Source of the DNA: Candidatus Hermodarchaeota archaeon
Lineage (GTDB): Archaea > Asgardarchaeota > Hermodarchaeia > Hermodarchaeales > Hermodarchaeaceae
Assembly (NCBI GenBank): GCA_016839805.1
Contig: JAEOTO010000032.1
Location: 32,001-96,000 of the forward strand
Length of the DNA stretch: 64,000 nucleotides
Reading direction: 5' to 3'
The notes below the pieces were generated by a model, which worked only from the letters and a program-made list of their open reading frames with translations, made no database searches and was not told the origin of the DNA. A program made the position numbers and the translations under genes. This document shows positions 1 through 64,000 of the stretch, one piece after another; within the stretch, counting starts at the first letter, position 1; each line of letters starts with the position of its first letter.

Positions 1-242
1 AATTTGGTCCAGCCATATCGGTGCCCGAACTCGAACTAATTGTTGTCAGTGAAGAAACCTGCCCAGTAGCAAAGGAAATTAACGAGATCCGTCGAGAACA
101 TGGACTCTCCCTCTTACATATTGCCGTTCTAACGATGGTTATGGCAGAGGATCAAATTTCAATATCTTCAACCCGAATCCGAGCTGGAATCATCGACCGT
201 GATGGTCATGTAATTTATCGAGAAGTAGCTAGCCACCAGTGA
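1..242 (+). CDS. coaD: Archaeal phosphopantetheine adenylyltransferase, 5'-truncated by the window edge
   Basis: Frame open from position 3: FGPAI..LIVVSEET...INEIR...ISSTRIRAGIIDRDG, the typical archaeal PPAT C-terminus. Confidence 0.85.
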   Translation, partial: FGPAISVPELELIVVSEETCPVAKEINEIRREHGLSLLHIAVLTMVMAEDQISISSTRIRAGIIDRDGHVIYREVASHQ

Positions 243-254
243 AAGACTTTAAGA
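241..254 (+). promoter_or_regulatory. BRE/TATA-like promoter of the downstream ncRNA
   Basis: GAAAGAC-TTTAAGA shortly upstream of the structured non-coding region. Confidence 0.45.
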
Positions 255-270
255 GGCGCCGTTGACTTTT

Positions 271-600
271 GGCTTCCAGCAATGAAGGGATAACAGCCAC
301 TTTCGAGGACGAACCTGAAGAGTTCCTTCTTATGATGGTTCGTGCAAATTCGTGGCGACACTGGAGCAGCGTTGAAGGTTATGAGGCATGTGACAGGCTC
401 CTGCTTGATCTAGGACGTGTAGTCCAGAGGTGATTGTGGGGGCAACCCACGATGTCCACACTTCGACGCCGGGTCGCACTGTGCTCATTACGCCCGACAT
501 ATTAAGAGAGGACCTGTCGGAGGACTCACGGCGATTCGCCCACCGATGATGATGGGGCGTTAGTGTATCGGTCGACAGGGCCTAAGCGACCCACCCTTTC
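271..600 (+). ncRNA. Structured ncRNA containing a box H/ACA guide hairpin (296-360) and further helical domains
   Basis: No ORF. Stems GCCAC(296-300)/GTGGC(352-356) and ACGAACC(309-315)/GGTTCGT(337-343), K-turn CUGA...AUGAUG, ACA at 358-360 14 nt below the upper stem. Further helices 369-377/461-469, 471-477/586-592, 513-520/572-579. T-rich end. Confidence 0.7.
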
Positions 601-619
601 TTACTGAACCTTAAACCAG

Positions 620-1474
620 GTGACGAAAATATCCCGTCGACCTTCACCCTTCCATGAATTTCTGACAGCCCAACTTGGTACACAGATTCCTTCAGAACTG
701 CTCCCTCGCCGTCTCAGAATATTAGGTCATGTAGCTGTCCTCTGGTTACACCCTCAAGTGGAACAGTATAAGGAATTAATCGGTCAAACGGTATTACGAT
801 ATAGCCCAAAAATCCGGTCAGTCCTCAGACGAACAGCAGCTATTGCTGGTCCATTCCGTCAACCGGCAGTTGAATTGATAGCAGGTTCTCCTGAAACCGA
901 GACTGTTCTCAAAGAAAACAACATCATTTTTCACCTAGACCCAATGAAAGTAATGTTCTCACTAGGGAATAAATCAGAACGGCTTCGAATGAGTCAGGTT
1001 GGATCTGGTGAGACGGTTATTGACATGTTCACAGGAATTGGCCAATTTTCTCTCCCCCTTGCAGTTCACGCTCACCCAATTGTCGTACATGCAATTGAAT
1101 GGAATCCAGATGCCTTTGAATACCTTAACCAAAATATTATGGCGAATAGGATTTCAAAGATTGTCAAGGCGCATTTTGGTGATTCAGCAATTATAGCTCC
1201 GAAAATTAGTCAAGGATGTGCGGATCGTGTCATAATGGGATTGATTCAAGGGACATCTAGATATATCAAACAAGGAATTTCGAGTCTTCGACCTGGAGGA
1301 ATTATGCACCTCCATGAAGTGGAACCAAAGGATAAGATCCCCGCATCGATTCTTTCCAATCTAGAAAATTCTGCTGGCTTACTTAAACGTGAAATAGCAT
1401 TACTTGAGACCCGTATAATTAAGACCTATAACCCACAATTGAACCATTTTGTAATGGATGTCCAGGTTAATTAA
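620..1474 (+). CDS. Trm5/Tyw2 (Met-10+) family SAM-dependent tRNA-modifying transferase, probably Taw2
   Basis: KVMFSLGNKSERLRM, DMFTGIGQF, AIEWNP, ADRVIMG motifs. Confidence 0.8.
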   Translation: MTKISRRPSPFHEFLTAQLGTQIPSELLPRRLRILGHVAVLWLHPQVEQYKELIGQTVLRYSPKIRSVLRRTAAIAGPFRQPAVELIAGSPETETVLKENNIIFHLDPMKVMFSLGNKSERLRMSQVGSGETVIDMFTGIGQFSLPLAVHAHPIVVHAIEWNPDAFEYLNQNIMANRISKIVKAHFGDSAIIAPKISQGCADRVIMGLIQGTSRYIKQGISSLRPGGIMHLHEVEPKDKIPASILSNLENSAGLLKREIALLETRIIKTYNPQLNHFVMDVQVN

Positions 1475-1490
1475 CAGAAAATGGACTCGT

Positions 1491-2588
1491 CTATCGAGTA
1501 ATTTGATATTGCGAAATTTCTTGAAATAATTTTATGGCTTCAGGTGTATCATCAAAGTATTTTCGGACAGGCTCAAGGAGATCGATAATTGCCTTCGTTG
1601 CCGCCTGCTTGAGATCCAGTGGATGAACTGCACCTGACGCATATAATTCCTCAAGTTCATCAGCACTTGTAACGCTCAATGCACCGCCGTATTTTTCTGA
1701 TCTCTCTAGGTGTAATGTGAACCCGTCCTGTGAAAATAAGAGATTACGAACATAGTTGAGTATAGGATTACCTTCTACAGTCTGAGCCGGACAATAAGCA
1801 TTACGAATTTTCTTCGTAATTTCTCGTGACGAATCATGAATCAGGATTGAATCCCCGGGCTTAGATTTCGACATTTTAGAAGCCGTGGCTAAGTCTTGAG
1901 CAGAAAATTCGATTCCTATATCCATTCGCGAAGTTCCAGTTAGACCAGGCAAAAGCGGCATATGGATTCCCACTGGTTTCCAGTCTAGCTTCATTTTATC
2001 TGTCACTTCGCGAGCTAGAACATGAGCACGTCGTTGATCCATTCCTGCTAGACAAACCTCATACTGTTGGTCAATAATATCTGCAACCTGCAAACAAGGA
2101 TAAATTAACTTGGAAAAGTCTATTGTGGCTTCTTCTTCACTTCGCCCCATAATATCTGTTGACCTTCGGACTCTTGCTAAAGTCAGATTTTTAGCAACTT
2201 GTAAAACCTTTTCCCAATACTCTAATCGACGCATTAGGTCCTCAGCTGTGACGATGTGTACTTTGCGCAGATCAACATTAAGTGCCACAAAGCAATGTCG
2301 AAGATATTCAGCACACTGTCGAATTCGTTCAATATTGCCACCTAGTTTGTCATTAATTTGTGCATGCCATGTTGCAAGCAATATTTCCATTCGGACACCC
2401 AAATCTACGAGTTTGTTGAGTTTCTGAACCCAGCCAATCCAGCCGATATGGAATAACCCACTGGGTTCAACACCCACATAACCTCGAGGTTTCTCCTTGC
2501 GTTCGAATATCTTAGCAAGATCTTCCAACGTTAAGATTTCCTGTGTGTGTAGTGCAGCTTGTTCAACATCAGGCGGAAGGTTATTCAC
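1491..2588 (-). CDS. tyrS: Tyrosine--tRNA ligase (start approximate; the ORF track over-extends it)
   Basis: YVGVEPSGLFHIG, YPCLQVAD, GMDQRRAH, KMSKS. Confidence 0.95.
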   Translation of the reverse strand: MNNLPPDVEQAALHTQEILTLEDLAKIFERKEKPRGYVGVEPSGLFHIGWIGWVQKLNKLVDLGVRMEILLATWHAQINDKLGGNIERIRQCAEYLRHCFVALNVDLRKVHIVTAEDLMRRLEYWEKVLQVAKNLTLARVRRSTDIMGRSEEEATIDFSKLIYPCLQVADIIDQQYEVCLAGMDQRRAHVLAREVTDKMKLDWKPVGIHMPLLPGLTGTSRMDIGIEFSAQDLATASKMSKSKPGDSILIHDSSREITKKIRNAYCPAQTVEGNPILNYVRNLLFSQDGFTLHLERSEKYGGALSVTSADELEELYASGAVHPLDLKQAATKAIIDLLEPVRKYFDDTPEAIKLFQEISQYQITR

Positions 2589-2717
2589 AGGTAACACGTC
2601 CACGTGTCTCGGGCATGTTTTGTTTAATATAAAAAGACACCGATGTAAACCTACTCCCTTTATGAAAGGGTAATAAAAATACAAACCACAGTAATTGCTT
2701 GAAATTGGCGAAGCTTC

Positions 2718-3116
2718 ATGGTTCGACAGCGTAAAAACACTAATAGAACTCAGGAAATATTCGAAGAGCGTTTCAAAAAAGGAGTTAAGCTCTTATTAGA
2801 GCTTTCTAGTAAGGGTGTGCCCATTGCCGTGGAGGGAATTAAAGATATTACTGCTCTTCGTAGGATGGGATTAACTGGGCCCATACATACCCTAACGGGT
2901 CATAGCATCGTGAGTCTAGCTGATGAGCTTGCGGATTCAAATCAGCTTTTGATTTTATTTGACTTTGATCGCCGCGGAGAACAACTTTCTAGGCAATTAA
3001 CACACCAATTACAAGGTCGAGGCGTACATTTGTTATTGAAGGAACGGAGTCAGTTACGACGTGCTTTCTGTTGGTATTCTCGAGTTATTGAAGGACTAAG
3101 ATTCCCCGTGAAATAG
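2718..3116 (+). CDS. Small TOPRIM-domain protein
   Basis: IAVEGIKDITAL and ILFDFDRRGE TOPRIM motifs. Confidence 0.8.
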   Translation: MVRQRKNTNRTQEIFEERFKKGVKLLLELSSKGVPIAVEGIKDITALRRMGLTGPIHTLTGHSIVSLADELADSNQLLILFDFDRRGEQLSRQLTHQLQGRGVHLLLKERSQLRRAFCWYSRVIEGLRFPVK

Positions 3117-3282
3117 TTCGAAAGGCGGAAAGTTTTAATGTGTTTCATTCAAGTGGCTATTTGCATCACGCTTACAAAGTTGCATTATCTAATCAAAAAC
3201 AATCAGAAAAAATAACGGCGCACTCACAATCACGCGCCGCCACTAAAAAAAATTACAATTCACTAATCACTAGGTGACGATT

Positions 3283-4594
3283 ATGGTAGCAAATGCAGAA
3301 ACCACTGGTACCACTAAATATTGTATTCGTGGGAAAATTGAAATTGATGGAGTAGTAGAAACCCCGGATGTTGTAGGCGCCCTCTTTGGCCAAACTGAGG
3401 GCCTACACTTCATATCATTGATTTGAAGGGGCAATCGGCGAAGATTTGGACCTCAGAGAATTGCAACAATCGGGACGAATTGGTCGAATAAAAGTTGAGC
3501 TGCACTCGGAAAGTGGCAAATCAAAAGGTACTATTACCATTCCATGCAGTCTTGATCGAACGGAAACTGCAATCCTTGCAGCAGCCATTGAAACGGTGGA
3601 CCGCGTGGGTCCCTGTGCTGCTAAGATTACACTAGAAAAGGTAGAAGACGTTCGAGAAGAAAAACGTAAACGCATTATTGACCGTGCTGTAGAACTATTA
3701 CGCGACTGGGAGGGAGAAATCTCCCCAGATTCGCAGGAAATGACCGACACTGTAGTTAGCGAATCCCGTACAGCCGATATAACGAAAATTGGTAAAGATA
3801 GGCTTCCGGCAGGCCCTGATACGCAAAAATCTGATACCATCATTATTGTCGAAGGACGTGCTGACGTACTCGCACTACTTAGAGCTGGTATTAGAAATGC
3901 TGTTGCAGTTGAAGGTACCTCGATTCCAAAATCATTACGCGAAATTATTAACTCAAAAACGGTAATTGCCTTCCTTGACGGAGATCGAGGAGGCGATCTG
4001 ATTCTCAAAGAATTATCTCAAGTCTCGAATGTAGATTTTGTTGCAAGGGCACCTCATGGTAGAGAAGTAGAAGAGCTTACACATAAAGAAATTACCAAGG
4101 CGCTTCGCCATAAGGTTCCTGCTGAACAACTAACTGGGAAACCAAGGAGAAGGAAACCTACAACGACCCCGAGGACAAAACAGCAGATACGTCGGACCAA
4201 ACCACAGAAGACCAAAGAACCGCCTCGGAAGACAAAAACCACTACTACAAAAAGGACTTCACGAGCTAAAGCGATTGAAAAAGCGAAAGTAGAACCAAAG
4301 GAGTTGGGCATTCCAAAACCAGTTCTTGATTCTGCCGAGAAGATACAACAGACTATGATGGCTGTTATTTTTGATGATAATTTCAAACAACTTCAAGAAC
4401 CGCATGTTGGAGAACTAGCAAACGAGTTACAGAAGCTTGACAAAGCAAATACGCTTCTTCTAGATGGCGTGGTTACTCAGCGTCTCATTGATATTGCAGA
4501 GGAACGAGGGGTTAGGTTGATTATTGGTGTTCGTATTGGTAATATTGTCAAGAAGCCTGCAAAAATGCGAATTCATACATTTGATGAGTTATAA
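3283..4594 (+). CDS. dnaG: Archaeal DnaG (exosome-associated, primase-like), split by a 28-nt intron: exons 3283-3406 and 3435-4594, 427 aa
   Basis: GGTGA Shine-Dalgarno and ATG at 3283. [31 protein letters not shown]|[19 protein letters not shown] is restored on splicing. [14 protein letters not shown] and FLDGDRGG. Confidence 0.93.
3407..3434 (+). other. Bulge-helix-bulge intron in dnaG pre-mRNA
   Basis: Central helix GCCT(3401-04)/GGGC(3429-32), bulges AC^A and AA^T, intron stem CTTCA/TGAAG. The unspliced form has a stop codon and a frameshift. Confidence 0.88.
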
Positions 4595-4683
4595 CATGCC
4601 ATCATCCTGTCAAGTCAGCAAGGCTTAAATATCGAGCACTCTCAGGTTCGCCTCGACCCTATCAATACAGTGAGTGTGTTTTC

Positions 4684-4980
4684 GTGGCTGAAACAAATGC
4701 AAAGCTCATCCGAGTCCTTCGAGCAGTCGCATTGCTCTTCCTAGTTGCAGCAGCAGCCCTTATCTTGTTAAACCTGGTTCCCGGTATTTCTTGGGAACTA
4801 CCTTCTGCCGTTGTTTTTTTGGGCTTTATACTCATCGGCGGTCTTAGCTTTGGTATTTCTGGATTGATGTCAGAAAATCCTCAAATAACCCGAAAGTTAT
4901 TCTTTGAATGGCTTATTGTTGTTGCCGTGATTCTCATATGGGTCGTTGGTGTCTATTCTTTACTAATTCCAATTACATGA
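4684..4980 (+). CDS. Small membrane protein, about 3 TM helices, unknown function
   Basis: Hydrophobic ORF directly upstream of atpD. Confidence 0.65.
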   Translation: MAETNAKLIRVLRAVALLFLVAAAALILLNLVPGISWELPSAVVFLGFILIGGLSFGISGLMSENPQITRKLFFEWLIVVAVILIWVVGVYSLLIPIT

Positions 4981-4989
4981 GGTAGCATC

Positions 4990-5643
4990 TTGTCTGAATC
5001 GGCTGGAATCATTGCAGGTGTTCGTCCAACACGAATGGAGTTACTAGCCTTAAAGGAGAGACGTGAACTAGCTGCACGTGGTTATGAACTTCTCCGAGAA
5101 AAACAGGATGCATTGGTCCGTGAATTTTTCGCAATATTATCTGAGGCGAAGAAGTATCGAGAAGAAATGGAAACTACTTTGGCTGAAGCTTTTTCATCGT
5201 TTATGGAAGCAAAATTAGTTGAAGGCGGAGCAAAATTAGAAGAACTATCTTTGGGTGCAAGAAGTCCGATAGATTTTGAAGTTGAAACAAGGAACACGAT
5301 GGGGGTTTCAGTGCCCATATTCCGGATTACACAACAGAATGAAGAACACCACCTACATTATAGTCTGGCCAGTACTTCTGCTGCCGTAGACAAAGCCACT
5401 CAGAAGGTACGTTCAGCCCTCGATAAAGTTGTGCGCCTTGCGGAAATTGAAGCAACAGTCAAACGGCTTGCTGCTGAAATTGAGAAAACAAAACGGCGTG
5501 TAAATGCCTTAAACTACGTGGTTCTTCCCCGAATCAATAATACAATCCGATACATTGAGCTCATGCTTGAAGAGCAAGAAAGAGAGGATCTATTTAGAAT
5601 GAAACGTGTTAAGGCTATGTTGGAACGCAAAGCTCGTATGTAA
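4990..5643 (+). CDS. atpD: A/V-type ATP synthase subunit D
   Basis: RPTRMEL...GYELLREKQDAL...IEKTKRRVNAL. Confidence 0.95.
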   Translation: MSESAGIIAGVRPTRMELLALKERRELAARGYELLREKQDALVREFFAILSEAKKYREEMETTLAEAFSSFMEAKLVEGGAKLEELSLGARSPIDFEVETRNTMGVSVPIFRITQQNEEHHLHYSLASTSAAVDKATQKVRSALDKVVRLAEIEATVKRLAAEIEKTKRRVNALNYVVLPRINNTIRYIELMLEEQEREDLFRMKRVKAMLERKARM

Positions 5644-5648
5644 CTGTC

Positions 5649-6074
5649 TTAGCCTTGAGTAAGAGTAATTATTGCCTTAGCCAGGTTCCCGTCCGTCGCT
5701 CGCAACGCCTCTCGGGCGTCCTCCTCAGAAACATTAGCTTGACTTGCTACTAGTTGAACATCCTCTTCTGTAAAAGATCGAGGAGGAGCTATTGAAGTTC
5801 CTTCTTCAACTGCAGTGGAAGCTGTTATTCCTCTTTCCTCAGATTGGCCTACTATTTGATAAATATCGTCACCTTGTGCTTTCATTAAGAGTACTTGAGG
5901 TTCGGGAAGGATTAATTCTTTGTCAGGAAAACGAATAAGGACCTCTGTGACGTCATCTAATTGTTGAAAATCGACGCCCATGCGTCGCATTTGTCGCTCC
6001 ATTGAGCGCTTCTTTGACTTGACTTTTTTTACTTTTACCAAATTTGATCCCTCATTTTCACAACAAATTCGCAT
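5649..6074 (-). CDS. nac: Nascent polypeptide-associated complex protein
   Basis: MRRMGV NAC domain and C-terminal UBA-like EEDVQLVASQANVSEEDAREAL. Confidence 0.9.
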   Translation of the reverse strand: MRICCENEGSNLVKVKKVKSKKRSMERQMRRMGVDFQQLDDVTEVLIRFPDKELILPEPQVLLMKAQGDDIYQIVGQSEERGITASTAVEEGTSIAPPRSFTEEDVQLVASQANVSEEDAREALRATDGNLAKAIITLTQG

Positions 6075-6090
6075 TATTGATTGACATAAT

Positions 6091-6603
6091 TTAGGTTTTT
6101 CTTTTCTTGCTTGAATGCCGCGTTTTAACAGCTACACCACGGGACAACTCAAGCATTTCTTGAGGACTTAATTGAGCCATCCCCACAGCAAGAAGAGTAT
6201 CTTTGTCATCTACGACAAGGACTTCATCTCCTGCCCGCAAATCGGGATCTACCTCTTTAATGTGTTTAGCAAAAACGCTGCGGCCTTCTTTAATAAAAGG
6301 TGCGATCTCTTGGCTTACAATTACACGAAGCTTCGGGTAGGGAGCTGTTTGATGTAAACGCATAGCACCAGTCATGGTTAAGACAATTCGTCCATCATGT
6401 GCTCGAATAGTAGCAAGAACTTTAGATTCGAGTAACACTCTACGAATTTGACCTGATCTTTTGGAAATCTCTAACTCACAATTATCTGGGAATAGCAGGT
6501 GTCCAATTGAAGAGCTGAATTGATAGTTCGCTATACCTCTTGCCCTAAGCAATGGATCATCAATCTCGATTTGGCTCGCCTCGTCTTTCTTACAATAGAT
6601 CAT
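6091..6603 (-). CDS. PUA-domain RNA-binding protein (similar to the archaeosine tRNA-ribosyltransferase C-terminus)
   Basis: [32 protein letters not shown]. Confidence 0.85.
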
Positions 6604-7814
6604 CCATAAATGTCTGTCGCGTCGCTACGGTCAGCAATGTTGCCTAAAACTTTGGTTATGGCTTTGTTGAAGTCATCCCGGCTAACAACATCCCGAAGTT
6701 CTCGAATAGCGAACATTCCCGCTTCGGTGCAAATTGCTTTTAGATCGGCTCCAGATGCCCCATTTGTTTTGGCGGCAATTAAGCTAACATCTACATCAGA
6801 TTGGATGTTCATATTTCGCATATGAATTTGGAGTATCTGTATTCGAGCTTCTTTATCAGGAAATGGAAATTCGATAATGCGGTCAAATCGTCCTGGTCGA
6901 GTTAACGCATTGTCTAGGATGTCGGGTCGATTAGTGGCAGCGATAATTCGAACATCACCACGAGGATCAAATCCATCGAGCATGCTGAGGAGTTGCATAA
7001 GAGTACGTTGCACCTCGCGATCTCCGCTTGTTGCTATATCGAGTCGTCGACTTGCAACAGCATCTAATTCATCGATAAAAACAATACTTGGAGAACGTTT
7101 ACGAGCCATATAGAAGATTTCTCTAACGATGCGTGCTCCTTCGCCAATGAATTTCTGCACTAATTCGGAACCAATGACGCGAATAAAGGTGGCTTTTGTT
7201 TCATGGGCTACCGCTCGGGCGAGTAGGGTTTTTCCTGTGCCAGGTGGACCACATAAAAGAACGCCTTTGGGCGGTTCAATACCGACTTTTTCAAAGAGCT
7301 CAGGGTGTAGAAGGGGAAGTTCAACTGTTTCACGAATCTCTGCAATCTGCTCTTCTAATCCACCAATATCCTCATACGTAACATCGGGACTTTCTTCTAC
7401 ATTCATAGCCTGAACAAAAGGATCAACCGAAATGGGTAAGACATCTACAACCGCCAGGGTTCGCTGGTTAAGAGCTACTTTCGCTCCAGATTCAAGTTTG
7501 CTTCCAATAATTGATTCGGGGTAATTAACAACGAATTGTGGTCCCGTGCTACTTTTCACAATTACTCTGCCATCACCAAGAACATCGATTACTGTGGCTG
7601 AGACCAATGGAGGTTGTCTTAGCTTATTCAGCTCTGCCTGTAAAATCCGAACTTCATTTTCAAGTCGAGTACGTTCAGCTGTGATTTGTTCCTTTTCGAG
7701 TTCTAACTCACGGACTCGTTGCTCCAATAAGATTGTACGTTCAGCAAGAGACATGTAATCTTCAGGGGAGATCGCTTTTTTACGAATATCAGTGGAATCG
7801 GTCATTGCAAGCAC
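6600..7814 (-). CDS. pan: Proteasome-activating nucleotidase
   Basis: Coiled coil, OB domain and AAA+ module ([21 protein letters not shown]); HbYX C-terminus IYG. Confidence 0.95.
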
Positions 7815-7947
7815 TCTGAGTTAAACGCGCTAAAAGCTTTTTTTATTCCTCCAGTGTTAATATAAAACCTCATTAGGAATCAGTTAGAATGAAAAGATAC
7901 TTTTAGATATTCGCGGGTAAAGTGTTAGATGGTGGCGAAAAAGCGTC

Positions 7948-8448
7948 ATGCCAACCTGTGAGATATGTGGTCGCGAATGCAAGTCAACGAGAGAAATTTC
8001 CCTTGAAGGAGCATGTCTCCAAGCCTGTAGTCGTTGTGCACAGCTAGGAGAACCTGTGCAACGAAGAAAAAAACCAAGCTCTCAGACTCGCCCAATAGCA
8101 AAACCCCGTTCTTCCTCAACTCGATATACCACAGTTCGCCCTCGTTCTCAAAGACGCGAGTTGGTACCGGTAGAAGATTTTACTAAGTTAATTCGAAGGG
8201 CAAGAGAAGAGAGAAAGTGGTCACAAAAAGACGTTGCTAATAAACTCCATGAAAGAACATCAGTCATCACAAAAGTTGAGAGTGGAAAAATGGCTCCCAC
8301 TATCAATCTGGCAAGAAAACTGGAACGCCTGTTTAAACTAACACTTCTTGAAGAAACAGAATCCATTGACCTTTCACCCACTCCTTCACACAGTACAGCA
8401 ACATTGGGAGATGTTGTTCAGATAAAACGAAAGAAACCCAGCTCCTAG
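7948..8448 (+). CDS. mbf1: Archaeal multiprotein bridging factor 1
   Basis: CEICG zinc ribbon and Cro-type HTH, ending TLGDVV. Confidence 0.9.
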   Translation: MPTCEICGRECKSTREISLEGACLQACSRCAQLGEPVQRRKKPSSQTRPIAKPRSSSTRYTTVRPRSQRRELVPVEDFTKLIRRAREERKWSQKDVANKLHERTSVITKVESGKMAPTINLARKLERLFKLTLLEETESIDLSPTPSHSTATLGDVVQIKRKKPSS

Positions 8449-8496
8449 ATTGATCGTAGCCGAGAGAGATACATATTGAAAGGTCGAGATTCCTTT

Positions 8497-9045
8497 ATGA
8501 AACCCCCAAAATGGCGCATAGTTGTATTAAGGCTGGATCATCGCCCTGAACGTGATAAACGAGTAACAACACATATTGGATTAACCGCACGGGCGTTTGG
8601 GGCATCAGGTCTTTGGACGGCAGGATTGAAGGATCTCAAAATTGTTGAGTCAATGAAACAGGTGACTTCACAGTGGGGTTACAAGAGATTTGAAGTCATA
8701 ACTGGAGTTAATTGGCGTCACCGGTTACGGAAGTGGAAAGAAGAAGGAGGTGAAGTTATTCATCTTACGATGTATGGGTTACATATTGACAAGGTAATAT
8801 CAAAAATTGATTCTTCACCTCGAGCTAAACTCATTGTAGTGGGTAGTTCAAAGGTTCCCATTGAGGTTTTCAAAGTTGCTGATTATAACGTCGCTATCGG
8901 TCATCAACCTCATAGTGAAATTGCTGCGCTGGCAATTTTTCTCGACCGACTTTTTCAAGGAAAAATGCTTCATAAAAGGTTTCTTGATGCTAAAATGGAA
9001 ATAAAACCTACAGCAGATGGGAAACGGGTTAAGGAACCGGAGTAA
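8497..9045 (+). CDS. trm56: tRNA (cytidine(56)-2'-O)-methyltransferase
   Basis: VLRLDHRPERDKRVTTH, HLTMYG, QPHSEIAALA. Confidence 0.93.
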   Translation: MKPPKWRIVVLRLDHRPERDKRVTTHIGLTARAFGASGLWTAGLKDLKIVESMKQVTSQWGYKRFEVITGVNWRHRLRKWKEEGGEVIHLTMYGLHIDKVISKIDSSPRAKLIVVGSSKVPIEVFKVADYNVAIGHQPHSEIAALAIFLDRLFQGKMLHKRFLDAKMEIKPTADGKRVKEPE

Positions 9046-9118
9046 TCATGATACGGATTGGGTCCAAGAACTGGATTTTGTGAAACAAAAAGGTCTATAT
9101 TCCATGCCGGAGTAGATT

Positions 9119-9640
9119 ATGTGTAAATCTATGTCTGGACGTGAGATGCTAATTAAGCAGGTTGTCATTGAGTTCGCCGGTGATGACGCATTTGAAGTTG
9201 CGTCGCGTTTGAAAGAGGATGAAGAAACTACAGATGAGGAAATTGCCAATCAAACAGGCATGCGCCTCAATGCTGTTAGGAAAATTCTCTACAAGCTTTA
9301 TGACCTTCATTTGGCGTCCTATCGCCGTACCCGCGATAAAGAAACCGGATGGTTTGTCTATTACTGGATATTAGAGCCGGAACGCATCCATGATCTTTTA
9401 CGCGAGAAAAAAAACAAGGTCCTTGAACGACTAAGACAGCGTCTAGCATACGAAGCAGAAAACACCTTCTACCATTGTAATCATGATGGCTGTCCACGTC
9501 ACACCTTTGATGAAGCCATGACAAACGCCTTCAAATGCCCAATATGTAATAACCAACTTGTCCACGTCGACAATACCCAAATAATCTCGATTCTACGCAA
9601 ACAAATTGAAGTCTTAGAGGAAGATATCAAGCCAAATTAG
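9119..9640 (+). CDS. tfe: Transcription factor E alpha subunit
   Basis: wHTH (TDEEIA...VRKILYKL...GWFVYYW) and zinc ribbon FKCPIC. Confidence 0.93.
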   Translation: MCKSMSGREMLIKQVVIEFAGDDAFEVASRLKEDEETTDEEIANQTGMRLNAVRKILYKLYDLHLASYRRTRDKETGWFVYYWILEPERIHDLLREKKNKVLERLRQRLAYEAENTFYHCNHDGCPRHTFDEAMTNAFKCPICNNQLVHVDNTQIISILRKQIEVLEEDIKPN

Positions 9641-9711
9641 TGTGTGCAAAGAAGGTTTCTTTATTCCAAGGAGACCTTTTTAGGGGAGCATCGAATAACG
9701 GAATTCAAGTT

Positions 9712-9820
9712 GGGCCGATGGTCTAGCTATCTACTGGGATACTCCCCCGGTGGACTAGAAGGTTATGATATCGCGCTTACACCGCGATGGTCGGGGGTTC
9801 GAATCCCTCTCGGCCCACCA
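9712..9820 (+). tRNA. tRNA-Val(TAC) with a 32-nt BHB intron at 17/18 (9729-9760), encoded CCA
   Basis: GGGCCGA/TCGGCCC acceptor stem, TAC at 9778-80, GGTTCGAATCC. BHB with CTAG/CTAG central helix. Confidence 0.92.
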
Positions 9821-9931
9821 TCTTGTTACTCATCTTCACAATCATGATGAAAGACTACAGAGTTTGTCGCTGCCTAAAACCAGCAACATAAACTTATTAA
9901 AGAGCGTTATTTGTACCTGCAACGACCCCGT

Positions 9932-10017
9932 GCCGGGGTATCCTAGCCTGGTAGGGAGCAGGCCTGCTAAGTCTGTGTCCATGGGACTCACGGGTTCGAA
10001 TCCCGTCCCCGGCGCCA
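9932..10017 (+). tRNA. tRNA-Ser(GCT), long variable arm, encoded CCA
   Basis: GCCGGGG/CCCCGGC acceptor stem, anticodon GCT at 9966-68, GGTTCGAATCC. Confidence 0.95.
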
Positions 10018-10057
10018 TAAACTCTTTAGTACAAGTAGACTCGGAGATGTTTTGTCT

Positions 10058-10564
10058 ATGCCGTTTACTCCCTTTCATCTAGGTCCTGGACTCCTCATTG
10101 GATTGATTTTTTTTCCCCTGTTATATCTTCCAGCAGTCTTACTTGGAAGTATAATTGTGGATGTTGAACCACTAAGTTTTCTTATTCTTGGTCTCCCCGT
10201 TCTTCACCTATTTTTTCATACTTTTTTGGGAGCAACAATCATGGCTCTCATCCTTGCCCTAATCGTGTTTCTGCTCCAAGAATTATTGGGAAGCATAATG
10301 AGAGTTTTTCGTCTTCCACAAAAAGCCTCTCCTATGAACATAACTCTCGCCGCTCTGATAGGAGCCTATTCACATATTATTTTAGACGCGTTTTTGTATC
10401 CTGAGATGCAACCATTTTGGCCCCTATTGGGCAATCCCTTTCTTGGCCTTGTTTCGAGTTCCACGGTGTACCTTTTCTGCATAATCTGTTTCATTATAGC
10501 TATCCCATTATACATTTTCCAGATTTGGCGGATAAAACAGCAGACGAAGAAAATGATTATATAG
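10058..10564 (+). CDS. Membrane-bound metal-dependent hydrolase-like protein
   Basis: MPFTPFH, DVEP, HTF, SHIILD motifs with TM segments. Confidence 0.75.
   Translation: MPFTPFHLGPGLLIGLIFFPLLYLPAVLLGSIIVDVEPLSFLILGLPVLHLFFHTFLGATIMALILALIVFLLQELLGSIMRVFRLPQKASPMNITLAALIGAYSHIILDAFLYPEMQPFWPLLGNPFLGLVSSSTVYLFCIICFIIAIPLYIFQIWRIKQQTKKMII
10557..10563 (+). promoter_or_regulatory. TATA box of the SRP RNA gene
   Basis: TTATATA about 24 nt upstream of SRP RNA helix 1. Confidence 0.6.
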
Positions 10565-10586
10565 CGCCAAGTTGTGGAAGCTGGTT

Positions 10587-10932
10587 GGACGGTGAGCCTA
10601 GGCGGGGGGCTAGAAGCCCCGCAGCGCCGCTACGGGCTGGCTAAGGCTCCCCTGTACCGCAGATGCTCTATACGGCGGGCTGAATGCCGACACTAGGCTT
10701 TCTGACCTGTTGTACGACTTGCTGTTCGTGGCAGTGACGATCCGCCTCGGAGGATCGCTGGTGGCGGTAGGCTTTTCGTAGGAAGGGCTGAATCGCCTTT
10801 ATCAGGTAAACCCAGCGAGACCCGGGAGGGAGCAGCGTAAGCCTGTACTGTAGATGCTTCCGAGATCCGGGTCCGAGACCTGGCGGTGAGTACGGCATCA
10901 GTGAGGGTTGACGACCGTCGGGGCTCCCGTCC
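10587..10932 (+). ncRNA. ffs: Archaeal SRP (7S) RNA
   Basis: Terminal helix GGACGGtGAGCC/GGCTCCCGTCC, Alu-like CTAGGCGGGGGG...CCCCTGTA, helix 6 with GTAG tetraloop, helix 8 CCC-GGGA-GGGAGCAG, followed by a T tract. Confidence 0.92.
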
Positions 10933-10941
10933 GCCTTTTCT

Positions 10942-11883
10942 TCATGTATTTTGTGTAGAAAAACCTAGTTTCTGGCGGTATAAACAAACAGCGCATATGT
11001 CCTGAGAGGTTATTTCGCTACAGCTGTTGCATTTCTGATAGGGCTCGTCTTTGCTGCTTTTAATTGAATTAATAATTTTCAAAAAAGACGCATGTAGATT
11101 GAACTTAGAACCGGAATGTCGGTCTTCGAATGTATTCAGCCATTCACGGATTTCCGAGCGCAATGAAGTCTCCTTATATGGACAGGGTGGGTGGTAAAGA
11201 GGAAGTTGTAATAGTTTTGAATAGAGTGCAATATCCTTTTCCAGTAGGTGATACATGGGTTTGATTCGAGGAATAAGCCATCCCTCAACGCCTTTGAGGA
11301 AAGGAGTTATCCGGGCTAATCGTTGTAAATCACCCCGTACGAGATTCATCAACATAGACTGAACTTCATCATCTAAATTATGTCCTAAGGCTAGTTTGTC
11401 CGCATTGATTCTTCGAGCAAGGATGTTTAATCCCTGTCGTCGAAGTGTACCACAATACGCACAAGGAGAGAGAGGTGATTGGGTTTTTTGTGCCCGTTCA
11501 GCGATTTCATCTAGAGTTAGTGAAAAGATGTCTTGATAAGATGACGTGACATGTTCCACACTGAGTTGCTGAGTTACTTGCCGTAACACCCTTTGGCGTT
11601 CTTTATCTTGCCTATTACCTTCTTGAAGTGTAATAGCAATAACCTCAGACTCAGGAAACTGCTTTTGAATATCCACAAGTATTGCGAGCAAAACCGTGCT
11701 ATCTTTACCACCTGAATAAGCTACAGCTATTCGATCAGTCCGGTGGAGCATTTTGTACCTAGAAATTGCAGTTCGTATTGCTGCGATAACGGATACCCGG
11801 AAACAATTATCACATAAGGCTTCACCAGAATAGGGACGGGAGATGATCGAAGGAGCTTTGCAAATACTACATTCGTTAGTCAT
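10942..11883 (-). CDS. ncsA: tRNA 2-thiolation protein (NcsA/TtuA/Ctu1 family)
   Basis: SGGKDS PP-loop, CAYCGTLRR, GHNLDD, terminal zinc fingers. Confidence 0.85.
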   Translation of the reverse strand: MTNECSICKAPSIISRPYSGEALCDNCFRVSVIAAIRTAISRYKMLHRTDRIAVAYSGGKDSTVLLAILVDIQKQFPESEVIAITLQEGNRQDKERQRVLRQVTQQLSVEHVTSSYQDIFSLTLDEIAERAQKTQSPLSPCAYCGTLRRQGLNILARRINADKLALGHNLDDEVQSMLMNLVRGDLQRLARITPFLKGVEGWLIPRIKPMYHLLEKDIALYSKLLQLPLYHPPCPYKETSLRSEIREWLNTFEDRHSGSKFNLHASFLKIINSIKSSKDEPYQKCNSCSEITSQDICAVCLYRQKLGFSTQNT

Positions 11884-11930
11884 TTGGAACCAACTTAACA
11901 AGGAACACTAGCCAATAAATTTGCGTTTCT

Positions 11931-13121
11931 TTACCTAAAGAACATAGCTAGTAAAACGGGGTTCAGGATGGTAAAGAGAACATTCACAATAAGAATTGTT
12001 AGAGCTGTGATTCGGAGGCCCCAGAGCAGTACTCTACCACTTGTTCGCTCCAATGAGACAGTCACATCGATCAATTCCTTCCAGAGTCGATCACCATCTA
12101 AAGGCGGAATTGGTAGCAGGTTAATGAGACCGAGACTAATGGTGATAATGAAGAACCAGGCGAGGGCTTCCCGGAATTGAGCACCTCCGAGTGGCCCAAG
12201 TAAACTAAAGGGATAATGTAGTGGAACATACGTTTGTAAAAATATTCCAATAAAGGCTTGAGAGGAATTAGCCGGATTTCCACCAACATTAAGCGAAATT
12301 GGAGACAGCCCCTCCACAGTGAGAATTACTAGATCACCGGGATGAGCTCCCCTCATGAAATTACTAAGATCATCACTAGTCTGAATTGCGGTTCCATTCA
12401 TTCCAGTGATGACCATACCCGGTGCTAGGACACCATCAGCAGGGCTACCTGTTACAACCCTATTAACCAGCACACCACTTGGAATTGGGATTACAATAAG
12501 TGTGGTAAATACTAGGGCTATGAGCGCGACAGCTAGATTTGCTCCAGACCCAGCAGCAAAGAGCCGTGCACGTTGCCTGCGATTCGACTTGAGTTTAATA
12601 TACTCATCATCGGGTTCAACAAAGGCCCCGAAAAAGACCAGAAAAAGAAAAATCCCAGAACTCTTTACAGGAAGGTTATCAGCCCGTGCAGCTATACCAT
12701 GAGCAAGTTCGTGTGCAACGATGGCAACAACCAAAGGAATTAGAATCATCAAGAAAAACTGATAGGACATGGTAATTCCGGGGATGAGGGGGGCGACTGC
12801 ACCAGGGGTTCCGGGTTGTCCTAGAAGGACTTTGAGAAATTCCCAAATATTACTGCCCAAGGCGTAAAGTGAATAGATTGAGAAAAAGAAGCAGATCCCG
12901 ATAAAGGCTGACCATATGTATCGCCATGCGCGGGGATGCCAATTTCCGATGCGGTCTAAGAAATTATTAAATCGTTCAGTTCGGGCAAAAAGCATGAATG
13001 GACCGACTTCGATCCCATAGCGTTCTAGCTTGAAGTAAGAGGCAAGACCGATTATTATCATCCAGATAAGAAGGATTGCAAACCACGGTAGTAATAGGAG
13101 CAGGATGTCGGTTTGTAGCAT
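11931..13121 (-). CDS. Site-2 protease (M50 family) with PDZ domain
   Basis: HELAH, GAFVEPD, NLLPIPPLDG. Confidence 0.9.
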   Translation of the reverse strand: MLQTDILLLLLPWFAILLIWMIIIGLASYFKLERYGIEVGPFMLFARTERFNNFLDRIGNWHPRAWRYIWSAFIGICFFFSIYSLYALGSNIWEFLKVLLGQPGTPGAVAPLIPGITMSYQFFLMILIPLVVAIVAHELAHGIAARADNLPVKSSGIFLFLVFFGAFVEPDDEYIKLKSNRRQRARLFAAGSGANLAVALIALVFTTLIVIPIPSGVLVNRVVTGSPADGVLAPGMVITGMNGTAIQTSDDLSNFMRGAHPGDLVILTVEGLSPISLNVGGNPANSSQAFIGIFLQTYVPLHYPFSLLGPLGGAQFREALAWFFIITISLGLINLLPIPPLDGDRLWKELIDVTVSLERTSGRVLLWGLRITALTILIVNVLFTILNPVLLAMFFR

Positions 13122-13226
13122 TCGTGTTATCGCCTCAGAGGTCTCCACAGTCCACATATGCGGTATAAATGTGTGATGCACCGATGAGAGAGAAGCTTTT
13201 AAAAAATGCGGTAGGGGCTCGTTTTC

Positions 13227-13562
13227 ATGAATGTGAATCTAATGTCAGAATTTATTATCGTATTTGTCACTGTTGGAAAAGAACCCGAAGCGCAAACCAT
13301 TGCTAGAACCCTTGTTGATGAATCAATTGCAGCTTGTGTAGGAATAGTACGTCAGAAATCGATCTACCGATGGAAAGGAAAAATTGTTGATGATAACGAA
13401 TTCTTGTTAATAGTTAAAACTAAACACGATCAGTTTTCGAAACTTCGAGATACTGTGTTAAGGTTACATAGCTATGAAGTCCCTGAAATTATTAGTATTG
13501 AAATCCAACAGGGACATACTACGTATTTGGAGTGGATAAAAGAAAACGTTGAGACTGGTTAG
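13227..13562 (+). CDS. cutA: Divalent-cation tolerance protein CutA
   Basis: IAACV, SIYRWKG, LHSYEVPEII. Confidence 0.93.
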   Translation: MNVNLMSEFIIVFVTVGKEPEAQTIARTLVDESIAACVGIVRQKSIYRWKGKIVDDNEFLLIVKTKHDQFSKLRDTVLRLHSYEVPEIISIEIQQGHTTYLEWIKENVETG

Positions 13563-13586
13563 GTGTCAAATTAGGAACGAGCAAAA

Positions 13587-14300
13587 ATGCCACGAGAAAA
13601 ACCTGTACGCCGCGACACTGGAAGTCGAGAAGTAGAATATGCACCAGAACAATGGGAGATCCTTTCAGCCCTTCGAGAGCAAGCACTGACACTAATGACG
13701 GAACTTGAAAGCACTGGTGTAGAACCAATAGCCCATGGAAGTATTTGTCGTGGTGATGTATCTGAACACAGTGATGTGGACATATATCTTCCACGTGTCT
13801 TACCATCTTTTACTGTGGAATTGGCCTTAACCCAGGCTGGATATCAAATGATCCATCGGGAGTTAGTTCACGCAACTCCTTTCCATGCAATCAAAGCCCA
13901 TGTCTATTTACCGAAGAACTCGGTGGTCACGTTCCCATTGACTAGCCCTGCACCCATTGAGCTCGAATTTTACCGATTTGGTGGAAGTTTAACAAAACAG
14001 GTTATTCAAAATGAGATACGAGTTCCTGGAGTAGATAAACGACTTGTACTCATCGAACCGACCAAAACAGGTCACATAGAAACTCCTGTCATTGGTAATG
14101 AAATGATAGTAGCGAAAAAAGTCGGTGTTAACCTCAAAATCGTTGAAGAACGTGTGAAAATCCTAATGCGCCGAGACGAGGTTGGTCGAACTGGAGTCTA
14201 CTTAAAACGCCAACTTGCCCCAGAGGACACATTCGAATCACTACTCAAACAGGTTTGTGATCGTGATCCAGTCGTTCGTCGGAGAGTACAAAAGGGGTAA
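13587..14300 (+). CDS. Predicted nucleotidyltransferase (pol-beta superfamily)
   Basis: HGSICRGDV..SDVDI, EFYRFGG, PGVDKRL. Confidence 0.8.
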   Translation: MPREKPVRRDTGSREVEYAPEQWEILSALREQALTLMTELESTGVEPIAHGSICRGDVSEHSDVDIYLPRVLPSFTVELALTQAGYQMIHRELVHATPFHAIKAHVYLPKNSVVTFPLTSPAPIELEFYRFGGSLTKQVIQNEIRVPGVDKRLVLIEPTKTGHIETPVIGNEMIVAKKVGVNLKIVEERVKILMRRDEVGRTGVYLKRQLAPEDTFESLLKQVCDRDPVVRRRVQKG

Positions 14301-14306
14301 TTCAGT

Positions 14307-15392
14307 GTGACACGCGAAATTACTCTTTCACGAGGGAATTCTCCCCATATCGGAAGCCTTGTGAAGGGATGTCGAGAATGCATGAAAGGTGCAAAACTTG
14401 TCCTTTTTATTACAGGAAAGTGCTCAAAGTCGTGTTTTTACTGTCCCATTTCCGAGGAGAGACGTGACCGAGATATCGTTTTTGCTAATGAAGTAGAGGT
14501 AGATCACATCCAACAAGCTCTAACTGAAGCGAGACTCATTAACGCAACAGGTATGGGAATTACGGGTGGTGAGCCTTTAATTGAGGTGGAACGCACGTGT
14601 CAATTTATCCAAGCCTTCAAGCAGGAGTTTGGACCGAAATTCCATGTTCATCTTTATACGGGTCTTGAACCTGTGCCCATTAATGCCGTGGAGCAATTAC
14701 TAGAGGTTGGTCTCGATGAGCTTCGTTTACACAGATTCCATGTGGGACAAGATTACTCTCGATTACGTGAAGTGACTAAAGGTCGTGCCCGGTTGGGTGT
14801 GGAGGTTCCGATGATTCCCGGAATGATAAATCAATTGAAGAAGATGTTTCGCCAGCTTGATGAAATCGGCATCGACTTTGTGAATATTAACGAATTGGAA
14901 TATTCTGAAGTAAATGCAAAGGAGCTGAAACAGCGAGGATTACAGCTAGATCCTGATACGATGACTGCAGTTCAAGGCAGTGAAGAAGAAGCGATCACCC
15001 TTTTAGAATGGGCAACTACCGAGACACAGTTAAATGTTCACTTTTGTCCCTTATCACTAAAGGATGGCATTCAACTTCGAAATCGCTTCAGACGACGAGC
15101 AAAAAATGTAGCTAAACCATTTGAACAGATAACCGAAGAGGGATTACTGTTGAAGGGGATTATCACGCCACCCCCCAATATTTCCCTGATTGCTTTATCT
15201 AAGATTCTTCTAAACGAGTATCAGATTCCCCTTGACCAGTTTTGGATTAATGAATCACTCGGGCGAATCGAAACGTCAACTACTATTGTCCATCGGTTAG
15301 TTAACCAACTAAAGGTGAAGAAAATTCAAGTTGGTATCGCAGAAGAATATCCAACAATCAACCGAATTCAAGTATCTTATGTTCCCCTTTAG
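14307..15392 (+). CDS. Radical SAM protein
   Basis: CSKSCFYC, ITGGEP, HLYT. Confidence 0.85.
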   Translation: MTREITLSRGNSPHIGSLVKGCRECMKGAKLVLFITGKCSKSCFYCPISEERRDRDIVFANEVEVDHIQQALTEARLINATGMGITGGEPLIEVERTCQFIQAFKQEFGPKFHVHLYTGLEPVPINAVEQLLEVGLDELRLHRFHVGQDYSRLREVTKGRARLGVEVPMIPGMINQLKKMFRQLDEIGIDFVNINELEYSEVNAKELKQRGLQLDPDTMTAVQGSEEEAITLLEWATTETQLNVHFCPLSLKDGIQLRNRFRRRAKNVAKPFEQITEEGLLLKGIITPPPNISLIALSKILLNEYQIPLDQFWINESLGRIETSTTIVHRLVNQLKVKKIQVGIAEEYPTINRIQVSYVPL

Positions 15393-16483
15393 TTTTCAGG
15401 TAAGGAGAAGCGCAGAAGCGCCACAATTCCACCTAGTCCTTCAAGCTGTTTACCAGCCTGGTGTTCAGCACTAAATATTTCAATTGAACCCGCCTGCTCT
15501 TCGACTTGTCGCATCATGATTTCCATTTTTCGCCGTTGCTCCGGAGGAACCTCACGGAACGTCTTGTCAAGGATGAGCAAGGTTTCAACGGCCCCAAACT
15601 GAACTGCCCGTTTAATTTCATCCCACCCATACGTGGTTTTTCCTGTACCTTGACCTAGGTGCCGCATCACCTCATCCATAAGATGAACCTCTTGGTTTAA
15701 TCGAATCTCACTGGCGATTCGCTCGATTACACCCCGATTAAGAGCTTCATAGATACCACCTATTGTTCCAGTACTTACATGTTCTAAGAGAATGCGATCC
15801 TTGCTATTAGGCACTTTATTCTTCAGATAGGCAGCAAGTTTTTCTTTTGTTGAGCCAGGACCAACGATTACTACTCGAGTCACATCTGGTAATCGGTCGA
15901 GGAGCTCATGAAGCTGGGTGGCTATTCCGGCAAACATCTGGGTGATTGTATCGCCAGATTGAACATATTTTCCGTACTTTCCCCGAGCCGTGCCATGCAC
16001 TTCAACTCGAACATCAATACCTGAATCATCAATAATTCCAATCGACGCCTGGTCTTCTTCTACTGCTATGATAATGAGACGTTGACCTTTTCGTGACACA
16101 GCATCCTGTAACCGACGAAGTAGTGGACGTGGCCAGCTTTCCTTGACAATTTCAACCTTTAGTCCGGGTTCGATATTTATTGTGTGATAGGTTCCAAGCG
16201 AAACAAAATCTTGTGGACCCTCAAGTATTTGCCCTTTGACACGAAGACGGTTAGAGTACTTGTGCAAAGCTACTTCTTCCACCGTCAAACGAATAAACAT
16301 CCGACGACGTTCACCCTTATCCGGGCGAGCAGTATCTCCTAGATCTCGACGCACTCGGCGAACAGTTCGTGCTGCCACTTGATCACCAGGGAGGATAACA
16401 TTGTACAGGTGCCATAAGTCATCCATATCTTCAGGAACGACTACAACAAGTCCGGCTTTTAGTTTCTTAGTGACAATCTTCAC
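15389..16483 (-). CDS. pelA: Pelota/Dom34
   Basis: PEDMDDLWHLYNVI, NRLRVKG, GTYHT, LGGIVALLRF. Confidence 0.95.
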   Translation of the reverse strand: MKIVTKKLKAGLVVVVPEDMDDLWHLYNVILPGDQVAARTVRRVRRDLGDTARPDKGERRRMFIRLTVEEVALHKYSNRLRVKGQILEGPQDFVSLGTYHTINIEPGLKVEIVKESWPRPLLRRLQDAVSRKGQRLIIIAVEEDQASIGIIDDSGIDVRVEVHGTARGKYGKYVQSGDTITQMFAGIATQLHELLDRLPDVTRVVIVGPGSTKEKLAAYLKNKVPNSKDRILLEHVSTGTIGGIYEALNRGVIERIASEIRLNQEVHLMDEVMRHLGQGTGKTTYGWDEIKRAVQFGAVETLLILDKTFREVPPEQRRKMEIMMRQVEEQAGSIEIFSAEHQAGKQLEGLGGIVALLRFSLPEN

Positions 16484-16556
16484 GAACAACAGCCTCAGTA
16501 ACTGATTAGACCAAGATGCACACACATATTTCTATCCACTGCAAGATTACATTGAA

Positions 16557-17027
16557 ATGTTAAAGATTCGACCAATTGAAAACCACGAAGTAAATCAAAT
16601 AACTCAAATTGAATTTGAATCGTTCACTGACCCATATCCAAAGGACCTGTTCCAATATCTGGCAAAAATGTCGCCGGAATTATTTCTCGTTGCCGTTGAC
16701 GAAGACATAGAAGAAAAGGGAATTTTAGGATATGCAGTGGCTGATATTAAGCGCCACGTCCCATACCGAATTGGCCATATTCTGTCAATAGCCGTATGTA
16801 AGCAATATCGTCGAAGGGGAATTGGAAATCAATTACTCTCTGAACTAATACATTTGTTCAAGTCAAAAGGGTGCAACAGCATTGTGCTTGAAGTTCGAGA
16901 ATCGAATCTCAAAGCAAAAGCTTTGTATCAAAAGTTGGGTTTCTTCGAAGTGAAGCGAAGACGCAGATATTATGAAGATGGGGAAGATGCTATTGTAATG
17001 ACCTTGGATTTGGAGGCCGCGTTGTGA
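16557..17027 (+). CDS. RimI/Ard1-type N-terminal acetyltransferase
   Basis: HILSIAV, RRRGIG, LEVRESN, YYEDGEDA. Confidence 0.9.
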   Translation: MLKIRPIENHEVNQITQIEFESFTDPYPKDLFQYLAKMSPELFLVAVDEDIEEKGILGYAVADIKRHVPYRIGHILSIAVCKQYRRRGIGNQLLSELIHLFKSKGCNSIVLEVRESNLKAKALYQKLGFFEVKRRRRYYEDGEDAIVMTLDLEAAL

Positions 17028-18091
17028 ATCCCCCTGAACCCCAATTATGCTTATTCATCCTATCAGGTGAGCACGAGACACTTCCACAAGCAGAACTCTG
17101 TGCAGCATTAGAAGCAGAGGGCTATGCTTTTACGATTCATAATCGTCATCGCCGAATTTTACTTCTTAGAGTTGATCCTGAAGGGGCAAAAATTGCGACG
17201 CAACGCGCTGGGCTAGTCAATCATGCAAGCATTGTAGCTTTTGAATCTCCTACAATTGAGGAGACAATCCTTCAATTTATGAAAAAGACAAAGTTTGAGC
17301 AGTGGCTCAAACCCCAAAATCGGTTTAGCGTGAAAATTACCCGCGTTGAACGAGAATCTATCCCAATTGATGTAGATGAACTTCAAGGTAAACTGGGCTC
17401 TCAAATTTGGCATGTCATGAACGGAAGCGTTGAAGTAGACTTAGCAGCCCCGGATGTTTTATTCCTAGGCGTAATCGCTGGTAATCTGTTCTTTTTTGGT
17501 CCTCATCTCGCTTCACGCGATCGAGTTGGGTTTTTTCAGAGACGCAGTCCACATCGCCCATTTTTTGTTCCTAGCGCAATTCACCCCAAAATTGCTCGGG
17601 TAATGGTCAATTTGAGTCGGGTAGCTGCCAGCGACCGGTTCTTTGATCCCTTCTGTGGCACAGGTGGACTTCTCATCGAAGCCGCAGACATTGGTAGCTT
17701 TCCCATAGGTCTTGATATCGATATTTCAATACTCGCAGGGTGTCAAAAAAACCTGAATCATTATGGGTTTAATTTCAATGGGATAATAGCTGATGCACGA
17801 GCACCACCAATACGTTCGGAAAAAGTAGAGGCAATTGCCACAGACCCTCCTTATGGAAGGTCGAGTTCGACAAAAGGGTCAGCGGTTGTCAATCTTATCG
17901 AAAAAAGTCTAACGGCAATTGCGGATACCCTCGTACCAGGGGGTTATCTCTGTCTTGCTTTGCCCTTAGAGTATTTTAAAGAAGAAATTATACCTAAAGA
18001 CAGCTTTGAAATTGTAGAGATGCATACAATGCGAATTCACCGAAGTTTACAACGACATATTGTTGTCTTACAAAAGAAAGAGCAGTGTTGA
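17024..18091 (+). CDS. trm11: THUMP-domain tRNA (guanine(10)-N2)-methyltransferase
   Basis: LSGEH, DPFCGTGG, TDPPYGRSS, HRSL. Confidence 0.88.
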   Translation: MNPPEPQLCLFILSGEHETLPQAELCAALEAEGYAFTIHNRHRRILLLRVDPEGAKIATQRAGLVNHASIVAFESPTIEETILQFMKKTKFEQWLKPQNRFSVKITRVERESIPIDVDELQGKLGSQIWHVMNGSVEVDLAAPDVLFLGVIAGNLFFFGPHLASRDRVGFFQRRSPHRPFFVPSAIHPKIARVMVNLSRVAASDRFFDPFCGTGGLLIEAADIGSFPIGLDIDISILAGCQKNLNHYGFNFNGIIADARAPPIRSEKVEAIATDPPYGRSSSTKGSAVVNLIEKSLTAIADTLVPGGYLCLALPLEYFKEEIIPKDSFEIVEMHTMRIHRSLQRHIVVLQKKEQC

Positions 18092-19011
18092 AATTAGAAA
18101 TGAGGGTACATTTCTTAGGAGTAGGGGGTGGCATTCCTTCATTGAAACGCTCTTTACCAGCGATAGCTATCTACTTCCGTGGGAAAATCATACTCTTTGA
18201 CTGTGGCGAAGGCACTCAAACTCAGTTAAAACACGCTAAACTTAGCCCTCAACAGATAATTGAAGTCTTTATCTCACATCTTCACGGTGACCATGTTCTT
18301 GGTTTACCGGGATTACTTTCCACAATGGCCATGCTTAACCGTTCAAAGCCATTGACTGTGTACGGTCCGATCGGCATCAAGAAATTCATTGAAGTCACGT
18401 TAGAATTGACTAAGGCACAACTCGAATTTGATTTAACAACCAATGAAGTTGAGGAAGGAACTATCTCCCGCCAACCCCAATACCGAGTAGACTGTCTTCC
18501 TGCTCTCCATAGCATTCCTTCGCTTTCCTTTATTCTTCGAATGGCAGACAAACCAGGGAAATTCGATGTCTCGAAGGCTCAAAAATTAGGAATTCCATCA
18601 GGTCCACTTCGTAAACGCCTTCAGCAAGGAACTCCTGTGAAAGATTTGACAGGAAAAACAATCTATCCAGAAGACGTGATTGGACCTTCACAAAAAGGTA
18701 TAATTATTGCCTATTCGGGTGATTCTGCACCAAATCCTAAATTTGCAGCAAAAGCAATGAAAGCCCAACTTCTCATTCATGATGCCACTTTTTCTGATGC
18801 ACACATTGATAAAGCAGCAGAATTTCTTCATTCAACCGCCTCACAAGCAGCTCAAATTGCCGTTCAAGCCAAAGCAACACAACTTGCATTAGTGCATATT
18901 AGTCCACGATACATCGCATCCACGGAACATGAAAACGAAGCAAAAATAATTTTTCCTCGGAGCTTTGCCCCTAATGATCTTGACGTGATTTACCTAGATG
19001 CTTATGGCTAG
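18085..19011 (+). CDS. rnz: Ribonuclease Z
   Basis: FDCGEGTQ, SHLHGDH, exosite GP loop, HISPRY. Confidence 0.95.
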   Translation: MLKLEMRVHFLGVGGGIPSLKRSLPAIAIYFRGKIILFDCGEGTQTQLKHAKLSPQQIIEVFISHLHGDHVLGLPGLLSTMAMLNRSKPLTVYGPIGIKKFIEVTLELTKAQLEFDLTTNEVEEGTISRQPQYRVDCLPALHSIPSLSFILRMADKPGKFDVSKAQKLGIPSGPLRKRLQQGTPVKDLTGKTIYPEDVIGPSQKGIIIAYSGDSAPNPKFAAKAMKAQLLIHDATFSDAHIDKAAEFLHSTASQAAQIAVQAKATQLALVHISPRYIASTEHENEAKIIFPRSFAPNDLDVIYLDAYG

Positions 19012-19045
19012 AAGAGATCATCACTTGATCTATATTCATAGCAGA

Positions 19046-19483
19046 TTATTCGAGTTTAAGGTCTTTCCGAAACTGCGGTTTTCCTTTTACCGTTGGTGGA
19101 GCAACATAGTCAATAACATCCTGCAAATTATTTGCTTGGATTTCAACTCGTATTGGACCCATACCTGAGACGTCATTCTCATCAGAAAGATGAAACCGAT
19201 TCATGAAAGCGGCTTGGCGTTGCATCCAAAAAACCAACGTATCATTTTGAAGAGATTTCATGAACCGTTGTCTAACCGCCTCTAAAATGCGCTGCTCACG
19301 AAACTTCTTAGCCAAAGTAGTAATGGACTCAGACCCTGTGGCAAACCCCTTTAATATTGTCCGATTTTTTGAACCCTTGTCCGCATCTATAGTAATCGGA
19401 GGGCACAGATTTTTGAAGGCTAACTTAACCTTTTCTAAATCCTCGGTCGGTTTGATATCCGCCCATAATCTGAAATGAATTAT
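19046..19483 (-). CDS. UPF0201/DUF54-type RNA-binding protein, probable ATA start at 19483
   Basis: Frame extends upstream as IIHFRLWADIKPTEDLEKVKLAFKNL; also EQRILEAVR, RQAAFM, GPIRV. GGAGG 8 nt before ATA. Confidence 0.75.
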   Translation of the reverse strand: MIHFRLWADIKPTEDLEKVKLAFKNLCPPITIDADKGSKNRTILKGFATGSESITTLAKKFREQRILEAVRQRFMKSLQNDTLVFWMQRQAAFMNRFHLSDENDVSGMGPIRVEIQANNLQDVIDYVAPPTVKGKPQFRKDLKLE

Positions 19484-19502
19484 TGACTAACCCTCCATTG
19501 CC

Positions 19503-20069
19503 TTAATCGAGGTTGAATATGTCTTTCAATATCTTGCGAACGCAGGTAGTCAATTCCTCAATATTTTCCTCATTGACTAACATGATATCTGCTTGAGCAA
19601 AGATGCGACCTAATCCGATATCAAGCTCTCGGGCATCTCTTTCAAGGAAGACCTCTTTCGTAAAAGTATCATCAGCACGACCCCGTTTTTGTAAACGTTT
19701 GAATCGAATTTGCGGAGATGCATGAACAGCCACGACGGTAACAAAATGAAATGCCTCTTGAAACGCTCGAATTTCAGACTCACTCCGAGCCCCATCAATT
19801 ACAATATGAGAGCTGGAAACCTTCCGGATTTCATCAATACATCTTTCAGCAATAACGGCATCACCGAATTGCTCACGGAGTTCAAGCATAACAGTCCCCA
19901 GACTTTGAGGTGTAAGCGGGAGCTGCTGGCTAGTAACTTCTTTGCGAACCACATCTCCCATTACAAAGACTGGAATTTTTAGTTCCTTGGCCACAGTCGC
20001 ACCGATGGATTTTCCTGATCCTGGCATTCCACAAAAAACGACAGCATGTTTTACCTGCAATGCAACCAC
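19503..20069 (-). CDS. UPF0200 P-loop kinase (dephospho-CoA/adenylate kinase-like)
   Basis: GMPGSGKS, MGDVVR, IDGAR, RGRADD. Confidence 0.8.
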   Translation of the reverse strand: MVALQVKHAVVFCGMPGSGKSIGATVAKELKIPVFVMGDVVRKEVTSQQLPLTPQSLGTVMLELREQFGDAVIAERCIDEIRKVSSSHIVIDGARSESEIRAFQEAFHFVTVVAVHASPQIRFKRLQKRGRADDTFTKEVFLERDARELDIGLGRIFAQADIMLVNEENIEELTTCVRKILKDIFNLD

Positions 20070-20085
20070 AAGGGATGATTAAGGG

Positions 20086-21204
20086 TTATTTGTAAAGTTC
20101 CTTTTCTTTTAAAGATTTGATCACTTCTACATGTTTAAATGTGGACTCATTAAGTGAAGAGAGTCCATTTGAGAGGGCATGATGAAGAGCACCTTTTAAG
20201 ACGCGGTCCTTTAAGTCACGACCTGAATATCCTTCCGTACGCCGAGCAAGTGATTTAAGATCAGCCTCAATAGGCATTGGAAGAGTTGAAGCATATTTTT
20301 CTAGGATTTCAAGTCTCTGGTCGTAGTTTGGAAGTGGAAACTCGATTTCCTCTTCAAATCGACTTCTTAATGCAGGATCTAAAAATTCTCGGCTGTTAGT
20401 CGCTGCAATTACTACAACGCCTTCCTGATCCTCAACAAGGTCAAATTGAGAGATAAGTGAATTCACAACTTCTGTAACATCGCCACGTACGGATTGGAAA
20501 CCACGATCTAGCCCAATTGAGTCAATTTCATCAATAAACACGATGCAGGGTTTCTTACGGGTAATATCTTCAAAAAGCTTGTTGACTTTATCTGCTCCAG
20601 CACCTACATGCTGTCCAATAAGAGAAGTAGCTTTGATATAGAAGAACTCCGTTTGAGTTTCCCAGGCTAATGCCCGTGCGAGCATTGTTTTACCGGTTCC
20701 AGGGAATCCATAGAATAGAACACGTCGGGGAGCCCATTCTGCAAACCGGGAGGAATCAGCAATGTACTTTTGGATTATGAGGCATTTTGCCTTCGCGTTT
20801 TCATGTCCGATCACATCAGCAAATCCTATTTTTTTACCCTTACTTGGAATCAGGTCAGGTGGTTCGACAAGTCGTATCTTTGTTTCTGAAACGATGTGCG
20901 CTTCAGTGGGTACTACGGATACAACTTCAAAGGCAAAATCTGGTAGTAGTAATTGGTCGAAGAGGTAGTCATTGGGTTTGACTTTGATTCCTTGCCATTG
21001 ATCCACCGCATATGCACTGAAGAGTTTCTCATCCCGTATTCTTAAAAGTGGATTGACGGGGACATTATTAACTTCGAGGGGATAACCCGCAGGTCGTAAT
21101 ACGAGCTCCTTTGCTGGAACTATTTGCTGTGTAAGAGGATCTCCAGATGTTCGAGAGATTTCTGCAAGCGGTTTTCGTGAACGGGATGATTTCTTTGTCT
21201 TCAA
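20086..21204 (-). CDS. AAA+ ATPase (archaeal COG1223-like); start approximate
   Basis: LRPAGYP, WAPRRVLFYGFPGTGKT, FIDEID, LDPALRSRF. Confidence 0.85.
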   Translation of the reverse strand: MKTKKSSRSRKPLAEISRTSGDPLTQQIVPAKELVLRPAGYPLEVNNVPVNPLLRIRDEKLFSAYAVDQWQGIKVKPNDYLFDQLLLPDFAFEVVSVVPTEAHIVSETKIRLVEPPDLIPSKGKKIGFADVIGHENAKAKCLIIQKYIADSSRFAEWAPRRVLFYGFPGTGKTMLARALAWETQTEFFYIKATSLIGQHVGAGADKVNKLFEDITRKKPCIVFIDEIDSIGLDRGFQSVRGDVTEVVNSLISQFDLVEDQEGVVVIAATNSREFLDPALRSRFEEEIEFPLPNYDQRLEILEKYASTLPMPIEADLKSLARRTEGYSGRDLKDRVLKGALHHALSNGLSSLNESTFKHVEVIKSLKEKELYK

Positions 21205-21304
21205 CCAATCAATGCCTCCCAAAAGCGAGCTGTTGGCTTTTGGTAATGGAGAATGATATAAAGTTTCCTGCTGATTTAACGTAGAATCTCTGAGATGAGT
21301 AATT

Positions 21305-21874
21305 ATGTCGGCAATTCGATGTTTCATTGCTGTTGAGGTAGACGATGCCGCTGTGATACGACATATCCAGAAGATACAGCGAGAACTCTCCTCCAGTGGA
21401 GCTAGACTTAAACTAGTTGAACCGGAAAATCTGCATTTTACGCTCCATTTTCTTGGTAATATTGACGAACAACGAATCCCCGAATTGGCGAACATACTTA
21501 ATGAGATTGAAGGAGAAGCCTTTGATGTAGAATTAGTAGGTGTAGGATGTTTTCGTCCTCAACGTCCACGAGTTATCTGGATTGGGTGTACAACTGGTGC
21601 CGATCAACTTGTCAATCATCAACAGTTCCTGGGAAAACAACTTAGAACACATGGGTTTCCCTCTGAGAAGCGAAAATATTCACCACACCTCACCATTGTG
21701 AGAGTACGTAGCGGAGAGAATCGAGCTCAATTGATGAAGCTAGTAGATGAACATGCGAACCATAATTTTGGCACCTTCAAAGCTCATGCAATCAAATTAA
21801 AGAGAAGTACTCTTACCCCAAAGGGTTCTATTTATGATGATTTGGCTGTGCAGCAATTGAATGATGGTGATTAA
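21305..21874 (+). CDS. thpR: RNA 2',3'-cyclic phosphodiesterase (2H family)
   Basis: RCFIAVE with two HxT motifs (HFT, HLT). Confidence 0.92.
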   Translation: MSAIRCFIAVEVDDAAVIRHIQKIQRELSSSGARLKLVEPENLHFTLHFLGNIDEQRIPELANILNEIEGEAFDVELVGVGCFRPQRPRVIWIGCTTGADQLVNHQQFLGKQLRTHGFPSEKRKYSPHLTIVRVRSGENRAQLMKLVDEHANHNFGTFKAHAIKLKRSTLTPKGSIYDDLAVQQLNDGD

Positions 21875-21912
21875 TTTCCGATCCGAACAACAGTGGGTGG
21901 AGGTTTGACTCG

Positions 21913-22929
21913 ATGAAGATTCTTGTAACTGGTGCGACGGGATTCATTGGTCGTAAACTGGTAAGGAAGTTAATCAAAGAGGGACATGAGGTCTCTGCAC
22001 TAGTCAGAAGAACAAGTGATGTCCGTGAACTTCCGAAAAGACTTCGTTTAATTGAAGGGGACATGCTAGATTTACGTTCTTTACAAGAAGCCATACAAAA
22101 TAAGGAAATCGTGGTGCATCTTGCTGCTTATTTTGATTTTTACCCGAAAGATAAAGAATTACTATATCGGGTGAATGTGGATGGCACTCAAAACATTCTT
22201 GATGTGAGTGTAGCATCGTCGGTTTCGCGTTTCATTTATATTTCCACAACAGAGGTAATTGGTCCGGTAAAAGAGCCCCCTGCAACAGAAGAGACGGAAT
22301 TACGTCCCCAGTTTGATTATTCAAAAAGTAAGATCCAAGCAGAAGAACTTGTTCGAGCCACGACAGCTAAAACAGGGCTTGAACATGTTATACTTCGATC
22401 CACGGGAATAATGGGAGAAGGAGACTTTTATACGGCTTTTGAAGCAATTGAAGCGGTTAATGAACGCCAAATCCCACTGCTCCCGGGAGACGGAAAAAAG
22501 CATATTATGTACATTCATATCGATGATGTAGTTCGAGGAATAATTGCCGCTATAGATGCTAAACCTGCAACAAATCAAACCATAATCCTCTGTCCCGATG
22601 AACCCATGACTTGGAATGATCTCTTCGAATTCTTGGGAAAAACTCTGGGAGTAGACCCACCACGTCGCAAAATTCCTACAGCTCTAGCAAAGTTAGGAAT
22701 TGGAATTCTTAGCCCATTCAAAAACCGAGGAAAAAATACCTTCCTGTGGCACATGAAAACGACACAGAGTATGGATGAAGAACGCTGGTATTCGAATGAA
22801 AAGGCGAAAACCCTTCTTAGCTGGGCACCTCAAATCACCATGCAGGAAGGTTTGATCCGCACGATAAACTGGTATTATGAACATGGCCATCTCGATAATA
22901 AACACCTGAAAAATGACACCAATAAGTAA
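21913..22929 (+). CDS. NAD-dependent epimerase/dehydratase
   Basis: GATGFIG, HLAA, YSKSK. Confidence 0.9.
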   Translation: MKILVTGATGFIGRKLVRKLIKEGHEVSALVRRTSDVRELPKRLRLIEGDMLDLRSLQEAIQNKEIVVHLAAYFDFYPKDKELLYRVNVDGTQNILDVSVASSVSRFIYISTTEVIGPVKEPPATEETELRPQFDYSKSKIQAEELVRATTAKTGLEHVILRSTGIMGEGDFYTAFEAIEAVNERQIPLLPGDGKKHIMYIHIDDVVRGIIAAIDAKPATNQTIILCPDEPMTWNDLFEFLGKTLGVDPPRRKIPTALAKLGIGILSPFKNRGKNTFLWHMKTTQSMDEERWYSNEKAKTLLSWAPQITMQEGLIRTINWYYEHGHLDNKHLKNDTNK

Positions 22930-23030
22930 ATACTCCAACTTCTAATCCATACTCAATCGCAAGAGCATTAGTTATTTTTCTTTAGAGAAAAGGAATTAAA
23001 AGGACGAGTGAAGTTTAGAGACAAGTTCGT

Positions 23031-23163
23031 GGGCCGGTGGTCTAGATCCCACTCGGCAAACGCCCATGGCTAGATTGGTATGATGCCTGCCTGGGGCGTG
23101 GTTTATCAAAAAGGTAAATCCCCTATCAGGTGATCCCGCGTTCAAATCGCGGCCGGCCCACCA
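23031..23163 (+). tRNA. tRNA-Pro(GGG) with two 28-nt BHB introns (23048-23075 in the D-loop; 23099-23126 at 39/40)
   Basis: GGGCCGG/CCGGCCC acceptor stem and CCA. Splicing both BHBs gives the anticodon arm CCTGC-CTGGGGC-GCAGG. Confidence 0.88.
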
Positions 23164-23182
23164 TTCCATTCTTCCTAATATT

Positions 23183-24247
23183 TCACTTACTGATCTTCCA
23201 CCAGGGTTTGAGGGCTTTCTTCGTCTCCGCGAGTAACATTGTAATGTATTTTTTAATTCGGGAGTCTTCGGTTGGTGGTTTTTCCGAAACAGGGTCGCCA
23301 TGACCACTCATAGCAACAAGTGTGTTGTAAATTGATTCTGAGAGAGCTCGAAGCTCATAACCGCCTTCGAGAAACATGACTGTCTGCCCTTTAGAGATTT
23401 TTTGAGCGAGTTCCATCACAAGTTGCGTCGCTTTGAAATAAGCTGTGGCACTGAACTGAAGGTTTGTCTGATAATCACGAAAATGACCATCGTACCCAGC
23501 GGAGACAAGAATAGCTGTTGGTTGAAATTGTTCAACTATAGGAGGAAATATTGTGGATAGGGCCTGGAGGAAAGAAAGATCGGTTGTTCCTGGAGGGAGA
23601 GGAAGGTTGACAGTATATCCTCTGCCTGGTCCTTCGCCAAGTTCATCTGTATACCCCGAATAGCCTGGATATAATGTGCGGCCATCCTGATGAAAGCCGA
23701 GATATAGGGTGTTGGATTCGGTGTAATGGATTTCTTGGGACCCATTCCCATGATGAGCATCAATATCAAGAATTAACACCCGACTATCTGGTATAGTGGT
23801 TGTGATGTGACGAGCCAACACTGAAATGTTATTAAAAAGACAAAATCCCCGGGCTGATTGAGCGTTAGCATGGTGTCCGGGTGGACGAATTAATGCGAAG
23901 GCATTTTTGAGGTTTCCAGCCTGTATTTCTTGCCATGCTTTGATTCCTGCACCTGCCGCAAGTAGTGCAGCAGTAAAGGATCCCTTTGATGTACGGGTAT
24001 CAGCGTCTAATCGGGCTTCTCGATCTGATGCGTTGTGGATGAGATCAATGTAGTCTTTGGGATGGACCTGTTCCAAATCAGATAAGGTTACAGCAGGAGG
24101 TTTTTGCAGTGTAATATTGACATCGTCAAAGACTTTTCGTTCCTTGAGATACTTCATGACTGCCGTCAGACGTTCAGGTCGTTCGGGGTGCCCATATCCC
24201 ATGTCATGTTTCAAGCAATCAGGATGGTAGAATAAACCAGTCGTCAA
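23183..24247 (-). CDS. Histone deacetylase-family (Zn-dependent) deacetylase
   Basis: HPERPERL, RPPGHHA, GFCLFNN, DIDAHHGNG, LEGGY. Confidence 0.93.
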   Translation of the reverse strand: MTTGLFYHPDCLKHDMGYGHPERPERLTAVMKYLKERKVFDDVNITLQKPPAVTLSDLEQVHPKDYIDLIHNASDREARLDADTRTSKGSFTAALLAAGAGIKAWQEIQAGNLKNAFALIRPPGHHANAQSARGFCLFNNISVLARHITTTIPDSRVLILDIDAHHGNGSQEIHYTESNTLYLGFHQDGRTLYPGYSGYTDELGEGPGRGYTVNLPLPPGTTDLSFLQALSTIFPPIVEQFQPTAILVSAGYDGHFRDYQTNLQFSATAYFKATQLVMELAQKISKGQTVMFLEGGYELRALSESIYNTLVAMSGHGDPVSEKPPTEDSRIKKYITMLLAETKKALKPWWKISK

Positions 24248-24275
24248 AGAGTAATCCTCACGCTAACCAACTTAT

Positions 24276-27200
24276 TTAATCAAGAGTAAGTTGTGTTTGA
24301 CGTGTGGTTTGGCGCTGCGTTGCCTTTAATGCTTGTTCATCTTCGGGTTTGATAGCTCCACCGCATTGTTGTTTAATTGATTTGGCGATTTGAGCTCCAA
24401 TGGTTGGAATCGCTGCAAGTTGTGCGATGGGTGCATCTCGAATTCGATTCTGCGATATGAAGCCAGCTCGGAATAAGAATCGTGCGCGAACCCGACCGAT
24501 ACCTTGGAGCTCAACTAATTCAGTTAATTCACGTCTCACCCCGTATCTTAACCGTAGCTCAAGCTCTTCTAACTCCGGAATTACTTCTTTGTGATTAAAA
24601 ATTGGGGCTAGTTCACGACACGCATATAGGATCCAAGCTTGTGTATCTACTAGTCGAAGTAGGTCCCCCGAGCCGATTTTGAATTGGTTAATGAGTTGAT
24701 CTTCAGGGAGCTCTTCAACCCAAGCCTTTGCTAGAAGAGCCGTTTTCACTTCGGCAAGAAAGAATTCATAACGATCTCGGTGGTAACGCGGATCAGGAAC
24801 CGAGATTAAAAATTCGTCGATGTGTTCAATGACATAATCATGAAATCGCTCATCTTCTCCACGGCGGAGATAGAGGTTGGCCATATCAGGTGTGTGACAG
24901 ATTAAGTGTAAAAAGGAGACGTCTGTGGTTTGGTCCATGTTGTTTGAAGCTTTGGCAAGCCCATCGCGAATGATCACTGCAGACTTGGGATCGATGTACA
25001 ATTGTGAGGTTCGTCGACCAAAGGAAGTTGCGAATAATCGTTTATTTCGCTGTTCTAACAAAGCTTCATCCTTAAGGAATTTAACAATCAAGTCAATCAT
25101 GTATTCGACTTCGTCAGGGTCCCGTTGGTGACCGAAGAAGGTTTGTCGAATGAAGTTCATGATGCCTTCCTTATCAGAGGCATAATTCATTGCAATCGTT
25201 GAAAGGACATGACTGCGAAGTGCAGATTCGCTTGCAAGTTTGGAAGTTATACTCTCAGGATTTCCAAGGATGTAGTAATCGAGAAGAAAATCCCGTTCTC
25301 CTTCGTTCCGAGCCAAAAGAATTGCAGTGCCCTTTTTGTCGTATTTTGGTCGACCCGCGCGTCCAGCCATTTGTTTGTATTCTAAAACTGGAATGGGTTG
25401 GTAGCCTTCTATTCGGTCAAACCGTCGATATTCTTGGATAATTACCACACGCGCTGGAAGATTAACACCTGCCGAATTATGAACGATGAATCCGTTAGCT
25501 ACAAACATATGATCGTGGTTATTTGAAGGGGGCAGAACAACGTCAAATACTGTTGAAGCCGCGTTGACTGTTTTTATTTCTCGAATCTTATCCCAAAAAA
25601 TGTCGTTATCCAGATCTTTTGATCGCCAGTTTCCTCTCAGTGTTCTTTCTAATTCAGTCTGGCATAAAGGGCAATGACTCTTTCGATAAAAATTCGATAG
25701 GTCTTGATTCTTTACTAAATAGTTTGAATATATCCATTTTCCAATTTCATTGAGGCTCCAAAACCATTCCGTTTTGCTTCGTTTCCCAATCTTACGCCTG
25801 GAAATTAACTCATAATGATGGTTTAATCTAGTCTCAGGTTTCCTTGGTTTGAAGCTTAAGGCACTTTCAATCTCATTTGATCCTAATTCCCCTTTTTCAC
25901 CAAGAAGTTTAATTACCGCATACTTTTTCTTTCCCCATTCTTTTTGACTCTTTGAACGACCAAAAAATAGTGATTTGAAAATTCGATAATCGCAGCTAGG
26001 ACAAGCGATGTATAAGACGTTTTTTTGTATCTTAGAAACTAGCTTTTGTAAATCAGTAGCCTTTCTTTTGATTCCAAATCCTATGTACTTTTGAAAATCT
26101 AATATCGACTGATTTTGGCTAATTAGTAACTCAAAACTCGGTTTTGTTGCATACTCTTTTTGCGCATATCTCATTATTCCCTTTTTTCGCGACCTAAGCC
26201 GAGACACAATTCCAAAGCGCAGAAGTAATTTCTTTGATTGCATTATTAGTTCTTTTGAGGAATTGCCTAACCCAATTTCCTTTTCCTTTACGACGTACCC
26301 ATCAGTATCATAAAGACCACGCAGAAGAGCTGCGATGGATGAATTATCTGTTTTCATTAGTTTTGGATGGATGTATTTCTTATTTCCTTTCTCAACTCCA
26401 CAACGGACTAAAAATTCCCTAAACCACTTATTCTTCCCTAAAACTAGCTCCGGAATTCCATAGGTATTAATTCCTCTTCGAGTAGAGATAGAGAAGGCAT
26501 CACAGGTTTGCTTAACATGAGCAAGAATTTCATCACCTAACCCAACAATAGAAGGCGCGCCCTTGTACCTGATTACGCCCCCATCGCTTTCAGCCCCCGA
26601 ATGACCATCTCCTAACATTAAACCCAAAAAATATGAAAGGTCTAGAGTTATTTCGTAATCTTGCTTGGCAGTTTTATTATCAATCACAAAATCTCTCACA
26701 TAGCATGTGAAATGTTTTTGAAGTGACACCCTTCTCGCTGTGGCTAGTTTATCGTGTTTCTTAATCTCTTTAGCTGGAATAATTAATCGTTTGTTATCTC
26801 TTTTTACTAACATACGATGATTTTGAGTGATTTGTATATGATATCCTGATACAGATGAGACCTCAATGAGTGATTCAGAATTTTCCAAACTAACAATATC
26901 AGTCGCTTTTCCTGGAACAAGCCTGTTTTTTGATAGGACGTAGAGTTGATCTGTGTTTTTGAATTCCGTTACTTTAGTTTCTTCAAGTTCATGCCAAATT
27001 TCGGTGTTGGGACCTAAACAAAGGGTCGGAGTGGCGCATACTACTTTAATTAGATTGTTTCGAAATGCTTCTTCGATGAGTTTGCGTTCTGAATAACGTA
27101 ATCCAGCATGATGAAACGCTACTCCAGCCCGAATATTTCGGGCGAGGGCCTCAGATACCTGGGTGACTTCCCCTAAATGAAGCAGGTTTTCAGCGAGATC

Positions 27201-28085
27201 TCCTAATTGTTCTTGTTCACCTTTCTTGAGTCGAGGAGCAACGACAGAGCTTAGTTTCTGGGCGGTTCTTACTGCTGTACGGCGTGTGTTAAGAAATGCC
27301 AGAAGTTGCCCTTTTTTTCGAAGCACGCGACGTGTGATATCTCCGATAGGGAAGGTCGTTGAGGGTGAGTAGCTTTCCTCTCTGTCATCACCAAAGAGTA
27401 CTTTGCCCTCATAATAGACGCCTTCGCGGAGAGCAACTGGACGCCAATCACTTACTACTGAATCTCCGTTGAGCCATTCAGCTAGTTCTTCTGCATTATC
27501 CACAGTAGCACTTAGGGCCAGAATTTGGACCTTTGGAGCTATTTGGCGTAATCTCGCAAGTACAACTTCTAAGGTAGGACCACGCCCAGGATCATTAATG
27601 AGATGGACTTCGTCAGCAATGACTATTGCGATCTGAGACATCCACTTAGCACGGTGGCGAAGGAGTGAATCTGCACGTTCGTTTGTACATATCAATAGGT
27701 CATAGGTGCCATACTTTTCTTCAACAGTATCATAATCCCCAGTTGTGATTCCAACATTTACGCCCAGCTTCGAATATGATTGGAATTCTTCATACTTCTC
27801 TGAGGCAAGTGCCCGTAAAGGGCAAAGGTAGAGAGCCTTTCCCCCCTTTTCTAGTATTGATTTGAGCATACAGAATTCAGCGATGAGAGTTTTACCCGAA
27901 GCTGTTGGTATAGCTAAAACTACATTCTTCCCCTCAAGTATCCCCGTTTTGAGAGCTTCTTCTTGAGGAGGATACAAAGTAGAAATTCCTTTCTCCTGGA
28001 AGTATTCCTTGATACGGTTTTCTAAAGGTAAATCAGCAACCCGTTTAATCTCATTATCCCACCTAAGGCAATTAACTTCCAGCAA
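24276..28085 (-). CDS. hel308: Hel308/Hjm Ski2-like helicase containing an intein
   Basis: PTASGKT, DEVH, FHHAGL, ATPTL|SAGVNLPA, QMAGRAGR, C-terminal GIGRVRAR. Confidence 0.93.
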   Translation of the reverse strand: MLEVNCLRWDNEIKRVADLPLENRIKEYFQEKGISTLYPPQEEALKTGILEGKNVVLAIPTASGKTLIAEFCMLKSILEKGGKALYLCPLRALASEKYEEFQSYSKLGVNVGITTGDYDTVEEKYGTYDLLICTNERADSLLRHRAKWMSQIAIVIADEVHLINDPGRGPTLEVVLARLRQIAPKVQILALSATVDNAEELAEWLNGDSVVSDWRPVALREGVYYEGKVLFGDDREESYSPSTTFPIGDITRRVLRKKGQLLAFLNTRRTAVRTAQKLSSVVAPRLKKGEQEQLGDLAENLLHLGEVTQVSEALARNIRAGVAFHHAGLRYSERKLIEEAFRNNLIKVVCATPTLCLGPNTEIWHELEETKVTEFKNTDQLYVLSKNRLVPGKATDIVSLENSESLIEVSSVSGYHIQITQNHRMLVKRDNKRLIIPAKEIKKHDKLATARRVSLQKHFTCYVRDFVIDNKTAKQDYEITLDLSYFLGLMLGDGHSGAESDGGVIRYKGAPSIVGLGDEILAHVKQTCDAFSISTRRGINTYGIPELVLGKNKWFREFLVRCGVEKGNKKYIHPKLMKTDNSSIAALLRGLYDTDGYVVKEKEIGLGNSSKELIMQSKKLLLRFGIVSRLRSRKKGIMRYAQKEYATKPSFELLISQNQSILDFQKYIGFGIKRKATDLQKLVSKIQKNVLYIACPSCDYRIFKSLFFGRSKSQKEWGKKKYAVIKLLGEKGELGSNEIESALSFKPRKPETRLNHHYELISRRKIGKRSKTEWFWSLNEIGKWIYSNYLVKNQDLSNFYRKSHCPLCQTELERTLRGNWRSKDLDNDIFWDKIREIKTVNAASTVFDVVLPPSNNHDHMFVANGFIVHNSAGVNLPARVVIIQEYRRFDRIEGYQPIPVLEYKQMAGRAGRPKYDKKGTAILLARNEGERDFLLDYYILGNPESITSKLASESALRSHVLSTIAMNYASDKEGIMNFIRQTFFGHQRDPDEVEYMIDLIVKFLKDEALLEQRNKRLFATSFGRRTSQLYIDPKSAVIIRDGLAKASNNMDQTTDVSFLHLICHTPDMANLYLRRGEDERFHDYVIEHIDEFLISVPDPRYHRDRYEFFLAEVKTALLAKAWVEELPEDQLINQFKIGSGDLLRLVDTQAWILYACRELAPIFNHKEVIPELEELELRLRYGVRRELTELVELQGIGRVRARFLFRAGFISQNRIRDAPIAQLAAIPTIGAQIAKSIKQQCGGAIKPEDEQALKATQRQTTRQTQLTLD
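25476..27020 (-). mobile_element. Intein (515 aa) with LAGLIDADG homing endonuclease in Hel308
   Basis: Starts CLGPNTEI, ends FVANGFIVHN/S; motifs FLGLMLGDG and LLRGLYDTDG. Confidence 0.93.
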
Positions 28086-31000
28086 AGCGAAGAATTCCGG
28101 GTCGGGGTGAATAGATTTCTCCTTCTTTGACTAATTGATTTATGGCTTCTTGAACAAACGTCTCTGAGAGATTCGCGAGTTTTGCCCGTTCCATTAATTT
28201 CTCAATAGGCACGCCAGTAGGAGATTCTTTAGCGAGATCTCGAATCATCATCAAAATCGCTCGTAGTTTTTCACGCTGTGATCTGGGGCGGCCAATCATA
28301 ATATTATCAACATCATATTCTCCAGTTTCATGGTCGAAGCCAACCTGTTGGAGTGAAACTTGGACCAAACGAATCGCAGCCTGCGCATCCTCAACGATGA
28401 CTTTTTCCCGTAACGCCATTTTCGCATGGGCCTCAGCCAACCGAATTAGCGATTCCAGTTGACGGGCTGTAATTGGTACAGGTGCATTTTCCCGTTCGCC
28501 AGATTTTCGCATCCCAAGATAGAACTCCTTCACCACATTCAACGCCTCATCCGTTAGCTCAGGACTAATACTCCGACGCGCAAAGGCAATATACTTCCGA
28601 AGCAACTCACCCGGAATCGGCGGATCCTTCACACCGCCTCTTTGCTTATGCAACGCAATAATATGCTCCGCCGTCCGCTCATCCCTCTCCGATTCCGGCA
28701 AATCAGTCAACGTAAAAATCAGATCAAACCGCGACAAAAGCGTCACCGGCAAATTCACATTCTCCGCAAACGACCGCTCCGGCACATACCGCCCAAGATT
28801 CGGATTCGCCGCCGCCAAAATCGCCGTCCGCGCATTCAACGTCGCCACAATCCCCGCCTTGGCTATACTCACGGTATGTTGTTCCATCGATTCATGTATA
28901 GCCGTTCGATCTTGAGGACGCATCTTATCAAATTCATCAATACAGTTGTGCGTGATTAAGCCATCAGCAAGAAAGTTATGCGTTTTGGGGACGTAGAGAT
29001 CGTAGACTGGTCCGATGTAAGGTATTTCTTCGATTGACATTATTGGATCTAGGAAATAGTCTCGTTTCAGAAGATTATTGATTATTTCATGTTGGGATAA
29101 GGAGAGTTGGTTTTCTAAACGTGTTTGGATTTTTTGTAATTGTCCTCTACTTGGCGAATAACGTTGATGTTTATAGCTGTATATAGTACTCCAGAGCCCC
29201 TTCTTTATCAACATTGATGTATTCAGTTTTGAGATCTGAGTAGCTAGCTGTGCAACAGTCTTACTGGGGATTTTGTCACTTAAACTAGACAGCGTTCGTT
29301 TTGGCGAGGGGAGGGGTTTCACTTTTACACTAAAGGGTTTAATTGCAGAAAGTAATGCTTCAACATCTGTCCTAGCAGTTATTTGGATATGGATAACCCC
29401 ACGTCCCGGTTTAAGACGTCCATAGCAATCGAACCGTCTCAGGGCGAGAAGCAATGCTAGATTTTCACGCCGGTCATTAGAGCACTGAATATCAATATGA
29501 ACCGTATTATATTCAGAACTATTGCGGGTATCCCGTTTAATTTCGATACATCCATCAGAGTCTACAATTCCTGCAAGATATGCAGAAAGTGAGAGATCAG
29601 GCAACTTGTGAAGATTTGAAAGATGATCTTTTGTTAAGAAATTGAAGATGAGAGCAAGGAGGTTTGAATGAGCAGTTAATGTTAGAGAATTACTTAGAAC
29701 TATACGATCTTCGATTTTGTTTTTGGTTACACGTGGATAAATTCTTAGTGAACGATTTGAGAAAGTGGAATAAAATTCTTGTATGCGTTTGATTTGGGCT
29801 TGATTCACAATAGATTGACGAATAGGTAATACTGATCGCCGATTATTAATTCGTTCCCAACTATCTCCGAACACAAACCCGAAGAAATAGGCCATTTCAG
29901 GTGTAATTGTTGAGACTTTTAGCCGATCACCCTTATGTTTCCGTCCGAAGGATAAATTACGTTTCTTCCAATCTTCAAGAAGACCAAGGTATGCCAATAT
30001 TTCGCGTAATGAACTAACCTTCATTTGAGAACGGCCAGATAAAACATCTCTTCGTAACCCAAAGAACCGGTTTATGCTCGCAAGAGATGGAAAGTCACAC
30101 AAAAGTGCATCCCGTAATTCGGTTTTCTCAGATTTGTTAAGGCACACAATCCAATCATCTGGAATTATATCGAATATTTGAACTGGATTCTTATGCCCTG
30201 GCAATTTGAGAGGTGCGATTAGAGAGTCACCCGTTTTAAAGTTCTGTGCCATCTTCCAGTCTAGTGAAGCTCCATCTAATAGCATATGATCGGGCGTTAA
30301 TATTGTTTGAAATCCAGTTTCGGTCGTAATTTTTAGGAGTGCATCTGAACATTCTTTTTTGCGAATATAAGTCGACTTGCACTCAATTATGTCTAAACTT
30401 TTTGTAAGCGAAGGAACCTTGGCATCAATCTCCCCAATCATAACTTTTTTTCCATTCGATATGGCACTCTTGGGGGTAGTTGTTGTATAGGCTTCTTCTA
30501 TTGTCATTAATTGATTATTAATCAAGATACGAGAACTGGGATGAAGGCACGCGGTTCCGCGATCGGCGAGTACGAGGGCACCGGCTTCGAGGGCGAAGCC
30601 TTCGGTATCTGGATCTCGTAACACTGCGGCGGTTAACCCGGCTGCAGTGGAACCTTTACCTGATGTGTATAATCCGCGTGGAGCAATTTGGGCTACATAC
30701 TTGAGAAGTTGTGATTTTGCGGTTCCGGGGTCCCCTACGAGGAGGATGTTGGAGTCGCCGCGGATTTTGACGCCGTCGGCGAGGACTTTGCTGACGCCTC
30801 CGAATAGGAGGAGGCTGATTGCTTCTTTGATGTCGGTGAGGCCGTAGATGGAGGGGGCGATGGAGTTGACGAGTTTGCGGTGTACTAGGGGGTCTTTGGA
30901 GAGTTTGAGGATTTCTTTTTCTTCTTTGGGAGTGATTTCGACGCGGTCGGCTTCGCGTTCGGAGACGGCGATGTAGTTGGTGGCGAGGAAGACGCTAAAT

Positions 31001-31755
31001 GTGGGGGCTTTTCGGCGGGATCTTGCGGTGACGTCTTGGGTGGAGCGTAAGATGCCGACGACGCGGCAGGGGTCGCCTGGTCGTGCGGTGTCGACGATGT
31101 CATCTTGGAGAATGCAGTCGAGGGCGCGTGGGAGGGCTCCAGGGGGGAGTTCTTCGGGTTTTTCTTGGAGTCGGATTTTTTGCCAATCAACAAACTTGGA
31201 CCGTTCGGGTATGAGTTCAAATGGTCCTTTACTTCGGCAGGTGTCGTTAGGACAGGTTGTGGGGGTGACAAATTGGTTGCCTTGTGGAATGGGACCTATG
31301 AGGTCTTGGCATTGGCGGCATTTGAAGAGGCCTTCGACGAGAAGGGGTTTAACGTCACTAACTCGAGTTACTAATGCATCAACCATAATGAGTTGGCTGA
31401 TATTTTCTGCGCGAATGGTTCGTACGGAAACGCGATCAGGAACTTCTTTGAAGCGTGCGTGAAGTTTTTGCGTAATTGTAGTTTCATAGTAATCTGGATC
31501 AACGATGCGGAGTATTCGTTTAATGGCAGCTGAAGCTGCGTCTATTGCCTGTTGAGGTTTTTCTTTTGTAGCAGCAGCTAAATCAGGATCAAAAGTTAGA
31601 AGATGGTTGAAATCAACTGAGATGGAAACGAGTTTTTCAAGACTTAGTCGTGATATGGCATCGTGGTAAGGAGTTTCGCCTTCTTCGGTTTTATAGGATT
31701 TGAAAAATTCTTCAAAGCGGGTGATGTAATCAATTTCTTCAGTCACCAATTTCAA
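28072..31755 (-). CDS. mcm: MCM replicative helicase containing an intein
   Basis: Zinc finger, GDPGTAKSQ, AAGLTAAV, CIDEFDKM, LLSRFD, TARQLES. Confidence 0.96.
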   Translation of the reverse strand: MKLVTEEIDYITRFEEFFKSYKTEEGETPYHDAISRLSLEKLVSISVDFNHLLTFDPDLAAATKEKPQQAIDAASAAIKRILRIVDPDYYETTITQKLHARFKEVPDRVSVRTIRAENISQLIMVDALVTRVSDVKPLLVEGLFKCRQCQDLIGPIPQGNQFVTPTTCPNDTCRSKGPFELIPERSKFVDWQKIRLQEKPEELPPGALPRALDCILQDDIVDTARPGDPCRVVGILRSTQDVTARSRRKAPTFSVFLATNYIAVSEREADRVEITPKEEKEILKLSKDPLVHRKLVNSIAPSIYGLTDIKEAISLLLFGGVSKVLADGVKIRGDSNILLVGDPGTAKSQLLKYVAQIAPRGLYTSGKGSTAAGLTAAVLRDPDTEGFALEAGALVLADRGTACLHPSSRILINNQLMTIEEAYTTTTPKSAISNGKKVMIGEIDAKVPSLTKSLDIIECKSTYIRKKECSDALLKITTETGFQTILTPDHMLLDGASLDWKMAQNFKTGDSLIAPLKLPGHKNPVQIFDIIPDDWIVCLNKSEKTELRDALLCDFPSLASINRFFGLRRDVLSGRSQMKVSSLREILAYLGLLEDWKKRNLSFGRKHKGDRLKVSTITPEMAYFFGFVFGDSWERINNRRSVLPIRQSIVNQAQIKRIQEFYSTFSNRSLRIYPRVTKNKIEDRIVLSNSLTLTAHSNLLALIFNFLTKDHLSNLHKLPDLSLSAYLAGIVDSDGCIEIKRDTRNSSEYNTVHIDIQCSNDRRENLALLLALRRFDCYGRLKPGRGVIHIQITARTDVEALLSAIKPFSVKVKPLPSPKRTLSSLSDKIPSKTVAQLATQISKLNTSMLIKKGLWSTIYSYKHQRYSPSRGQLQKIQTRLENQLSLSQHEIINNLLKRDYFLDPIMSIEEIPYIGPVYDLYVPKTHNFLADGLITHNCIDEFDKMRPQDRTAIHESMEQHTVSIAKAGIVATLNARTAILAAANPNLGRYVPERSFAENVNLPVTLLSRFDLIFTLTDLPESERDERTAEHIIALHKQRGGVKDPPIPGELLRKYIAFARRSISPELTDEALNVVKEFYLGMRKSGERENAPVPITARQLESLIRLAEAHAKMALREKVIVEDAQAAIRLVQVSLQQVGFDHETGEYDVDNIMIGRPRSQREKLRAILMMIRDLAKESPTGVPIEKLMERAKLANLSETFVQEAINQLVKEGEIYSPRPGILRFAGS
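28945..30549 (-). mobile_element. Intein (535 aa) with LAGLIDADG endonuclease, inserted just before the MCM Walker B motif
   Basis: LADRGTA|CLHPSS...LTPDH...LAGIVDSDG...NFLADGLITHN|CIDEFD. Confidence 0.93.
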
Positions 31756-32296
31756 TCTCCAAAACTTGTGTTTGCCAATTTCGTAGAAGAGTAACTAATC
31801 GGTCAAAAAGCCAACGTTCTTCGCCGGTCATTTTCTTTTTGATATTGCGTAAGCGTTCTTCGCGTAGAGATAATTTCATTAGTTTCAATAGTCTATTTGA
31901 GATTAAGTCACGCATTAACTGTTCTATTTTACTTTGGGCAGCTAATCGGATATCATTTGGTTGGTCTCTATTCTGTAGGGCTAGTTGCTCTATACGTTTT
32001 CGAACTAGGTAATAAAAATCAGAGGGAAGCGATTGAAGAACCGGCTCTCCGGCTTCTTGCCACAAAGATTTCTGGAGATCAGGAACATTAATTCCTGTGT
32101 CCTTTAGGTGAGCAGAGTTAGTGGAAATAAGTATATTAGCAATCCAACGAGGGACTGTTAATTCCCTGCCCTTTTCAACAGGACCGTAAGTAGAGTCTTG
32201 GATTTCGAATGCTTCGAGGGATTTGTTAGCGATTACCGTAACTGGAACGTTTTCGAAGTGAAAACTAAGAGTGCTGTTCATGTTTTGATCAGACAT
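31739..32296 (-). CDS. GINS complex subunit (Gins23-type)
   Basis: N-terminal B domain (VPRWIANIL), LPSDFY, RLLKL, MTGEE; lies directly upstream of mcm. Confidence 0.8.
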   Translation of the reverse strand: MSDQNMNSTLSFHFENVPVTVIANKSLEAFEIQDSTYGPVEKGRELTVPRWIANILISTNSAHLKDTGINVPDLQKSLWQEAGEPVLQSLPSDFYYLVRKRIEQLALQNRDQPNDIRLAAQSKIEQLMRDLISNRLLKLMKLSLREERLRNIKKKMTGEERWLFDRLVTLLRNWQTQVLEIEIGD

Positions 32297-32324
32297 TTTT
32301 ATTCCAATGCTTCCTGGATTTAAT

Positions 32325-33530
32325 TTAATCAATATTATCTCCTACGGATTTCCGACGTTGGAGAATTTCATTTACTCGTTCATCAAAAACTTCAACGGGA
32401 ATATCCATAAGAGTCAAACGCGCCCGCCGACCGCGACGTCCTTCACCAATACCTTCTACGACCTTTCCAATTATCCCTAGTGTTACAAGGGCATCAATGG
32501 TTTTTCTGAAAGTGGGTAAGGCTTGTTTTGTAACTCCAATTTCTTCACAGAATAACTGATAGTTGGAATAGACCTTAGCGATAGTCGTTGAGCTTGCTTT
32601 ATCAACTTTAAGCGTTCGTGCAATTGCAGCTAGTACTAGTATCTCTTGGTCGCGGAGGCCGTAGAGAACATCCGAGCGAAGTTCTGAGTACACTTCCTGT
32701 TTTGCTCTTCGAATTAAGTCTGGCGTAATAGGACGAACATTGAATCGATCAGCAGCTTTTCCGGCCCAGTATAACATTTCTATTCCATGACGAGCATTTT
32801 GTGTCGATGCTGCAATATTTGCCACCATACTAAGAATATCATTAGTTATCACGTCTTTATGGAAAGCGAGGGTAGACCGGAATTTGAAGATCTTATACAG
32901 TTCCTCTTGAGTATAGGAGGGCATGTCAATTCTATCGTGGAGCCGTCCTGAAAGGGGAAAACTGAGGGTGTTTTGCCAATCTACTACTCGACAAGCAATG
33001 AGTGTAGAGATATATGCTTGACCATGTTTAGCAACTTCACTGGCATGAATGAGGCTAAGTAAGTCTTGTCCAAGCAGATAGGCTTCATCGAGGCAGAGCA
33101 CCAATCGAATGTTTTCGCGTGAAAGTCGACGATTAATCATCGTAGTGATTTCTTCGTCTGAAAATCCACGACTTGTAACTTTGAACCGTTCTGTCAGTAA
33201 ATCACGCAGAATTGCGCTTTTTGTTCGAAACATAAAGCAGTCGTAGTATTCAAACTTGACTTTGATGTCACGTTTAGCAGCGGCTTTTTCCAGGCCACGT
33301 CCAAAATACCGGATGGAAACGGTTTTTCCTGTCCCTGGTTTTCCTACAACAGCTACATTAACAGCGTAAGCTGCATCCTTATTTAGTAATGGTTTGAAAT
33401 CGTGACTTAGACGAACAAGTTGGTCTTCACGATTAGGCAGCTCAGGAGGGATAAAAGCGGGATGAAGGGTTTCTTCATTTTTGAAGACTGACGCGCCTAA
33501 TAATGCCTTTTCAATGATATTCTCGCCCAC
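32325..33530 (-). CDS. cdc6: Orc1/Cdc6 replication initiator
   Basis: P.ELPNREDQ, GKPGTGKT, LCLDE, C-terminal wHTH ending GRRGR. Confidence 0.9.
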   Translation of the reverse strand: MGENIIEKALLGASVFKNEETLHPAFIPPELPNREDQLVRLSHDFKPLLNKDAAYAVNVAVVGKPGTGKTVSIRYFGRGLEKAAAKRDIKVKFEYYDCFMFRTKSAILRDLLTERFKVTSRGFSDEEITTMINRRLSRENIRLVLCLDEAYLLGQDLLSLIHASEVAKHGQAYISTLIACRVVDWQNTLSFPLSGRLHDRIDMPSYTQEELYKIFKFRSTLAFHKDVITNDILSMVANIAASTQNARHGIEMLYWAGKAADRFNVRPITPDLIRRAKQEVYSELRSDVLYGLRDQEILVLAAIARTLKVDKASSTTIAKVYSNYQLFCEEIGVTKQALPTFRKTIDALVTLGIIGKVVEGIGEGRRGRRARLTLMDIPVEVFDERVNEILQRRKSVGDNID

Positions 33531-33658
33531 GTGCGCACCCTCGGATAAGTATATGTAAGAAGGCTAGCCGCTTCACTGCACGAACAGAAGTTGCTGCCCA
33601 TAAAAGGATTTTCCACACTACGATAAAAGTAACTAGCACTCAGCGAATATACGGCTTG

Positions 33659-33889
33659 CTACTTCTTTCGTTTGTCCTTCTCTTTCTTGCCAAGCCACCA
33701 GTCAAGATAATCACGGCGTCGCTGGGATTTTGCGCGTTCTTCATCCTCACGACGAAAGGTAGATCGCTGCTCGTCCCATAAACGATCGAGCTCTGCACGC
33801 GAGACTGCCAGGCCACACCGTTTACACACTTGACGATTGGTTTTATAATCGAATTTCATTGTCCCTGCGCATTCAGGGCAGCGTGCCAC
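33659..33889 (-). CDS. Small zinc-ribbon protein of unknown function
   Basis: CPEC...CKRCG and a charged tail with YLDWW. Confidence 0.7.
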   Translation of the reverse strand: MARCPECAGTMKFDYKTNRQVCKRCGLAVSRAELDRLWDEQRSTFRREDEERAKSQRRRDYLDWWLGKKEKDKRKK

Positions 33890-33950
33890 ATTTTTTCACC
33901 TATTGTGTATCCTGATGGGACTAACTAACCGAGTGCTTTAACTCTTTGTG

Positions 33951-35783
33951 TTAAAGTACTGTGACAGCTTTGGCGAGATTCCTTGGTTGATCAGGATTAT
34001 GACCCCGAAGGATTGCAGCATAGTATGCCAATAGTTGAAGGGGAACTACATAACAGATTGGAGAAAACAGAATAGAAGGGAGAGGAGGTAAAGAAATAGC
34101 GTGATCACTTAAGTTAATGAGTGTTGTGTCTTGAGCAGAGCAAATAGAGATGATTTGAGCACCGCGTGCTTTCATTTCCATGACATTTCCTTCTAAATGC
34201 CGACGGGTTTTGTCATTGGGGGCTACAAAAACTATTGGGAATCCTGGTTCCACCAGCGCGATGGGTCCATGTTTTGATTCCCCTGCGGGATAACCTTCTG
34301 CATGGACGTAAGCAATCTCTTTAATTTTCAAGGCGCCCTCCAAGGCAGTGGCAGTACTTATTCCCCGACCAAGAAAGAAGAAATTTGATCTCGTTATGTA
34401 TTCCTGACTGGCGTCTTTAATTGCATTCTCTTGATTTCGAATGATTATTTCTATGAGTTCCGGGAACTGGTTCAGAGCGGCAAGCAACTCATTTTTTTCT
34501 TTGATTGTTTGAGCACCTGTGAGCACGCCTAAATATGTTGAAAGAGAAGCGAGAGTAGCTAATTGTGTTGCAAAGGTTTTCGTAGCTGCAACACCAATTT
34601 CGGGTCCCGCCTGTGTATACACAACATGATCCGCCATTCTTGTGATTGAGCTGCCTACCGTGTTGGTTATGGCCAACACGGTACTTCCCTGTTTCTTGAG
34701 GTGTTTAACGGCGTGTAGTGTATCAACGGTTTCACCTGATTGGGTAACTGCTAACACCGCAGTATCTTCTCCAAGACTGGACGCCACCGTATCTGTTCCT
34801 TCTGAAGCAATAACGTCATGCACAAGGAAATTTGATATTTGTGAAAACATGTATTTGGCTGCTAATGTGGCATGATAGGATGTTCCCGCAGCGACTGTTA
34901 TTACTTTCTTATGGTTATGAAGAACATCAGCAAAATTTTCAAAATCTGATTTCTTCATTCTGAGTGTGTCACGTATTGCCGTGGGTTGTTCATGGATTTC
35001 TTTTAACATGAAGTGTGGATAGCCACCTTTTTGAGCCATATCGATAGTCCATTGAACTTCAGTTGGTATCCGTAATGGAAGGCGGGTTGGGGACCCATTT
35101 TCATCAAGTCGTGTAAGAAGTGCACCGTTAGCGGTTAGGTGGACTAATTCATTGTCCTCTAATACAATGGTTTTCCGGGTCATTGGTAAGAAAGCGGGAA
35201 CGTCGGAGGCACAATAAATTCCTCGTTGACCAAGACCAATTACTAAGGGACTTTCTTTCCGTGCACATACCAATTCATTGCCCTTGGCTTCTAGTACGAC
35301 TATTGCATAGCTTCCTTCTAATTTTGGAAGTACTCGTGCTACTGCATTTTCAAGGCGTGAAGTATGATTAAGGGCATCTTCGATGAGATGGGGTATTACT
35401 TCTGTGTCTGTCTGAGAGCGAAATTGGTGACCCCCCTCAAGGAGTATTTGGCGGAGTTCTTGGTAATTTTCAATGATGCCATTGTGCACCACCGCAATTC
35501 GATCATAACAATCAGTATGAGGATGAGCATTGAGTTTTGATGGAGGTCCATGTGTTGCCCAGCGTGTGTGGCCGATTCCTATACTCCCAGGGAGGGTATC
35601 GAAATTTATTTGTTGGTGGATTTCATCAATCTTACCTTTGTCCTTCTTTATGAAAATGACTCCATTGGCTGCTGTGGCAATACCACTGGAATCATAACCG
35701 CGATATTCTAATCGTTTCAAGGATTTTCGTAATAATGGCGCAACGTTTCCTTTCATGTGAATAGCGCCAATAATTCCACACAC
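33951..35783 (-). CDS. glmS: Glutamine--fructose-6-phosphate aminotransferase
   Basis: MCGIIG, RGYDS, GHTRWATHG, PRNLAKAVTV. Confidence 0.97.
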   Translation of the reverse strand: MCGIIGAIHMKGNVAPLLRKSLKRLEYRGYDSSGIATAANGVIFIKKDKGKIDEIHQQINFDTLPGSIGIGHTRWATHGPPSKLNAHPHTDCYDRIAVVHNGIIENYQELRQILLEGGHQFRSQTDTEVIPHLIEDALNHTSRLENAVARVLPKLEGSYAIVVLEAKGNELVCARKESPLVIGLGQRGIYCASDVPAFLPMTRKTIVLEDNELVHLTANGALLTRLDENGSPTRLPLRIPTEVQWTIDMAQKGGYPHFMLKEIHEQPTAIRDTLRMKKSDFENFADVLHNHKKVITVAAGTSYHATLAAKYMFSQISNFLVHDVIASEGTDTVASSLGEDTAVLAVTQSGETVDTLHAVKHLKKQGSTVLAITNTVGSSITRMADHVVYTQAGPEIGVAATKTFATQLATLASLSTYLGVLTGAQTIKEKNELLAALNQFPELIEIIIRNQENAIKDASQEYITRSNFFFLGRGISTATALEGALKIKEIAYVHAEGYPAGESKHGPIALVEPGFPIVFVAPNDKTRRHLEGNVMEMKARGAQIISICSAQDTTLINLSDHAISLPPLPSILFSPICYVVPLQLLAYYAAILRGHNPDQPRNLAKAVTVL

Positions 35784-35842
35784 GTTAGTTCGCCTCTATG
35801 AACCAATTCGCAATGATTGAAGAAGTTTCCCATTAGGGTCGC

Positions 35843-37438
35843 TCATAGAAGTTTTGTCATATAAGGACCATCGTAATTGTATCCATGACGTGTGTAATAT
35901 TGCCTGGCTCCAATACCACTCGTGCACACAATCCGATCACGCCCCGCGTTTCGGGTATATTCCTCTGCAGCCTCGAGGAGCAGTGTCCCAATGCCACGAT
36001 GTTGCCAAGCATTATCTTGTATTGTCCCCAGATCAACTGATAATCCATACACATGAAGCTCGCGGATTATTGCAGTGTTAAAGGATTTAATTTCCGCACG
36101 GTGGGCTGTGTCACTTGGTATTCGAAGGCGAAGATACCCCACTAATGCGTCTGAATCGGGGTTTTCATATGCAAGGAAGAATTCCGTCCCATTAGAAGCA
36201 GGATATTGATCAACCAGAAAGTCTAATGATTTGATATCGGGAACCTCGGGTGTTGGATAACCACGAGATCTTTGTTTATATCCCACCTCTCGAAAACGAA
36301 TTGTTTGTAGTTGATTACCCTTTTCTTCGGCACGTTGGAAGACCAACTGTGTCAGGTTACCTAGATTTGGTCCTGCAACTATTAGCCGTTTAGGGATGTC
36401 ACGTTGCATCCGTTGAATTCGAACCCACCGAGGAAGGGAAGGTAGTATCTCAGCAAGAAGATCGATAATCTCCTCATTAGTGTAGGGAGTGTACTCTCCT
36501 CTTCGCCAGATATCAAATAGAGTACTTCCCCGAACTACTAGGCATGGATATATTTTCAACAAGTCAGGTTGAAACTCTTCACGTTTGAACAACTCACGGA
36601 AGACCTGCTGATCTTGTGAGGGGGTACTGCCTGGTAATCCTGGCATTATATGGTAGCAAACCTTAAGACCAGCATCTTTGGCATTCCGTGTTGCCTTGAT
36701 GACGTCGGAAACAGTGTGGCCACGACAAATTTCTGTGTAGATTTCATCATAGATAGTTTGAACGCCTAATTCGACTCTAGTTGTTCCAAGATCTAACATT
36801 TTGTCAACATGGTCAGGTGTACAATAATCGGGTCGAGTTTCAATTGTTATACCGACGGGACGAATGGCACTTCTTTCTGCCGATTTTATAGCCTCAGCCA
36901 GATTTTTCGCATTCATTCCATTCATGGCATCTAAACAGCGTTTAATGAAATTCTGTTGATATTTGTTAGATGCTGCCAGAAACGTACCACCCATTATGAT
37001 AAGCTCAACTTTTTCTATACTATGTCCCATTGCTTGGAGCTGGTCCAACCGGCTCTCTACTTGAAGATACGGATCATATTGGTTTTGTCTTGCGCGAAGA
37101 GTCGCAGGTTCCTCTCCAACATAAGCTTTAGGAGCCGTGGGGATGTTAGTGGGACAGTAAATGCATTGACCTGGACATTCCATTGGCTCAGCCATTACAG
37201 CAACAACTGCCACACCTGATAAGGTGCGAGTTGGTTTCTTTCGTAAAATAGTACTGACTTTTTCTTTCTCGTCTTTGGTTGCGTAACTAAGAATTTCTAC
37301 ATCAGACGGGAACCGGGAGAGTTTATACTGACGACACAATTTTCGTTTCAGACGCTGAAGATCGTTCTTATTACTCACTTTCCCCTCTAATGCAGCTTGA
37401 AGAATTGCTTCTGCAACACGTTCCAACTCAGCGTCCAC
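35843..37438 (-). CDS. elp3: tRNA uridine(34) acetyltransferase Elp3
   Basis: CPGQCIYC, ETRPD, RIQRMQRDIP, WQHRGIG. Confidence 0.95.
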   Translation of the reverse strand: MDAELERVAEAILQAALEGKVSNKNDLQRLKRKLCRQYKLSRFPSDVEILSYATKDEKEKVSTILRKKPTRTLSGVAVVAVMAEPMECPGQCIYCPTNIPTAPKAYVGEEPATLRARQNQYDPYLQVESRLDQLQAMGHSIEKVELIIMGGTFLAASNKYQQNFIKRCLDAMNGMNAKNLAEAIKSAERSAIRPVGITIETRPDYCTPDHVDKMLDLGTTRVELGVQTIYDEIYTEICRGHTVSDVIKATRNAKDAGLKVCYHIMPGLPGSTPSQDQQVFRELFKREEFQPDLLKIYPCLVVRGSTLFDIWRRGEYTPYTNEEIIDLLAEILPSLPRWVRIQRMQRDIPKRLIVAGPNLGNLTQLVFQRAEEKGNQLQTIRFREVGYKQRSRGYPTPEVPDIKSLDFLVDQYPASNGTEFFLAYENPDSDALVGYLRLRIPSDTAHRAEIKSFNTAIIRELHVYGLSVDLGTIQDNAWQHRGIGTLLLEAAEEYTRNAGRDRIVCTSGIGARQYYTRHGYNYDGPYMTKLL

Positions 37439-37507
37439 CTACTAATTGCACCTAAATAATCGTTAACCCTAGAAGAGATCCCTAATCTCAACTAAGGAAA
37501 ACCAATC

Positions 37508-37711
37508 CTACCTTCGAGCAGCTTTGGGTTGTCCAGCAGGAGTACCTCTTAGGATACGTTTCGCATAATTTCGACGATTGCGTAGCCGAGGAATCGGAGT
37601 AACACGAACCTTGCCCTTTACTTTGGGCGTCTGACTCCGAACCTTACCAGCTTTTTTACTCGACTAAAAGGACATCTTCTAGCCCGTAAGCGAGCCGTGA
37701 GATCCGGGCAT
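37508..37711 (-). CDS. rps30e: 30S ribosomal protein S30e, split by a 30-nt intron: exons 37711-37686 and 37655-37508, 57 aa
   Basis: Spliced product MPGSHGSLT|KAGKVRSQTPKVKGK...RNRRNYAKR. Absent from the ORF track because the intron carries in-frame TAG stops. Confidence 0.92.
37656..37685 (-). other. Bulge-helix-bulge(-like) intron in rps30e pre-mRNA
   Basis: Minus strand: GCTT-AC^G-GGCTAGAAG-ATGTC-CTTTTAGTC-GAGT-AA^A, a 4-bp central helix and 9-bp intron stem. Confidence 0.88.
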
Positions 37712-37856
37712 TTTGTTTCACTGCTTCGGTGTTTGCATTGTAAGCTTTAAGGATTTCCATTTGATGTGAAGATCTGAATGGTGTTGAAGGTCTTAGTTTA
37801 GGAATCTTTTTACATCCTCTTGAACTGGTAGGCAATACCCACATAGGTGTCATTAC

Positions 37857-39101
37857 ATGGATGGATTTCTTGTATTCAGTATTACAAGTCTTTATTGTTT
37901 AGACGAGCGATTCACAATTCTAGCAGAGAAGAAGTTAGGCAAAACACCTCAGGAAGTTGGAATAAATATTGATCGGCTTCGAAAGGGTGAGAAAGATCCA
38001 GCTACTGCCGTATTTATTCAAGAGTTAAAAACAAAAGGTGTAGAGCGATTTTTTGTTGAATCACAAACTTTGGCTGATATATTTACAATGCTTTATGATG
38101 CTAAGACTATCCAATACGAAGATATTGATCTGTGGCGTAGAGCACGGCGTGAGTTCAGTGGTTCAAACCTGACTACAGAGAAGCTAAATACTCTGCACCA
38201 GGTTGCGATCGAACTAGCACGCCAAGCCATTCGTGAAGCATCAGAGCAAGGTGATCAGTTAGTTATCCAAGCGATGAGTTCCCTTGATGATGTTGAGAAA
38301 GTACAAAACTTGATGGTGTCGAGATTAAGAGAATGGTATGGTTTACATTTTCCAGAAGCAGCTCATGCCATTGAAGATGCTCAAATTCTAGCGAAAATTG
38401 TGACAGAAGGAGGACGACGCGACAACATAGAAAAAAACCCTGAAATATTTCAACTACTTTCCGAAACGCCCGTAAACCCTGATTTGTTAGGTAAATCAAT
38501 GGGTGCTGATATTCCTCAACATGATATGGAAATGATTCAAGCCTTATCGCGCCAACTCCTCGATCTTCAAAAACTCAGAAAACAATTGGAAACATATCTT
38601 GATGAGATGTTACAGGGAATCGCTCCCAATCTCCGAGGATTGATTGGACCAGTGATAGGAGCGAGATTCATCACTTTAGCAGGAGGGCTCGAAAAGTTAG
38701 CACGACTTCCTGCAAGTACTATTCAGGTTTTAGGTGCAGAACAGGCACTATTTCGGGCAATAAAAACTGGAGCTCGACCCCCTAAACATGGCATCATTTT
38801 CCAGCATACATTAGTACACTCAGCACCCTGGTGGCAGCGAGGAAAAATCGCGAGGATTTTGGCAGGGAAAATTGCCATTGCCGCTCGTGTCGATTTATAT
38901 TCAGGAGAGTATGTTGCCGATGAATTAAAGCAAACTGTACTCCAACGCATAGCTGAAGTAAAAAGGAAATATCCCATAGCACCCAAAAGACCGCCCTCAG
39001 TAAAACCAATTAAAAGCCCGCCACGTCGGAAAAAATCCCATAAGAGAGCTAAATCACCTTCACATAAGAAATCTCGATCAAAAATGAAGAGGCGGAAATA
39101 A
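37857..39101 (+). CDS. nop5: Box C/D sRNP protein Nop5 (Nop56/58)
   Basis: RLREWYGLHFPE, PASTIQVLGAE, PPKHGIIF, basic tail. Confidence 0.95.
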   Translation: MDGFLVFSITSLYCLDERFTILAEKKLGKTPQEVGINIDRLRKGEKDPATAVFIQELKTKGVERFFVESQTLADIFTMLYDAKTIQYEDIDLWRRARREFSGSNLTTEKLNTLHQVAIELARQAIREASEQGDQLVIQAMSSLDDVEKVQNLMVSRLREWYGLHFPEAAHAIEDAQILAKIVTEGGRRDNIEKNPEIFQLLSETPVNPDLLGKSMGADIPQHDMEMIQALSRQLLDLQKLRKQLETYLDEMLQGIAPNLRGLIGPVIGARFITLAGGLEKLARLPASTIQVLGAEQALFRAIKTGARPPKHGIIFQHTLVHSAPWWQRGKIARILAGKIAIAARVDLYSGEYVADELKQTVLQRIAEVKRKYPIAPKRPPSVKPIKSPPRRKKSHKRAKSPSHKKSRSKMKRRK

Positions 39102-39796
39102 TGGTTAAAGTTAGGGAAGACAAGAAAAAAGCCAATCTGTATTGGTTAGAAATCGATGAAATGACTCAGCGTCCAGCAACAAGAAATCTAGTGAAGGGCA
39201 ATAAAGTCTATGGGGAAATGTTAGTTCAGGATAAAAATCAAGAGTTCCGATTTTGGGACCCGTATCGTAGTAAATTAGCTGCAGCCTTTCTTCGTGGACT
39301 AGAAGCTTATGCTTTTAATTCAGGCACTTCTGTACTTTATTTAGGTGCCTCATCAGGTACCACAGCCAGCCACATTTCTGATCTCGTTGGACTTGGTGGA
39401 GTTGTTTATTGTGTTGAATTTGCTCCCCGCGTAATGCGTGATTTGATTCAGGTCTGTTCAATACGTAATAATATGATACCATTCCTCGCGGATGCAAGAC
39501 ACCCCGAATCTTACAATCATATCCCTCAACTTGTAGATGTTCTTTACCAAGATGTTGCCCAACCGAACCAAGCAAAAATACTTGTTGAGAACGCTAAGCG
39601 TTTTCTCAAGCCAGGTGGAACTGCGTATTTAGCCATAAAAGCTCGAAGCATAGATGTTACGGCAAAACCAACACGGATATTTCAGCGTGAAGAAAAAACT
39701 TTGACTCAATCGGGATTTACAATTGTGGAGCGTTTATCCCTAAATCCTTTTACTGCAGACCATGTATTCCTAAGTGCTGTATATGGTGCAAGTTAA
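39101..39796 (+). CDS. flpA: Fibrillarin-like 2'-O-methyltransferase
   Basis: WDPYRSKLAA, YLGASSGTT, QDVAQP. Confidence 0.96.
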   Translation: MVKVREDKKKANLYWLEIDEMTQRPATRNLVKGNKVYGEMLVQDKNQEFRFWDPYRSKLAAAFLRGLEAYAFNSGTSVLYLGASSGTTASHISDLVGLGGVVYCVEFAPRVMRDLIQVCSIRNNMIPFLADARHPESYNHIPQLVDVLYQDVAQPNQAKILVENAKRFLKPGGTAYLAIKARSIDVTAKPTRIFQREEKTLTQSGFTIVERLSLNPFTADHVFLSAVYGAS

Positions 39797-39798
39797 AC

Positions 39799-40233
39799 AT
39801 GAAGAAGTATTCTGGGTTTTTATCACGGCTTGAGCGTGAAATTGCCCAATTAAACGATCATATGCCCCAAACCAAGAAACCTCTTTCTCAACTTCTTAGC
39901 GAAGCTTCACCGGCATTCATTACACGAGATGGTAAACGGAGTGCAGTCAGACGAGAAGAATTAGAAAAGCTCGCTGAACTCATTCCCTCTGAACTGCATG
40001 ATCAAATTATGCTTCCTTTCACAATTTTGCGCAGAACATCGTTAGGACCAGGGGCCCATACAATCGGAGGATCAAAACTCGAGCAATTTACAATTCTTCG
40101 CATCTTAGAGAAAATAAAAACACCATATAAGATGTGGCGACAGGCAGAACTTCCCCGAATTATTTATTCACCCGAAGTGACTTTGTTAAGACAGAAATTG
40201 CAAACAACATTGACAATAGGATTTGGCACGTAG
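39799..40233 (+). CDS. DUF61 (UPF0216) family protein
   Basis: LNDHMP..KKPLSQLL..P.FITRDG pattern. Confidence 0.65.
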   Translation: MKKYSGFLSRLEREIAQLNDHMPQTKKPLSQLLSEASPAFITRDGKRSAVRREELEKLAELIPSELHDQIMLPFTILRRTSLGPGAHTIGGSKLEQFTILRILEKIKTPYKMWRQAELPRIIYSPEVTLLRQKLQTTLTIGFGT

Positions 40234-40234
40234 T

Positions 40235-41194
40235 ATGCAAACGAAACAGCAATACTTAGACGATGTTCATGATGTTATAGATTCCGCGACCAGAGTGCAC
40301 GCTACTAGCTTTGACCAAGAGTATTGCTTTGATAGTATCGTTGATGAAGGATCTGTACGGATTGCCATTAAGGTCAGCATGACCATTGATAATGTGGAAA
40401 CGACCATCCGAGATGAGTTAAAAAGGATTTGTTCATTTTTACGATGTACTCCCTTAATAGTAGGAGAAAAGACCCGAAAACGGCTCCTGCATGATGGGGT
40501 AGTCCATACCCGTGGTTCAATTCCAGCAATAACTCTTGAAACACTACGTCAACTATTAGAGGAGAAGAAACTGCCCTTCATTATTGCAAAAAAAGGCGGT
40601 ATCTACGCGATAGTGAACGGAGATAGATTAAAGGAGATTCGCGAAGCCCAGAACTATTCTCGAGGAAGTATTGCTGAAGAACTGGGACTATCACGGAGAG
40701 CCGTCTACGAATATGAGCGAGGTACCATGAATCCTACAATTGATGTAGCCTTACGCCTTGAGAAGTTACTTGGCACACAATTTATTCAGCCCTTTAATTT
40801 ATTAGAGGTGGATACAGTCAAAGAAGTTCCTAATTTCATTAGCCAGTACACTGGTAAAGAAACCAAACTAGCAAAAAGAGCCCTTGAAGTTTTATCTCGT
40901 CTAGGGTTGCAATCGACCATTACACATGACAGCCCTTTTGACATATTAACATCTCTTCGTCAACGTGTCTTGCTAAGTTATCTAAAACAACGTCCTGAAC
41001 AGCTTAATGAAGACCGGCTCTCATTTCTTGCGAAATTATCTGAGGTCTTGAATGAAGAACCGACAATTATTACCTCTGATCATCCATCTGTCGAATCAAT
41101 AAATGGTATTCCTGTTGTCTATCTAAAGGAACTATTAGCAATGGAAAAGCCCAAAGAATTTATCGCGCTAATTCGTAGCCGTCGAGGAGCTTGA
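40235..41194 (+). CDS. Cro/C1-type HTH transcriptional regulator (archaeal COG1395-like)
   Basis: PLIVGEK..LHDGVV..R, GGIY, SRRAVYEYERG. Confidence 0.8.
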   Translation: MQTKQQYLDDVHDVIDSATRVHATSFDQEYCFDSIVDEGSVRIAIKVSMTIDNVETTIRDELKRICSFLRCTPLIVGEKTRKRLLHDGVVHTRGSIPAITLETLRQLLEEKKLPFIIAKKGGIYAIVNGDRLKEIREAQNYSRGSIAEELGLSRRAVYEYERGTMNPTIDVALRLEKLLGTQFIQPFNLLEVDTVKEVPNFISQYTGKETKLAKRALEVLSRLGLQSTITHDSPFDILTSLRQRVLLSYLKQRPEQLNEDRLSFLAKLSEVLNEEPTIITSDHPSVESINGIPVVYLKELLAMEKPKEFIALIRSRRGA

Positions 41195-41195
41195 T

Positions 41196-42368
41196 GTGTA
41201 CGAAAAACATCAAGAAGGAAAAGTAACATTTCTTCGCCCACCATTACAAAAAGTTCCATCAACAAGTATGCCTGTGTTTTACAATCCGGAATCAGAATTA
41301 AACCGTGATCTAACTATACTCGCCCTGCAGGTATTTCTTAGTCAACACAAAAAAACAGATGTTAGGGTCTGTACGCCACTTGCAGGAACAGGAGTCCGTG
41401 CGATTCGCATAGCAAAGGAAGTTCCTGAGATCCAACAAGTTGTAGCAGGGGATGCGAATCCCATAGCGGTTGAACTTATCGACAAAAATCGTGTTCTGAA
41501 TGACGTATCTGATCTCGTAGAGGTACATCACAGTGGGGCCAACCAATTACTCACGCAACATACTTCATCTCAAAAACGCTTTGACGTTATAGATATTGAC
41601 CCTTTTGGGACTCCGCGCGATTTTTTTCATTCAGCAATAAGCTCCTTAAAACCTCATGCAATATTATGCCTCACCGCAACTGATATGCCAGTATTAGTGG
41701 GGATTCGCCGTCGTACTTGTATTAAACGATATGCAGCTGTCCCAATGAAAACTGAATACGCCCATGAACTTGCCCTACGCATTTTATTGGGTTGCATTGT
41801 TCGAGAAGCTGCAGCTCGGAACATAGGATTAACACCACTACTTTCTTTTTCAATTGACCATTATGTCCGTTTATACTGTGAAACAATGGAAGGAGATGAA
41901 AACGCATGGACTTCATTGTCCAAGTTGGGATTCATAGTCCACTGTGAGGAATGTGGATTTAGATCGATTAAACAAGGTCTAATACCATTTCATTCCCATT
42001 GCCCAAATTGTGAAAAACGCGTTAAGAAACAAGCAGGGCCATTATGGATTGATCAAATTGCTAGTAGGGGTTTCATTGAGAATCTAATCAAACAGATTCC
42101 CAATCATTCATTCGGCACAAAACGCCGAATATCATCGCTTTTAGACACTCTCCTTGGTGAGGTTGAAGGCCCTCCGACTTACTTCAATCTCCATCAATTG
42201 GCTGATAAATTAGATATCCCTGTTCCACCATTCCGTCTGGTTATTGATGAGCTTCATAAAAATGGTGAGTTCGCAAGCCGAACCCATTTTTCTCCACATG
42301 CCATTCGAACTACCACAGATGAAAAACAACTTTGTCAGATTCTGTTAAAACTCATTGAAGAAGTGTGA
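41196..42368 (+). CDS. trm1: tRNA (guanine(26)-N2)-dimethyltransferase
   Basis: PVFYNP, NRD, DIDPFG, TATD, GPLW. Confidence 0.93.
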   Translation: MYEKHQEGKVTFLRPPLQKVPSTSMPVFYNPESELNRDLTILALQVFLSQHKKTDVRVCTPLAGTGVRAIRIAKEVPEIQQVVAGDANPIAVELIDKNRVLNDVSDLVEVHHSGANQLLTQHTSSQKRFDVIDIDPFGTPRDFFHSAISSLKPHAILCLTATDMPVLVGIRRRTCIKRYAAVPMKTEYAHELALRILLGCIVREAAARNIGLTPLLSFSIDHYVRLYCETMEGDENAWTSLSKLGFIVHCEECGFRSIKQGLIPFHSHCPNCEKRVKKQAGPLWIDQIASRGFIENLIKQIPNHSFGTKRRISSLLDTLLGEVEGPPTYFNLHQLADKLDIPVPPFRLVIDELHKNGEFASRTHFSPHAIRTTTDEKQLCQILLKLIEEV

Positions 42369-42372
42369 AGAA

Positions 42373-42996
42373 ATGGCAAAATGGAAAAAGGACGAAGCAT
42401 ATCGCAAACGTGCACGAGAAGCAGGATATCGATCGCGAGCAGCCTTTAAATTATTAGAAATCGAAGAGCAGTTTTCAATCTTTAAACATGCTAAGCGAAT
42501 TGTAGATTTTTGTAGTGCCCCCGGTTCATGGCTACAGGTGATAAAGGAATGTTGTAAAATACCTGATTGTTCCATCGTTGGCATTGATATTAATTACATC
42601 AAACCGCTTTCAGGAGTTCATTTAATTCGAAGTTCCATCGATGATCCTAAGCTAAAATTCCAAATATTGGAACTACTTCAAAAACCTGCCAACTTGGTTC
42701 TCAGTGATTGCTCTCCAAAACTAACAGGTAGTAAGGCCGTTGACAAAGAACGCCAGCTTTGGCAGGCTAAAATGAGTTTACATCTTGCTTTACAACTTCT
42801 AGAAAAGGATGGGCACTTCGTAACTAAAATATTTCAATCAGGTGAGTTTCGAGACTTCATCACCCACGTTAAGCAATATTTTAATGTTGTAAAAACCTTC
42901 AAGCCAAACTCATCATTTCAACGAAGTCCAGAAATGTACGTAATTGCAAAATACTTTCAGGGCGTAGTAAATCTAATTAATCAAGACGCTCTTTAA
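42373..42996 (+). CDS. rlmE: 23S rRNA Um2552 methyltransferase (RlmE/FtsJ)
   Basis: GYRSRAAFKL, APGSWLQ, SDCSP, S.EMY. Confidence 0.92.
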   Translation: MAKWKKDEAYRKRAREAGYRSRAAFKLLEIEEQFSIFKHAKRIVDFCSAPGSWLQVIKECCKIPDCSIVGIDINYIKPLSGVHLIRSSIDDPKLKFQILELLQKPANLVLSDCSPKLTGSKAVDKERQLWQAKMSLHLALQLLEKDGHFVTKIFQSGEFRDFITHVKQYFNVVKTFKPNSSFQRSPEMYVIAKYFQGVVNLINQDAL

Positions 42997-43306
42997 TCCA
43001 ATTATTTAATTTATCACATACCCAAGGACTTGTAGGTTGACCAGCACCACACTGATCAATATCAGGACATACAAAACAAGGACAGCCTTGAAGCGTATCC
43101 CATTCAGAGACTTCTTGCCAAATTACACGAATCACTGATTTTCCATCGTGATTCTCTTCAATTTTTTTCACTTTTCCATTTTGACTTAATGATTCGATAA
43201 TTTTGAGAACGGATTTTTCAGTTTGATCCATTTGCTGAGCTAACTCGGCAAGAAGTATGCCCTGCTTCCCTGCTCCTCGAAGGAGTTCGATGGTACTAGA
43301 TTCCAT
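42977..43306 (-). CDS. RNA polymerase III RPC34-like / TFE-beta-type protein (wHTH plus Fe-S cluster domain)
   Basis: wHTH followed by CPCFVC..IDQC......P..C.KLNNW; next to tfb. Confidence 0.75.
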   Translation of the reverse strand: MESSTIELLRGAGKQGILLAELAQQMDQTEKSVLKIIESLSQNGKVKKIEENHDGKSVIRVIWQEVSEWDTLQGCPCFVCPDIDQCGAGQPTSPWVCDKLNNWIKERLD

Positions 43307-43407
43307 GGCATCACTAAAAAAGCGGTTTCGCGAGATAAAAAGTCTTTCAAGCAGCAATGAAAAAAGAAGGGAGAAAGGGCGACACAAATCGCCCTCTAAA
43401 TTTCCCG

Positions 43408-44337
43408 TTAGAGTGGAACTTCGAGATCAAGTTTTTCAACTAATTCTTTGTATCGGTTACGAACTGTAACTTCGGTGACTCGTGCTACAGCAGCTACTTC
43501 TCTTTGTGTTCTGCGAGAGTTTGCTAGCACGCTAGCAACATAGATTGCCGCAGCAGCCACCCCCGTTGGTCCACGTCCGCTTGTTAGACCTTTGTTAGCA
43601 GCCATTTTGAGAATTGAAATTGCCTGGACTTGGACTTCACCAAGTAATTTCAGTTCACTAATGAACCGCGGTACATAGTCAATGGGAGAGGTTGGTGGAA
43701 TTGAGAGTCGAAGTTCTCTAGCAATAAATCGGTAACTTCGACCAATCTCTTTCTTACCAACTCGTGAGACTTCAGCAACTTCGTCTAAGGTTCGAGGAAT
43801 TCTTGATTGACGACAAGCTGCATAAAGAGCTGCAGCAGCAACACCCTCAATTGAACGGCCACGAATTAATCGTTGTTCAACTGCTCTACGATAAAGCATT
43901 GCAGCGATTTCTCGAACATTTCGTGGTAGGCCTAGACTAGAAGCCATACGATCGAGTTCTGAGAGAGCGTATGCCAGATTACGTTCTGTTGCGTCAGATA
44001 CCCGGATTCGACGTTGCCATTTTCGTAACCTATAGATTTGAGCTCGCCGTTTGGGAGCCAGATCTTTACCATAGCTATCACGATTCCGCCAGTCAATCAT
44101 AGTAGAAAGACCTTTGTCGTGAATAGTAAAGGTAAGCGGAGCCCCAACACGTGCACGTTTGTCACGTTGTTCTTGATCAAAGGCCCGCCACTCTGGGCCT
44201 TCATCGATTATTCGATCAGTGAGTACGAGTCCGCAGTTCATGCAGATAATTTCAGCTCTCGAATAGTCCTTCACTAAACGGGTAGTACCACAGTCAGGAC
44301 AGTGAGCGAGTGCAGTTGCACTTACTTCTTTCGTCGT
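43408..44337 (-). CDS. tfb: Transcription initiation factor IIB; non-canonical start inferred
   Basis: Zinc ribbon CPDC...CMNCG, GPEWRAF, two cyclin folds. The first CxxC lies upstream of the first GTG. Confidence 0.93.
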
Positions 44338-44591
44338 TTCCCTACGCCTCCTTTGGGAACCTTCTTCATAAAGAGAGTTGTCCCAGGAGGTACTATAGTG
44401 TCGGTAATTTTGGTTTCAGGTTTCACAGCAGCAAACGGTTGAATAGTTGGCCCAAAGATATCAATAACTCTTCCAACAAGTATTGATTTAGAAGAGAAAA
44501 CGCGTGTTCCTAGTTGTGTCGCTTGATTTAGACGCGCAATGATGTGTCCTTGCGCGGAAAAATGTAAAACGTGACCAATTCCTTGCAGCAG
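44322..44591 (-). CDS. gar1: H/ACA RNP component Gar1, probable CTG start; missing from the ORF track
   Basis: LQGIGHVLH...[20 protein letters not shown]; conserved gar1-tfb gene order. Confidence 0.85.
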
Positions 44592-44785
44592 ATCGACTCC
44601 TGGGAAGGCTGGAAATGGGTCGTGGGAGGGAATTAGAAGGTGAGAAACAGACCGTCACTTAAAAACGTTTTCCTGCTTTTCTGCACCGAAAAGTTGTCGT
44701 ATGTAACCTCTTCACGAAGATACGCCTTAACTGGTCTTGATTTGGGATTTTTCTCACTTCTTAGCTAAAATTTCATGTTAAGAGC

Positions 44786-45103
44786 CTACTTCACGCCAGC
44801 AGCTTTCAGTGTTTTCATTACTTTCGCTAATTCTTTGAGGAGTTGTGTTTTTGACATATCGGGCTGTTTTTTGATAAGGACAACGCCAGCAGTAGTCCAC
44901 CAGCTTGATGGGTATCTCACATGGGATTCAACCTTATATTCCAGGCTTAGACGTTGAGCGGCTTTTGCGATTATTCCTGTGTTGACAGTTGGGAGTGCTA
45001 ATTTTTTTGGAACTCGGCGTCCTGATTGGCGAGTTCGATTTGCTTCGAAGTATGCGGGATAAATGTAGTAGTTGCCTGACTTACGCATTCTCAATCGCTT
45101 CAC
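44786..45103 (-). CDS. srp19: Signal recognition particle protein SRP19
   Basis: IYPAYFE..RTR..GRRVPK, RYPSSWW. Confidence 0.92.
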   Translation of the reverse strand: MKRLRMRKSGNYYIYPAYFEANRTRQSGRRVPKKLALPTVNTGIIAKAAQRLSLEYKVESHVRYPSSWWTTAGVVLIKKQPDMSKTQLLKELAKVMKTLKAAGVK

Positions 45104-45187
45104 TAAAAATAATTAGACCACAAAAAGGTTTGCGTAGTTAGGAAGGTAGCAAGTTTGAAAAAGGCTTATAGAGGCTGTTAAAGTGTC

Positions 45188-45568
45188 ATGCATGAATTTT
45201 CAACGGCTGTTAGCATCATTGAAGCTGTTAAACGAGCTGCAAAAGATTACGGAGCAACCAGGGTAACTGGTATAACTATCCAAATCGGGAAGTTATCAAT
45301 GTTGAACCATGATCAGTTACTATTTGGTTTAGAAATCGCAGCTAAGGATTCTGTTGCAGAAGGAGCGAAGATTACTATCGAGCCATTATCAATTAAAATC
45401 AGGTGTAACCAATGTGCAACTGAGTCGGTTGTGAGCCAGGAAGGAGCCCTTTATGAAGTGCTTTCCTCATTAACATGTCCGAAATGTAATGCGAGAGACA
45501 TCAATGTCATTCAAGGTCGAGAATGTGTAGTCAAAGACATCCAAGCGGTAATTGGTGACGAAAGTTAA
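45188..45568 (+). CDS. hypA: Hydrogenase nickel chaperone HypA
   Basis: MHE start, two CxxC motifs, QGRE. Confidence 0.95.
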   Translation: MHEFSTAVSIIEAVKRAAKDYGATRVTGITIQIGKLSMLNHDQLLFGLEIAAKDSVAEGAKITIEPLSIKIRCNQCATESVVSQEGALYEVLSSLTCPKCNARDINVIQGRECVVKDIQAVIGDES

Positions 45569-45575
45569 GTTGTTT

Positions 45576-45956
45576 CTATTCAACTTTTACAGCATTAATC
45601 ACGCCACTCTGTCCAGGTCGACTCGTCACCACAGCCTTACCTTTCTCTGTCTCAATAATGGCGCCTTTAGTGATAATACCACGGCGATTAAAATCAACAT
45701 CAGCAGGGTTTTCGAGTATTTGAATAATTTTTACTTTTTCAGATTGTCCTGTTGCCCTATCAGTGACATTAACAAAAGAAGCAGCGAGTAAGCGAGATTT
45801 GAAATTTCCTCCCAATGACCGTTTAATACGGAGTTTCTTTTCACCCATGATAGTTTCGGTAGCTTGGCTACCCCTTTCGTATTTTCGATGTTTACGTGAA
45901 TTGCGGCGACGAGCACCACTGGGATACCGTTTTGATCTACCTTGCCATAGCGGCAT
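45576..45956 (-). CDS. rps8e: 30S ribosomal protein S8e
   Basis: WQGRSKR.PSG, RRGIITKGAIIET, TSRPGQSG. Confidence 0.96.
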   Translation of the reverse strand: MPLWQGRSKRYPSGARRRNSRKHRKYERGSQATETIMGEKKLRIKRSLGGNFKSRLLAASFVNVTDRATGQSEKVKIIQILENPADVDFNRRGIITKGAIIETEKGKAVVTSRPGQSGVINAVKVE

Positions 45957-46076
45957 ATTCTTAACCTCGGTTTGAGACGAGACTCCGTCAATGAGCTATA
46001 AAGATTTCGCCATATCCGATAATGGCAAACACTTTAGGTACATCAGATTTGAGACACCTTAAGAGTAAACTAGGTT

Positions 46077-47117
46077 GTGATACCAGTGAACCCTGATAAG
46101 ACCCTTGTTGAGTTAGCCCATGGAGCTGGTGGTCGTGCGATGAACCAGTTCCTTAGAGAAATTATTTTTCCACATTTTTCGCTTAACCGATTCAAGCAGG
46201 GAATTGGATTACCTGAAGCAGATGATGGAGCAACAATGCCGTTTGACGGAAGTGAGATGGTAATTTCTACGGATAGCCATACGGTTTCTCCATTATTTTT
46301 CCCTGGTGGCGATATTGGCAAGCTTGCCGCGGCAGGAACGATTAATGATATAACCATGATGGGAGCCCGACCCTTGGTCATGACAAGTGCCTTAGTGATT
46401 GAGGAAGGATTTCCTATTAGTGACCTAGAGAAAATTCTTGCATCATTAGCTGATACTGCGGCAGAGGATCAAGTTGCTGTGATCGCTGGCGATACTAAGG
46501 TAATGCCTAGGGGAGGGTTGGACCAATTAATTATGTGCACAACAGGAATCGGTCTAGCAGAGAAGGGAAAGGTTATCGTTGATAGCGGTGCACAAATCGG
46601 TGATAAAATCATTATGACTGGAACTATAGGTGATCACGGAATCGCTCTCTTAGCTAATCGTGAGGGGCTTTCTTTTGAAACCGATTTGGTTTCTGATGTT
46701 GCACCCCTGTGGTCCTTAGTCCAACCTGCTCTAAAAATTGGAGGAATTCATGCCATGAAAGATCCAACACGGGGCGGTCTTGCAGCAGCTTTGAATGATA
46801 TTGCCAAAAAATCAGGAGTAGGAATTTGGATTAATGAGAACAATTTACCATTTCAGAGAGAAGTATTAGCCGCAAGTCAGATGCTTGGTCTTGACCCATT
46901 ACAGGTCACTTGTGAGGGGAAGGCATTGATTAGTGTAGCAAAGGAAAAAGCTGATGCGGTATTACACGCAATTCGAAAGACAAAGTATGGCAAATCAGCA
47001 CAAGTTATCGGAGAAGTGAAAAAAGAGCAGCAAGGGCTTGTGATCATGAAAACTGAAGTGGGTGGTTCACGTGTTATTCAACATCCTTGGGCAGAGGCCA
47101 TTCCACGTGTTTGTTAA
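46077..47117 (+). CDS. hypE: Hydrogenase maturation protein HypE
   Basis: HGAGG, FFPGGDIGKLA, DPTRGG, C-terminal PRVC. Confidence 0.96.
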   Translation: MIPVNPDKTLVELAHGAGGRAMNQFLREIIFPHFSLNRFKQGIGLPEADDGATMPFDGSEMVISTDSHTVSPLFFPGGDIGKLAAAGTINDITMMGARPLVMTSALVIEEGFPISDLEKILASLADTAAEDQVAVIAGDTKVMPRGGLDQLIMCTTGIGLAEKGKVIVDSGAQIGDKIIMTGTIGDHGIALLANREGLSFETDLVSDVAPLWSLVQPALKIGGIHAMKDPTRGGLAAALNDIAKKSGVGIWINENNLPFQREVLAASQMLGLDPLQVTCEGKALISVAKEKADAVLHAIRKTKYGKSAQVIGEVKKEQQGLVIMKTEVGGSRVIQHPWAEAIPRVC

Positions 47118-47141
47118 TTTTACGGAGTTTTGGGCTCATTA

Positions 47142-47615
47142 TTATAGAATTTGTACGAAGGTTTCTCCGAAAATTTGATCAATTTGCTCACTTAAATCTG
47201 GGGCACATATTGCAGCGGGTTGTGGTTTGTCAAGCTTGCCACTATATTTGGTTAAAAATAATTGCGTAATACGTTTAGCAACTTTTTCAATCATGATTGG
47301 ATTGAAGTTTTTTTCACTACAAATAACAAGTAACCCATGATGTAACGGATGAAATGTATATTGACAAGGCTCTGTTGTAACAGTCTCTATTTGACCATCA
47401 GTCACTTCTTTTGCGAAGAGTGATAGGGCAATAAAAAATCCGCCAAGTATCGCTGGATCGGGTTGATCATTATCTTTCTTGAAAATCCGATAGAAAAAGG
47501 GACAACCGGACTCTCGAAGAATGAATAGTGAATAGATCCCATTTAGCAGGACGTTTTCGGATGTTTCCCTTTCAGAAGTAGAATGTAAGAGGGATGGTCG
47601 GGTGAATCGTGCCAC
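47142..47615 (-). CDS. Longin/roadblock-fold protein (Asgard type)
   Basis: IYSLFIL..SG.PFFYR...ILGGFFIALSLFAKE pattern. Confidence 0.6.
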   Translation of the reverse strand: MARFTRPSLLHSTSERETSENVLLNGIYSLFILRESGCPFFYRIFKKDNDQPDPAILGGFFIALSLFAKEVTDGQIETVTTEPCQYTFHPLHHGLLVICSEKNFNPIMIEKVAKRITQLFLTKYSGKLDKPQPAAICAPDLSEQIDQIFGETFVQIL

Positions 47616-47725
47616 ACTAGGAGCCTCGTTTCTTTTTAACTCTCATTTGATTGATAGAACCAGATATAAACTCGTAGAGTGAGAGAAGAAAAACTTCAGC
47701 ATGTAAGCAGTTGTATTAATTTCAT

Positions 47726-48277
47726 TTACAGATTCTTAGAAGCAGCGGCTAATTCTGATTGCTCAATTCGGATTTGCCGAACCATTCTCTTTAATTGCCC
47801 TTTGAGTTTGTCGATATCATAATCGAATCCAAAATAATCTGCGAACATTTCAGTTGTAGAGAGTTCCTTTGTACGTCCAAACGGGATAGCCTCGATAAAC
47901 CCATGTGCTTCTAAGTTTTTTATGTGCTTGTAGCTATGAGATCCACGGTACAAGACCACATTTGATTGAAGAATGGGCTGTGAAAGAGCGATATATATGA
48001 GAGTTTTTAGTTCTCCTAAAGCGAGAAGCCCCTGCGGAGCCAGTTCTCCAACTTGTTCACTTAATTGAGGATCTAATTGCAGTACGAAACGTTGGCGAGG
48101 AAGACGTACAATTTCAAGAGCCCCTGATCGCCCTGAATAGTCTTCGATAAGCCGTTGTACAACATCGCGTACTTTTTTTAATGTGGGAATTTGTGTGACT
48201 TTCTGGATATCATGAATTGTGAGAGGGCGTCCCGAGATATAGAGTGCAGCTTCAACCAAACGTGTTTCCTTATCCAC
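47726..48277 (-). CDS. scpB: SMC-Scp complex subunit ScpB
   Basis: LVEAALYISGRPL, LKTLIYIALSQPI, TTEMFADYFG. Confidence 0.92.
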   Translation of the reverse strand: MDKETRLVEAALYISGRPLTIHDIQKVTQIPTLKKVRDVVQRLIEDYSGRSGALEIVRLPRQRFVLQLDPQLSEQVGELAPQGLLALGELKTLIYIALSQPILQSNVVLYRGSHSYKHIKNLEAHGFIEAIPFGRTKELSTTEMFADYFGFDYDIDKLKGQLKRMVRQIRIEQSELAAASKNL

Positions 48278-48959
48278 CCACCATGCCCTCCTCGTTGGTG
48301 GGCTTTTGAACCCAAATCATTATGTCTCCATATTGCTGATCTTGGGTGATACGTACCTTTCCTTCGCTCATCAGATATAACAGGCTTAGAAATACGCGAA
48401 TTATTTTAATAATTGGCATTCTTCGAACATAATCAAAAAATGAGATAGGAGTGCCATCATGAGCAGTATCACATAATTGGGCGTATAGTTGTTTCATTGA
48501 CTTAGTTAGTTCAACATGCGTGATATCTAGTTGTGGAATTAGTGAAGGAATGATAGCGCTTTTTTTGCGCTTTCGTAAATACCTCTTTGGTGGATAAATC
48601 AACTCACGGAGGGCTTCAACGAATTCGGCTGAGGATGTAGGTCGAATTCGTTGCCGAAAGGGAGGACGTATTGGTGGGAGGAATATATCTTCCTCGATTA
48701 CCCGGATGATTTCTTCTTCCTCTCTGCCAAATTCGAGTAAATACTCAGTTTTCAAACGGAGAAGGATAGCAGCGGAAAGAAGCGCACGTCCACAAATACG
48801 AAAATCAATGTATTCCTCAGTAAGCAAACGTCCAATAAATCCATTGACAAGCTCAGCTAAGTCGAGTTCCCAGGGACTTATCCTCTGTAATTCGAGGATA
48901 TCAGTAAGGACTCTCCATGGTTGATGGAACCAAAATGGCTCTGAGCTACTTTCTGTCAC
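48270..48959 (-). CDS. scpA: Kleisin ScpA
   Basis: PWELDL, ALLSAAILLRLK, FLSLLYL....V...Q..YGDI. Confidence 0.9.
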   Translation of the reverse strand: MTESSSEPFWFHQPWRVLTDILELQRISPWELDLAELVNGFIGRLLTEEYIDFRICGRALLSAAILLRLKTEYLLEFGREEEEIIRVIEEDIFLPPIRPPFRQRIRPTSSAEFVEALRELIYPPKRYLRKRKKSAIIPSLIPQLDITHVELTKSMKQLYAQLCDTAHDGTPISFFDYVRRMPIIKIIRVFLSLLYLMSEGKVRITQDQQYGDIMIWVQKPTNEEGMVGG

Positions 48960-49089
48960 CAGTGACTCTTCTCCGACGAATAAATCGAGGTTTCAGTTTA
49001 GGGTTATGTGGGGATTGCATACCTAATAAAATGATGTATTATCAACTCTAGAAGATAACCTGCTTGGGTTCTTCATGAATTTCTGTGAT

Positions 49090-52000
49090 TTAGGTTTTTC
49101 CTTCAATCATTAGCAAACCTTCTTCGAATTTCACAGAAAAGACCTGTGATATACCATCTACCATAGCCACACCCAAGAGGGTCTGTGCCAGTCTTATCGT
49201 GATTTCGTTATGAGAGATTATTATAAACTGAGAGTTTTGAGAGAGATTTTCAATAAGTTTTGCGACTCGGTCGGCATTGTTGGGATCAAGTGCCTCATCG
49301 ATTTCGTCAAGGAAGTAGAAAGGTGCAGGTTGATGGAGCTGCAGTGCAAACATGAAGGTTAAGGCCGTGAGGGCTTTTTCTCCACCAGATAATGCATCAA
49401 GATATTGAATGCGTTTTCCAGCTGGCCGCACGCGCATTCGTATCCCACCAAGAAAGGGGTTTTCTGCGTTTTCCAACTCAAGTTGGCCTTCACCATTGGT
49501 GAGTTGTTGGTATACATCAGTGAAATTGTGTGAGATGCTATTAAAGGCGGTCATAAATACACGGAACTTTTCTTCCTCCGCTCTTCGCATTGCGTCAAGA
49601 ATAGCCTCCCGTTCCTCTCGGATTCGACGTTCCTTTTCAAGGATTTCATCAAAGGCGTGACGAATTTCTTCAAAGCGTTCGACTGCTTTTTGGTTAATAA
49701 GACCAAGCTGTTCACGTTCTTGTTGTAGGTTGGATATTTGTCTTCGAATGCTATGCACAGTCGAGGGTTCAATGGGTATAGCGGGTGGTTCTAAATCACC
49801 AACCTTTTCCCTTTGAACTGTATAGCGTTCTTCCCATTGTTCTATCCGCCCTTCAATTTTAGATCGATCCATCTTTTCTTCATTGATTTTATCAAATAGA
49901 TCGTCGATCGTGACAGTTAATCGCCGGCTTTCTGCTTCACTTTCAGATATATGGTTTTCAAGATCATGTATCTGTTTCTCTAAATTCTCATTGATGGTTT
50001 CTAAGGAAGCCAATTCTAATTGACTTCGTTGGATTTCTTTTTCATTTAATTCAAGCTCGTTAGTCGTTTGTTCCAATTCACTTTTCGTATTAGCAAGATC
50101 GCCTGATAGTCTTGTAAATTCTATTTTTGCGTGTCTTGCTTCACCTGTTTTTTCCGTTAACTCTAGTTGAGTTTCACGGAGTTGAGATTCCAACTCGTCG
50201 AGCTCAGAACGAAGTTTAGTGAGATTGGGATCGAGACTACTTCGTTCTAAGTTAGAAAGGTTTTGCTGTAATTTTTCGCGTTTTCGCGCGAGTTCATCAA
50301 TTTCTAATTGCGTGGATTGTAGTTTTTCATCCAAAGTGATTTTGGCTTTTTCATCGCCTTTCAAGGATTCATGCAGTTTCGCAATACTTGATTTGAAAGT
50401 TTGAAGTTTTGCTTCTTGTTCGGTAACAACTTCATTTGCTTGATCTTTCCTAACTTGTAATTTTTCAGCAATTTTTTGCTTTTCACGAATTTGATCGACA
50501 AGTTGTGTAAGAGTTTCCTTCCTTTTGTTATATTCCCGTTCAGTTTTTGCTTGTAATGTACGTAACTCTTTGAGTTTTTTCTGTAACTCAGGAATTCGAG
50601 CCTCCTCTTCGAGAGTCAGCGATGAGATACCCTTGAAATAGCCTCCAGTAATGGTTCGATTTGGCTCTACCACATCGCCATCAATGGTAATTTTTCTAAT
50701 TCCCGGAGCGGTGATGTTTCGTGCAACCTTTAGGTCTTTAACAATTAGTGTACGACCAAACACAAATTCAAAAGCGGGGCGGTACTGTTCATCAAATGAG
50801 AGCAACTCCAGTGCATTTCCTACAACACCTTTTTGCTCCTTCTTGTAAGTGTAGGTATCTGTTTTGATAGAGCTGAGTGGAATGAAGGAAACCCGACCCA
50901 GGCGATTCTTTTTCAAATGCTCAATGCATTTAGTGGCAGTGTCTTCGTTATCCACGACCACGAAATCTAATCGACCTCCTCCTGCAACCTCAAGTGCAGT
51001 CGCATATTCAGTGGAAGTTTTTCCCAAGCGGCCTAAGGTTCCAAAAACTCCAGAAATTTTCCCATCATTAACATATTTCATGACCGCATCAGTTGCAGCC
51101 TTTCGTGTGAACCCATACTTTTTGAATTCACGAATTGTTTTTAATCGTGTTTGCGCTTCTAACAACTCTTCTTTAGAATCCTGAATGAGTTTTATCAGTT
51201 CTTCGTGACTATTCTGTTTTTCTAGAACCGATGTCTCGAGTTCTTCATGTTGTTTATTGAGGTTATTTACTTCTGATTGAACAGTCTGTAGTTCTTTTTC
51301 GATGCTTTGAAGATCGGTTTGTGCCTCTAGTAAACCGCGTTCTTGTTGGGGTAGGAACGTGTAACTTTCGTCAATTTGTAGTTTAAGGTTATTAATCCCT
51401 GTGTCAGAAACTCGGCTTAATGCTGAAATTTCACCAAGCTCGCTTCTCTTTTTCTCAATTGCATCAGTAAGTGTTAGAATTTGCTCTCTTAAAGAGAGAT
51501 ATTCTGTATCAGGTAAAGATATTTGATCTGAGAGTTCTGATAGGCGAGAACGAATTTGTGAAACTTGTTCTGAGAATGAAGTTTCTTGTGATTTGAGGGC
51601 CATAATTTCCGTTTCAAGATTTTTATTTTTTGATTTTTGATCAGCTTCTTGGGATTCAAGATGTGCAGCGCTTGAGGAAAGTAAGTCTATCTGTTTAGTA
51701 ATTTTGTCTGATGTTAGTTGCAATCCCTTCAAGATTTCACGGAGTCGGGTGGCTTCAATCTCTTTCTTGTGTAATTGTTGATCCAAATCCTTGATTTGTG
51801 TAGCTCCGTTTTGGATACTTTCTTCTAGTTCTAATTTCCGATTCTTTGCTTCTGTTCTTTGATTTTCTAATTCTTCGATTTTACTGGTAAAGGCTGCGTA
51901 TTCCTCTTTCATGTTATTCAATCGTTGTTCAATTCTTGCAAGTTCTGCGAAGACTAAATCCTTTTCCAAGTGAGCAAGTTTATCTGTTATTCCGCGCCAA

Positions 52001-52647
52001 CGAAGGGCATCTTTTCGATCCTTTTCAAGCCGAGTGTATTCTTGACGAATTTCCTCTGTCCGCATTTGTACCATTTTCAGGTTTTGATCGACTTTGACTA
52101 GTTCACTTTCGATTTGTTGTTTCTTCTCGTCAAAAACTGAAATACCAGCCACGCCTTCTACAACCTGTCGTATTTCCGTCGTTGTCATGCTAATAATATT
52201 AGCAAGTTCATTTTGCATCACGATATTGTGTCCTTCTGGATGTAATCCAGCTACGGCGATTGTGTCGAGCATTTCAGTCCGAGTAACTCGTTTGCCCCCT
52301 ATTCGATAGGAGCTTATGCCGCTCTCATCTACCTCTCTGCTAATAGTAACATCATCAGCATCTATTGGAAACTGCCGGTCTGTATTATCAAAAACTAGGT
52401 TTATCCGACATAATTTAGCAGGGGACTTTTCTATTCCGCCATTAAATAGTAGAGACGCAAAATTCTCCGCACGAAGTGACTTACTACTTAACCGCCCTAA
52501 TACAAAGCATACAGCATCTAAGATATTGCTTTTCCCACACCCATTTTCGCCAACAATAGCAGTAAAACCTGGGGTAAAGTTAATGCTGGTTTTTCGTGGA
52601 CTAAAACTTTTGAACCCTTGAATTGAAACTTGCCGAATGAAAGCCAC
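49090..52647 (-). CDS. smc: Chromosome segregation protein SMC
   Basis: GFKSF, GENGCGKSN, hinge, LSGGE, LDEID, long coiled coils. Confidence 0.96.
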   Translation of the reverse strand: MAFIRQVSIQGFKSFSPRKTSINFTPGFTAIVGENGCGKSNILDAVCFVLGRLSSKSLRAENFASLLFNGGIEKSPAKLCRINLVFDNTDRQFPIDADDVTISREVDESGISSYRIGGKRVTRTEMLDTIAVAGLHPEGHNIVMQNELANIISMTTTEIRQVVEGVAGISVFDEKKQQIESELVKVDQNLKMVQMRTEEIRQEYTRLEKDRKDALRWRGITDKLAHLEKDLVFAELARIEQRLNNMKEEYAAFTSKIEELENQRTEAKNRKLELEESIQNGATQIKDLDQQLHKKEIEATRLREILKGLQLTSDKITKQIDLLSSSAAHLESQEADQKSKNKNLETEIMALKSQETSFSEQVSQIRSRLSELSDQISLPDTEYLSLREQILTLTDAIEKKRSELGEISALSRVSDTGINNLKLQIDESYTFLPQQERGLLEAQTDLQSIEKELQTVQSEVNNLNKQHEELETSVLEKQNSHEELIKLIQDSKEELLEAQTRLKTIREFKKYGFTRKAATDAVMKYVNDGKISGVFGTLGRLGKTSTEYATALEVAGGGRLDFVVVDNEDTATKCIEHLKKNRLGRVSFIPLSSIKTDTYTYKKEQKGVVGNALELLSFDEQYRPAFEFVFGRTLIVKDLKVARNITAPGIRKITIDGDVVEPNRTITGGYFKGISSLTLEEEARIPELQKKLKELRTLQAKTEREYNKRKETLTQLVDQIREKQKIAEKLQVRKDQANEVVTEQEAKLQTFKSSIAKLHESLKGDEKAKITLDEKLQSTQLEIDELARKREKLQQNLSNLERSSLDPNLTKLRSELDELESQLRETQLELTEKTGEARHAKIEFTRLSGDLANTKSELEQTTNELELNEKEIQRSQLELASLETINENLEKQIHDLENHISESEAESRRLTVTIDDLFDKINEEKMDRSKIEGRIEQWEERYTVQREKVGDLEPPAIPIEPSTVHSIRRQISNLQQEREQLGLINQKAVERFEEIRHAFDEILEKERRIREEREAILDAMRRAEEEKFRVFMTAFNSISHNFTDVYQQLTNGEGQLELENAENPFLGGIRMRVRPAGKRIQYLDALSGGEKALTALTFMFALQLHQPAPFYFLDEIDEALDPNNADRVAKLIENLSQNSQFIIISHNEITIRLAQTLLGVAMVDGISQVFSVKFEEGLLMIEGKT

Positions 52648-52791
52648 GAGAAAACGCCTACCCACTAACTTTTATATCTTAGTCAGACGCGGCAACAGAT
52701 GGAAATACCACTACAAAAAGGTCTCGAAATTACTTTTTTGAATAAGTTTGTCAAGAATTTTTCCGGTTTATCTAGCTGAAAAATAAATTTC

Positions 52792-53157
52792 TTAGTCTTT
52801 CGAAATTTTTTCGACAGCCGCCCGAAGGCTTCTGATAATAAGACCTAAGCTTGCTGCGGCATCTTTACCGGCGATGGCAACAACTATAGTTTTTGAAGCA
52901 GTTACTGCTACTGTATAACCCTTGTTCGTTTCTAGGTACATAGCTTGTGTTGGCCCTTGGTCAACGGCTTTGTTTACATTTTTTGTTTCTTTCAAAACGG
53001 TAACAACGCTTGAAACAATTGCGCTGTGATCCGTTTCCCTTAATGTCTGTCCAGCGACCACTTTCCCTGTACTAGAAGCAGTAATTATACCCTCAAGTTC
53101 GGGAATAGTGTCCATGATTTCAGCGAGAATCTTTTCTATCTCTTTCTTACCTAGCAT
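52792..53157 (-). CDS. Roadblock/LC7-domain protein
   Basis: Alpha-beta pattern IPELEGIITASSTG...ASLGLI. Confidence 0.75.
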   Translation of the reverse strand: MLGKKEIEKILAEIMDTIPELEGIITASSTGKVVAGQTLRETDHSAIVSSVVTVLKETKNVNKAVDQGPTQAMYLETNKGYTVAVTASKTIVVAIAGKDAAASLGLIIRSLRAAVEKISKD

Positions 53158-53358
53158 GAAAGCCACACCCATCGCCAGGGAAATATGGCAATTACCTCGT
53201 ACGATAAACAAGCATTGGTCTTTGTATTTAAAAACTGTGCGCAGATAGAGCGAACTCGATAGATTTTTTCAAAAAGTCGTGGGTAACTCCGAACAAGAGG
53301 GAACTTTTATAACTTCTATGAGTGACCACTAGTCAGTGGCTAGAGAGCGTGGAGTACA

Positions 53359-53646
53359 ATGATTGGCGGAAAAGCATTGAAAGATTCACTCAAACGTCTC
53401 GGTGCACATGAAGGTGTTCGCGGCGTAATTATAACTAATATGGAAGGTCTACCAATCAGCTCCAATCTTAATGCAGAAACAACTGAAGTCATCTCTGCAC
53501 TCGTAACATCGTTAGTCGGAAAAGCTAAACGCGTTGTCGACGAACTTGGTGAAGGCGGCATGAACTTTCTCACAATCTCAACACCCAAAGGAGAAGTTAT
53601 GGTCGCTCCGGAAGAAGATTACATACTCATAGTCCTTCGAGGATGA
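53359..53646 (+). CDS. Roadblock/LC7 protein (dynein light chain roadblock-like)
   Basis: LKRL...[17 protein letters not shown]...[14 protein letters not shown]. Confidence 0.85.
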
Positions 53647-53771
53647 TACAACAGCTAACCCTAACCCCTCGAGAACTCCCCAACCCTGAATAGCCCACGT
53701 TCTTCCACACAAAAGATATAAGCTGCCCCTCAAATGGTAACTCTTGCAAGCTTGGTGGAAAGGGATCAACC

Positions 53772-54242
53772 TTGTCAATAACAGTAAGGCAATTCGATGA
53801 AATCCTCTCTGATGTTATAAAGAGCGAGCCTGGAATTAAGAAGACAATCCTTGTCGACCGAACTGGGTTAACTATAGCACATGTCTCGAAATTTTCATAC
53901 TATCCCGTAGATGTTGATGGTATTGGAGCCATTGCGAGTGCTGTTTTTTGTGCTAGCGAAGAACAGGGAAAAAGTCTTGATGTCGGTGACTTAACAATTG
54001 TGACATCGGAGTTTGGTGATGGAAAGATATTCGCTGCTGGTGCTGGTAAAGGCGTACTCTGTGTTATCACGGATAAAGAAGTGAACATTGGAATGATTCG
54101 CCTAACAATGATGAAAGCCGCTGCTGAGCTTGCCAAGGTATTAGACGAATTTATGGCAGAGAAACCAGCTGTTGCCGCTGGCAAGACTGATGCGGAGCGT
54201 GAGGAGCTACGCGCAGCACTGGGCGAACTCGAGAAGGGTTGA
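53772..54242 (+). CDS. Roadblock/LC7 protein (MglB-like)
   Basis: ILVDRTGL...NIGMIRL; directly upstream of an MglA-like GTPase. Confidence 0.8.
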   Translation: MSITVRQFDEILSDVIKSEPGIKKTILVDRTGLTIAHVSKFSYYPVDVDGIGAIASAVFCASEEQGKSLDVGDLTIVTSEFGDGKIFAAGAGKGVLCVITDKEVNIGMIRLTMMKAAAELAKVLDEFMAEKPAVAAGKTDAEREELRAALGELEKG

Positions 54243-54287
54243 TAGGGACGGGAAAATGCAAGGTGAACAAGGAGGAACCGTCCTACA

Positions 54288-54875
54288 TTGAAGAAAGACA
54301 CGCAAGGCAGAATACATTTCAAGATTGTCTTCTGGGGACCCTCACTGTCTGGAAAGACCACAGCGCTTCGTTGGATTTACGATAATGTGGAGGGGTTAAA
54401 TAAAGGCGGATTCACCTCTGTTGCTGACCATACTGGAAGAACACTCTTTTTTGATTATACCCCTATGCAAGCTACAGCCCAAGTAGTATTTGATGTGTAT
54501 ACTGTTGCGGGTCAGCGTCGACACCGGGGACAGCGAAAAGTCATTTTGACTGGTGTAGATGGGATAATCTTTGTCGCTGATTCTTCTCCAGACCAAATGG
54601 AAGCGAACATTGAGAGTATGGCTGAGCTTCGATCATTTGTTGGAGAAGAGCTTGGACATTCAATCAGCCTTGTTGTTATGTTAAACAAGCAGGATTTGCC
54701 GAATGCAATGGTAAAAACGGTTATGTTAGCAAAATTAGGACTTGGAAATGCCCCTAATTTTACCACCTGTGCTCTAACAGGTGAAAATGTTAAACGCACC
54801 TTTAGACAGGTTACTCGCGATATCTTGATGTACCATTTGTACCCTAAGACATCTGCAAAAGCATCTGCGAGTTAG
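54288..54875 (+). CDS. MglA-like small GTPase
   Basis: GPSLSGKTT, RTLFFD, YTVAGQ, GVDGIIFVADS, NKQD. Confidence 0.88.
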   Translation: MKKDTQGRIHFKIVFWGPSLSGKTTALRWIYDNVEGLNKGGFTSVADHTGRTLFFDYTPMQATAQVVFDVYTVAGQRRHRGQRKVILTGVDGIIFVADSSPDQMEANIESMAELRSFVGEELGHSISLVVMLNKQDLPNAMVKTVMLAKLGLGNAPNFTTCALTGENVKRTFRQVTRDILMYHLYPKTSAKASAS

Positions 54876-54882
54876 ACCGAAA

Positions 54883-55266
54883 TTGATGATTCCCAGTTCC
54901 CCTGAAATAGACAAGATTCTCCAAAACCTTACTGAATCTGTGGACGAGATAGAGGCCGCTGTTGTTGTAGGTGTAGATGGCCTTCCTATAGCAGCAAATC
55001 TTCCCGAGGAATTCGATGAAACACTTCTATCGGCTATGAGCGCAGCATTGCTCACAGTAGGAGAACGAGCAGCATCAGACTTGGGAAAAGGCGCACTCCA
55101 CCAAGTTTTTGCTCAAGGTGGTTCAGGGGCCATTATCATGGTTGCTGCAGGGCCTGATTCGGTTTTAATGGTGAGTACAACAACATCATCATTGGCTGGA
55201 CTTGGGCTGGTATTTATTAATATGGAACGTGCTGCAAAGAAAATTGCCAAAAAACTCAACAAATAA
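54883..55266 (+). CDS. Roadblock/LC7-domain protein
   Basis: AVVVGVDGLPIA..LP...LSAMSAALL..GER...LGLVF. Confidence 0.85.
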   Translation: MMIPSSPEIDKILQNLTESVDEIEAAVVVGVDGLPIAANLPEEFDETLLSAMSAALLTVGERAASDLGKGALHQVFAQGGSGAIIMVAAGPDSVLMVSTTTSSLAGLGLVFINMERAAKKIAKKLNK

Positions 55267-55335
55267 TAAATTAAAGAATTCATAAAACGAAAGGTTATAT
55301 ATCGCAGGATTTTGGCACTATTAGAGGATTAAACA

Positions 55336-56103
55336 GTGACGAACCTAATAGGACCGATTTATCATCTGTATTCTTGGTATCTATGGCGCCAAATAAAAGA
55401 TAAACCCATGCCAACTCATGTAGGTATTATTCTTGATGGAAATCGTCGGTATGCAAAGCAAACTAACCAAGAAGTCGTTTTTGGACACACAGTGGGCGCC
55501 CAACGGGTTGATGAGGTCCTCGATTGGTGTTTTGAGACTGGAATAAAAGTCGTCACGATTTACGCTTTTTCAACGGAGAATTTTTCTCGAACGCCAAAAG
55601 AAGTTCGTCACATCATGGAGTTAGCCAAGGAACGCTTTGAAACAGTTGCAAGATCCGAAGTTGTGCATCGCCATCAAGTTAGAGTTCGAGCGATTGGTCA
55701 ACTCTCTTTACTCCCGCATCAAGTATTAGCTGCAATTCAAGAAGCAGAAAAAACAACAGCAAACTATGAGAAATTCCAGCTTAACGTAGCAATTGGTTAT
55801 GGTGGACGAACAGAGATAGTTGATGCTGTTCAACGTATCGCACAAAAAGTCCAAAGTGGAGAACTGGACCCAGCACAGATTTCAGATGATACAATTGAAA
55901 AGCATCTCTATACAGCCGGGATTGCTGACCCAGAGTTGATTATCCGAACCTCTGGCGAAGAACGATTATCTGGATTCCTTTTATGGCAATCAGCGTATTC
56001 TGAACTTTATTTTGCTGATGTGTACTGGCCCGAAATCCGAAAAATTGATTTTTGGCGTGCATTACGCACCTTTCAGCAACGAGAACGGAGATTTGGCAAC
56101 TAG
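55336..56103 (+). CDS. uppS: cis-prenyltransferase (UppS family)
   Basis: HVGIILDGNRRYA, FSTENF, IRTSGEERLS. Confidence 0.95.
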   Translation: MTNLIGPIYHLYSWYLWRQIKDKPMPTHVGIILDGNRRYAKQTNQEVVFGHTVGAQRVDEVLDWCFETGIKVVTIYAFSTENFSRTPKEVRHIMELAKERFETVARSEVVHRHQVRVRAIGQLSLLPHQVLAAIQEAEKTTANYEKFQLNVAIGYGGRTEIVDAVQRIAQKVQSGELDPAQISDDTIEKHLYTAGIADPELIIRTSGEERLSGFLLWQSAYSELYFADVYWPEIRKIDFWRALRTFQQRERRFGN

Positions 56104-56157
56104 GAAAACGTTATTCTAGCACTTCGAATGAGTGCTTAGAATTAGGAGGTATTTGAG

Positions 56158-56577
56158 ATACCACGAAAAAAAAGCAGAACAATTGCGTTATTAGTCGATA
56201 GCACTATCTCATCCTCCTTGACGGCAATTTTAACGCAGTTCCGTCCGCTATTAAAAGAAATTGGGAATATCAAGATTGCCAAAGTTTTATTATTGCAACA
56301 ACAGGCCTTGGACATCTCGAATGAAATTTCCCAAGAAGGTTTTACACCGATAATCGTTCATAGTGATTTAGATATCCATTTTTCTTTAGAAGCTATGGAA
56401 CTCATCTACAATGAAAAAATCGAGGTTTTAGCACTAGCAACCGAAAACGAAAAATTATTACCATTGTTTAATCGTGCAAAGGAGCTCGGAAAAGAAGTCA
56501 TTTTACTACTTACAACAAGCAAAGTTAGCCGTGGTTTGCAGAATGCAGCTGATTCAGTTCTTGCAATCAGTGCCTAA
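56158..56577 (+). CDS. Degenerate NYN/PIN-like protein, probable ATA start
   Basis: IALLVD N-terminus upstream of the first TTG; LPLFNRAKELGKEV, LQNAAD. Confidence 0.6.
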   Translation: MPRKKSRTIALLVDSTISSSLTAILTQFRPLLKEIGNIKIAKVLLLQQQALDISNEISQEGFTPIIVHSDLDIHFSLEAMELIYNEKIEVLALATENEKLLPLFNRAKELGKEVILLLTTSKVSRGLQNAADSVLAISA

Positions 56578-56581
56578 TTTT

Positions 56582-57451
56582 CTATAGCAATCCACGTTTC
56601 ATTAATAGTGAGAATTCTTCCATAGTAAGCCGTTCGCCACGCTTAAATTTTTCAAGCGCCGTTGAAGTCTTCTCTTCAAGGCGTTCTTCGAGCTCTTGAA
56701 TTTTTTCTACACGCTGTCGTATGCGAACTTCGCCTATTTCCTTCCTCAACCGGCTGTTTTCTTGTTTAGCTTCAATAAACCGTCGATGGGTTTCATCCGC
56801 TTCGCGGCGTGTCTCTAAATACCGACGATGTGCTTCATCAGCTTGTTTTCTAAGGGAATCTACTTCAGCATACGCTTCAATCATGAATTGATTTTCCTCT
56901 TGAGATAAGCGAGCAAACTCAAGAACTGAATTGTGCTGGGCATTCATTAGGAGACGAAGATCTTCGATTTCAGTCCGAGTACGGACACTTTCCTTTCGCT
57001 TTGCTGCTGCGTCTTCAGCTACCTTAAGTTCTTCTTCAAGCTGAGTAATTTGTTCAATGATTTCCCGCTCATGTTTTAAATCCAAAACCTGAGTCTGTAA
57101 CGACCAATCGAGTTCTCTAATTTTTCGACGAAGGACATGTGCAGGAGCAGAAGTTTTATTTTTAATTTCCTGAGCTACTTCCTCAGTATCTTGGCGCTCA
57201 TCAATCTTATCCTTGAGTTTCGAAAAAATCTCGTCACGCTTGACTTTGAATTCAGCTACCTTTTTATTATTGTCATCACGCTTTTCGCGGTGTTCGCGCG
57301 CTTTTGACAACCATTCAGCAACTTGTGCGTTGAGCCGATCCCTTTTCTTGACTAATTGTTGTGCTTCAGTATTTAGTTCGTCTCGCTTCTCACGCAATGT
57401 TGTCGTGAGTCGGCTTATTTCAGCAAGCCTGAGTACGGATTCCTCAGCCAC
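56582..57451 (-). CDS. Archaeal coiled-coil protein (COG1340-like)
   Basis: REKRDELN repeats, LQT..L....E, KFKRGERLT.EE. Confidence 0.75.
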   Translation of the reverse strand: MAEESVLRLAEISRLTTTLREKRDELNTEAQQLVKKRDRLNAQVAEWLSKAREHREKRDDNNKKVAEFKVKRDEIFSKLKDKIDERQDTEEVAQEIKNKTSAPAHVLRRKIRELDWSLQTQVLDLKHEREIIEQITQLEEELKVAEDAAAKRKESVRTRTEIEDLRLLMNAQHNSVLEFARLSQEENQFMIEAYAEVDSLRKQADEAHRRYLETRREADETHRRFIEAKQENSRLRKEIGEVRIRQRVEKIQELEERLEEKTSTALEKFKRGERLTMEEFSLLMKRGLL

Positions 57452-57587
57452 TATACCACCTTATTATAGAAATCGTCTGCGACGTTTTGGGAAGTTGAAG
57501 GGTGTATAGAAGAGGGATTTTTAAAACTAACGGAGCTCCACAACCTTCCAAGAATTCGCCTAACAGAAATAATAGAATTTATGTAAT

Positions 57588-58295
57588 CTAAGTTGATTCC
57601 TCTTCTAAAATGATCCGAGCATCAACACATTTTGCGCCTTTAGGATAAGCAAAGACTGGATTAAGATCGAGTTCCTTGATGACCGGATAATCCGTTACTA
57701 TTTTTGACACTTGTAATAAGATATTGACCAAAGCTGTAGTATCCGATGCCTCTTGTCCTCGAATGCCTGTAAGAATGGGATACCCCTTTATTTCTTGAAT
57801 CATCTCTTGGGCATCATGTTTTGTGATAGGAGCGACGCGGAAGCTGACATCTTCGAAGACTTCAACAAAAATTCCCCCGATACCAAACATAAGGGCAGGA
57901 CCAAATTGTGGATCTTTCAGTGCACCAATGATTACTTCTATTCCTTTTGGGGCAAATTCTTCAACGAAAATTCCTTTTATTTTTGCATTTGGTTTGTGCT
58001 TTTGTACATTTGACATTATTGTTTGGTAGCCAGTTCGAACTTCGTCCGCATTTTTGATATTAATAAGAACCCCACCAACATCGCTTTTATGGATGACATC
58101 ACGGCTCAAAATTTTAAGAACCACAGGATAGCCAATTTGTTCTGCTGACTGTATGGCAGCTTCTACTGTTTCTGCAATACTGAATTTCGTAACCGGAATT
58201 TTATACTTCTGCATAATTGTCTTGGCTTCATTTTCTAAGAGAAATGTTCGATTTTCCGACCGAGCTGTAGCAATGATTGCATCAACTTTCGACAT
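57588..58295 (-). CDS. Acetate--CoA ligase (ADP-forming) beta subunit
   Basis: GYPVVLKI, HKSDVGGV, DPQFGP, ELDLNP, VDARI. Confidence 0.9.
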   Translation of the reverse strand: MSKVDAIIATARSENRTFLLENEAKTIMQKYKIPVTKFSIAETVEAAIQSAEQIGYPVVLKILSRDVIHKSDVGGVLINIKNADEVRTGYQTIMSNVQKHKPNAKIKGIFVEEFAPKGIEVIIGALKDPQFGPALMFGIGGIFVEVFEDVSFRVAPITKHDAQEMIQEIKGYPILTGIRGQEASDTTALVNILLQVSKIVTDYPVIKELDLNPVFAYPKGAKCVDARIILEEEST

Positions 58296-58358
58296 TCTAT
58301 TCACCCTGTGAATCATACAACGAGCTAGTCTGGATTAAAACCTTTTAGTAAAACGAAA

Positions 58359-59126
58359 TTATCGGAAGATTTCAAATCCTTCGCCGCTGGTAAGGGTATT
58401 CGAAATGTTGGAAAAGAGTAATTCCAAGGTCTCATCTTTCAGAGATGATATTGGCACAATGTCTAGCCCAGAGAACAGTCGTTGGATAGATTTGTACAAT
58501 TCGGTTGAAAGTTCAATTTGTAATTCATTTCGCAAGGCATTCATATCATGAATTAACTGGTCAGGATCATCTAGCCACAATTCCAATTGCTCTTGCTCTT
58601 CTTCATTTAGTAAGTCTGCCCTAGATAAGACATTGAGTTGAGGTAACTGAAATCGTACTAACACTGATGCTGAAAGAAGGAGTGAGGAAACTAAACCAGC
58701 GGGATTTTTTCCTAATGCCGCATCAACCAAATAGACAATCATTTTACTTTCTCCTCCCAAACTAGAAACGATAATTGGTCCCGTATCTCTGAAGGCAAAT
58801 AGCTCAATTTGACCCGGAGCATCCAGTAATAGAAAATCAACTCCGAGTTCGTTGATTTCCTCTATGATAGTCTCAATACGAGTACTAATGAGATCAATGG
58901 CTGCAACGAGCCCACCATTGGGTCCAAGGTTATATTTTTCCATAATTCCTTGGAGGGAGACAAAGTCACGTACATCAATATCAGGTCCGTAGGGAAGATG
59001 TAACACACCGGGATCCAGATTCACAGTTCCAACACTCACCTTCGCGTTTCTAAGCCAATTAGCAAAAGTATGAGTCAACGTTGATTTTCCAGATCCAGCT
59101 GTACCAACAAAGTAAAGCGCATGCAA
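58359..59126 (-). CDS. GPN-loop GTPase
   Basis: GTAGSGKS, NLDP, LGPNGG, DAPGQIE. Confidence 0.92.
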   Translation of the reverse strand: MHALYFVGTAGSGKSTLTHTFANWLRNAKVSVGTVNLDPGVLHLPYGPDIDVRDFVSLQGIMEKYNLGPNGGLVAAIDLISTRIETIIEEINELGVDFLLLDAPGQIELFAFRDTGPIIVSSLGGESKMIVYLVDAALGKNPAGLVSSLLLSASVLVRFQLPQLNVLSRADLLNEEEQEQLELWLDDPDQLIHDMNALRNELQIELSTELYKSIQRLFSGLDIVPISSLKDETLELLFSNISNTLTSGEGFEIFR

Positions 59127-59141
59127 TGTTTCAGCAACACC

Positions 59142-59882
59142 TCAAATGGAAAATTTCCTTAACTTTTTAACCAACTCATTTGTTTCCTTTATTCTTGACA
59201 AATACAGGGGTATTTTTTCAACTTCAGCAATTTTACAGGCAACAGGATCAACATTTTTGGGACCATGAAGGATGATAACCGATGGTCGAACAGCTGGGCC
59301 TAGACCTATTTGCGACGTTCGAATTGCCACCATAGGTGATCGCCCTGTACTGACTCGTGTGAAAATCGCTGCGCGATTAGGAGTTGCACCATACAATTTG
59401 AGCATTTGTTCAGGTGTGAGTTGCAAAATTACTCGAAGACTATCAATAGTTGTATATCCAAAGATTTCACGGTTTTGAACCACGTCCTCGACGATAGTCT
59501 TGCATTCTAAAAAATCCGTTAATTTTTTCGCTAGAATTGCTGAGGGGAACTCGCGAATATCAAGTAGAATATCAGAGGGAATATCCTGACCTATAAGCCG
59601 AATAAAAGCCTGAACTATCTGTCCACCACGACTTTCATCAATCGCGATGATGCTTTCAGCAAATTTGCGTATAGTTTCAACTCGTGGCGATTTTCTTCTT
59701 CCACTTTCATAATCACTAATAACAGAGGGAGAGAGATCCAAGTGACTAGCGAGATCATGCTGAGCTACATTAAATTGCTCACGCCATTTCCGCATAACAC
59801 GACCAGGATTTTCAGCAAGAGTAATTTCGCCTGCTATGGTCTTAAGCAGATTATCTCGGGCGCTCTGATCAGATGGTTCCAT
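59142..59882 (-). CDS. HTH transcriptional regulator (archaeal COG1709-like)
   Basis: IAGEI, SPSVISDYESGRRKSP, VSTGRSPMVA. Confidence 0.85.
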   Translation of the reverse strand: MEPSDQSARDNLLKTIAGEITLAENPGRVMRKWREQFNVAQHDLASHLDLSPSVISDYESGRRKSPRVETIRKFAESIIAIDESRGGQIVQAFIRLIGQDIPSDILLDIREFPSAILAKKLTDFLECKTIVEDVVQNREIFGYTTIDSLRVILQLTPEQMLKLYGATPNRAAIFTRVSTGRSPMVAIRTSQIGLGPAVRPSVIILHGPKNVDPVACKIAEVEKIPLYLSRIKETNELVKKLRKFSI

Positions 59883-59984
59883 AAAGACCCTACCACAATT
59901 TAAGAATCTAAATGGATAACCTCCACCGAGTATTTATAGGTAAAAGTACAAGACCGCTGAGTCCTAAACGGGAGCGAATACTCA

Positions 59985-60773
59985 ATGCAATTATCTCTTC
60001 CGACGATACAGGATTTATTTGTACTAATCATCGCGTATCTGTGGATTTTTGGTGTACTTGGTTTTGGCGAACTGCTTCGTAGATGGCGTAACTATTCGAC
60101 TTCGGTTACACGAAAAATCATTCATTTATTCGCAGGCTTCACTGTGTTCACAGTTCCATTCTATAGTCAGGCATGGTTAGCTCTTCTAGTATCGTTCCCG
60201 ATGTTAATCCTAATTTTCCTAGCTTCCCCAAAGAGCCCCGTTAAGAGCCTCAGAGCTATGTTCGAGGTAATGGCTCGTGAAGAAGATTACCAAACAGGTC
60301 ATATTTGGGGACCTTTTCTCTACGCAATCTCAATTAATATTCTCGTCGCACTTTTCGCATTAATTCCCACACTGACTCCTTACTTCATACTCCCGGCTAT
60401 GGGTCTAACAGCAATGTACTTGGGAGACGGAATTGCCCCAATGATAGGGGGTAGATTTGGGAAACACCACTACACTATTGGGAATGCGACTCGAAGTTTA
60501 GAGGGATCATTAGCCGTTTTCTTTAGTTCATTTTTAGGTACATGGATTTGTTGGATTTTTCTGGATATATTTGCTACAGGAGGCATTCTCATTTTCGACA
60601 TCCCGCAGATCGGCAGTCTAAGTGTGGTTTGTGCCGTTTTTGCCTCAATCATTGAGGGGATAAGTCCGGTTGGTTATGATAATATCACAGTTCCCCTTTT
60701 AACGACGGGAATTCTCTTTATTGTGGCCTCAGTAATTCATCCACTATTGCTTGCCTCAATTCTTTTCCCATAG
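59985..60773 (+). CDS. Phytol/dolichol kinase-family membrane protein
   Basis: RKIIH, GDGIA..IG..FG, RSLEGS, DNITVP. Confidence 0.85.
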   Translation: MQLSLPTIQDLFVLIIAYLWIFGVLGFGELLRRWRNYSTSVTRKIIHLFAGFTVFTVPFYSQAWLALLVSFPMLILIFLASPKSPVKSLRAMFEVMAREEDYQTGHIWGPFLYAISINILVALFALIPTLTPYFILPAMGLTAMYLGDGIAPMIGGRFGKHHYTIGNATRSLEGSLAVFFSSFLGTWICWIFLDIFATGGILIFDIPQIGSLSVVCAVFASIIEGISPVGYDNITVPLLTTGILFIVASVIHPLLLASILFP

Positions 60774-60826
60774 CAGCTGTTAAACCGTCCATGAAGCTGT
60801 CACTAATTGTAGTTCCTTGAAATGAA

Positions 60827-61393
60827 CTATTTCAACATCGCTAGACGAACCATTGCATTGACAAAGTGTTTAGCTCGTTGCATGGAAGTGTGGTATGGTT
60901 CAGTTACTGCATAATTTTGCTGAAGTTCCGCAAACCGATTATCCATCTTTTCAAGCCATTTTTGCGGTTGATCAATCTCTTTCCAGGCGTATAATCCAAG
61001 TTTATCAGCCACACAAACAATTTTTTCCTCCCAGGTTTCCGGGACGAAACTCCTTTCAGGAAGACCAATCCGAACAGCCTCTTCTGCAGTAAAGCCACCT
61101 AATACATGTCGTTCAACAATTTTTACAATACTTGCGGGATAATCGTATAGTTCTAAGAGTTTTCCACCAACATAGCCGTGTGTAACATCATGGGTTCGCG
61201 CTCGACCGAGATCATGTAATAATGCACCAATGCTTACTAAATCAAAGTCGACTTGTATCTTGGCTGAAAGTATTTTCGCAATTCGAAGTGCTTTTTGACA
61301 TGTAGCCTCACAATGACGTATAATGTTGGAGTCACTGAGATAATCGTTCAGAATTAACCTGGCCTCTTCTAATGAAGGATACACGATTGACAT
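60827..61393 (-). CDS. HD-domain phosphohydrolase
   Basis: LLHDLGR, H.YVG, ERH, EEKIVCVAD. Confidence 0.85.
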   Translation of the reverse strand: MSIVYPSLEEARLILNDYLSDSNIIRHCEATCQKALRIAKILSAKIQVDFDLVSIGALLHDLGRARTHDVTHGYVGGKLLELYDYPASIVKIVERHVLGGFTAEEAVRIGLPERSFVPETWEEKIVCVADKLGLYAWKEIDQPQKWLEKMDNRFAELQQNYAVTEPYHTSMQRAKHFVNAMVRLAMLK

Positions 61394-61474
61394 TGGTGGC
61401 GTTTATTAACGTGTTACCAAGCTTTAATTTTAAGCATGACACAAAATTAGGAAAGCTCTTCTGGGACGATTGGG

Positions 61475-62644
61475 ATGAAGACTATAAGCGAGCTCTGGGC
61501 ATTAGATGAGACAATACAAAAAATTGCTGAACAAATTCAAGTTATTGAGGAAAAAAGAAACGCCTTTGCCTCAATTATTCACTCTGTGCGCCACTCTCTT
61601 GATTTGCAATCAGATTTACCATTAGCACAACAATACATCGTTGATGGAGCAATAGCACATACAGTAAAACCAACGGGTCTAAGTGGACTCCGCGTTTGTG
61701 GTGTTGATGGGGGGCTTCTCAAAAAGACCTTACGAGGTATAGAGTTAGTTATCACCCGTGCCAATGCAACTATCTTCGAATATACACCCGCTAATCGGGT
61801 TTCAGCTATTTACTTTCCTGAAAAAACGACACCCCCTACTATAAAAGCGGAACTTACGCCCATTTCGTGGCGAGAGGCTGAAGTTAACGCATCACTTGAA
61901 CGATTAAAAGCAGAAATCGAGCTAGCTATACGAGTTCAGGATCACCATTCTACTGAATTACTATTACTAGATGGTTCTCTCAGACCCCATATTAGTGATC
62001 GCCCGCCGAATAAGTCCGTGTTCTATTCCAAGTATGACAAAATCAAAGCTCTATATGATGAACTCTTTGTAAAAACTGAAGAGACAGGAACCCTCCTTGC
62101 AGGTGTAATAAAGGACAGTAGAAGTCAACGCTTTATTCGAATTTTTGGTGAACTTCTTCCCCATCTAATAAATCGGAATCCTGAATTGAAAAGATTATTA
62201 GAACTTGATTATCGGACAATCTTGAAAACAAGCTATGATACGGATTTCTTCTTCCGTGTACTTGATGTGGGTGAACGCTCACCCATATTGCGACTGAACG
62301 ATTTTAACAGTACTTCGAATGTAGAGTCTAATACTGATGCTCAACAAGATAGTCAGCTGGTGTGTTTTTACTTGCGAACAGCGAGGTATGATTACCCACT
62401 CTGTGTTGAAGTCTTTACCGGATCTTATGACCCACTTAGGATAATCGAAAAAATCAGTGCAATGTTGCTACCAATGTCTTCCGATAATGAGGAATTCGCA
62501 CTACCAGCTGTCTTGATTGACGCCGATTCTCAAGCTCGATTAATTGAACGAGATCTTGATTTCTTATTTGCACAGCTTGCAAATCGAATAGGATATCCAC
62601 AAAGCTTACTGAAATTACGTCGTGAAAGAATGCCGTTCCATTAG
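61475..62644 (+). CDS. nurA: DNA end-resection nuclease NurA
   Basis: CGVDGG, E.ELA, LLLDGSL, VIKDS, LP..LIDAD; upstream of herA. Confidence 0.88.
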   Translation: MKTISELWALDETIQKIAEQIQVIEEKRNAFASIIHSVRHSLDLQSDLPLAQQYIVDGAIAHTVKPTGLSGLRVCGVDGGLLKKTLRGIELVITRANATIFEYTPANRVSAIYFPEKTTPPTIKAELTPISWREAEVNASLERLKAEIELAIRVQDHHSTELLLLDGSLRPHISDRPPNKSVFYSKYDKIKALYDELFVKTEETGTLLAGVIKDSRSQRFIRIFGELLPHLINRNPELKRLLELDYRTILKTSYDTDFFFRVLDVGERSPILRLNDFNSTSNVESNTDAQQDSQLVCFYLRTARYDYPLCVEVFTGSYDPLRIIEKISAMLLPMSSDNEEFALPAVLIDADSQARLIERDLDFLFAQLANRIGYPQSLLKLRRERMPFH

Positions 62645-62661
62645 GAAAATTTGTATGAAGG

Positions 62662-64000
62662 ATGAATAGTGAAATGAAAACAGAATCTCTGGGGACTATC
62701 GTTTGTACTGAAGATGGTCCTTCTACGGAAAAAATCGAGTTTGTTATCGGTAATCGCAATGAGCTATCTACAGAAAAACAAATTCCCATTCACGTTGGGC
62801 AGTATGTCTCCATCAATGCTGAAGAGGGACTAGTTATTGCCCACATCGAACAGATATATAAGACGAACCGATATTTTTCACAGATTGACGCAGTTCACGA
62901 ATTTACGCGATCCGGGAAAGCTTTCGGGGCGATTTTTCCTATTGACCGATGGGAATATGTGCTAGCCGAGGCTAAACCACTTGGCATATTTACCAACGGA
63001 CAAGTCCAAAGGGTTACCTATCCTCCATCACCTGGTGCTATAGTCTCCGCGCCTGATTATAAAATTCTAAGTGAATTCCTTGGCTTTAGTAAAGGAGGAA
63101 TTCATCTGGGACATCTTTTATTCCATGATATCCCAGCAACTTTTAACCTTTCCAAAATGTATCAGAAACATGTTGCACTTCTTGCAATGAGTGGAGCAGG
63201 AAAAAGCTATGCCGCCTCTGTAATGTTAGAAGAACTCTTGTCGAGGAAACCAGCTCAGGGTCGTCCTACAATACTTGTGATAGATGTTCATGGCGAATAC
63301 ACCGGATTAGCAGAATCTCAGGGAACAAAAGGAAAAACCTTCGAAGACCAAATAACTGTCATCCGAAGTCCACTCGTGGAAATAGCAACACCACGAATGA
63401 GCGCAAAGGCTTTCGCCACCTATTCACCGGACATGGGAACAATTCAAGTCCGTGAACTAACGCGCATTATTCGCTCACTACGAACTGCTCGAAAGGGACA
63501 ACCCTATGATATTGGTGACTTAACCATTGCATTAGAACAAGATCCCTCTATTAACGTTCGAACACGTGAAGCTCTATTGGGGTGGTTGGATAATCTCCAA
63601 AGCCTTCGGCTTTTTGGTAAAACTTCAACTCCGGAATGGAGTAAATTAATGAAACCGGGTCAAGCGGTGATTCTTAATTTAAGTGAAACCGTAAGTTTAC
63701 AAAAGAAACAAATCATTGTTGATGCCGTTCTTCGCCACTTATTCGATTTGAGACGAGATGGAATTATTCCCCCAGCTATTGTGTTTCTCGAAGAGGCCCA
63801 TCAATTCTGTCCTGAGGCTAGACGTGCACTAGCATTTTCTAAAGGCATTCTTGAGACTGTCGCTCGGGAAGGGCGCAAGTATAATTTATCGCTCTGTATT
63901 ATTTCTCAACGCCCGGTTCGGCTTTCAACAACGGTGTTATCGCAATGTGGTACTAACATATTTCTTCGGATAACTAATCCATATGATTTAGACCATATTC
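62662..64000 (+). CDS. herA: HerA helicase/ATPase, 3'-truncated by the window edge
   Basis: Open frame from ATG 62662: HAS-barrel region, KHVALLAMSGAGKSY, IDVHGEY, LEEAHQF, AREGRKY, SQRP. Confidence 0.9.
   Translation, partial: MNSEMKTESLGTIVCTEDGPSTEKIEFVIGNRNELSTEKQIPIHVGQYVSINAEEGLVIAHIEQIYKTNRYFSQIDAVHEFTRSGKAFGAIFPIDRWEYVLAEAKPLGIFTNGQVQRVTYPPSPGAIVSAPDYKILSEFLGFSKGGIHLGHLLFHDIPATFNLSKMYQKHVALLAMSGAGKSYAASVMLEELLSRKPAQGRPTILVIDVHGEYTGLAESQGTKGKTFEDQITVIRSPLVEIATPRMSAKAFATYSPDMGTIQVRELTRIIRSLRTARKGQPYDIGDLTIALEQDPSINVRTREALLGWLDNLQSLRLFGKTSTPEWSKLMKPGQAVILNLSETVSLQKKQIIVDAVLRHLFDLRRDGIIPPAIVFLEEAHQFCPEARRALAFSKGILETVAREGRKYNLSLCIISQRPVRLSTTVLSQCGTNIFLRITNPYDLDHI

Follow-up and report, generated by a model that had tools for sequence, protein, structure and literature searches.

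The DNA analysed here, from a Candidatus Hermodarchaeota archaeon, raises the question of how the primase DnaG and the ribosomal protein S30e can be made from genes whose reading frames are broken by short inserts. Within the window, a stretch of 64,000 nucleotides (contig JAEOTO010000032.1, positions 32,001 to 96,000), an earlier note had placed five bulge-helix-bulge (BHB) introns of one geometry, two of them in these protein genes and three in tRNA genes. All five were found where it had placed them, and the features concerned are as follows.

3283..3406, + strand: dnaG exon 1, 41 codons and the first base of a split Leu codon
3407..3434, + strand: dnaG intron, 28 nt, phase 1, frame-shifting, with a TGA at 3424
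3435..4594, + strand: dnaG exon 2, Toprim domain, stop codon within
9712..9820, + strand: tRNA-Val(UAC) gene with a 32-nt D-loop (17/18) intron, 9729-9760
23031..23163, + strand: tRNA-Pro(GGG) gene with 28-nt introns 23048-23075 (D-loop) and 23099-23126 (39/40)
37508..37655, - strand: rps30e exon 2, KAGKVRSQ...ARR and stop
37656..37685, - strand: rps30e intron, 30 nt, phase 2, two in-frame TAG stops
37686..37711, - strand: rps30e exon 1, MPGSHGSL and two bases of a Thr codon, by translation

The dnaG gene starts at the ATG at 3283 on the + strand. In a profile search, exon 1 matches positions 1-30 of NCBIfam NF003108 (archaeal DnaG) and exon 2 matches positions 32-419 with E = 2.3e-136, along with Toprim families; the profile position absent between the two matches is the split Leu codon C^TC, where, as below, a caret marks the cut. 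Translation after excision of 3407-3434 yields a DnaG open reading frame of 428 aa. In the RNA, 3401-3404 (GCCU) pairs with 3429-3432 (GGGC) as the central helix, flanked by the bulges AC^A and AA^U and followed by the inner stem CUUCA/UGAAG. This BHB fold is the minimum-energy structure, with 64% of the ensemble and z = -3.2, and on its 3' side the outer helix is weak, a 2x2 internal loop appearing in the minimum-energy fold.

The rps30e gene starts at the ATG at 37711 on the - strand, and its exon 1 sequence is identical to that of relatives' uninterrupted genes. Exon 2 matches positions 8-52 of 58 in Ribosomal_S30 (Pfam) and positions 9-44 of 52 in NF006817. Excision of 37656-37685 gives MPGSHGSLTKAGKVRSQ..., a product of 57 aa in which the S30e signature HGSLTKAGKVR is restored. 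Its intron shows a central helix GCUU/GAGU, bulges AC^G and AA^A, and an inner stem of 9 bp, with a weak outer helix and a 3' cut that lies within an A-rich loop. The minimum-energy fold favours a shifted register, UUAC/GUAA, so that the BHB conformer is an alternative fold of this RNA. As the earlier note had read them, both mRNA inserts block translation unless removed; the first does so by a frame shift and a TGA and the second by two TAG codons, and removal restores both products.

The tRNA inserts follow the same pattern. That of tRNA-Val(UAC) reads CUAG.CU^A ... CUAG.AA^G with a 9-bp inner stem, and those of tRNA-Pro(GGG) read CUAG.AU^C ... CUAG.AU^U in the D-loop and GGGG.CG^U ... CCCU.AU^C at 39/40. 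ARAGORN finds neither gene in the unspliced sequence and returns complete 77-nt cloverleaves for both once the introns are removed. In all five inserts the order is a 4-bp helix, two bases, the cut, one base, an inner hairpin, the 4-bp partner, two bases, and the second cut. All five have a strict 3-nt bulge on the 5' side. On the 3' side, the two mRNA introns (dnaG and rps30e) depart from the strict form; they are of the relaxed BHB class, which requires a broad-specificity enzyme.

The dnaG insert is present in all 18 genomes of the family that have dnaG, across which the exon 1 protein is conserved and its changes are synonymous. It recurs, with variation in sequence, in 16 named GenBank assemblies that several studies produced and in 18 species-level genomes. 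In an alignment of 16 genomes, 100% of the cells of the central helix and 95% of those of the inner helix are paired, with changes on both sides at three pairs; the covariation score is equalled by only one of 500 shuffles and collapses if the pairing partners are slid. The loop of the intron varies freely, and the flanking exons vary only synonymously. Helices kept by compensatory change around a free loop, as read from this alignment, argue that the structure is under selection. Inserts of like kind are carried by dnaG in three other Asgard families, where the Gly codon's third base and its partner in the central helix covary.

The rps30e insert has a much narrower distribution: it is an exact 30-nt gain carried only by this genome and its closest relative, and is absent from 16 related genomes and from an Odin-like outgroup. 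Two bases differ between the two copies, and in the closest relative's intron a U-to-C change turns a G.U pair into G-C.

The earlier note had further proposed that several housekeeping mRNAs are spliced and that other genes of the genome are split in the same way. This was borne out in that five more introns were verified in coding sequences, though several of the genes are not strictly housekeeping: two in actin (28 and 30 nt) and one each in an EF-2 paralogue (31 nt), a Rab-like GTPase (32 nt) and cbf5 (42 nt). All obey the same geometry rule. In total, seven or more coding-sequence introns are spread over six genes of this one Hermodarchaeota genome. The cbf5 intron lies in frame and interrupts motif I (INLD^KPPGPTSHE). 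Spliced as predicted, actin and the Rab-like GTPase have the very amino-acid sequences that relatives' uninterrupted genes encode, and the two actin inserts and the Rab-like GTPase insert were seen only in this genome. In the EF-2 paralogue, the helix alternates between GGGG/CCCC and GAGG/CCUC. A closed Odin-like genome carries such inserts in actin and in three further coding sequences (one radical-SAM-like, one kae1-like, and one other). The nested pattern of presence and absence among relatives points to continuing gain of such introns in the lineage.

The motif itself carries little weight. A scan for the geometry gave 198,525 matches on both strands of the 2.31-Mb genome, approximately one per 23 nt. 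Motifs of this geometry are thus frequent by chance; significance comes from exact functional restoration, covariation, and presence or absence in relatives. Motifs that bridge open reading frames were no more numerous than in controls whose 3' or 5' cut had been moved by 1-2 nt, and this filter was dropped as a census method because it has no power. When the closed Odin-like genome served as reference, a homology-guided census picked up dnaG, the EF-2 paralogue, and the Rab-like GTPase and missed the short exons of S30e and actin and the in-frame cbf5 intron, so that its sensitivity is about 3/7; beyond the known cases, true and shifted-control scores were alike. Taken together, these counts suggest that such introns occur in anything from a few genes to a few dozen, and not in hundreds. 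Three further loci from the homology-guided census were rejected as BHB introns: a 1-2-nt frameshift in a paralogue on contig C29 (oriented minus strand, ~19175-19225), a GHMP-kinase-like paralogue that is broken twice, at ambiguous boundaries (C26:50300-50700), and a FeoB-like GTPase whose protein has an in-frame insertion of 63 aa (C11); none of the three is a clean BHB intron. A scan of tblastn alignments for in-frame stops returned mostly antisense open reading frames, actin intron 2 being the sole real case. A 33-nt insert in the SRP RNA has equal length and near-equal sequence in 17 family genomes, and so gives no evidence for or against an intron.

The genome also holds the enzymes that such splicing would use, as the earlier note had anticipated in postulating a broad-specificity endonuclease. 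Two genes match PF01974 (splicing endonuclease). The alpha subunit aligns over its full length to Aeropyrum pernix 3P1Z_B, including the crenarchaeal loop (GIRKPKTTEFDRP), without gaps through the loop (YGKPLGIRKPKTTEFDRP) and with the catalytic Tyr, His, and Lys kept; the beta subunit is without the His. The crenarchaeal L1 loop has been tied to broad specificity of the endonuclease (PMC5829648, PMC2724299). On these alignments, the enzyme is predicted to belong to the (alpha-beta)2 class that is able to cut relaxed, non-canonical motifs. Genes for RtcB and archease are present and adjoin one another.

The biochemistry of EndA and RtcB is established, and it forms the basis of the pathway that we propose. 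The pre-mRNA would fold so that the last four exon bases before the 2-base overhang pair with the four intron bases preceding its last two, and this fold would present two bulges flanking the 4-bp helix. The two-subunit (alpha-beta)2 endonuclease would then cut after the second base of each bulge, and RtcB with archease would join the exons, the intron probably being circularised. Full-length DnaG and S30e would be encoded by the spliced mRNA only.

A possible spliced form was found in a family relative. Contig L271 (1524 nt) comes from JGI sample 3300036486, which may be RNA or DNA, and exactly the 28-nt dnaG insert is absent from it; it reads GAGGGCCTAC^TCGGTGAAGAT, the predicted dnaG junction. 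The same species is also represented by a genomic contig of 74 kb (99.65% amino-acid identity), on which dnaG is split into two gene calls with 28 nt more between them. L271 includes ~100 nt upstream of the ATG and could therefore be a rare intron-less DNA allele; we take it as a hint, at the RNA level, that dnaG may be spliced in this relative. A literature search for the sample found nothing. Among public proteins, a query with dnaG exon 2 returned only unspliced read-throughs, a query with exon 1 for longer forms found P0053, and nothing close to a spliced EF-2 paralogue was found. Two matches in a metagenome scan for the spliced dnaG junction were rejected as unrelated archaea (45% identity) with the same motif codons.

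Several other origins of the inserts have to be weighed against BHB splicing. They could be small mobile or repeat elements that fold by chance and either inactivate genes or are removed otherwise, a very unlikely reading overall for which the inserts in actin, the Rab-like GTPase, and S30e, which look like recent insertions, nevertheless speak. Each insert is unique in the genome and belongs to no repeat family, and a search into their origin found no resemblance to other genome sequence and no consistent target-site duplication; in addition, with lengths of 28-42 nt they fall far short of a group I or group II intron and leave no room for coding capacity, and the oldest, that of dnaG, is retained family-wide. 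It is slightly less probable still that the interrupted genes are decaying pseudogenes whose function is dispensable or resides in other copies. The genome is ~87% complete, so a second copy could be unassembled, and a 95%-identical second-copy fragment does exist at the end of contig C9, for actin and not for dnaG or rps30e. Against this, tblastn finds a single dnaG and a single rps30e, both called essential, and none of the intact paralogues that the earlier note had raised as a possibility for these two genes; neither gene has another lesion, the exon 1 protein of dnaG is kept over 18 genomes, with no sign of relaxed selection, despite a frameshifting insert before exon 2, and the helices of that insert are kept through compensatory changes.

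Retention of the inserts in the mRNA, where ribosomes would skip them by bypassing or by programmed frameshifting after the manner of phage T4 gene 60, would fit the stable hairpins of both mRNA inserts and the stops near the take-off point. This can hardly be credited, as matched take-off and landing codons are lacking (CUA C^...^UC GGC; AC^...^A AAA), the three tRNA inserts share the geometry and cannot be bypassed, the covarying helix is the exon-intron central helix of the BHB and not the hairpin alone, and the dnaG insert is physically missing from L271. An assembly or sequencing artefact is a negligible prospect even for a metagenome-assembled draft of 50 contigs: the dnaG insert recurs, with variation, in independently assembled genomes, that of rps30e is found in a second genome, and artefacts would neither follow splice-motif geometry nor restore frames to the base. 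Our confidence is high that the five inserts are archaeal BHB introns, two of them inside coding sequences, whose cleavage and ligation we infer. With dnaG and S30e single-copy and broken by inserts shaped like tRNA introns, their mRNAs would almost certainly need the tRNA-splicing enzymes.

New here, beside the number of coding-sequence introns in this one genome and the like inserts in dnaG of three further Asgard families and in the Odin-like genome, are an intron in dnaG that is fixed family-wide and others so recent that they are confined to this genome or to it and its closest relative. On balance, we lean towards the broader view that mRNA splicing by EndA and RtcB may be a general and still expanding layer of Asgard gene expression, in which introns repeatedly enter conserved motifs of core or eukaryote-like genes (dnaG, actin, small GTPases, EF-2, kae1, radical-SAM), some fixed in a family and others acquired inside a species-level lineage. 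Were this so, removal of introns after transcription would already have been needed for many mRNAs in the archaea most closely related to eukaryotes, intron gain in mRNAs could be observed directly in the lineage closest to eukaryotes, and the question would arise of how a cell that has no nucleus prevents unspliced transcripts from being translated. Public Asgard proteomes would likewise be systematically mis-annotated at intron-split genes. All DnaG proteins of the Hermod family retrieved from public sources have a spurious N-terminus without the invariant FGQTEGLLG motif, and S30e is invisible to gene callers; such mis-annotated and missed genes would bias Asgard completeness estimates and comparisons of eukaryote-like proteins.

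Among known systems, HAC1/XBP1 mRNA splicing in eukaryotes uses cleavage by IRE1 and, in metazoa, ligation by RtcB. By analogy, the splicing proposed here would share with it the excision of a short mRNA intron independently of the spliceosome, a tRNA-type ligase, and a changed reading frame; HAC1/XBP1 would differ in its IRE1 endonuclease, its recognition of stem-loops, and its regulatory role in eukaryotes. In Haloferax volcanii, the HVO_1309 mRNA is also a substrate of the tRNA-splicing endonuclease (Schwarz 2020, PMC7714728), but its intron lies in the 5' UTR and is cut by a strict alpha'2 enzyme, whereas the inserts described here break frames and have relaxed motifs. The three tRNA introns of the window belong with the non-canonical, multiple tRNA introns of Thermoproteales and Asgard archaea, which they resemble in motif, length (~20-40 nt), D-arm positions, repeated independent gains, and enzyme set (PMC11291895; bioRxiv 10.64898/2026.10.13.758758); both of these studies concern tRNA genes only and leave protein-coding introns unmentioned. 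For an endonuclease-spliced intron within an archaeal coding sequence, the literature searched documents only cbf5 in Crenarchaeota, as is stated outright in PMC7714728, and it yielded no report of such introns in Asgard archaea, subscription journals lying outside its coverage. Like the cbf5 pre-mRNA intron of Crenarchaeota (Watanabe 2002; Yoshinari 2006; Yokobori 2009, PMC2738675), those described here are small, protein-free coding-sequence introns with a BHB, accompanied by an (alpha-beta)2 endonuclease with the crenarchaeal loop and by gain and loss among related species. Unlike it, they reside in an Asgard host of the Hermodarchaeota, in dnaG and rps30e, and in several genes per genome, with splicing deduced here from sequence. 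They are therefore a known kind of intron, that of cbf5, in new genes and a new lineage and on a multi-gene scale.

The earlier note described five bulge-helix-bulge (BHB) introns of a single geometry, two in protein genes and three in tRNA genes, and this observation is real. In all five, the 5′ exon ends with a 4-nt strand and two further bases, and the intron begins with one base followed by an inner hairpin and ends with the 4-nt partner strand and two bases; removal of the inserts by this one cut rule restores the products.

Genes with BHB inserts in the window
ATG 3283, + strand: dnaG, insert 3407-3434 (28 nt), from translation
9712-9820: tRNA-Val(UAC), insert 9729-9760 (32 nt), D-loop 17/18
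23031-23163: tRNA-Pro(GGG), inserts 23048-23075 (28 nt, D-loop 17/17a) and 23099-23126 (28 nt, 39/40)
ATG 37711, − strand: rps30e, insert 37656-37685 (30 nt), from translation

The window, with a GC content of 42.6%, is C22:32001-96000 of a 2.31-Mb draft genome in 50 contigs (G000). Its DnaG shares 95% identity with the DnaG of MAG Hermod_104, followed by relatives labelled Hermodarchaeota or Promethearchaeota, which places the organism in the Hermodarchaeota group of Asgard archaea. From ATG 3283, the unspliced frame runs through the conserved N-terminus of archaeal DnaG into HFISLI and a stop, the remainder lying in a different frame. In rps30e, the 30-nt insert between MPGSHGSLT and KAGKVRSQ contains two TAG stops. 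Both inserts thus block translation unless removed, as had been claimed. Without 3407-3434, dnaG becomes a single 428-aa ORF that matches NF003108, the NCBIfam equivalog for archaeal DnaG, at profile positions 1-30 with exon 1 and 32-419 with exon 2, the split Leu codon being the sole position missing between them. Without 37656-37685, a 57-aa S30e is obtained, whose exon 2 aligns from position 8 onwards in the Pfam profile and from position 9 in that of NCBIfam. Intact paralogues carrying the function, which would speak for decay of these copies, were not found for either gene by tblastn of the spliced products against the whole G000 genome.

A BHB motif by itself is no proof of an intron, because such motifs are frequent by chance; a scan of G000 found 198,525 of this geometry. 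All 18 family genomes with a dnaG gene, from two genera, carry the insert at one and the same position, with 28 or 29 nt. In a 16-genome alignment, pairing holds in 100% of cells for the central helix and in 95% for the inner helix, the latter with both-sided changes at three pairs. Sliding the partners as a control lowers pairing to 34-52%, and the covariation score was equalled in 1 of 500 shuffles. The insert loop varies freely, and the flanking codons show synonymous changes only, so exon 1 is held in frame despite the frameshifting insert downstream. The pairing, the covariation, and the free loop therefore show that an RNA structure across the exon-intron border is under selection. The dnaG BHB is also the minimum-energy fold (64% of the ensemble, z = -3.2). 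For S30e, the minimum-energy fold takes the neighbouring register UUAC/GUAA, which makes the BHB register GCUU/GAGU an alternative conformer. Both mRNA introns have a weak outer exon-exon helix, and the two motifs are of the relaxed BHB type, which is cut by broad-specificity endonucleases only (PMC5829648). Every intron sequence is unique within G000, with no intron repeat family, and nine of the ten G000 introns open the 3′ bulge with AA or AU.

The broad-specificity endonuclease postulated in the earlier note has a plausible counterpart in this genome, which encodes the endonuclease catalytic fold in two genes. The 186-aa protein (EndA alpha, on contig C26) aligns end to end with the Aeropyrum pernix catalytic subunit 3P1Z_B (E = 1.7e-45), including the crenarchaeal loop and the Tyr/His/Lys residues, and the 198-aa protein (EndA beta) has the fold without the His, like structural beta subunits. 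This set matches the (alpha-beta)2 enzymes with an L1 loop that Asgard archaea are inferred to have (PMC5829648).

Splicing genes on contig C22 of G000 (contig coordinates)
6594-7007: archease, adjoining RtcB
7173-8483: RtcB ligase, adjoining archease
24204-24800: EndA beta, 7 kb upstream of the window

A tRNA-Ser(UGA) with an intron is the neighbour of archease and rtcB at C22:6363-8483.

All three tRNA inserts occupy non-canonical positions. The only whole tRNA detected by ARAGORN/Rfam in the window is tRNA-Ser(GCU), in addition to a partial tRNA near 9747; tRNA-Val and tRNA-Pro were located by reading GC-rich islands, and both yield complete 77-nt cloverleaves with the inserts taken out. 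Elsewhere in G000, ARAGORN made several implausible intron calls, such as a SeC tRNA with a 1193-nt intron, and called a tRNA with anticodon CUA (labelled Pyl) at C22:264781-264858. The SRP RNA gene at window positions 10590-10929 (RF01857, 109.8 bits) has an insert of 33 nt in the loop of its first hairpin, at about 10614-10646, within which a 27-nt segment obeys the BHB cut rule (CUAG.AA^...CUGG.CU^, with ^ marking the cut). The insert's length is the same and its sequence nearly the same in 17 family genomes, and it may be either an intron or an expansion of the helix.

The expectation that other genes would be intron-split is borne out by five further introns in G000.

Other coding-sequence introns in G000 (^ marks the restored junction or the cut)
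Contig C32: actin, 28 nt, APPE^RMYSVWIGG
Contig C32: actin, 30 nt, FQRM^WVTKKEY
C22:180577-180607: EF-2 paralogue, 31 nt, GGGG.AA^...CCCC.AA^
Contig C17: Rab-like GTPase, 32 nt, central helix of 3 bp plus A.C, FTDTY^KMTIG
Contig C9: cbf5, 42 nt, in frame with a stop, INLD^KPPGPTSHE

Across the 19 genomes searched in the order, these introns differ in depth. The cbf5 intron is present in 13 of 13 other genus genomes with a match and in none of four in the second genus. The EF-2 paralogue intron is seen in six genomes of the genus, undiminished match lengths pointing to it in five more (one in the second genus), and its central helix alternates between GGGG/CCCC and GAGG/CCUC. Both actin introns are restricted to G000; six relatives have an uninterrupted actin gene, and its protein is the same as the one predicted from splicing in G000. 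The Rab-like GTPase intron is likewise found only in G000, with the closest homologue in G001, the nearest relative, and 12 others uninterrupted; the G001 locus is just 81% identical, and its orthology with the G000 gene is uncertain. The rps30e insert occurs only in G000 and G001; 13 further genomes of the genus, three from the second genus, and an Odin-like outgroup have an uninterrupted gene with the same junction amino acids. Between the two inserts one loop base differs, and a U-to-C change turns an inner-stem G.U pair into G-C. The rps30e insert is a recent, base-exact gain.

Several loci in G000 are more ambiguous. The open frame containing the TruB_N domain of cbf5 (C9:52109-52450) is 836 aa long, and its resemblance to Cbf5 ends beyond ...GTYIRKLC; an additional intron, the insertion of a domain, or a fusion might account for the downstream part. 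At C32:35353-40277 there is a tandem series of actin-like C-terminal segments, and the contig end C9:1-219 holds a fragment 95% identical to the intron-bearing actin gene, suggesting either another copy of the gene or strain heterogeneity. A GHMP-kinase-like paralogue with two frame breaks and ambiguous BHB candidates (C26:50300-50700, + strand) and an amino-acid-kinase-like paralogue with a 1-2-nt frameshift (C29, around 19175-19225 in reverse-complement coordinates) may be decaying paralogues or assembly errors.

The public DnaG entries of the Hermod family (P0003-P0035) are unspliced read-throughs with a wrong-frame start (for example ...GVIGEDLDL), annotated at 377-411 aa with artificial N-termini that read through the intron in the exon 2 frame and without the invariant FGQTEGLLG motif. 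The sole exception, P0053, comes from a 1524-nt contig (Ga0395754_008471, JGI sample 3300036486) that encodes ...FGQTEGLLGEDLDL... without break, its DNA joining GAGGGCCTAC directly to TCGGTGAAGAT and matching the predicted dnaG junction. On a 74-kb contig from a different sample (3300042731, carrying P0036), a DnaG 99.65% identical to P0053 was called as a 49-aa and a 369-aa ORF, with a spacing 28 nt longer than in the 1524-nt contig. The short contig spans dnaG alone with about 100-120 nt on each side, and has no match in the scanned metagenome DNA collection. Most simply, it would be derived from mRNA.

Among 150 sampled Asgard genomes, a 31-40-nt insert occurs in the dnaG of three further families (f9, f3, and f7; L075-L082, L090-L094, L068) at FGQ^TEGLL, two codons upstream of the Hermod site. 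It has BHB geometry GGNC.AA^..., and the partner base in its central helix covaries with the third position of the Gly codon; the insert is missing from some f9 genomes. The inserts at the two sites may represent a single intron that has slid, or separate gains at a hot spot. The closed 1.42-Mb Odin-like genome (G019, L095-L165), examined whole, has inserts of 28-34 nt in four genes: actin (34 nt, PERMYS^VWIGG), a radical-SAM gene split within CxxxCxxC, a kae1-like gene split within GPGLGPCLR, and one further gene with a 29-nt insert.

BHB-type inserts in G019 (0-based)
535633-535667, + strand
565455-565484, reverse-complement coordinates
622705-622733, reverse-complement coordinates
827297-827326, + strand

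Collectively, the reading of a lineage that splices several mRNAs is supported, and we infer from these sequences that G000 transcripts are spliced. Besides a Haloferax 5′-UTR intron, cbf5 was the only coding-sequence case reported as of 2020 (PMC7714728). Asgard archaea are described as having heavy tRNA intron loads, with mRNA introns not described (PMC11291895; bioRxiv 10.64898/2026.10.13.758758), and our literature search turned up no account of BHB introns in Asgard mRNAs. The mechanism is that of a known kind of intron; its novelty here lies in the host genes and the lineage, in how many genes are affected, and in gain that can be seen to be under way.

Follow-up and report, generated by a model that had tools for sequence, protein, structure and literature searches.

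A probable bulge-helix-bulge intron in the coding sequence of dnaG of a Hermodarchaeota archaeon, with comparable inserts at three more sites in dnaG of other Asgard families

In the literature searched, introns of the endonuclease type have been described in only two archaeal messenger RNAs, in the coding sequence of cbf5 (PMC2738675) and in the leader of HVO_1309 (PMC7714728). The intron of the cbf5 pre-mRNA is known in Crenarchaeota (Aeropyrum, Sulfolobales and Desulfurococcales), and its splicing was shown experimentally (PMC2738675). In HVO_1309 of Haloferax volcanii, a bulge-helix-bulge (BHB) intron is situated in the 5' untranslated region of the mRNA, and cbf5 was stated in 2020 to be the sole other case in an mRNA (PMC7714728). 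The tRNA genes of Asgard archaea are heavily interrupted by introns, and the preprint that describes them makes no mention of mRNA or of dnaG (bioRxiv 10.64898/2026.10.13.758758). No paper combining DnaG with an endonuclease-type intron was found in the literature searched.

In the window (the whole 64,000-nt stretch of Hermodarchaeota DNA that was analysed) the dnaG gene occupies positions 3283-4594 of the forward strand. It is split by 28 nt (3407-3434) holding an in-frame TGA. The frame that opens at ATG 3283 is translated as MVANAE...FGQTEGL, runs on into HFISLI and stops at TGA 3424-3426. The downstream frame is open from 3437 to the TAA at 4592-4594 and encodes the remainder of DnaG with its Toprim domain. 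Residues 12-41 of exon 1 match positions 1-30 of the DnaG profile NF003108 of NCBIfam, and the second frame, from its first residue, matches positions 32-419. The two pieces thus belong to one gene, with exactly one codon absent between them. Exon 2 alone scores 455 bits against this profile (E 2.3e-136), above the curated cut-off of 300, and carries Toprim domains (Toprim_4, E 3.7e-13). No second dnaG was found in the genome, which holds a single dnaG match. The features of the locus, all on the forward strand, are the following:

3272-3285 (+): ribosome-binding-like GGTGA and start codon ATG 3283; all 18 family members keep TAGGTGA(C/T)GA before the start codon, which is ATG or, in the second genus, TTG.
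3283-3406 (+): dnaG exon 1, consisting of 41 codons and the first base (C3406) of the junction codon; matches the profile; mean pN/pS 0.16.
3401-3404 (+): 5' strand of the central helix, GCCU, within exon 1; its partner in both the minimum-energy fold and the consensus fold is 3429-3432; every cell is paired across the 16 distinct sequences, G-C alternating with G-U and C-G with U-G.
3405-3407 (+): 5' bulge, ACA, with the predicted cut at 3406/3407; unpaired in the fold and invariant in 18 sequences; a cut after its second base restores the frame.
3407-3434 (+): predicted 28-nt intron; absent at exactly these bounds from intron-free relatives and from contig L067.
3408-3428 (+): intron hairpin, with a stem of 3408-3416 paired to 3420-3428 and a loop at 3417-3419; three of the nine stem pairs change on both sides, and the loop has 12 sequences in 18 genomes.
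3424-3426 (+): TGA that closes the exon 1 frame if the intron stays; by translation, unspliced RNA would yield a 47-residue peptide.
3429-3432 (+): 3' strand of the central helix, GGGC, within the intron; present in the folds; its last base is C or U, either of which pairs with G3401.
3433-3435 (+): 3' bulge, AAU, with the predicted cut at 3434/3435; the second base is A or U and the third base, in exon 2, is invariant.
3435-4594 (+): dnaG exon 2, consisting of TC completing the Leu codon, then 385 codons and TAA 4592-4594; matches DnaG profile positions 32-419; pN/pS 0.09.

Excision of 3407-3434 joins C3406 to T3435-C3436, giving CTC (Leu) and the predicted joint GGC CTA C^TC GGC GAA, where the caret, here and below, marks the point of cutting or joining. 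The predicted spliced DnaG has 427 residues and reads TEGLLGEDLDL across the joint, the predicted peptide letters spanning it being TEGLLGEDLDLR, and the predicted Leu fills the single absent profile position. The original prediction had read the frame from ATG 3283 as the DnaG N-terminus, interrupted by TGA 3424 and resumed in another frame, and this is confirmed by translation and by NF003108. It had also placed the cuts at AC^A and AA^T, giving CTC (Leu) and the family consensus; the resulting joint matches the intron-free dnaG of other Asgard archaea as well as the missing profile position.

The minimum-energy fold of the RNA between 3385 and 3455 has an energy of -21.7 kcal/mol (z = -2.54), and 3 of 200 shuffled sequences fold equally well. 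In this fold, GCCU (3401-3404) pairs with GGGC (3429-3432), ACA (3405-3407) is unpaired, and the stem CUUCA/UGAAG is lengthened to nine pairs, 3408-3416 with 3420-3428. The central helix is weak: one of its pairs is G-U in this gene, and most relatives have two such pairs. On the 3' side, AA (3433-3434) lies opposite GG (3399-3400) and is followed by outer pairs, of which A3398-U3435 and G3397-C3436 are invariant among relatives. The 3' outer helix has only one or two pairs, and, as their bases never vary, covariation speaks neither for nor against it. The full BHB motif has a 4-bp helix flanked on either strand by a bulge of 3 nt. Of these elements, the central helix and the 5' bulge occur here in conserved form, and the 3' bulge measures 3 nt only if the single pair G3400-C3436 closes it; drawn otherwise, the 3' side is a 2x2 loop followed by two invariant pairs. 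The insert is accordingly modelled as a relaxed form of the BHB motif.

Cutting after the second base of each bulge is predicted to give a functional product, with C^TC as Leu and TEGLLGEDLDL restored. When the 28 inserted bases were shuffled, a 4-bp central helix together with an inner stem of at least 5 bp arose at the frame-restoring sites in 1.2e-4 of 200,000 trials, and the probability that this geometry arose there by chance is low. The original prediction had argued that a random indel would rarely bring cuts predicted from the fold into agreement with protein homology. The GCCT/GGGC helix, ACA bulge and CTTCA/TGAAG stem that had been predicted all recur in the minimum-energy fold at the same positions, and the caveat that the motif is relaxed was fair, given the one or two outer pairs of its 3' half. 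The predicted AAT bulge closed by G3400-C3436 is one of two drawings of the 3' side, the fold having AA opposite GG instead. The cut at 3434/3435 lies two bases past the central helix in both.

The insert is kept in all 18 dnaG genes found in the family, that is, in the gene described here and in those of all 17 other family genomes that hold dnaG; such an alignment of close relatives had been proposed as a check on the intron. It occurs in all 14 genomes of the same genus and in three of the four genomes of a second genus, the fourth being without any dnaG match. The aligned inserts measure 28 nt in the first genus, whereas those of the second have 29 or 31 nt. Among the 16 distinct sequences, 96.9% of the cells pair in the structure as named, whereas sliding the 3' partners by 1-3 columns lowers the share to 39-55%. 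Two counts of pairs that change on both sides gave values reached by at most 6 of 500 shuffles. The hairpin has three compensatory pairs (C-G to U-A, A-U to G-C and U-A to A-U), and its 3-nt loop drifts freely. In the central helix and in both bulges the bases are invariant or swap only between pairing alternatives, and RNAalifold independently predicts the same central helix and hairpin. The conservation pattern, with helices under selection while the loop and the total length drift, is that of a structured RNA.

Across the 18 genomes the values of pN/pS in exon 1 (mean) and in exon 2, listed above, indicate purifying selection on both exons, each read in its predicted frame. The public records nearest to the sequence bear the titles Hermodarchaeota, Candidatus Hermodarchaeum or Promethearchaeota, which marks the organism as an Asgard archaeon of the Hermod type. 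An assembly or sequencing artefact was rejected, the insert being present in 18 assemblies and the same split occurring in public contigs of several projects and sources.

The dnaG genes of several other Asgard families are uninterrupted and read FGQTEGLLGE(D/E)LDLRELQ. A closer counterpart without the insert is contig L067 (JGI sample 3300036486, 1524 nt), from a sister species, which encodes a DnaG of the Hermod type and has the joint GGCCTAC^TCGGTGAA exactly as predicted. Over 1466 nt, with the upstream spacer included, it shares 83% identity with contig L092 of an NCBI MAG, the nearest genome contig with DNA at hand, and at the intron site the two differ by a clean 28-nt gap corresponding to the intron. 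The L067 protein is identical at 285 of 286 residues to protein P0038, encoded on a 74-kb JGI contig of another sample. On that contig the gene calls comprise a 49-residue frame that ends 74 nt before a 369-residue frame, the former being +1 relative to the latter, and the geometry is the same in L092. Judged from these records, what appears to be a single species thus occurs in the public data in two forms, one with the 28 nt and one lacking them.

L067 would be a spliced transcript or else an allele that lacks the intron. Some features hint weakly and indirectly at RNA as its source: the contig starts about 25 nt past a promoter-like box, ends about 20 nt before a T-run and has a frameshift in an A7 homopolymer. 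The A7-run frameshift sits near the 3' end of dnaG. In a set of 5.8 billion proteins searched with exon 2, all matches of the Hermod type except P0055 start downstream of the intron or read through it; when exon 1 was compared with the longer proteins of this set, only P0055 joined exon 1 to exon 2, and three others were unspliced read-throughs. A scan of metagenome contigs for the predicted joint gave four contigs, all of them carrying distant intron-free dnaG (44-53% identity), showing that the joint sequence by itself is not diagnostic.

Several features flank the gene. A 132-residue open frame (2718-3116, forward strand) lies directly upstream of dnaG, and a small gene at the matching place in two related contigs has weak Toprim matches. 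The promoter-like box AAAGTTTTAATG is situated at 3129-3140 (forward strand), about 143 nt upstream of the dnaG start, and recurs as AAAACTTTAATGG in L092; it would imply a dnaG leader of roughly 120 nt. Right after the dnaG stop, at 4623-4635 (forward strand), is GCTTAAATATCGA, which is conserved in L067 and L092 and could be the promoter of a small gene or RNA that comes next.

Inserts of the BHB kind interrupt dnaG at three other positions in other Asgard families, at loci L021, L029, L027, L057, L058, L060, L056, L072-L091 and L098-L120. These three positions lie within about 20 codons, and at each of them cutting after the second base of the bulge restores both the frame and the consensus. 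The four positions, with the families in which they occur and the insert lengths, are the following:

FGQ^TEG (after GGN CAA): three small families; 29-34 nt.
FGQ^TEG (after GGN CAA): one Promethearchaeia (Loki) family of 135 species; 29-43 nt.
VE^KPD: one other family, in which two genomes are split there and the junction was read in one; 37 nt, with helix GUAG/CUAC.
SDI^VGA: some Promethearchaeia; 30 or 31 nt.
EGL^LGE: the Hermod family only, among the families inspected; 28, 29 or 31 nt.

At FGQ^TEG the Gly codon and a C form the exon strand of the central helix, and the third base of this strand covaries with the intron strand. The pairs observed are GGCC/GGCU, GGUC/GGCU, GGAC/GUCU, GGAC/GUUC, GGAC/GUUU, GGGC/GUCU, GGGC/GCCU and GGUC/GACC. 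In the 135-species family this region is split in 48 of 127 genomes, holds an in-frame insert with stops in 7 and is uninterrupted in 70, which puts the interrupted share of the dnaG genes found at about 43%. All three states co-occur inside single genera. No dnaG intron was found in the Heimdall-type class, where all 74 matches that span the N-terminal stretch run through without interruption; two further matches are partial. The presence of such introns thus differs inside genera and possibly inside one species. Whether tRNA-type introns have repeatedly landed in the first 45 or so codons of dnaG across Asgard archaea is a more tentative matter, which we regard as possible but somewhat doubtful. 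If it is true, BHB introns are actively gained and lost in mRNAs of the closest archaeal relatives of eukaryotes, and the output of DnaG, a subunit of the exosome and primase, could be tied to the tRNA-splicing machinery.

The genome encodes enzymes of the kind that such introns require. Two EndA paralogues score above the Pfam cut-off, and contigs 26 (78271-78525) and 22 (24271-24531) of the genome hold one each. The best PDB match of the 186-residue paralogue is 3p1z_B (E 1.7e-45), the chains matching best being those of the catalytic subunits of crenarchaeal heterotetramers, and Tyr, His and Lys, as read by eye from a sequence alignment, are in the expected pattern. The 198-residue paralogue is divergent and, likewise by eye, is without the His. 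An RtcB-type ligase is also encoded (571 bits). One catalytic and one apparently non-catalytic EndA would fit a two-subunit enzyme, and the two-subunit EndA of Crenarchaeota is reported to accept relaxed motifs, including that in cbf5 (PMC2738675). ARAGORN, run with intron search, made 84 tRNA calls in the genome, some of them probably false; 18 have introns, many of 26-33 nt. An Rfam tRNA match at 9747-9813 of the window (forward strand, 34.7 bits), not called by ARAGORN, adjoins tRNA-Ser at 9932-10017 and the SRP RNA at 10590-10929.

We infer both the cutting and joining of the dnaG RNA and the enzymes responsible. In the primary transcript GCCU at the end of exon 1 and GGGC at the end of the intron would pair as the 4-bp central helix, on one side of which the 9-bp intron hairpin would stack, with a 3-nt bulge on each strand. 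The splicing endonuclease, apparently a two-subunit alpha-beta EndA, would then cleave past the second base of each bulge, and RtcB would ligate the exons into GGC CUA C^UC GGC. Translation of the mature mRNA would give the full 427-residue DnaG, while on unspliced RNA it would stop after 47 residues.

The split frame might instead be dealt with during translation. A programmed +1 ribosomal frameshift near AUU-UGA (3421-3426), by which the insert is translated and DnaG becomes about nine residues longer, would agree with the downstream frame, which is +1 relative to exon 1, and with the stop, which comes after the hairpin. However, the insert has 28, 29 or 31 nt in the family, so that the shift needed changes sign between sister genera and one kind of frameshift cannot serve all of them. 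Furthermore, the variation of the insert tracks base pairing rather than codon positions, and translating it would break the invariant EGLLGE motif, which makes this explanation barely credible. Translational bypass, as in gene 60 of phage T4, with the ribosome hopping from GGC 3400-3402 to GGC 3437-3439, draws on the identical Gly codons that flank the region and the hairpin between them. Nevertheless, the take-off codon is not followed by a stop codon, and the conserved Leu-Leu-Gly would be missing from the product. At the other three dnaG positions, the inserts follow the BHB rule even though no take-off and landing codons match there, and the chance of bypass is close to nil.

The insert could also be a frameshifting lesion of a broken or split gene that makes only a truncated DnaG from an internal TTG at 3446, perhaps with a separate 47-residue peptide. 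The public annotations seen for dnaG of the intron-bearing family would agree, as all of them call an N-terminally truncated DnaG comprising just the downstream frame (376-411 residues). This is highly improbable in view of the purifying selection on exon 1 (pN/pS 0.16), the conservation of the insert structure in 18 genomes of two genera, the replacement of the putative start TTG by TTA in 5 of 18 relatives and the single dnaG match in the genome. Frameshifting, hopping and a split or broken gene were thus all considered and rejected on insert length, motif, selection and conservation. It is very unlikely, too, that the insert is a true intervening sequence whose removal from the RNA depends on enzymes different from EndA and RtcB. 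The 3' site deviates from the strict motif, and the literature searched holds no enzyme assay of any Asgard EndA, but the cuts that restore the protein coincide with those of the endonuclease rule at four independent positions, and the two-subunit crenarchaeal enzyme is, as noted above for cbf5, reported to tolerate relaxed motifs. On the sequence evidence taken together, 3407-3434 is very probably a bulge-helix-bulge (tRNA-type) intron within the dnaG coding sequence.

The gene for ribosomal protein S30e, elsewhere in the window, is split by a 30-nt insert with two TAG stops (37656-37685, reverse strand). Its removal gives MPGSHGSLT^KAGKVRSQTPKV, and its fold has a GCUU/GAGU helix, the bulges ACG and AAA, and a stem of 9 bp. 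Judged from this modelled fold, the window seems to hold a further mRNA intron similar to that of dnaG.

The data support the dnaG intron as an endonuclease-type intron in an mRNA, and the recurrence of such introns at four dnaG positions across Asgard archaea is an added finding. The gene is a core gene of which one copy was found in the genome, and it carries a conserved tRNA-type intron. The truncation of all the public annotations indicates that gene callers systematically mispredict such genes. Clustered at four positions in a short stretch of dnaG and patchy within genera, these introns offer a tractable system for the study of intron gain and loss, and they bear on the evolution of introns of protein genes without a spliceosome.

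Among the known systems closest to the dnaG intron is that of cbf5 (PMC2738675). Both are short coding-sequence introns, often with a relaxed BHB motif, whose removal is attributed to a splicing endonuclease of hetero-oligomeric type. Their distribution among lineages is patchy in both cases, introns having been gained and lost. They differ in that cbf5 is a crenarchaeal gene whose splicing was demonstrated, whereas dnaG is an Asgard gene whose splicing is deduced, and in that a single intron position was reported for cbf5 (PMC2738675), compared with four across Asgard families for dnaG. HVO_1309 resembles dnaG in being an mRNA processed by the tRNA-splicing endonuclease, as is predicted for dnaG. 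Its intron, however, is in the untranslated leader and interrupts no reading frame, whereas the dnaG intron interrupts one. The introns of archaeal tRNAs have the same motif, cut rule and size range as the dnaG intron, but the host RNA of the latter is a messenger, with no tRNA body to aid recognition.

The unconventional splicing of the eukaryotic HAC1 and XBP1 mRNAs also has much in common with what is proposed here. A protein endonuclease cuts two sites in small stem-loops, the exons are then joined by a tRNA ligase, which in animals is RtcB, and the message is read in a changed frame. The nuclease is IRE1, and the event is regulated by stress. The splicing proposed for dnaG would work in a like manner, with the tRNA-splicing endonuclease as the nuclease instead of IRE1.

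Follow-up and report, generated by a model that had tools for sequence, protein, structure and literature searches.

How can ribosomal protein eS30 be made from a gene whose reading frame is closed by two stop codons nine codons past its start? Such a gene, rps30e, lies on the minus strand of the window, i.e., the whole 64,000-nt stretch of a Candidatus Hermodarchaeota genome analyzed here. We consider it probable, at roughly 0.86, that the nucleotides at 37656-37685 constitute a bulge-helix-bulge (BHB, tRNA-type) intron within the rps30e coding sequence.

The rps30e locus and its reading frame

Translation of the minus strand from the ATG at 37711 gives MPGSHGSLTG, a stop, KMSF, a second stop, and then SSKKAGKVRSQTPK..., closing at the stop codon TAG at 37510-37508. 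Both internal stops are in-frame TAG codons and both fall within an insert of 30 nt. This translation bears out how the locus had been described from its letters, namely as MPGSHGSLT followed by an insert with two TAG codons and then by KAGKVRSQTPK. The parts of the gene are as follows:

37686..37711, minus strand: rps30e exon 1, the ATG plus 8 2/3 codons (MPGSHGSL, then the first two bases of a Thr codon)
37656..37685, minus strand: putative BHB-type intron of rps30e, 30 nt with two in-frame TAG codons
37508..37655, minus strand: rps30e exon 2, the last base of the Thr codon, then KAGKVRSQTPK...KAARR and the stop codon TAG (37510-37508)

The list of open reading frames contains no S30e-sized entry at this locus. 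Exon 2 alone matches the S30e family model PF04758 at positions 8-52 with 25.7 bits, just below the cut-off of 27. The gene is thus missed by ORF callers, as had been claimed, and falls below the Pfam cut-off as well. When the 30 nt are taken out, the predicted mRNA junction is UCGCUUAC joined to AAAAGCUGG, and the predicted spliced product is a protein of 57 residues that contains HGSLTKAGKVR and is identical at 55 of 57 positions to annotated Hermodarchaeota S30e proteins (PF04758). No protein identical to this product was present among 5.8 billion proteins, the closest again matching at 55/57; this result is uninformative on splicing.

S30e was present in 356 of 400 genomes of the phylum. 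The gene order Elp3 - rps30e - Nop56/58 (window 35843-39101) is conserved in all congeners examined; the neighboring genes encode an Elp3 of 531 aa, on the minus strand, and a Nop56/58 of 414 aa with a C-terminal tail rich in Lys and Ser. The sequence-only reading had named an intact rps30e elsewhere in the genome as evidence that would count against it. The Pfam model found no second S30e gene in the 2.31-Mb genome (next match 13.4 bits, E 0.2), although at 86.7% completeness this leaves some room for a second intact copy.

The insert compared with relatives

The search of relatives covered 40 genomes, with the source genome of the window designated G000; the class holds 19 genomes only, and the class-level search was therefore the same as the family-level search. 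In 13 of the 14 other species of the genus, the protein contains uninterrupted MPGSHGSLTKAGKVRSQTPK. The exception is G013, which gave a truncated match like that of the source genome. The extracted DNA agrees with this pattern: the 13 congeners read continuously across the insert site (MPGSHGSLTKAGKVR), whereas rps30e of both the source genome and G013 carries exactly 30 extra nt in the same place. Of all possible deletions of 30 nt, just two restore LTKAG, one being the removal of 37656-37685.

G013 represents the sister species of the source organism, since the flanking Elp3 genes share 91% nt identity, compared with ≤75% for every other congener. Its intron is the only other copy known and is identical at 28 of 30 positions. 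One of the differences changes a loop base and the other converts a stem G.U pair to G-C; both are structure-neutral. As only two sequences contain this intron, covariation here amounts to a single one-sided change. It had been suggested that relatives would contain the same insert with covarying stems; the insert is indeed extra relative to the 13 congeners and kept in the sister species, but the stem change is one-sided only (G.U to G-C). Exon 1 shows no difference between the two species, with the congeners reading uninterrupted MPGSHGSLTKAG. Over both exons there are 8 synonymous and 2 non-synonymous changes, indicating that purifying selection acts on rps30e in each of the two species. 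Of the 120 nt that precede the gene, 115 are identical.

We also scanned metagenome contigs and species-representative genomes with exon 2, which yielded 160 loci. The motif ...HGS(L/I/V)(T/S/A)KAGKV... was uninterrupted in 156 of them. None of the 160 loci contained the intron of the source genome, and one contained a different intron. Within the source genome, blastn-short of the 30 nt found no second copy (longest chance match 14 nt), and we rejected a mobile or repeated intron on these grounds.

Predicted RNA structure and cut sites

Folded to minimum energy, the first 76 nt (-29.9 kcal/mol, z -3.3) form a 9-bp hairpin, GGCUAGAAG/CUUUUAGUC, and two exon-exon helices. The central helix GCUU/GAGU and the bulges ACG and AAA occur in another conformer, which at -26.4 kcal/mol is less stable by 3.5 kcal/mol; the minimum-energy fold pairs UUAC/GUAA in place of this helix. 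The predicted elements are:

37662..37684, minus strand: hairpin h' of the intron, a stem of 9 bp (GGCUAGAAG/CUUUUAGUC) closed by a 5-nt loop and part of the minimum-energy fold in the source genome and in G013
37688..37691, minus strand: central helix H, 5' strand GCUU (exon), pairing with GAGU as G.U, C-G, U-A, U.G
37658..37661, minus strand: central helix H, 3' strand GAGU (intron), partner of GCUU
37685..37687, minus strand: 5' bulge ACG, predicted cut after C, between 37686 and 37685
37655..37657, minus strand: 3' bulge AAA, predicted cut after the second A, between 37656 and 37655
37693..37697, minus strand: exon-exon helix, 5' strand CGGCU, 5 bp with AGCUG in the minimum-energy fold
37648..37652, minus strand: exon-exon helix, 3' strand AGCUG, in the minimum-energy fold
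37700..37707, minus strand: second exon-exon helix, 5' strand CCGGAUCU (codons 2-4), 8 bp with AGGUUCGG in the minimum-energy fold
37637..37644, minus strand: second exon-exon helix, 3' strand AGGUUCGG, in the minimum-energy fold

In the BHB conformer, the hairpin and the central helix are separated at the 5' site by a textbook bulge of 3 nt. Beyond the 3' bulge AAA lie two more unpaired A opposite one unpaired C, i.e., a 1 x 2-nt mismatch; this puts the exon helix out of line with the central helix and makes the 3' site a relaxed internal loop. The weak point of the central helix is that two of its four pairs are G.U. The conformer thus has the defining features of a BHB motif, namely a 4-bp helix and two 3-nt bulges on opposite strands, with predicted cuts that equal the homology-defined boundaries. 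It departs from the strict hBHBh' form in that h' abuts the 5' bulge and the exon helix is out of register. As modeled, the intron is a member of the relaxed (HBh'-like) subclass of BHB introns and not a strict one.

These folds largely uphold the structure proposed in the sequence-only reading: the GCTT/GAGT central helix, the ACG and AAA bulges and the 9-bp stem are all as described, in the conformer 3.5 kcal/mol above the minimum. The statement that no outer exon helix is evident was incorrect, since the minimum-energy fold contains both CGGCU/AGCUG (5 bp) and CCGGAUCU/AGGUUCGG (8 bp), in an offset position. The CGGCU/AGCUG helix also persists in the fold of the spliced mRNA. Cutting after the second base of each bulge joins ...CUUAC to AAAAGCU..., which encodes LTKA; the BHB cut rule therefore restores exactly the LTKA and HGSLTKAGKVR that had been expected from standard cleavage.

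We estimated how often such an arrangement arises by chance by counting, for a fixed position and a length of 30, the combination of 4 paired bases with a 3-nt gap and, abutting both sides, a hairpin of 9 bp or more. Across 4.6 million positions, the organism's own genome contains 22 such cases (4.8e-6 per position), and the match to the homology-defined boundaries is accordingly far beyond chance. With two acceptable registers, the probability of a chance coincidence with the homology-defined ends is ~1e-5. A looser BHB motif (hairpin of at least 7 bp) gave 3070 hits in the genome, the same as the reversed-sequence control, and we therefore rejected a genome-wide excess of BHB motifs. Given that the loose motif is as frequent as in the control, the fold alone is uninformative and only its coincidence with the homology boundaries counts.

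Splicing enzymes and other predicted introns of the genome

The genome encodes two EndA-domain proteins, of 186 and 198 residues (L048:1474-2034, minus, and L049:1204-1800, plus), together with RtcB (E 1e-171). The 186-residue protein most resembles the catalytic subunit, alpha, of the heterotetrameric enzyme from Aeropyrum pernix (3p1z_B, E 1.7e-45), whose catalytic triad is matched in the alignment by Tyr, His and Lys. A further Lys lines up with Lys44 in the specificity loop peculiar to Crenarchaea, a residue needed for broad EndA substrate specificity (PMC3488258). The 198-residue paralogue is more distant and without the catalytic His, as expected of a structural subunit, which on sequence grounds it is predicted to be. 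These features support an encoded EndA of the broad-specificity (alpha-beta)2 type, predicted to be able to cut relaxed motifs. The earlier proposal that the intron would need a relaxed-specificity EndA thus finds a candidate in this pair of paralogues, the catalytic one of which carries the Lys aligned to Lys44.

Introns are also frequent in the tRNA genes of this genome, where ARAGORN placed them in 18 of 34 tRNAs, many with lengths of 26-33 nt. One case falls within the window: tRNA-Pro(GGG) at 23031-23163 on the plus strand was matched by ARAGORN only after the excision of two 28-nt inserts, and no tRNA was called by ARAGORN in the unspliced 23031-23163. A second protein-coding gene of the window, dnaG, contains a similar insert, and its removal under the rule used for rps30e puts the frame right, restoring FGQTEGLLGEDLDL.

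23048-23075 and 23099-23126, plus strand: inserts of tRNA-Pro(GGG), 28 nt each, at non-canonical positions (D-loop and 39/40)
3407-3434, plus strand: BHB-type insert of dnaG, 28 nt, helix GCCU/GGGC, bulges ACA and AAU, stem CUUCA/UGAAG

Outside the window, at L051:482-559 (= G000:C22:264781-264858), an ARAGORN call of "tRNA-Pyl" with the anticodon CUA adjoins an intron-bearing tRNA-Leu call, and Rfam sees a T-arm only. The call probably stems from a tRNA with an intron that was read in mis-assembled form.

Our model for rps30e is as follows. In the pre-mRNA, the exon sequence GCUU would pair with the intron sequence GAGU, forming a 4-bp central helix between the ACG bulge with its 9-bp hairpin and the A-rich 3' bulge or internal loop, and the two exon-exon helices would clamp the whole BHB structure. 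Heterotetrameric (alpha-beta)2 EndA would cut after the second base of each bulge and RtcB would join the exons to ...CUU ACA AAA GCU..., encoding HGSLTKAGKVR; the 30-nt intron would be released, probably as a circle. The unspliced mRNA yields a 10-residue peptide only, such that eS30 synthesis would depend on the tRNA-splicing machinery. Because the only eS30 gene found in the genome is broken by an EndA-type insert, its mRNA almost certainly must be cut and rejoined. The comparative and structural evidence and the enzyme repertoire make an intron at 37656-37685 well supported, and from them we infer the splicing itself, i.e., cleavage, ligation and a spliced transcript.

Unrelated putative introns in rps30e of other lineages

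We screened 400 genomes of the phylum for inserts in rps30e, with follow-up of weak matches, in addition to the 160 metagenome and species-representative loci. From this screen came three more families of inserts, which are unrelated in sequence but all fall inside CDS nt 22-37. Their inserts are 30-32 nt long, and in all three the standard cut rule restores HGSLTKAGKV.

L225:1563-1662 (minus), L227:1441-1540 (plus) and L228:1566-1665 (minus): rps30e insert of genus g69, in 3 of 3 species, 30 nt after CDS nt 28
L039:1581-1690 (minus), L040:1440-1549 (plus), L041:1440-1549 (plus), L042:1045-1154 (plus) and L043:1587-1696 (minus): rps30e insert of genus g10, in 5 species, 31 nt after CDS nt 37
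L131:545-640 (plus), metagenome contig Ga0187805_10023204: rps30e insert of 32 nt after the first base of a Leu codon, helix GAAG/CUUC

The g69 intron lies two bases downstream of the site in the source genome. In contrast to the latter, which is relaxed at its 3' site, the g69 intron has the strict hBHBh' form. Its helices are AGCC/GGCU and UGAC/GUCA and its bulges AAG (or AAU) and AUA; the hairpin is 10 bp long. Pairing reaches 94%, and two stem pairs show compensatory change across the 3 species. The g10 intron has the helix CUGG/CUAG and the 5' bulge AAA; its hairpins differ throughout. Pairing is 94%, compared with 19-46% in slid controls, with 7 pairs changed on both sides, a value reached in 0 of 500 shuffles, and the motif is the minimum-energy fold itself in 4 of the 5 species. 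As the g10 insert is 31 nt long, it shifts the frame and makes read-through impossible. The interrupted gene on Ga0187805_10023204 has a TACK-like N-terminus, MPTHGS.

The introns of these three families resemble that of the source genome in having a 9-10-bp hairpin, mostly with a 5-nt loop, and in following the same cut rule. They differ from it in their unrelated sequence, in their insertion points and in their lineages. Together, the four unrelated rps30e introns sit at CDS nt 22, 26, 28 and 37 in four lineages, within 16 nt of one another. These further families show that the intron reading applied to the source genome works repeatedly and independently. A pre-existing exon hairpin was not supported as the origin of this hot spot, since CDS nt 25-29 lie in a predicted hairpin loop in only 12-17% of 175 intronless genes, no more than several other positions do.

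Some further observations concern the same genes. The long-range exon-exon helix GGAGUCUG/CAGACUCC of g10 has a compensatory C-G to U-A change in one species; in another, the helix takes a different register with a switch of Ser codon family. Genome G225 contains two S30e-like genes (L038 and L042), one uninterrupted and divergent (...AGKVRQQTPILEST...) and the other intron-bearing and of the usual type. A congener of the source organism has, besides an intact rps30e, a weak second S30e-like match at L036 (G007:C20:11454-11567) with 19 bits and two in-frame TGA codons, which may be a decayed duplicate.

Alternative explanations

If rps30e were a pseudogene, or eS30 dispensable, the insert would be a neutral inactivating insertion. 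Two in-frame stops nine codons after the start are what such a gene might show, and the genome is incomplete, but we regard this as very unlikely. The insert has been kept across ~9% nt divergence with exons that are intact, in frame and changed mainly at synonymous sites (8 versus 2), the upstream region is nearly invariant in the two species (115/120), and this is the sole S30e locus found in the genome and stands in conserved synteny. Moreover, the ends of the insert coincide with BHB cut sites (p ~1e-5), and the same pattern occurs in three other lineages, including the frame-shifting 31-nt insert whose stem changes are compensatory in 5 species. An artefact of assembly or binning is conceivable insofar as both genomes are metagenome-assembled drafts (50 and ~470 contigs). 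However, the insert recurs in identical position in two independently assembled species, between which it differs by two point changes, and the flanks are collinear with those of all congeners, leaving this explanation a negligible share.

Two other explanations would leave the 30 nt in the mRNA and place the correction in translation. The TAG codons could be decoded, through pyrrolysine or suppressor read-through, to give eS30 with a 10-residue insertion, or re-initiation could give eS30 without its N-terminus. Both in-frame stops are TAG, the length of the insert is a multiple of three, and elsewhere on the contig ARAGORN reports a tRNA whose anticodon is CUA. Yet neither PylS (best 32 bits, cut-off 178) nor PylD (16, cut-off 150) was found, the CUA "tRNA" is not recognized by Rfam as a tRNA at E ≤0.1, and TAG is a common stop in this genome, ending 236 of 845 long ORFs (28%) as well as rps30e itself; on these grounds pyrrolysine or amber decoding was rejected. 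The insert would, in addition, fall inside the most conserved motif of the S30e family, and both differences between the two species would be non-synonymous (M to I, S to P) although they are neutral for RNA structure. Re-initiation would find no ATG, GTG or TTG between the second TAG and KAGK, while the analogous 31- and 32-nt inserts of other lineages shift the frame and so speak against read-through. We judge decoding or re-initiation to be highly improbable. Ribosomes might instead hop over the 30 nt, as in phage T4 gene 60, and a stable hairpin directly after the take-off region and a stop codon at the start of the gap would be in keeping with this. There are, however, no matching take-off and landing codons: ACG or GGC precedes the gap, and its end offers just AAA or AGU. 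Both boundaries also match EndA geometry precisely, and the same is true of four independent insert families and of dnaG and the tRNA genes of the window. Translational bypassing is not known in archaea, and we hold hopping to be extremely improbable. A BHB-type intron removed from the rps30e mRNA remains the preferred reading.

Comparison with known introns and splicing systems

Full-text literature searches for coding-sequence BHB introns returned only those in cbf5 of Crenarchaeota, and such searches found no paper linking S30e and introns. The cbf5 intron reportedly occurs in the Desulfurococcales and Sulfolobales (Watanabe, 2002; Yoshinari, 2006; Yokobori, 2009). Like it, the rps30e intron is a short BHB-type intron inside a coding sequence with a patchy phyletic pattern that indicates gain and loss. 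Furthermore, the cbf5 intron often has a relaxed cleavage motif, as in the source genome, and its hosts have hetero-oligomeric EndA. The two differ in host gene and phylum, cbf5 encoding a pseudouridine synthase of Crenarchaeota and rps30e encoding eS30 in an Asgard archaeon, where the intron lies in codon 9 near the start. They also differ in that cbf5 splicing is experimentally confirmed, whereas the rps30e intron is known here from sequence; BHB pre-mRNA splicing in archaea has been confirmed for cbf5 only, with other cases predicted and unconfirmed (Yokobori, 2009; PMC2738675).

The rps30e intron shares with archaeal tRNA introns the 4-bp helix, the 3-nt bulges, the cut after the second bulge base and the size class of 26-33 nt. 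The enzymes are presumably the same for both, but the substrate differs, being an mRNA. Archaeal tRNA introns are reported to occur at non-canonical positions with strict or relaxed BHB motifs (Marck and Grosjean, 2003). In Asgard archaea, tRNA genes are heavily interrupted and an (alpha-beta)2 EndA occurs in most genomes (bioRxiv 10.64898/2026.10.13.758758); this preprint covers tRNA genes only and leaves mRNA and S30 unmentioned.

A parallel outside the archaea is found in a further mode of mRNA splicing that is non-spliceosomal and, like that proposed here, consists of a protein-catalyzed excision of a short intron at mRNA stem-loops on which a functional protein depends. This is the splicing of HAC1/XBP1 mRNA, in which cleavage by Ire1 is followed by joining through tRNA ligase or RtcB (RtcB in metazoa). 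It differs in its nuclease, Ire1 rather than EndA, in its recognition motif and in being stress-regulated.

Meaning of the proposed rps30e intron

The rps30e intron is a new host gene and a new phylum for the rare BHB introns of archaeal protein-coding genes. We lean, by a little, towards the view that it is one instance of a wider phenomenon, in which protein-coding genes of Asgard and some TACK archaea have acquired BHB mini-introns of 28-32 nt again and again, with the first 40 nt of rps30e as a recurrent target. If so, these archaea would have a genuine pre-mRNA splicing pathway that runs on the tRNA-splicing machinery, and the synthesis of eS30 and DnaG would be coupled to EndA/RtcB activity. 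The clustering of the introns would then point either to a site-specific insertion route or to selection for splicing-dependent control of eS30.

There is also a consequence for annotation. Since gene callers and the Pfam cut-off both miss rps30e here, an apparent absence of eS30, or of another gene, in Asgard or TACK genomes can be an artefact, and comparisons of completeness and gene content inherit the error from unrecognized mini-introns.

The weight of the eS30 case is raised by the independent acquisition of introns in several lineages. If the mRNA of this essential ribosomal protein does have to be spliced, transcription would be separated from productive translation for intron-bearing genes, and protein-catalyzed mRNA splicing would have a working role in how genes are expressed in the prokaryotes most closely related to eukaryotes.
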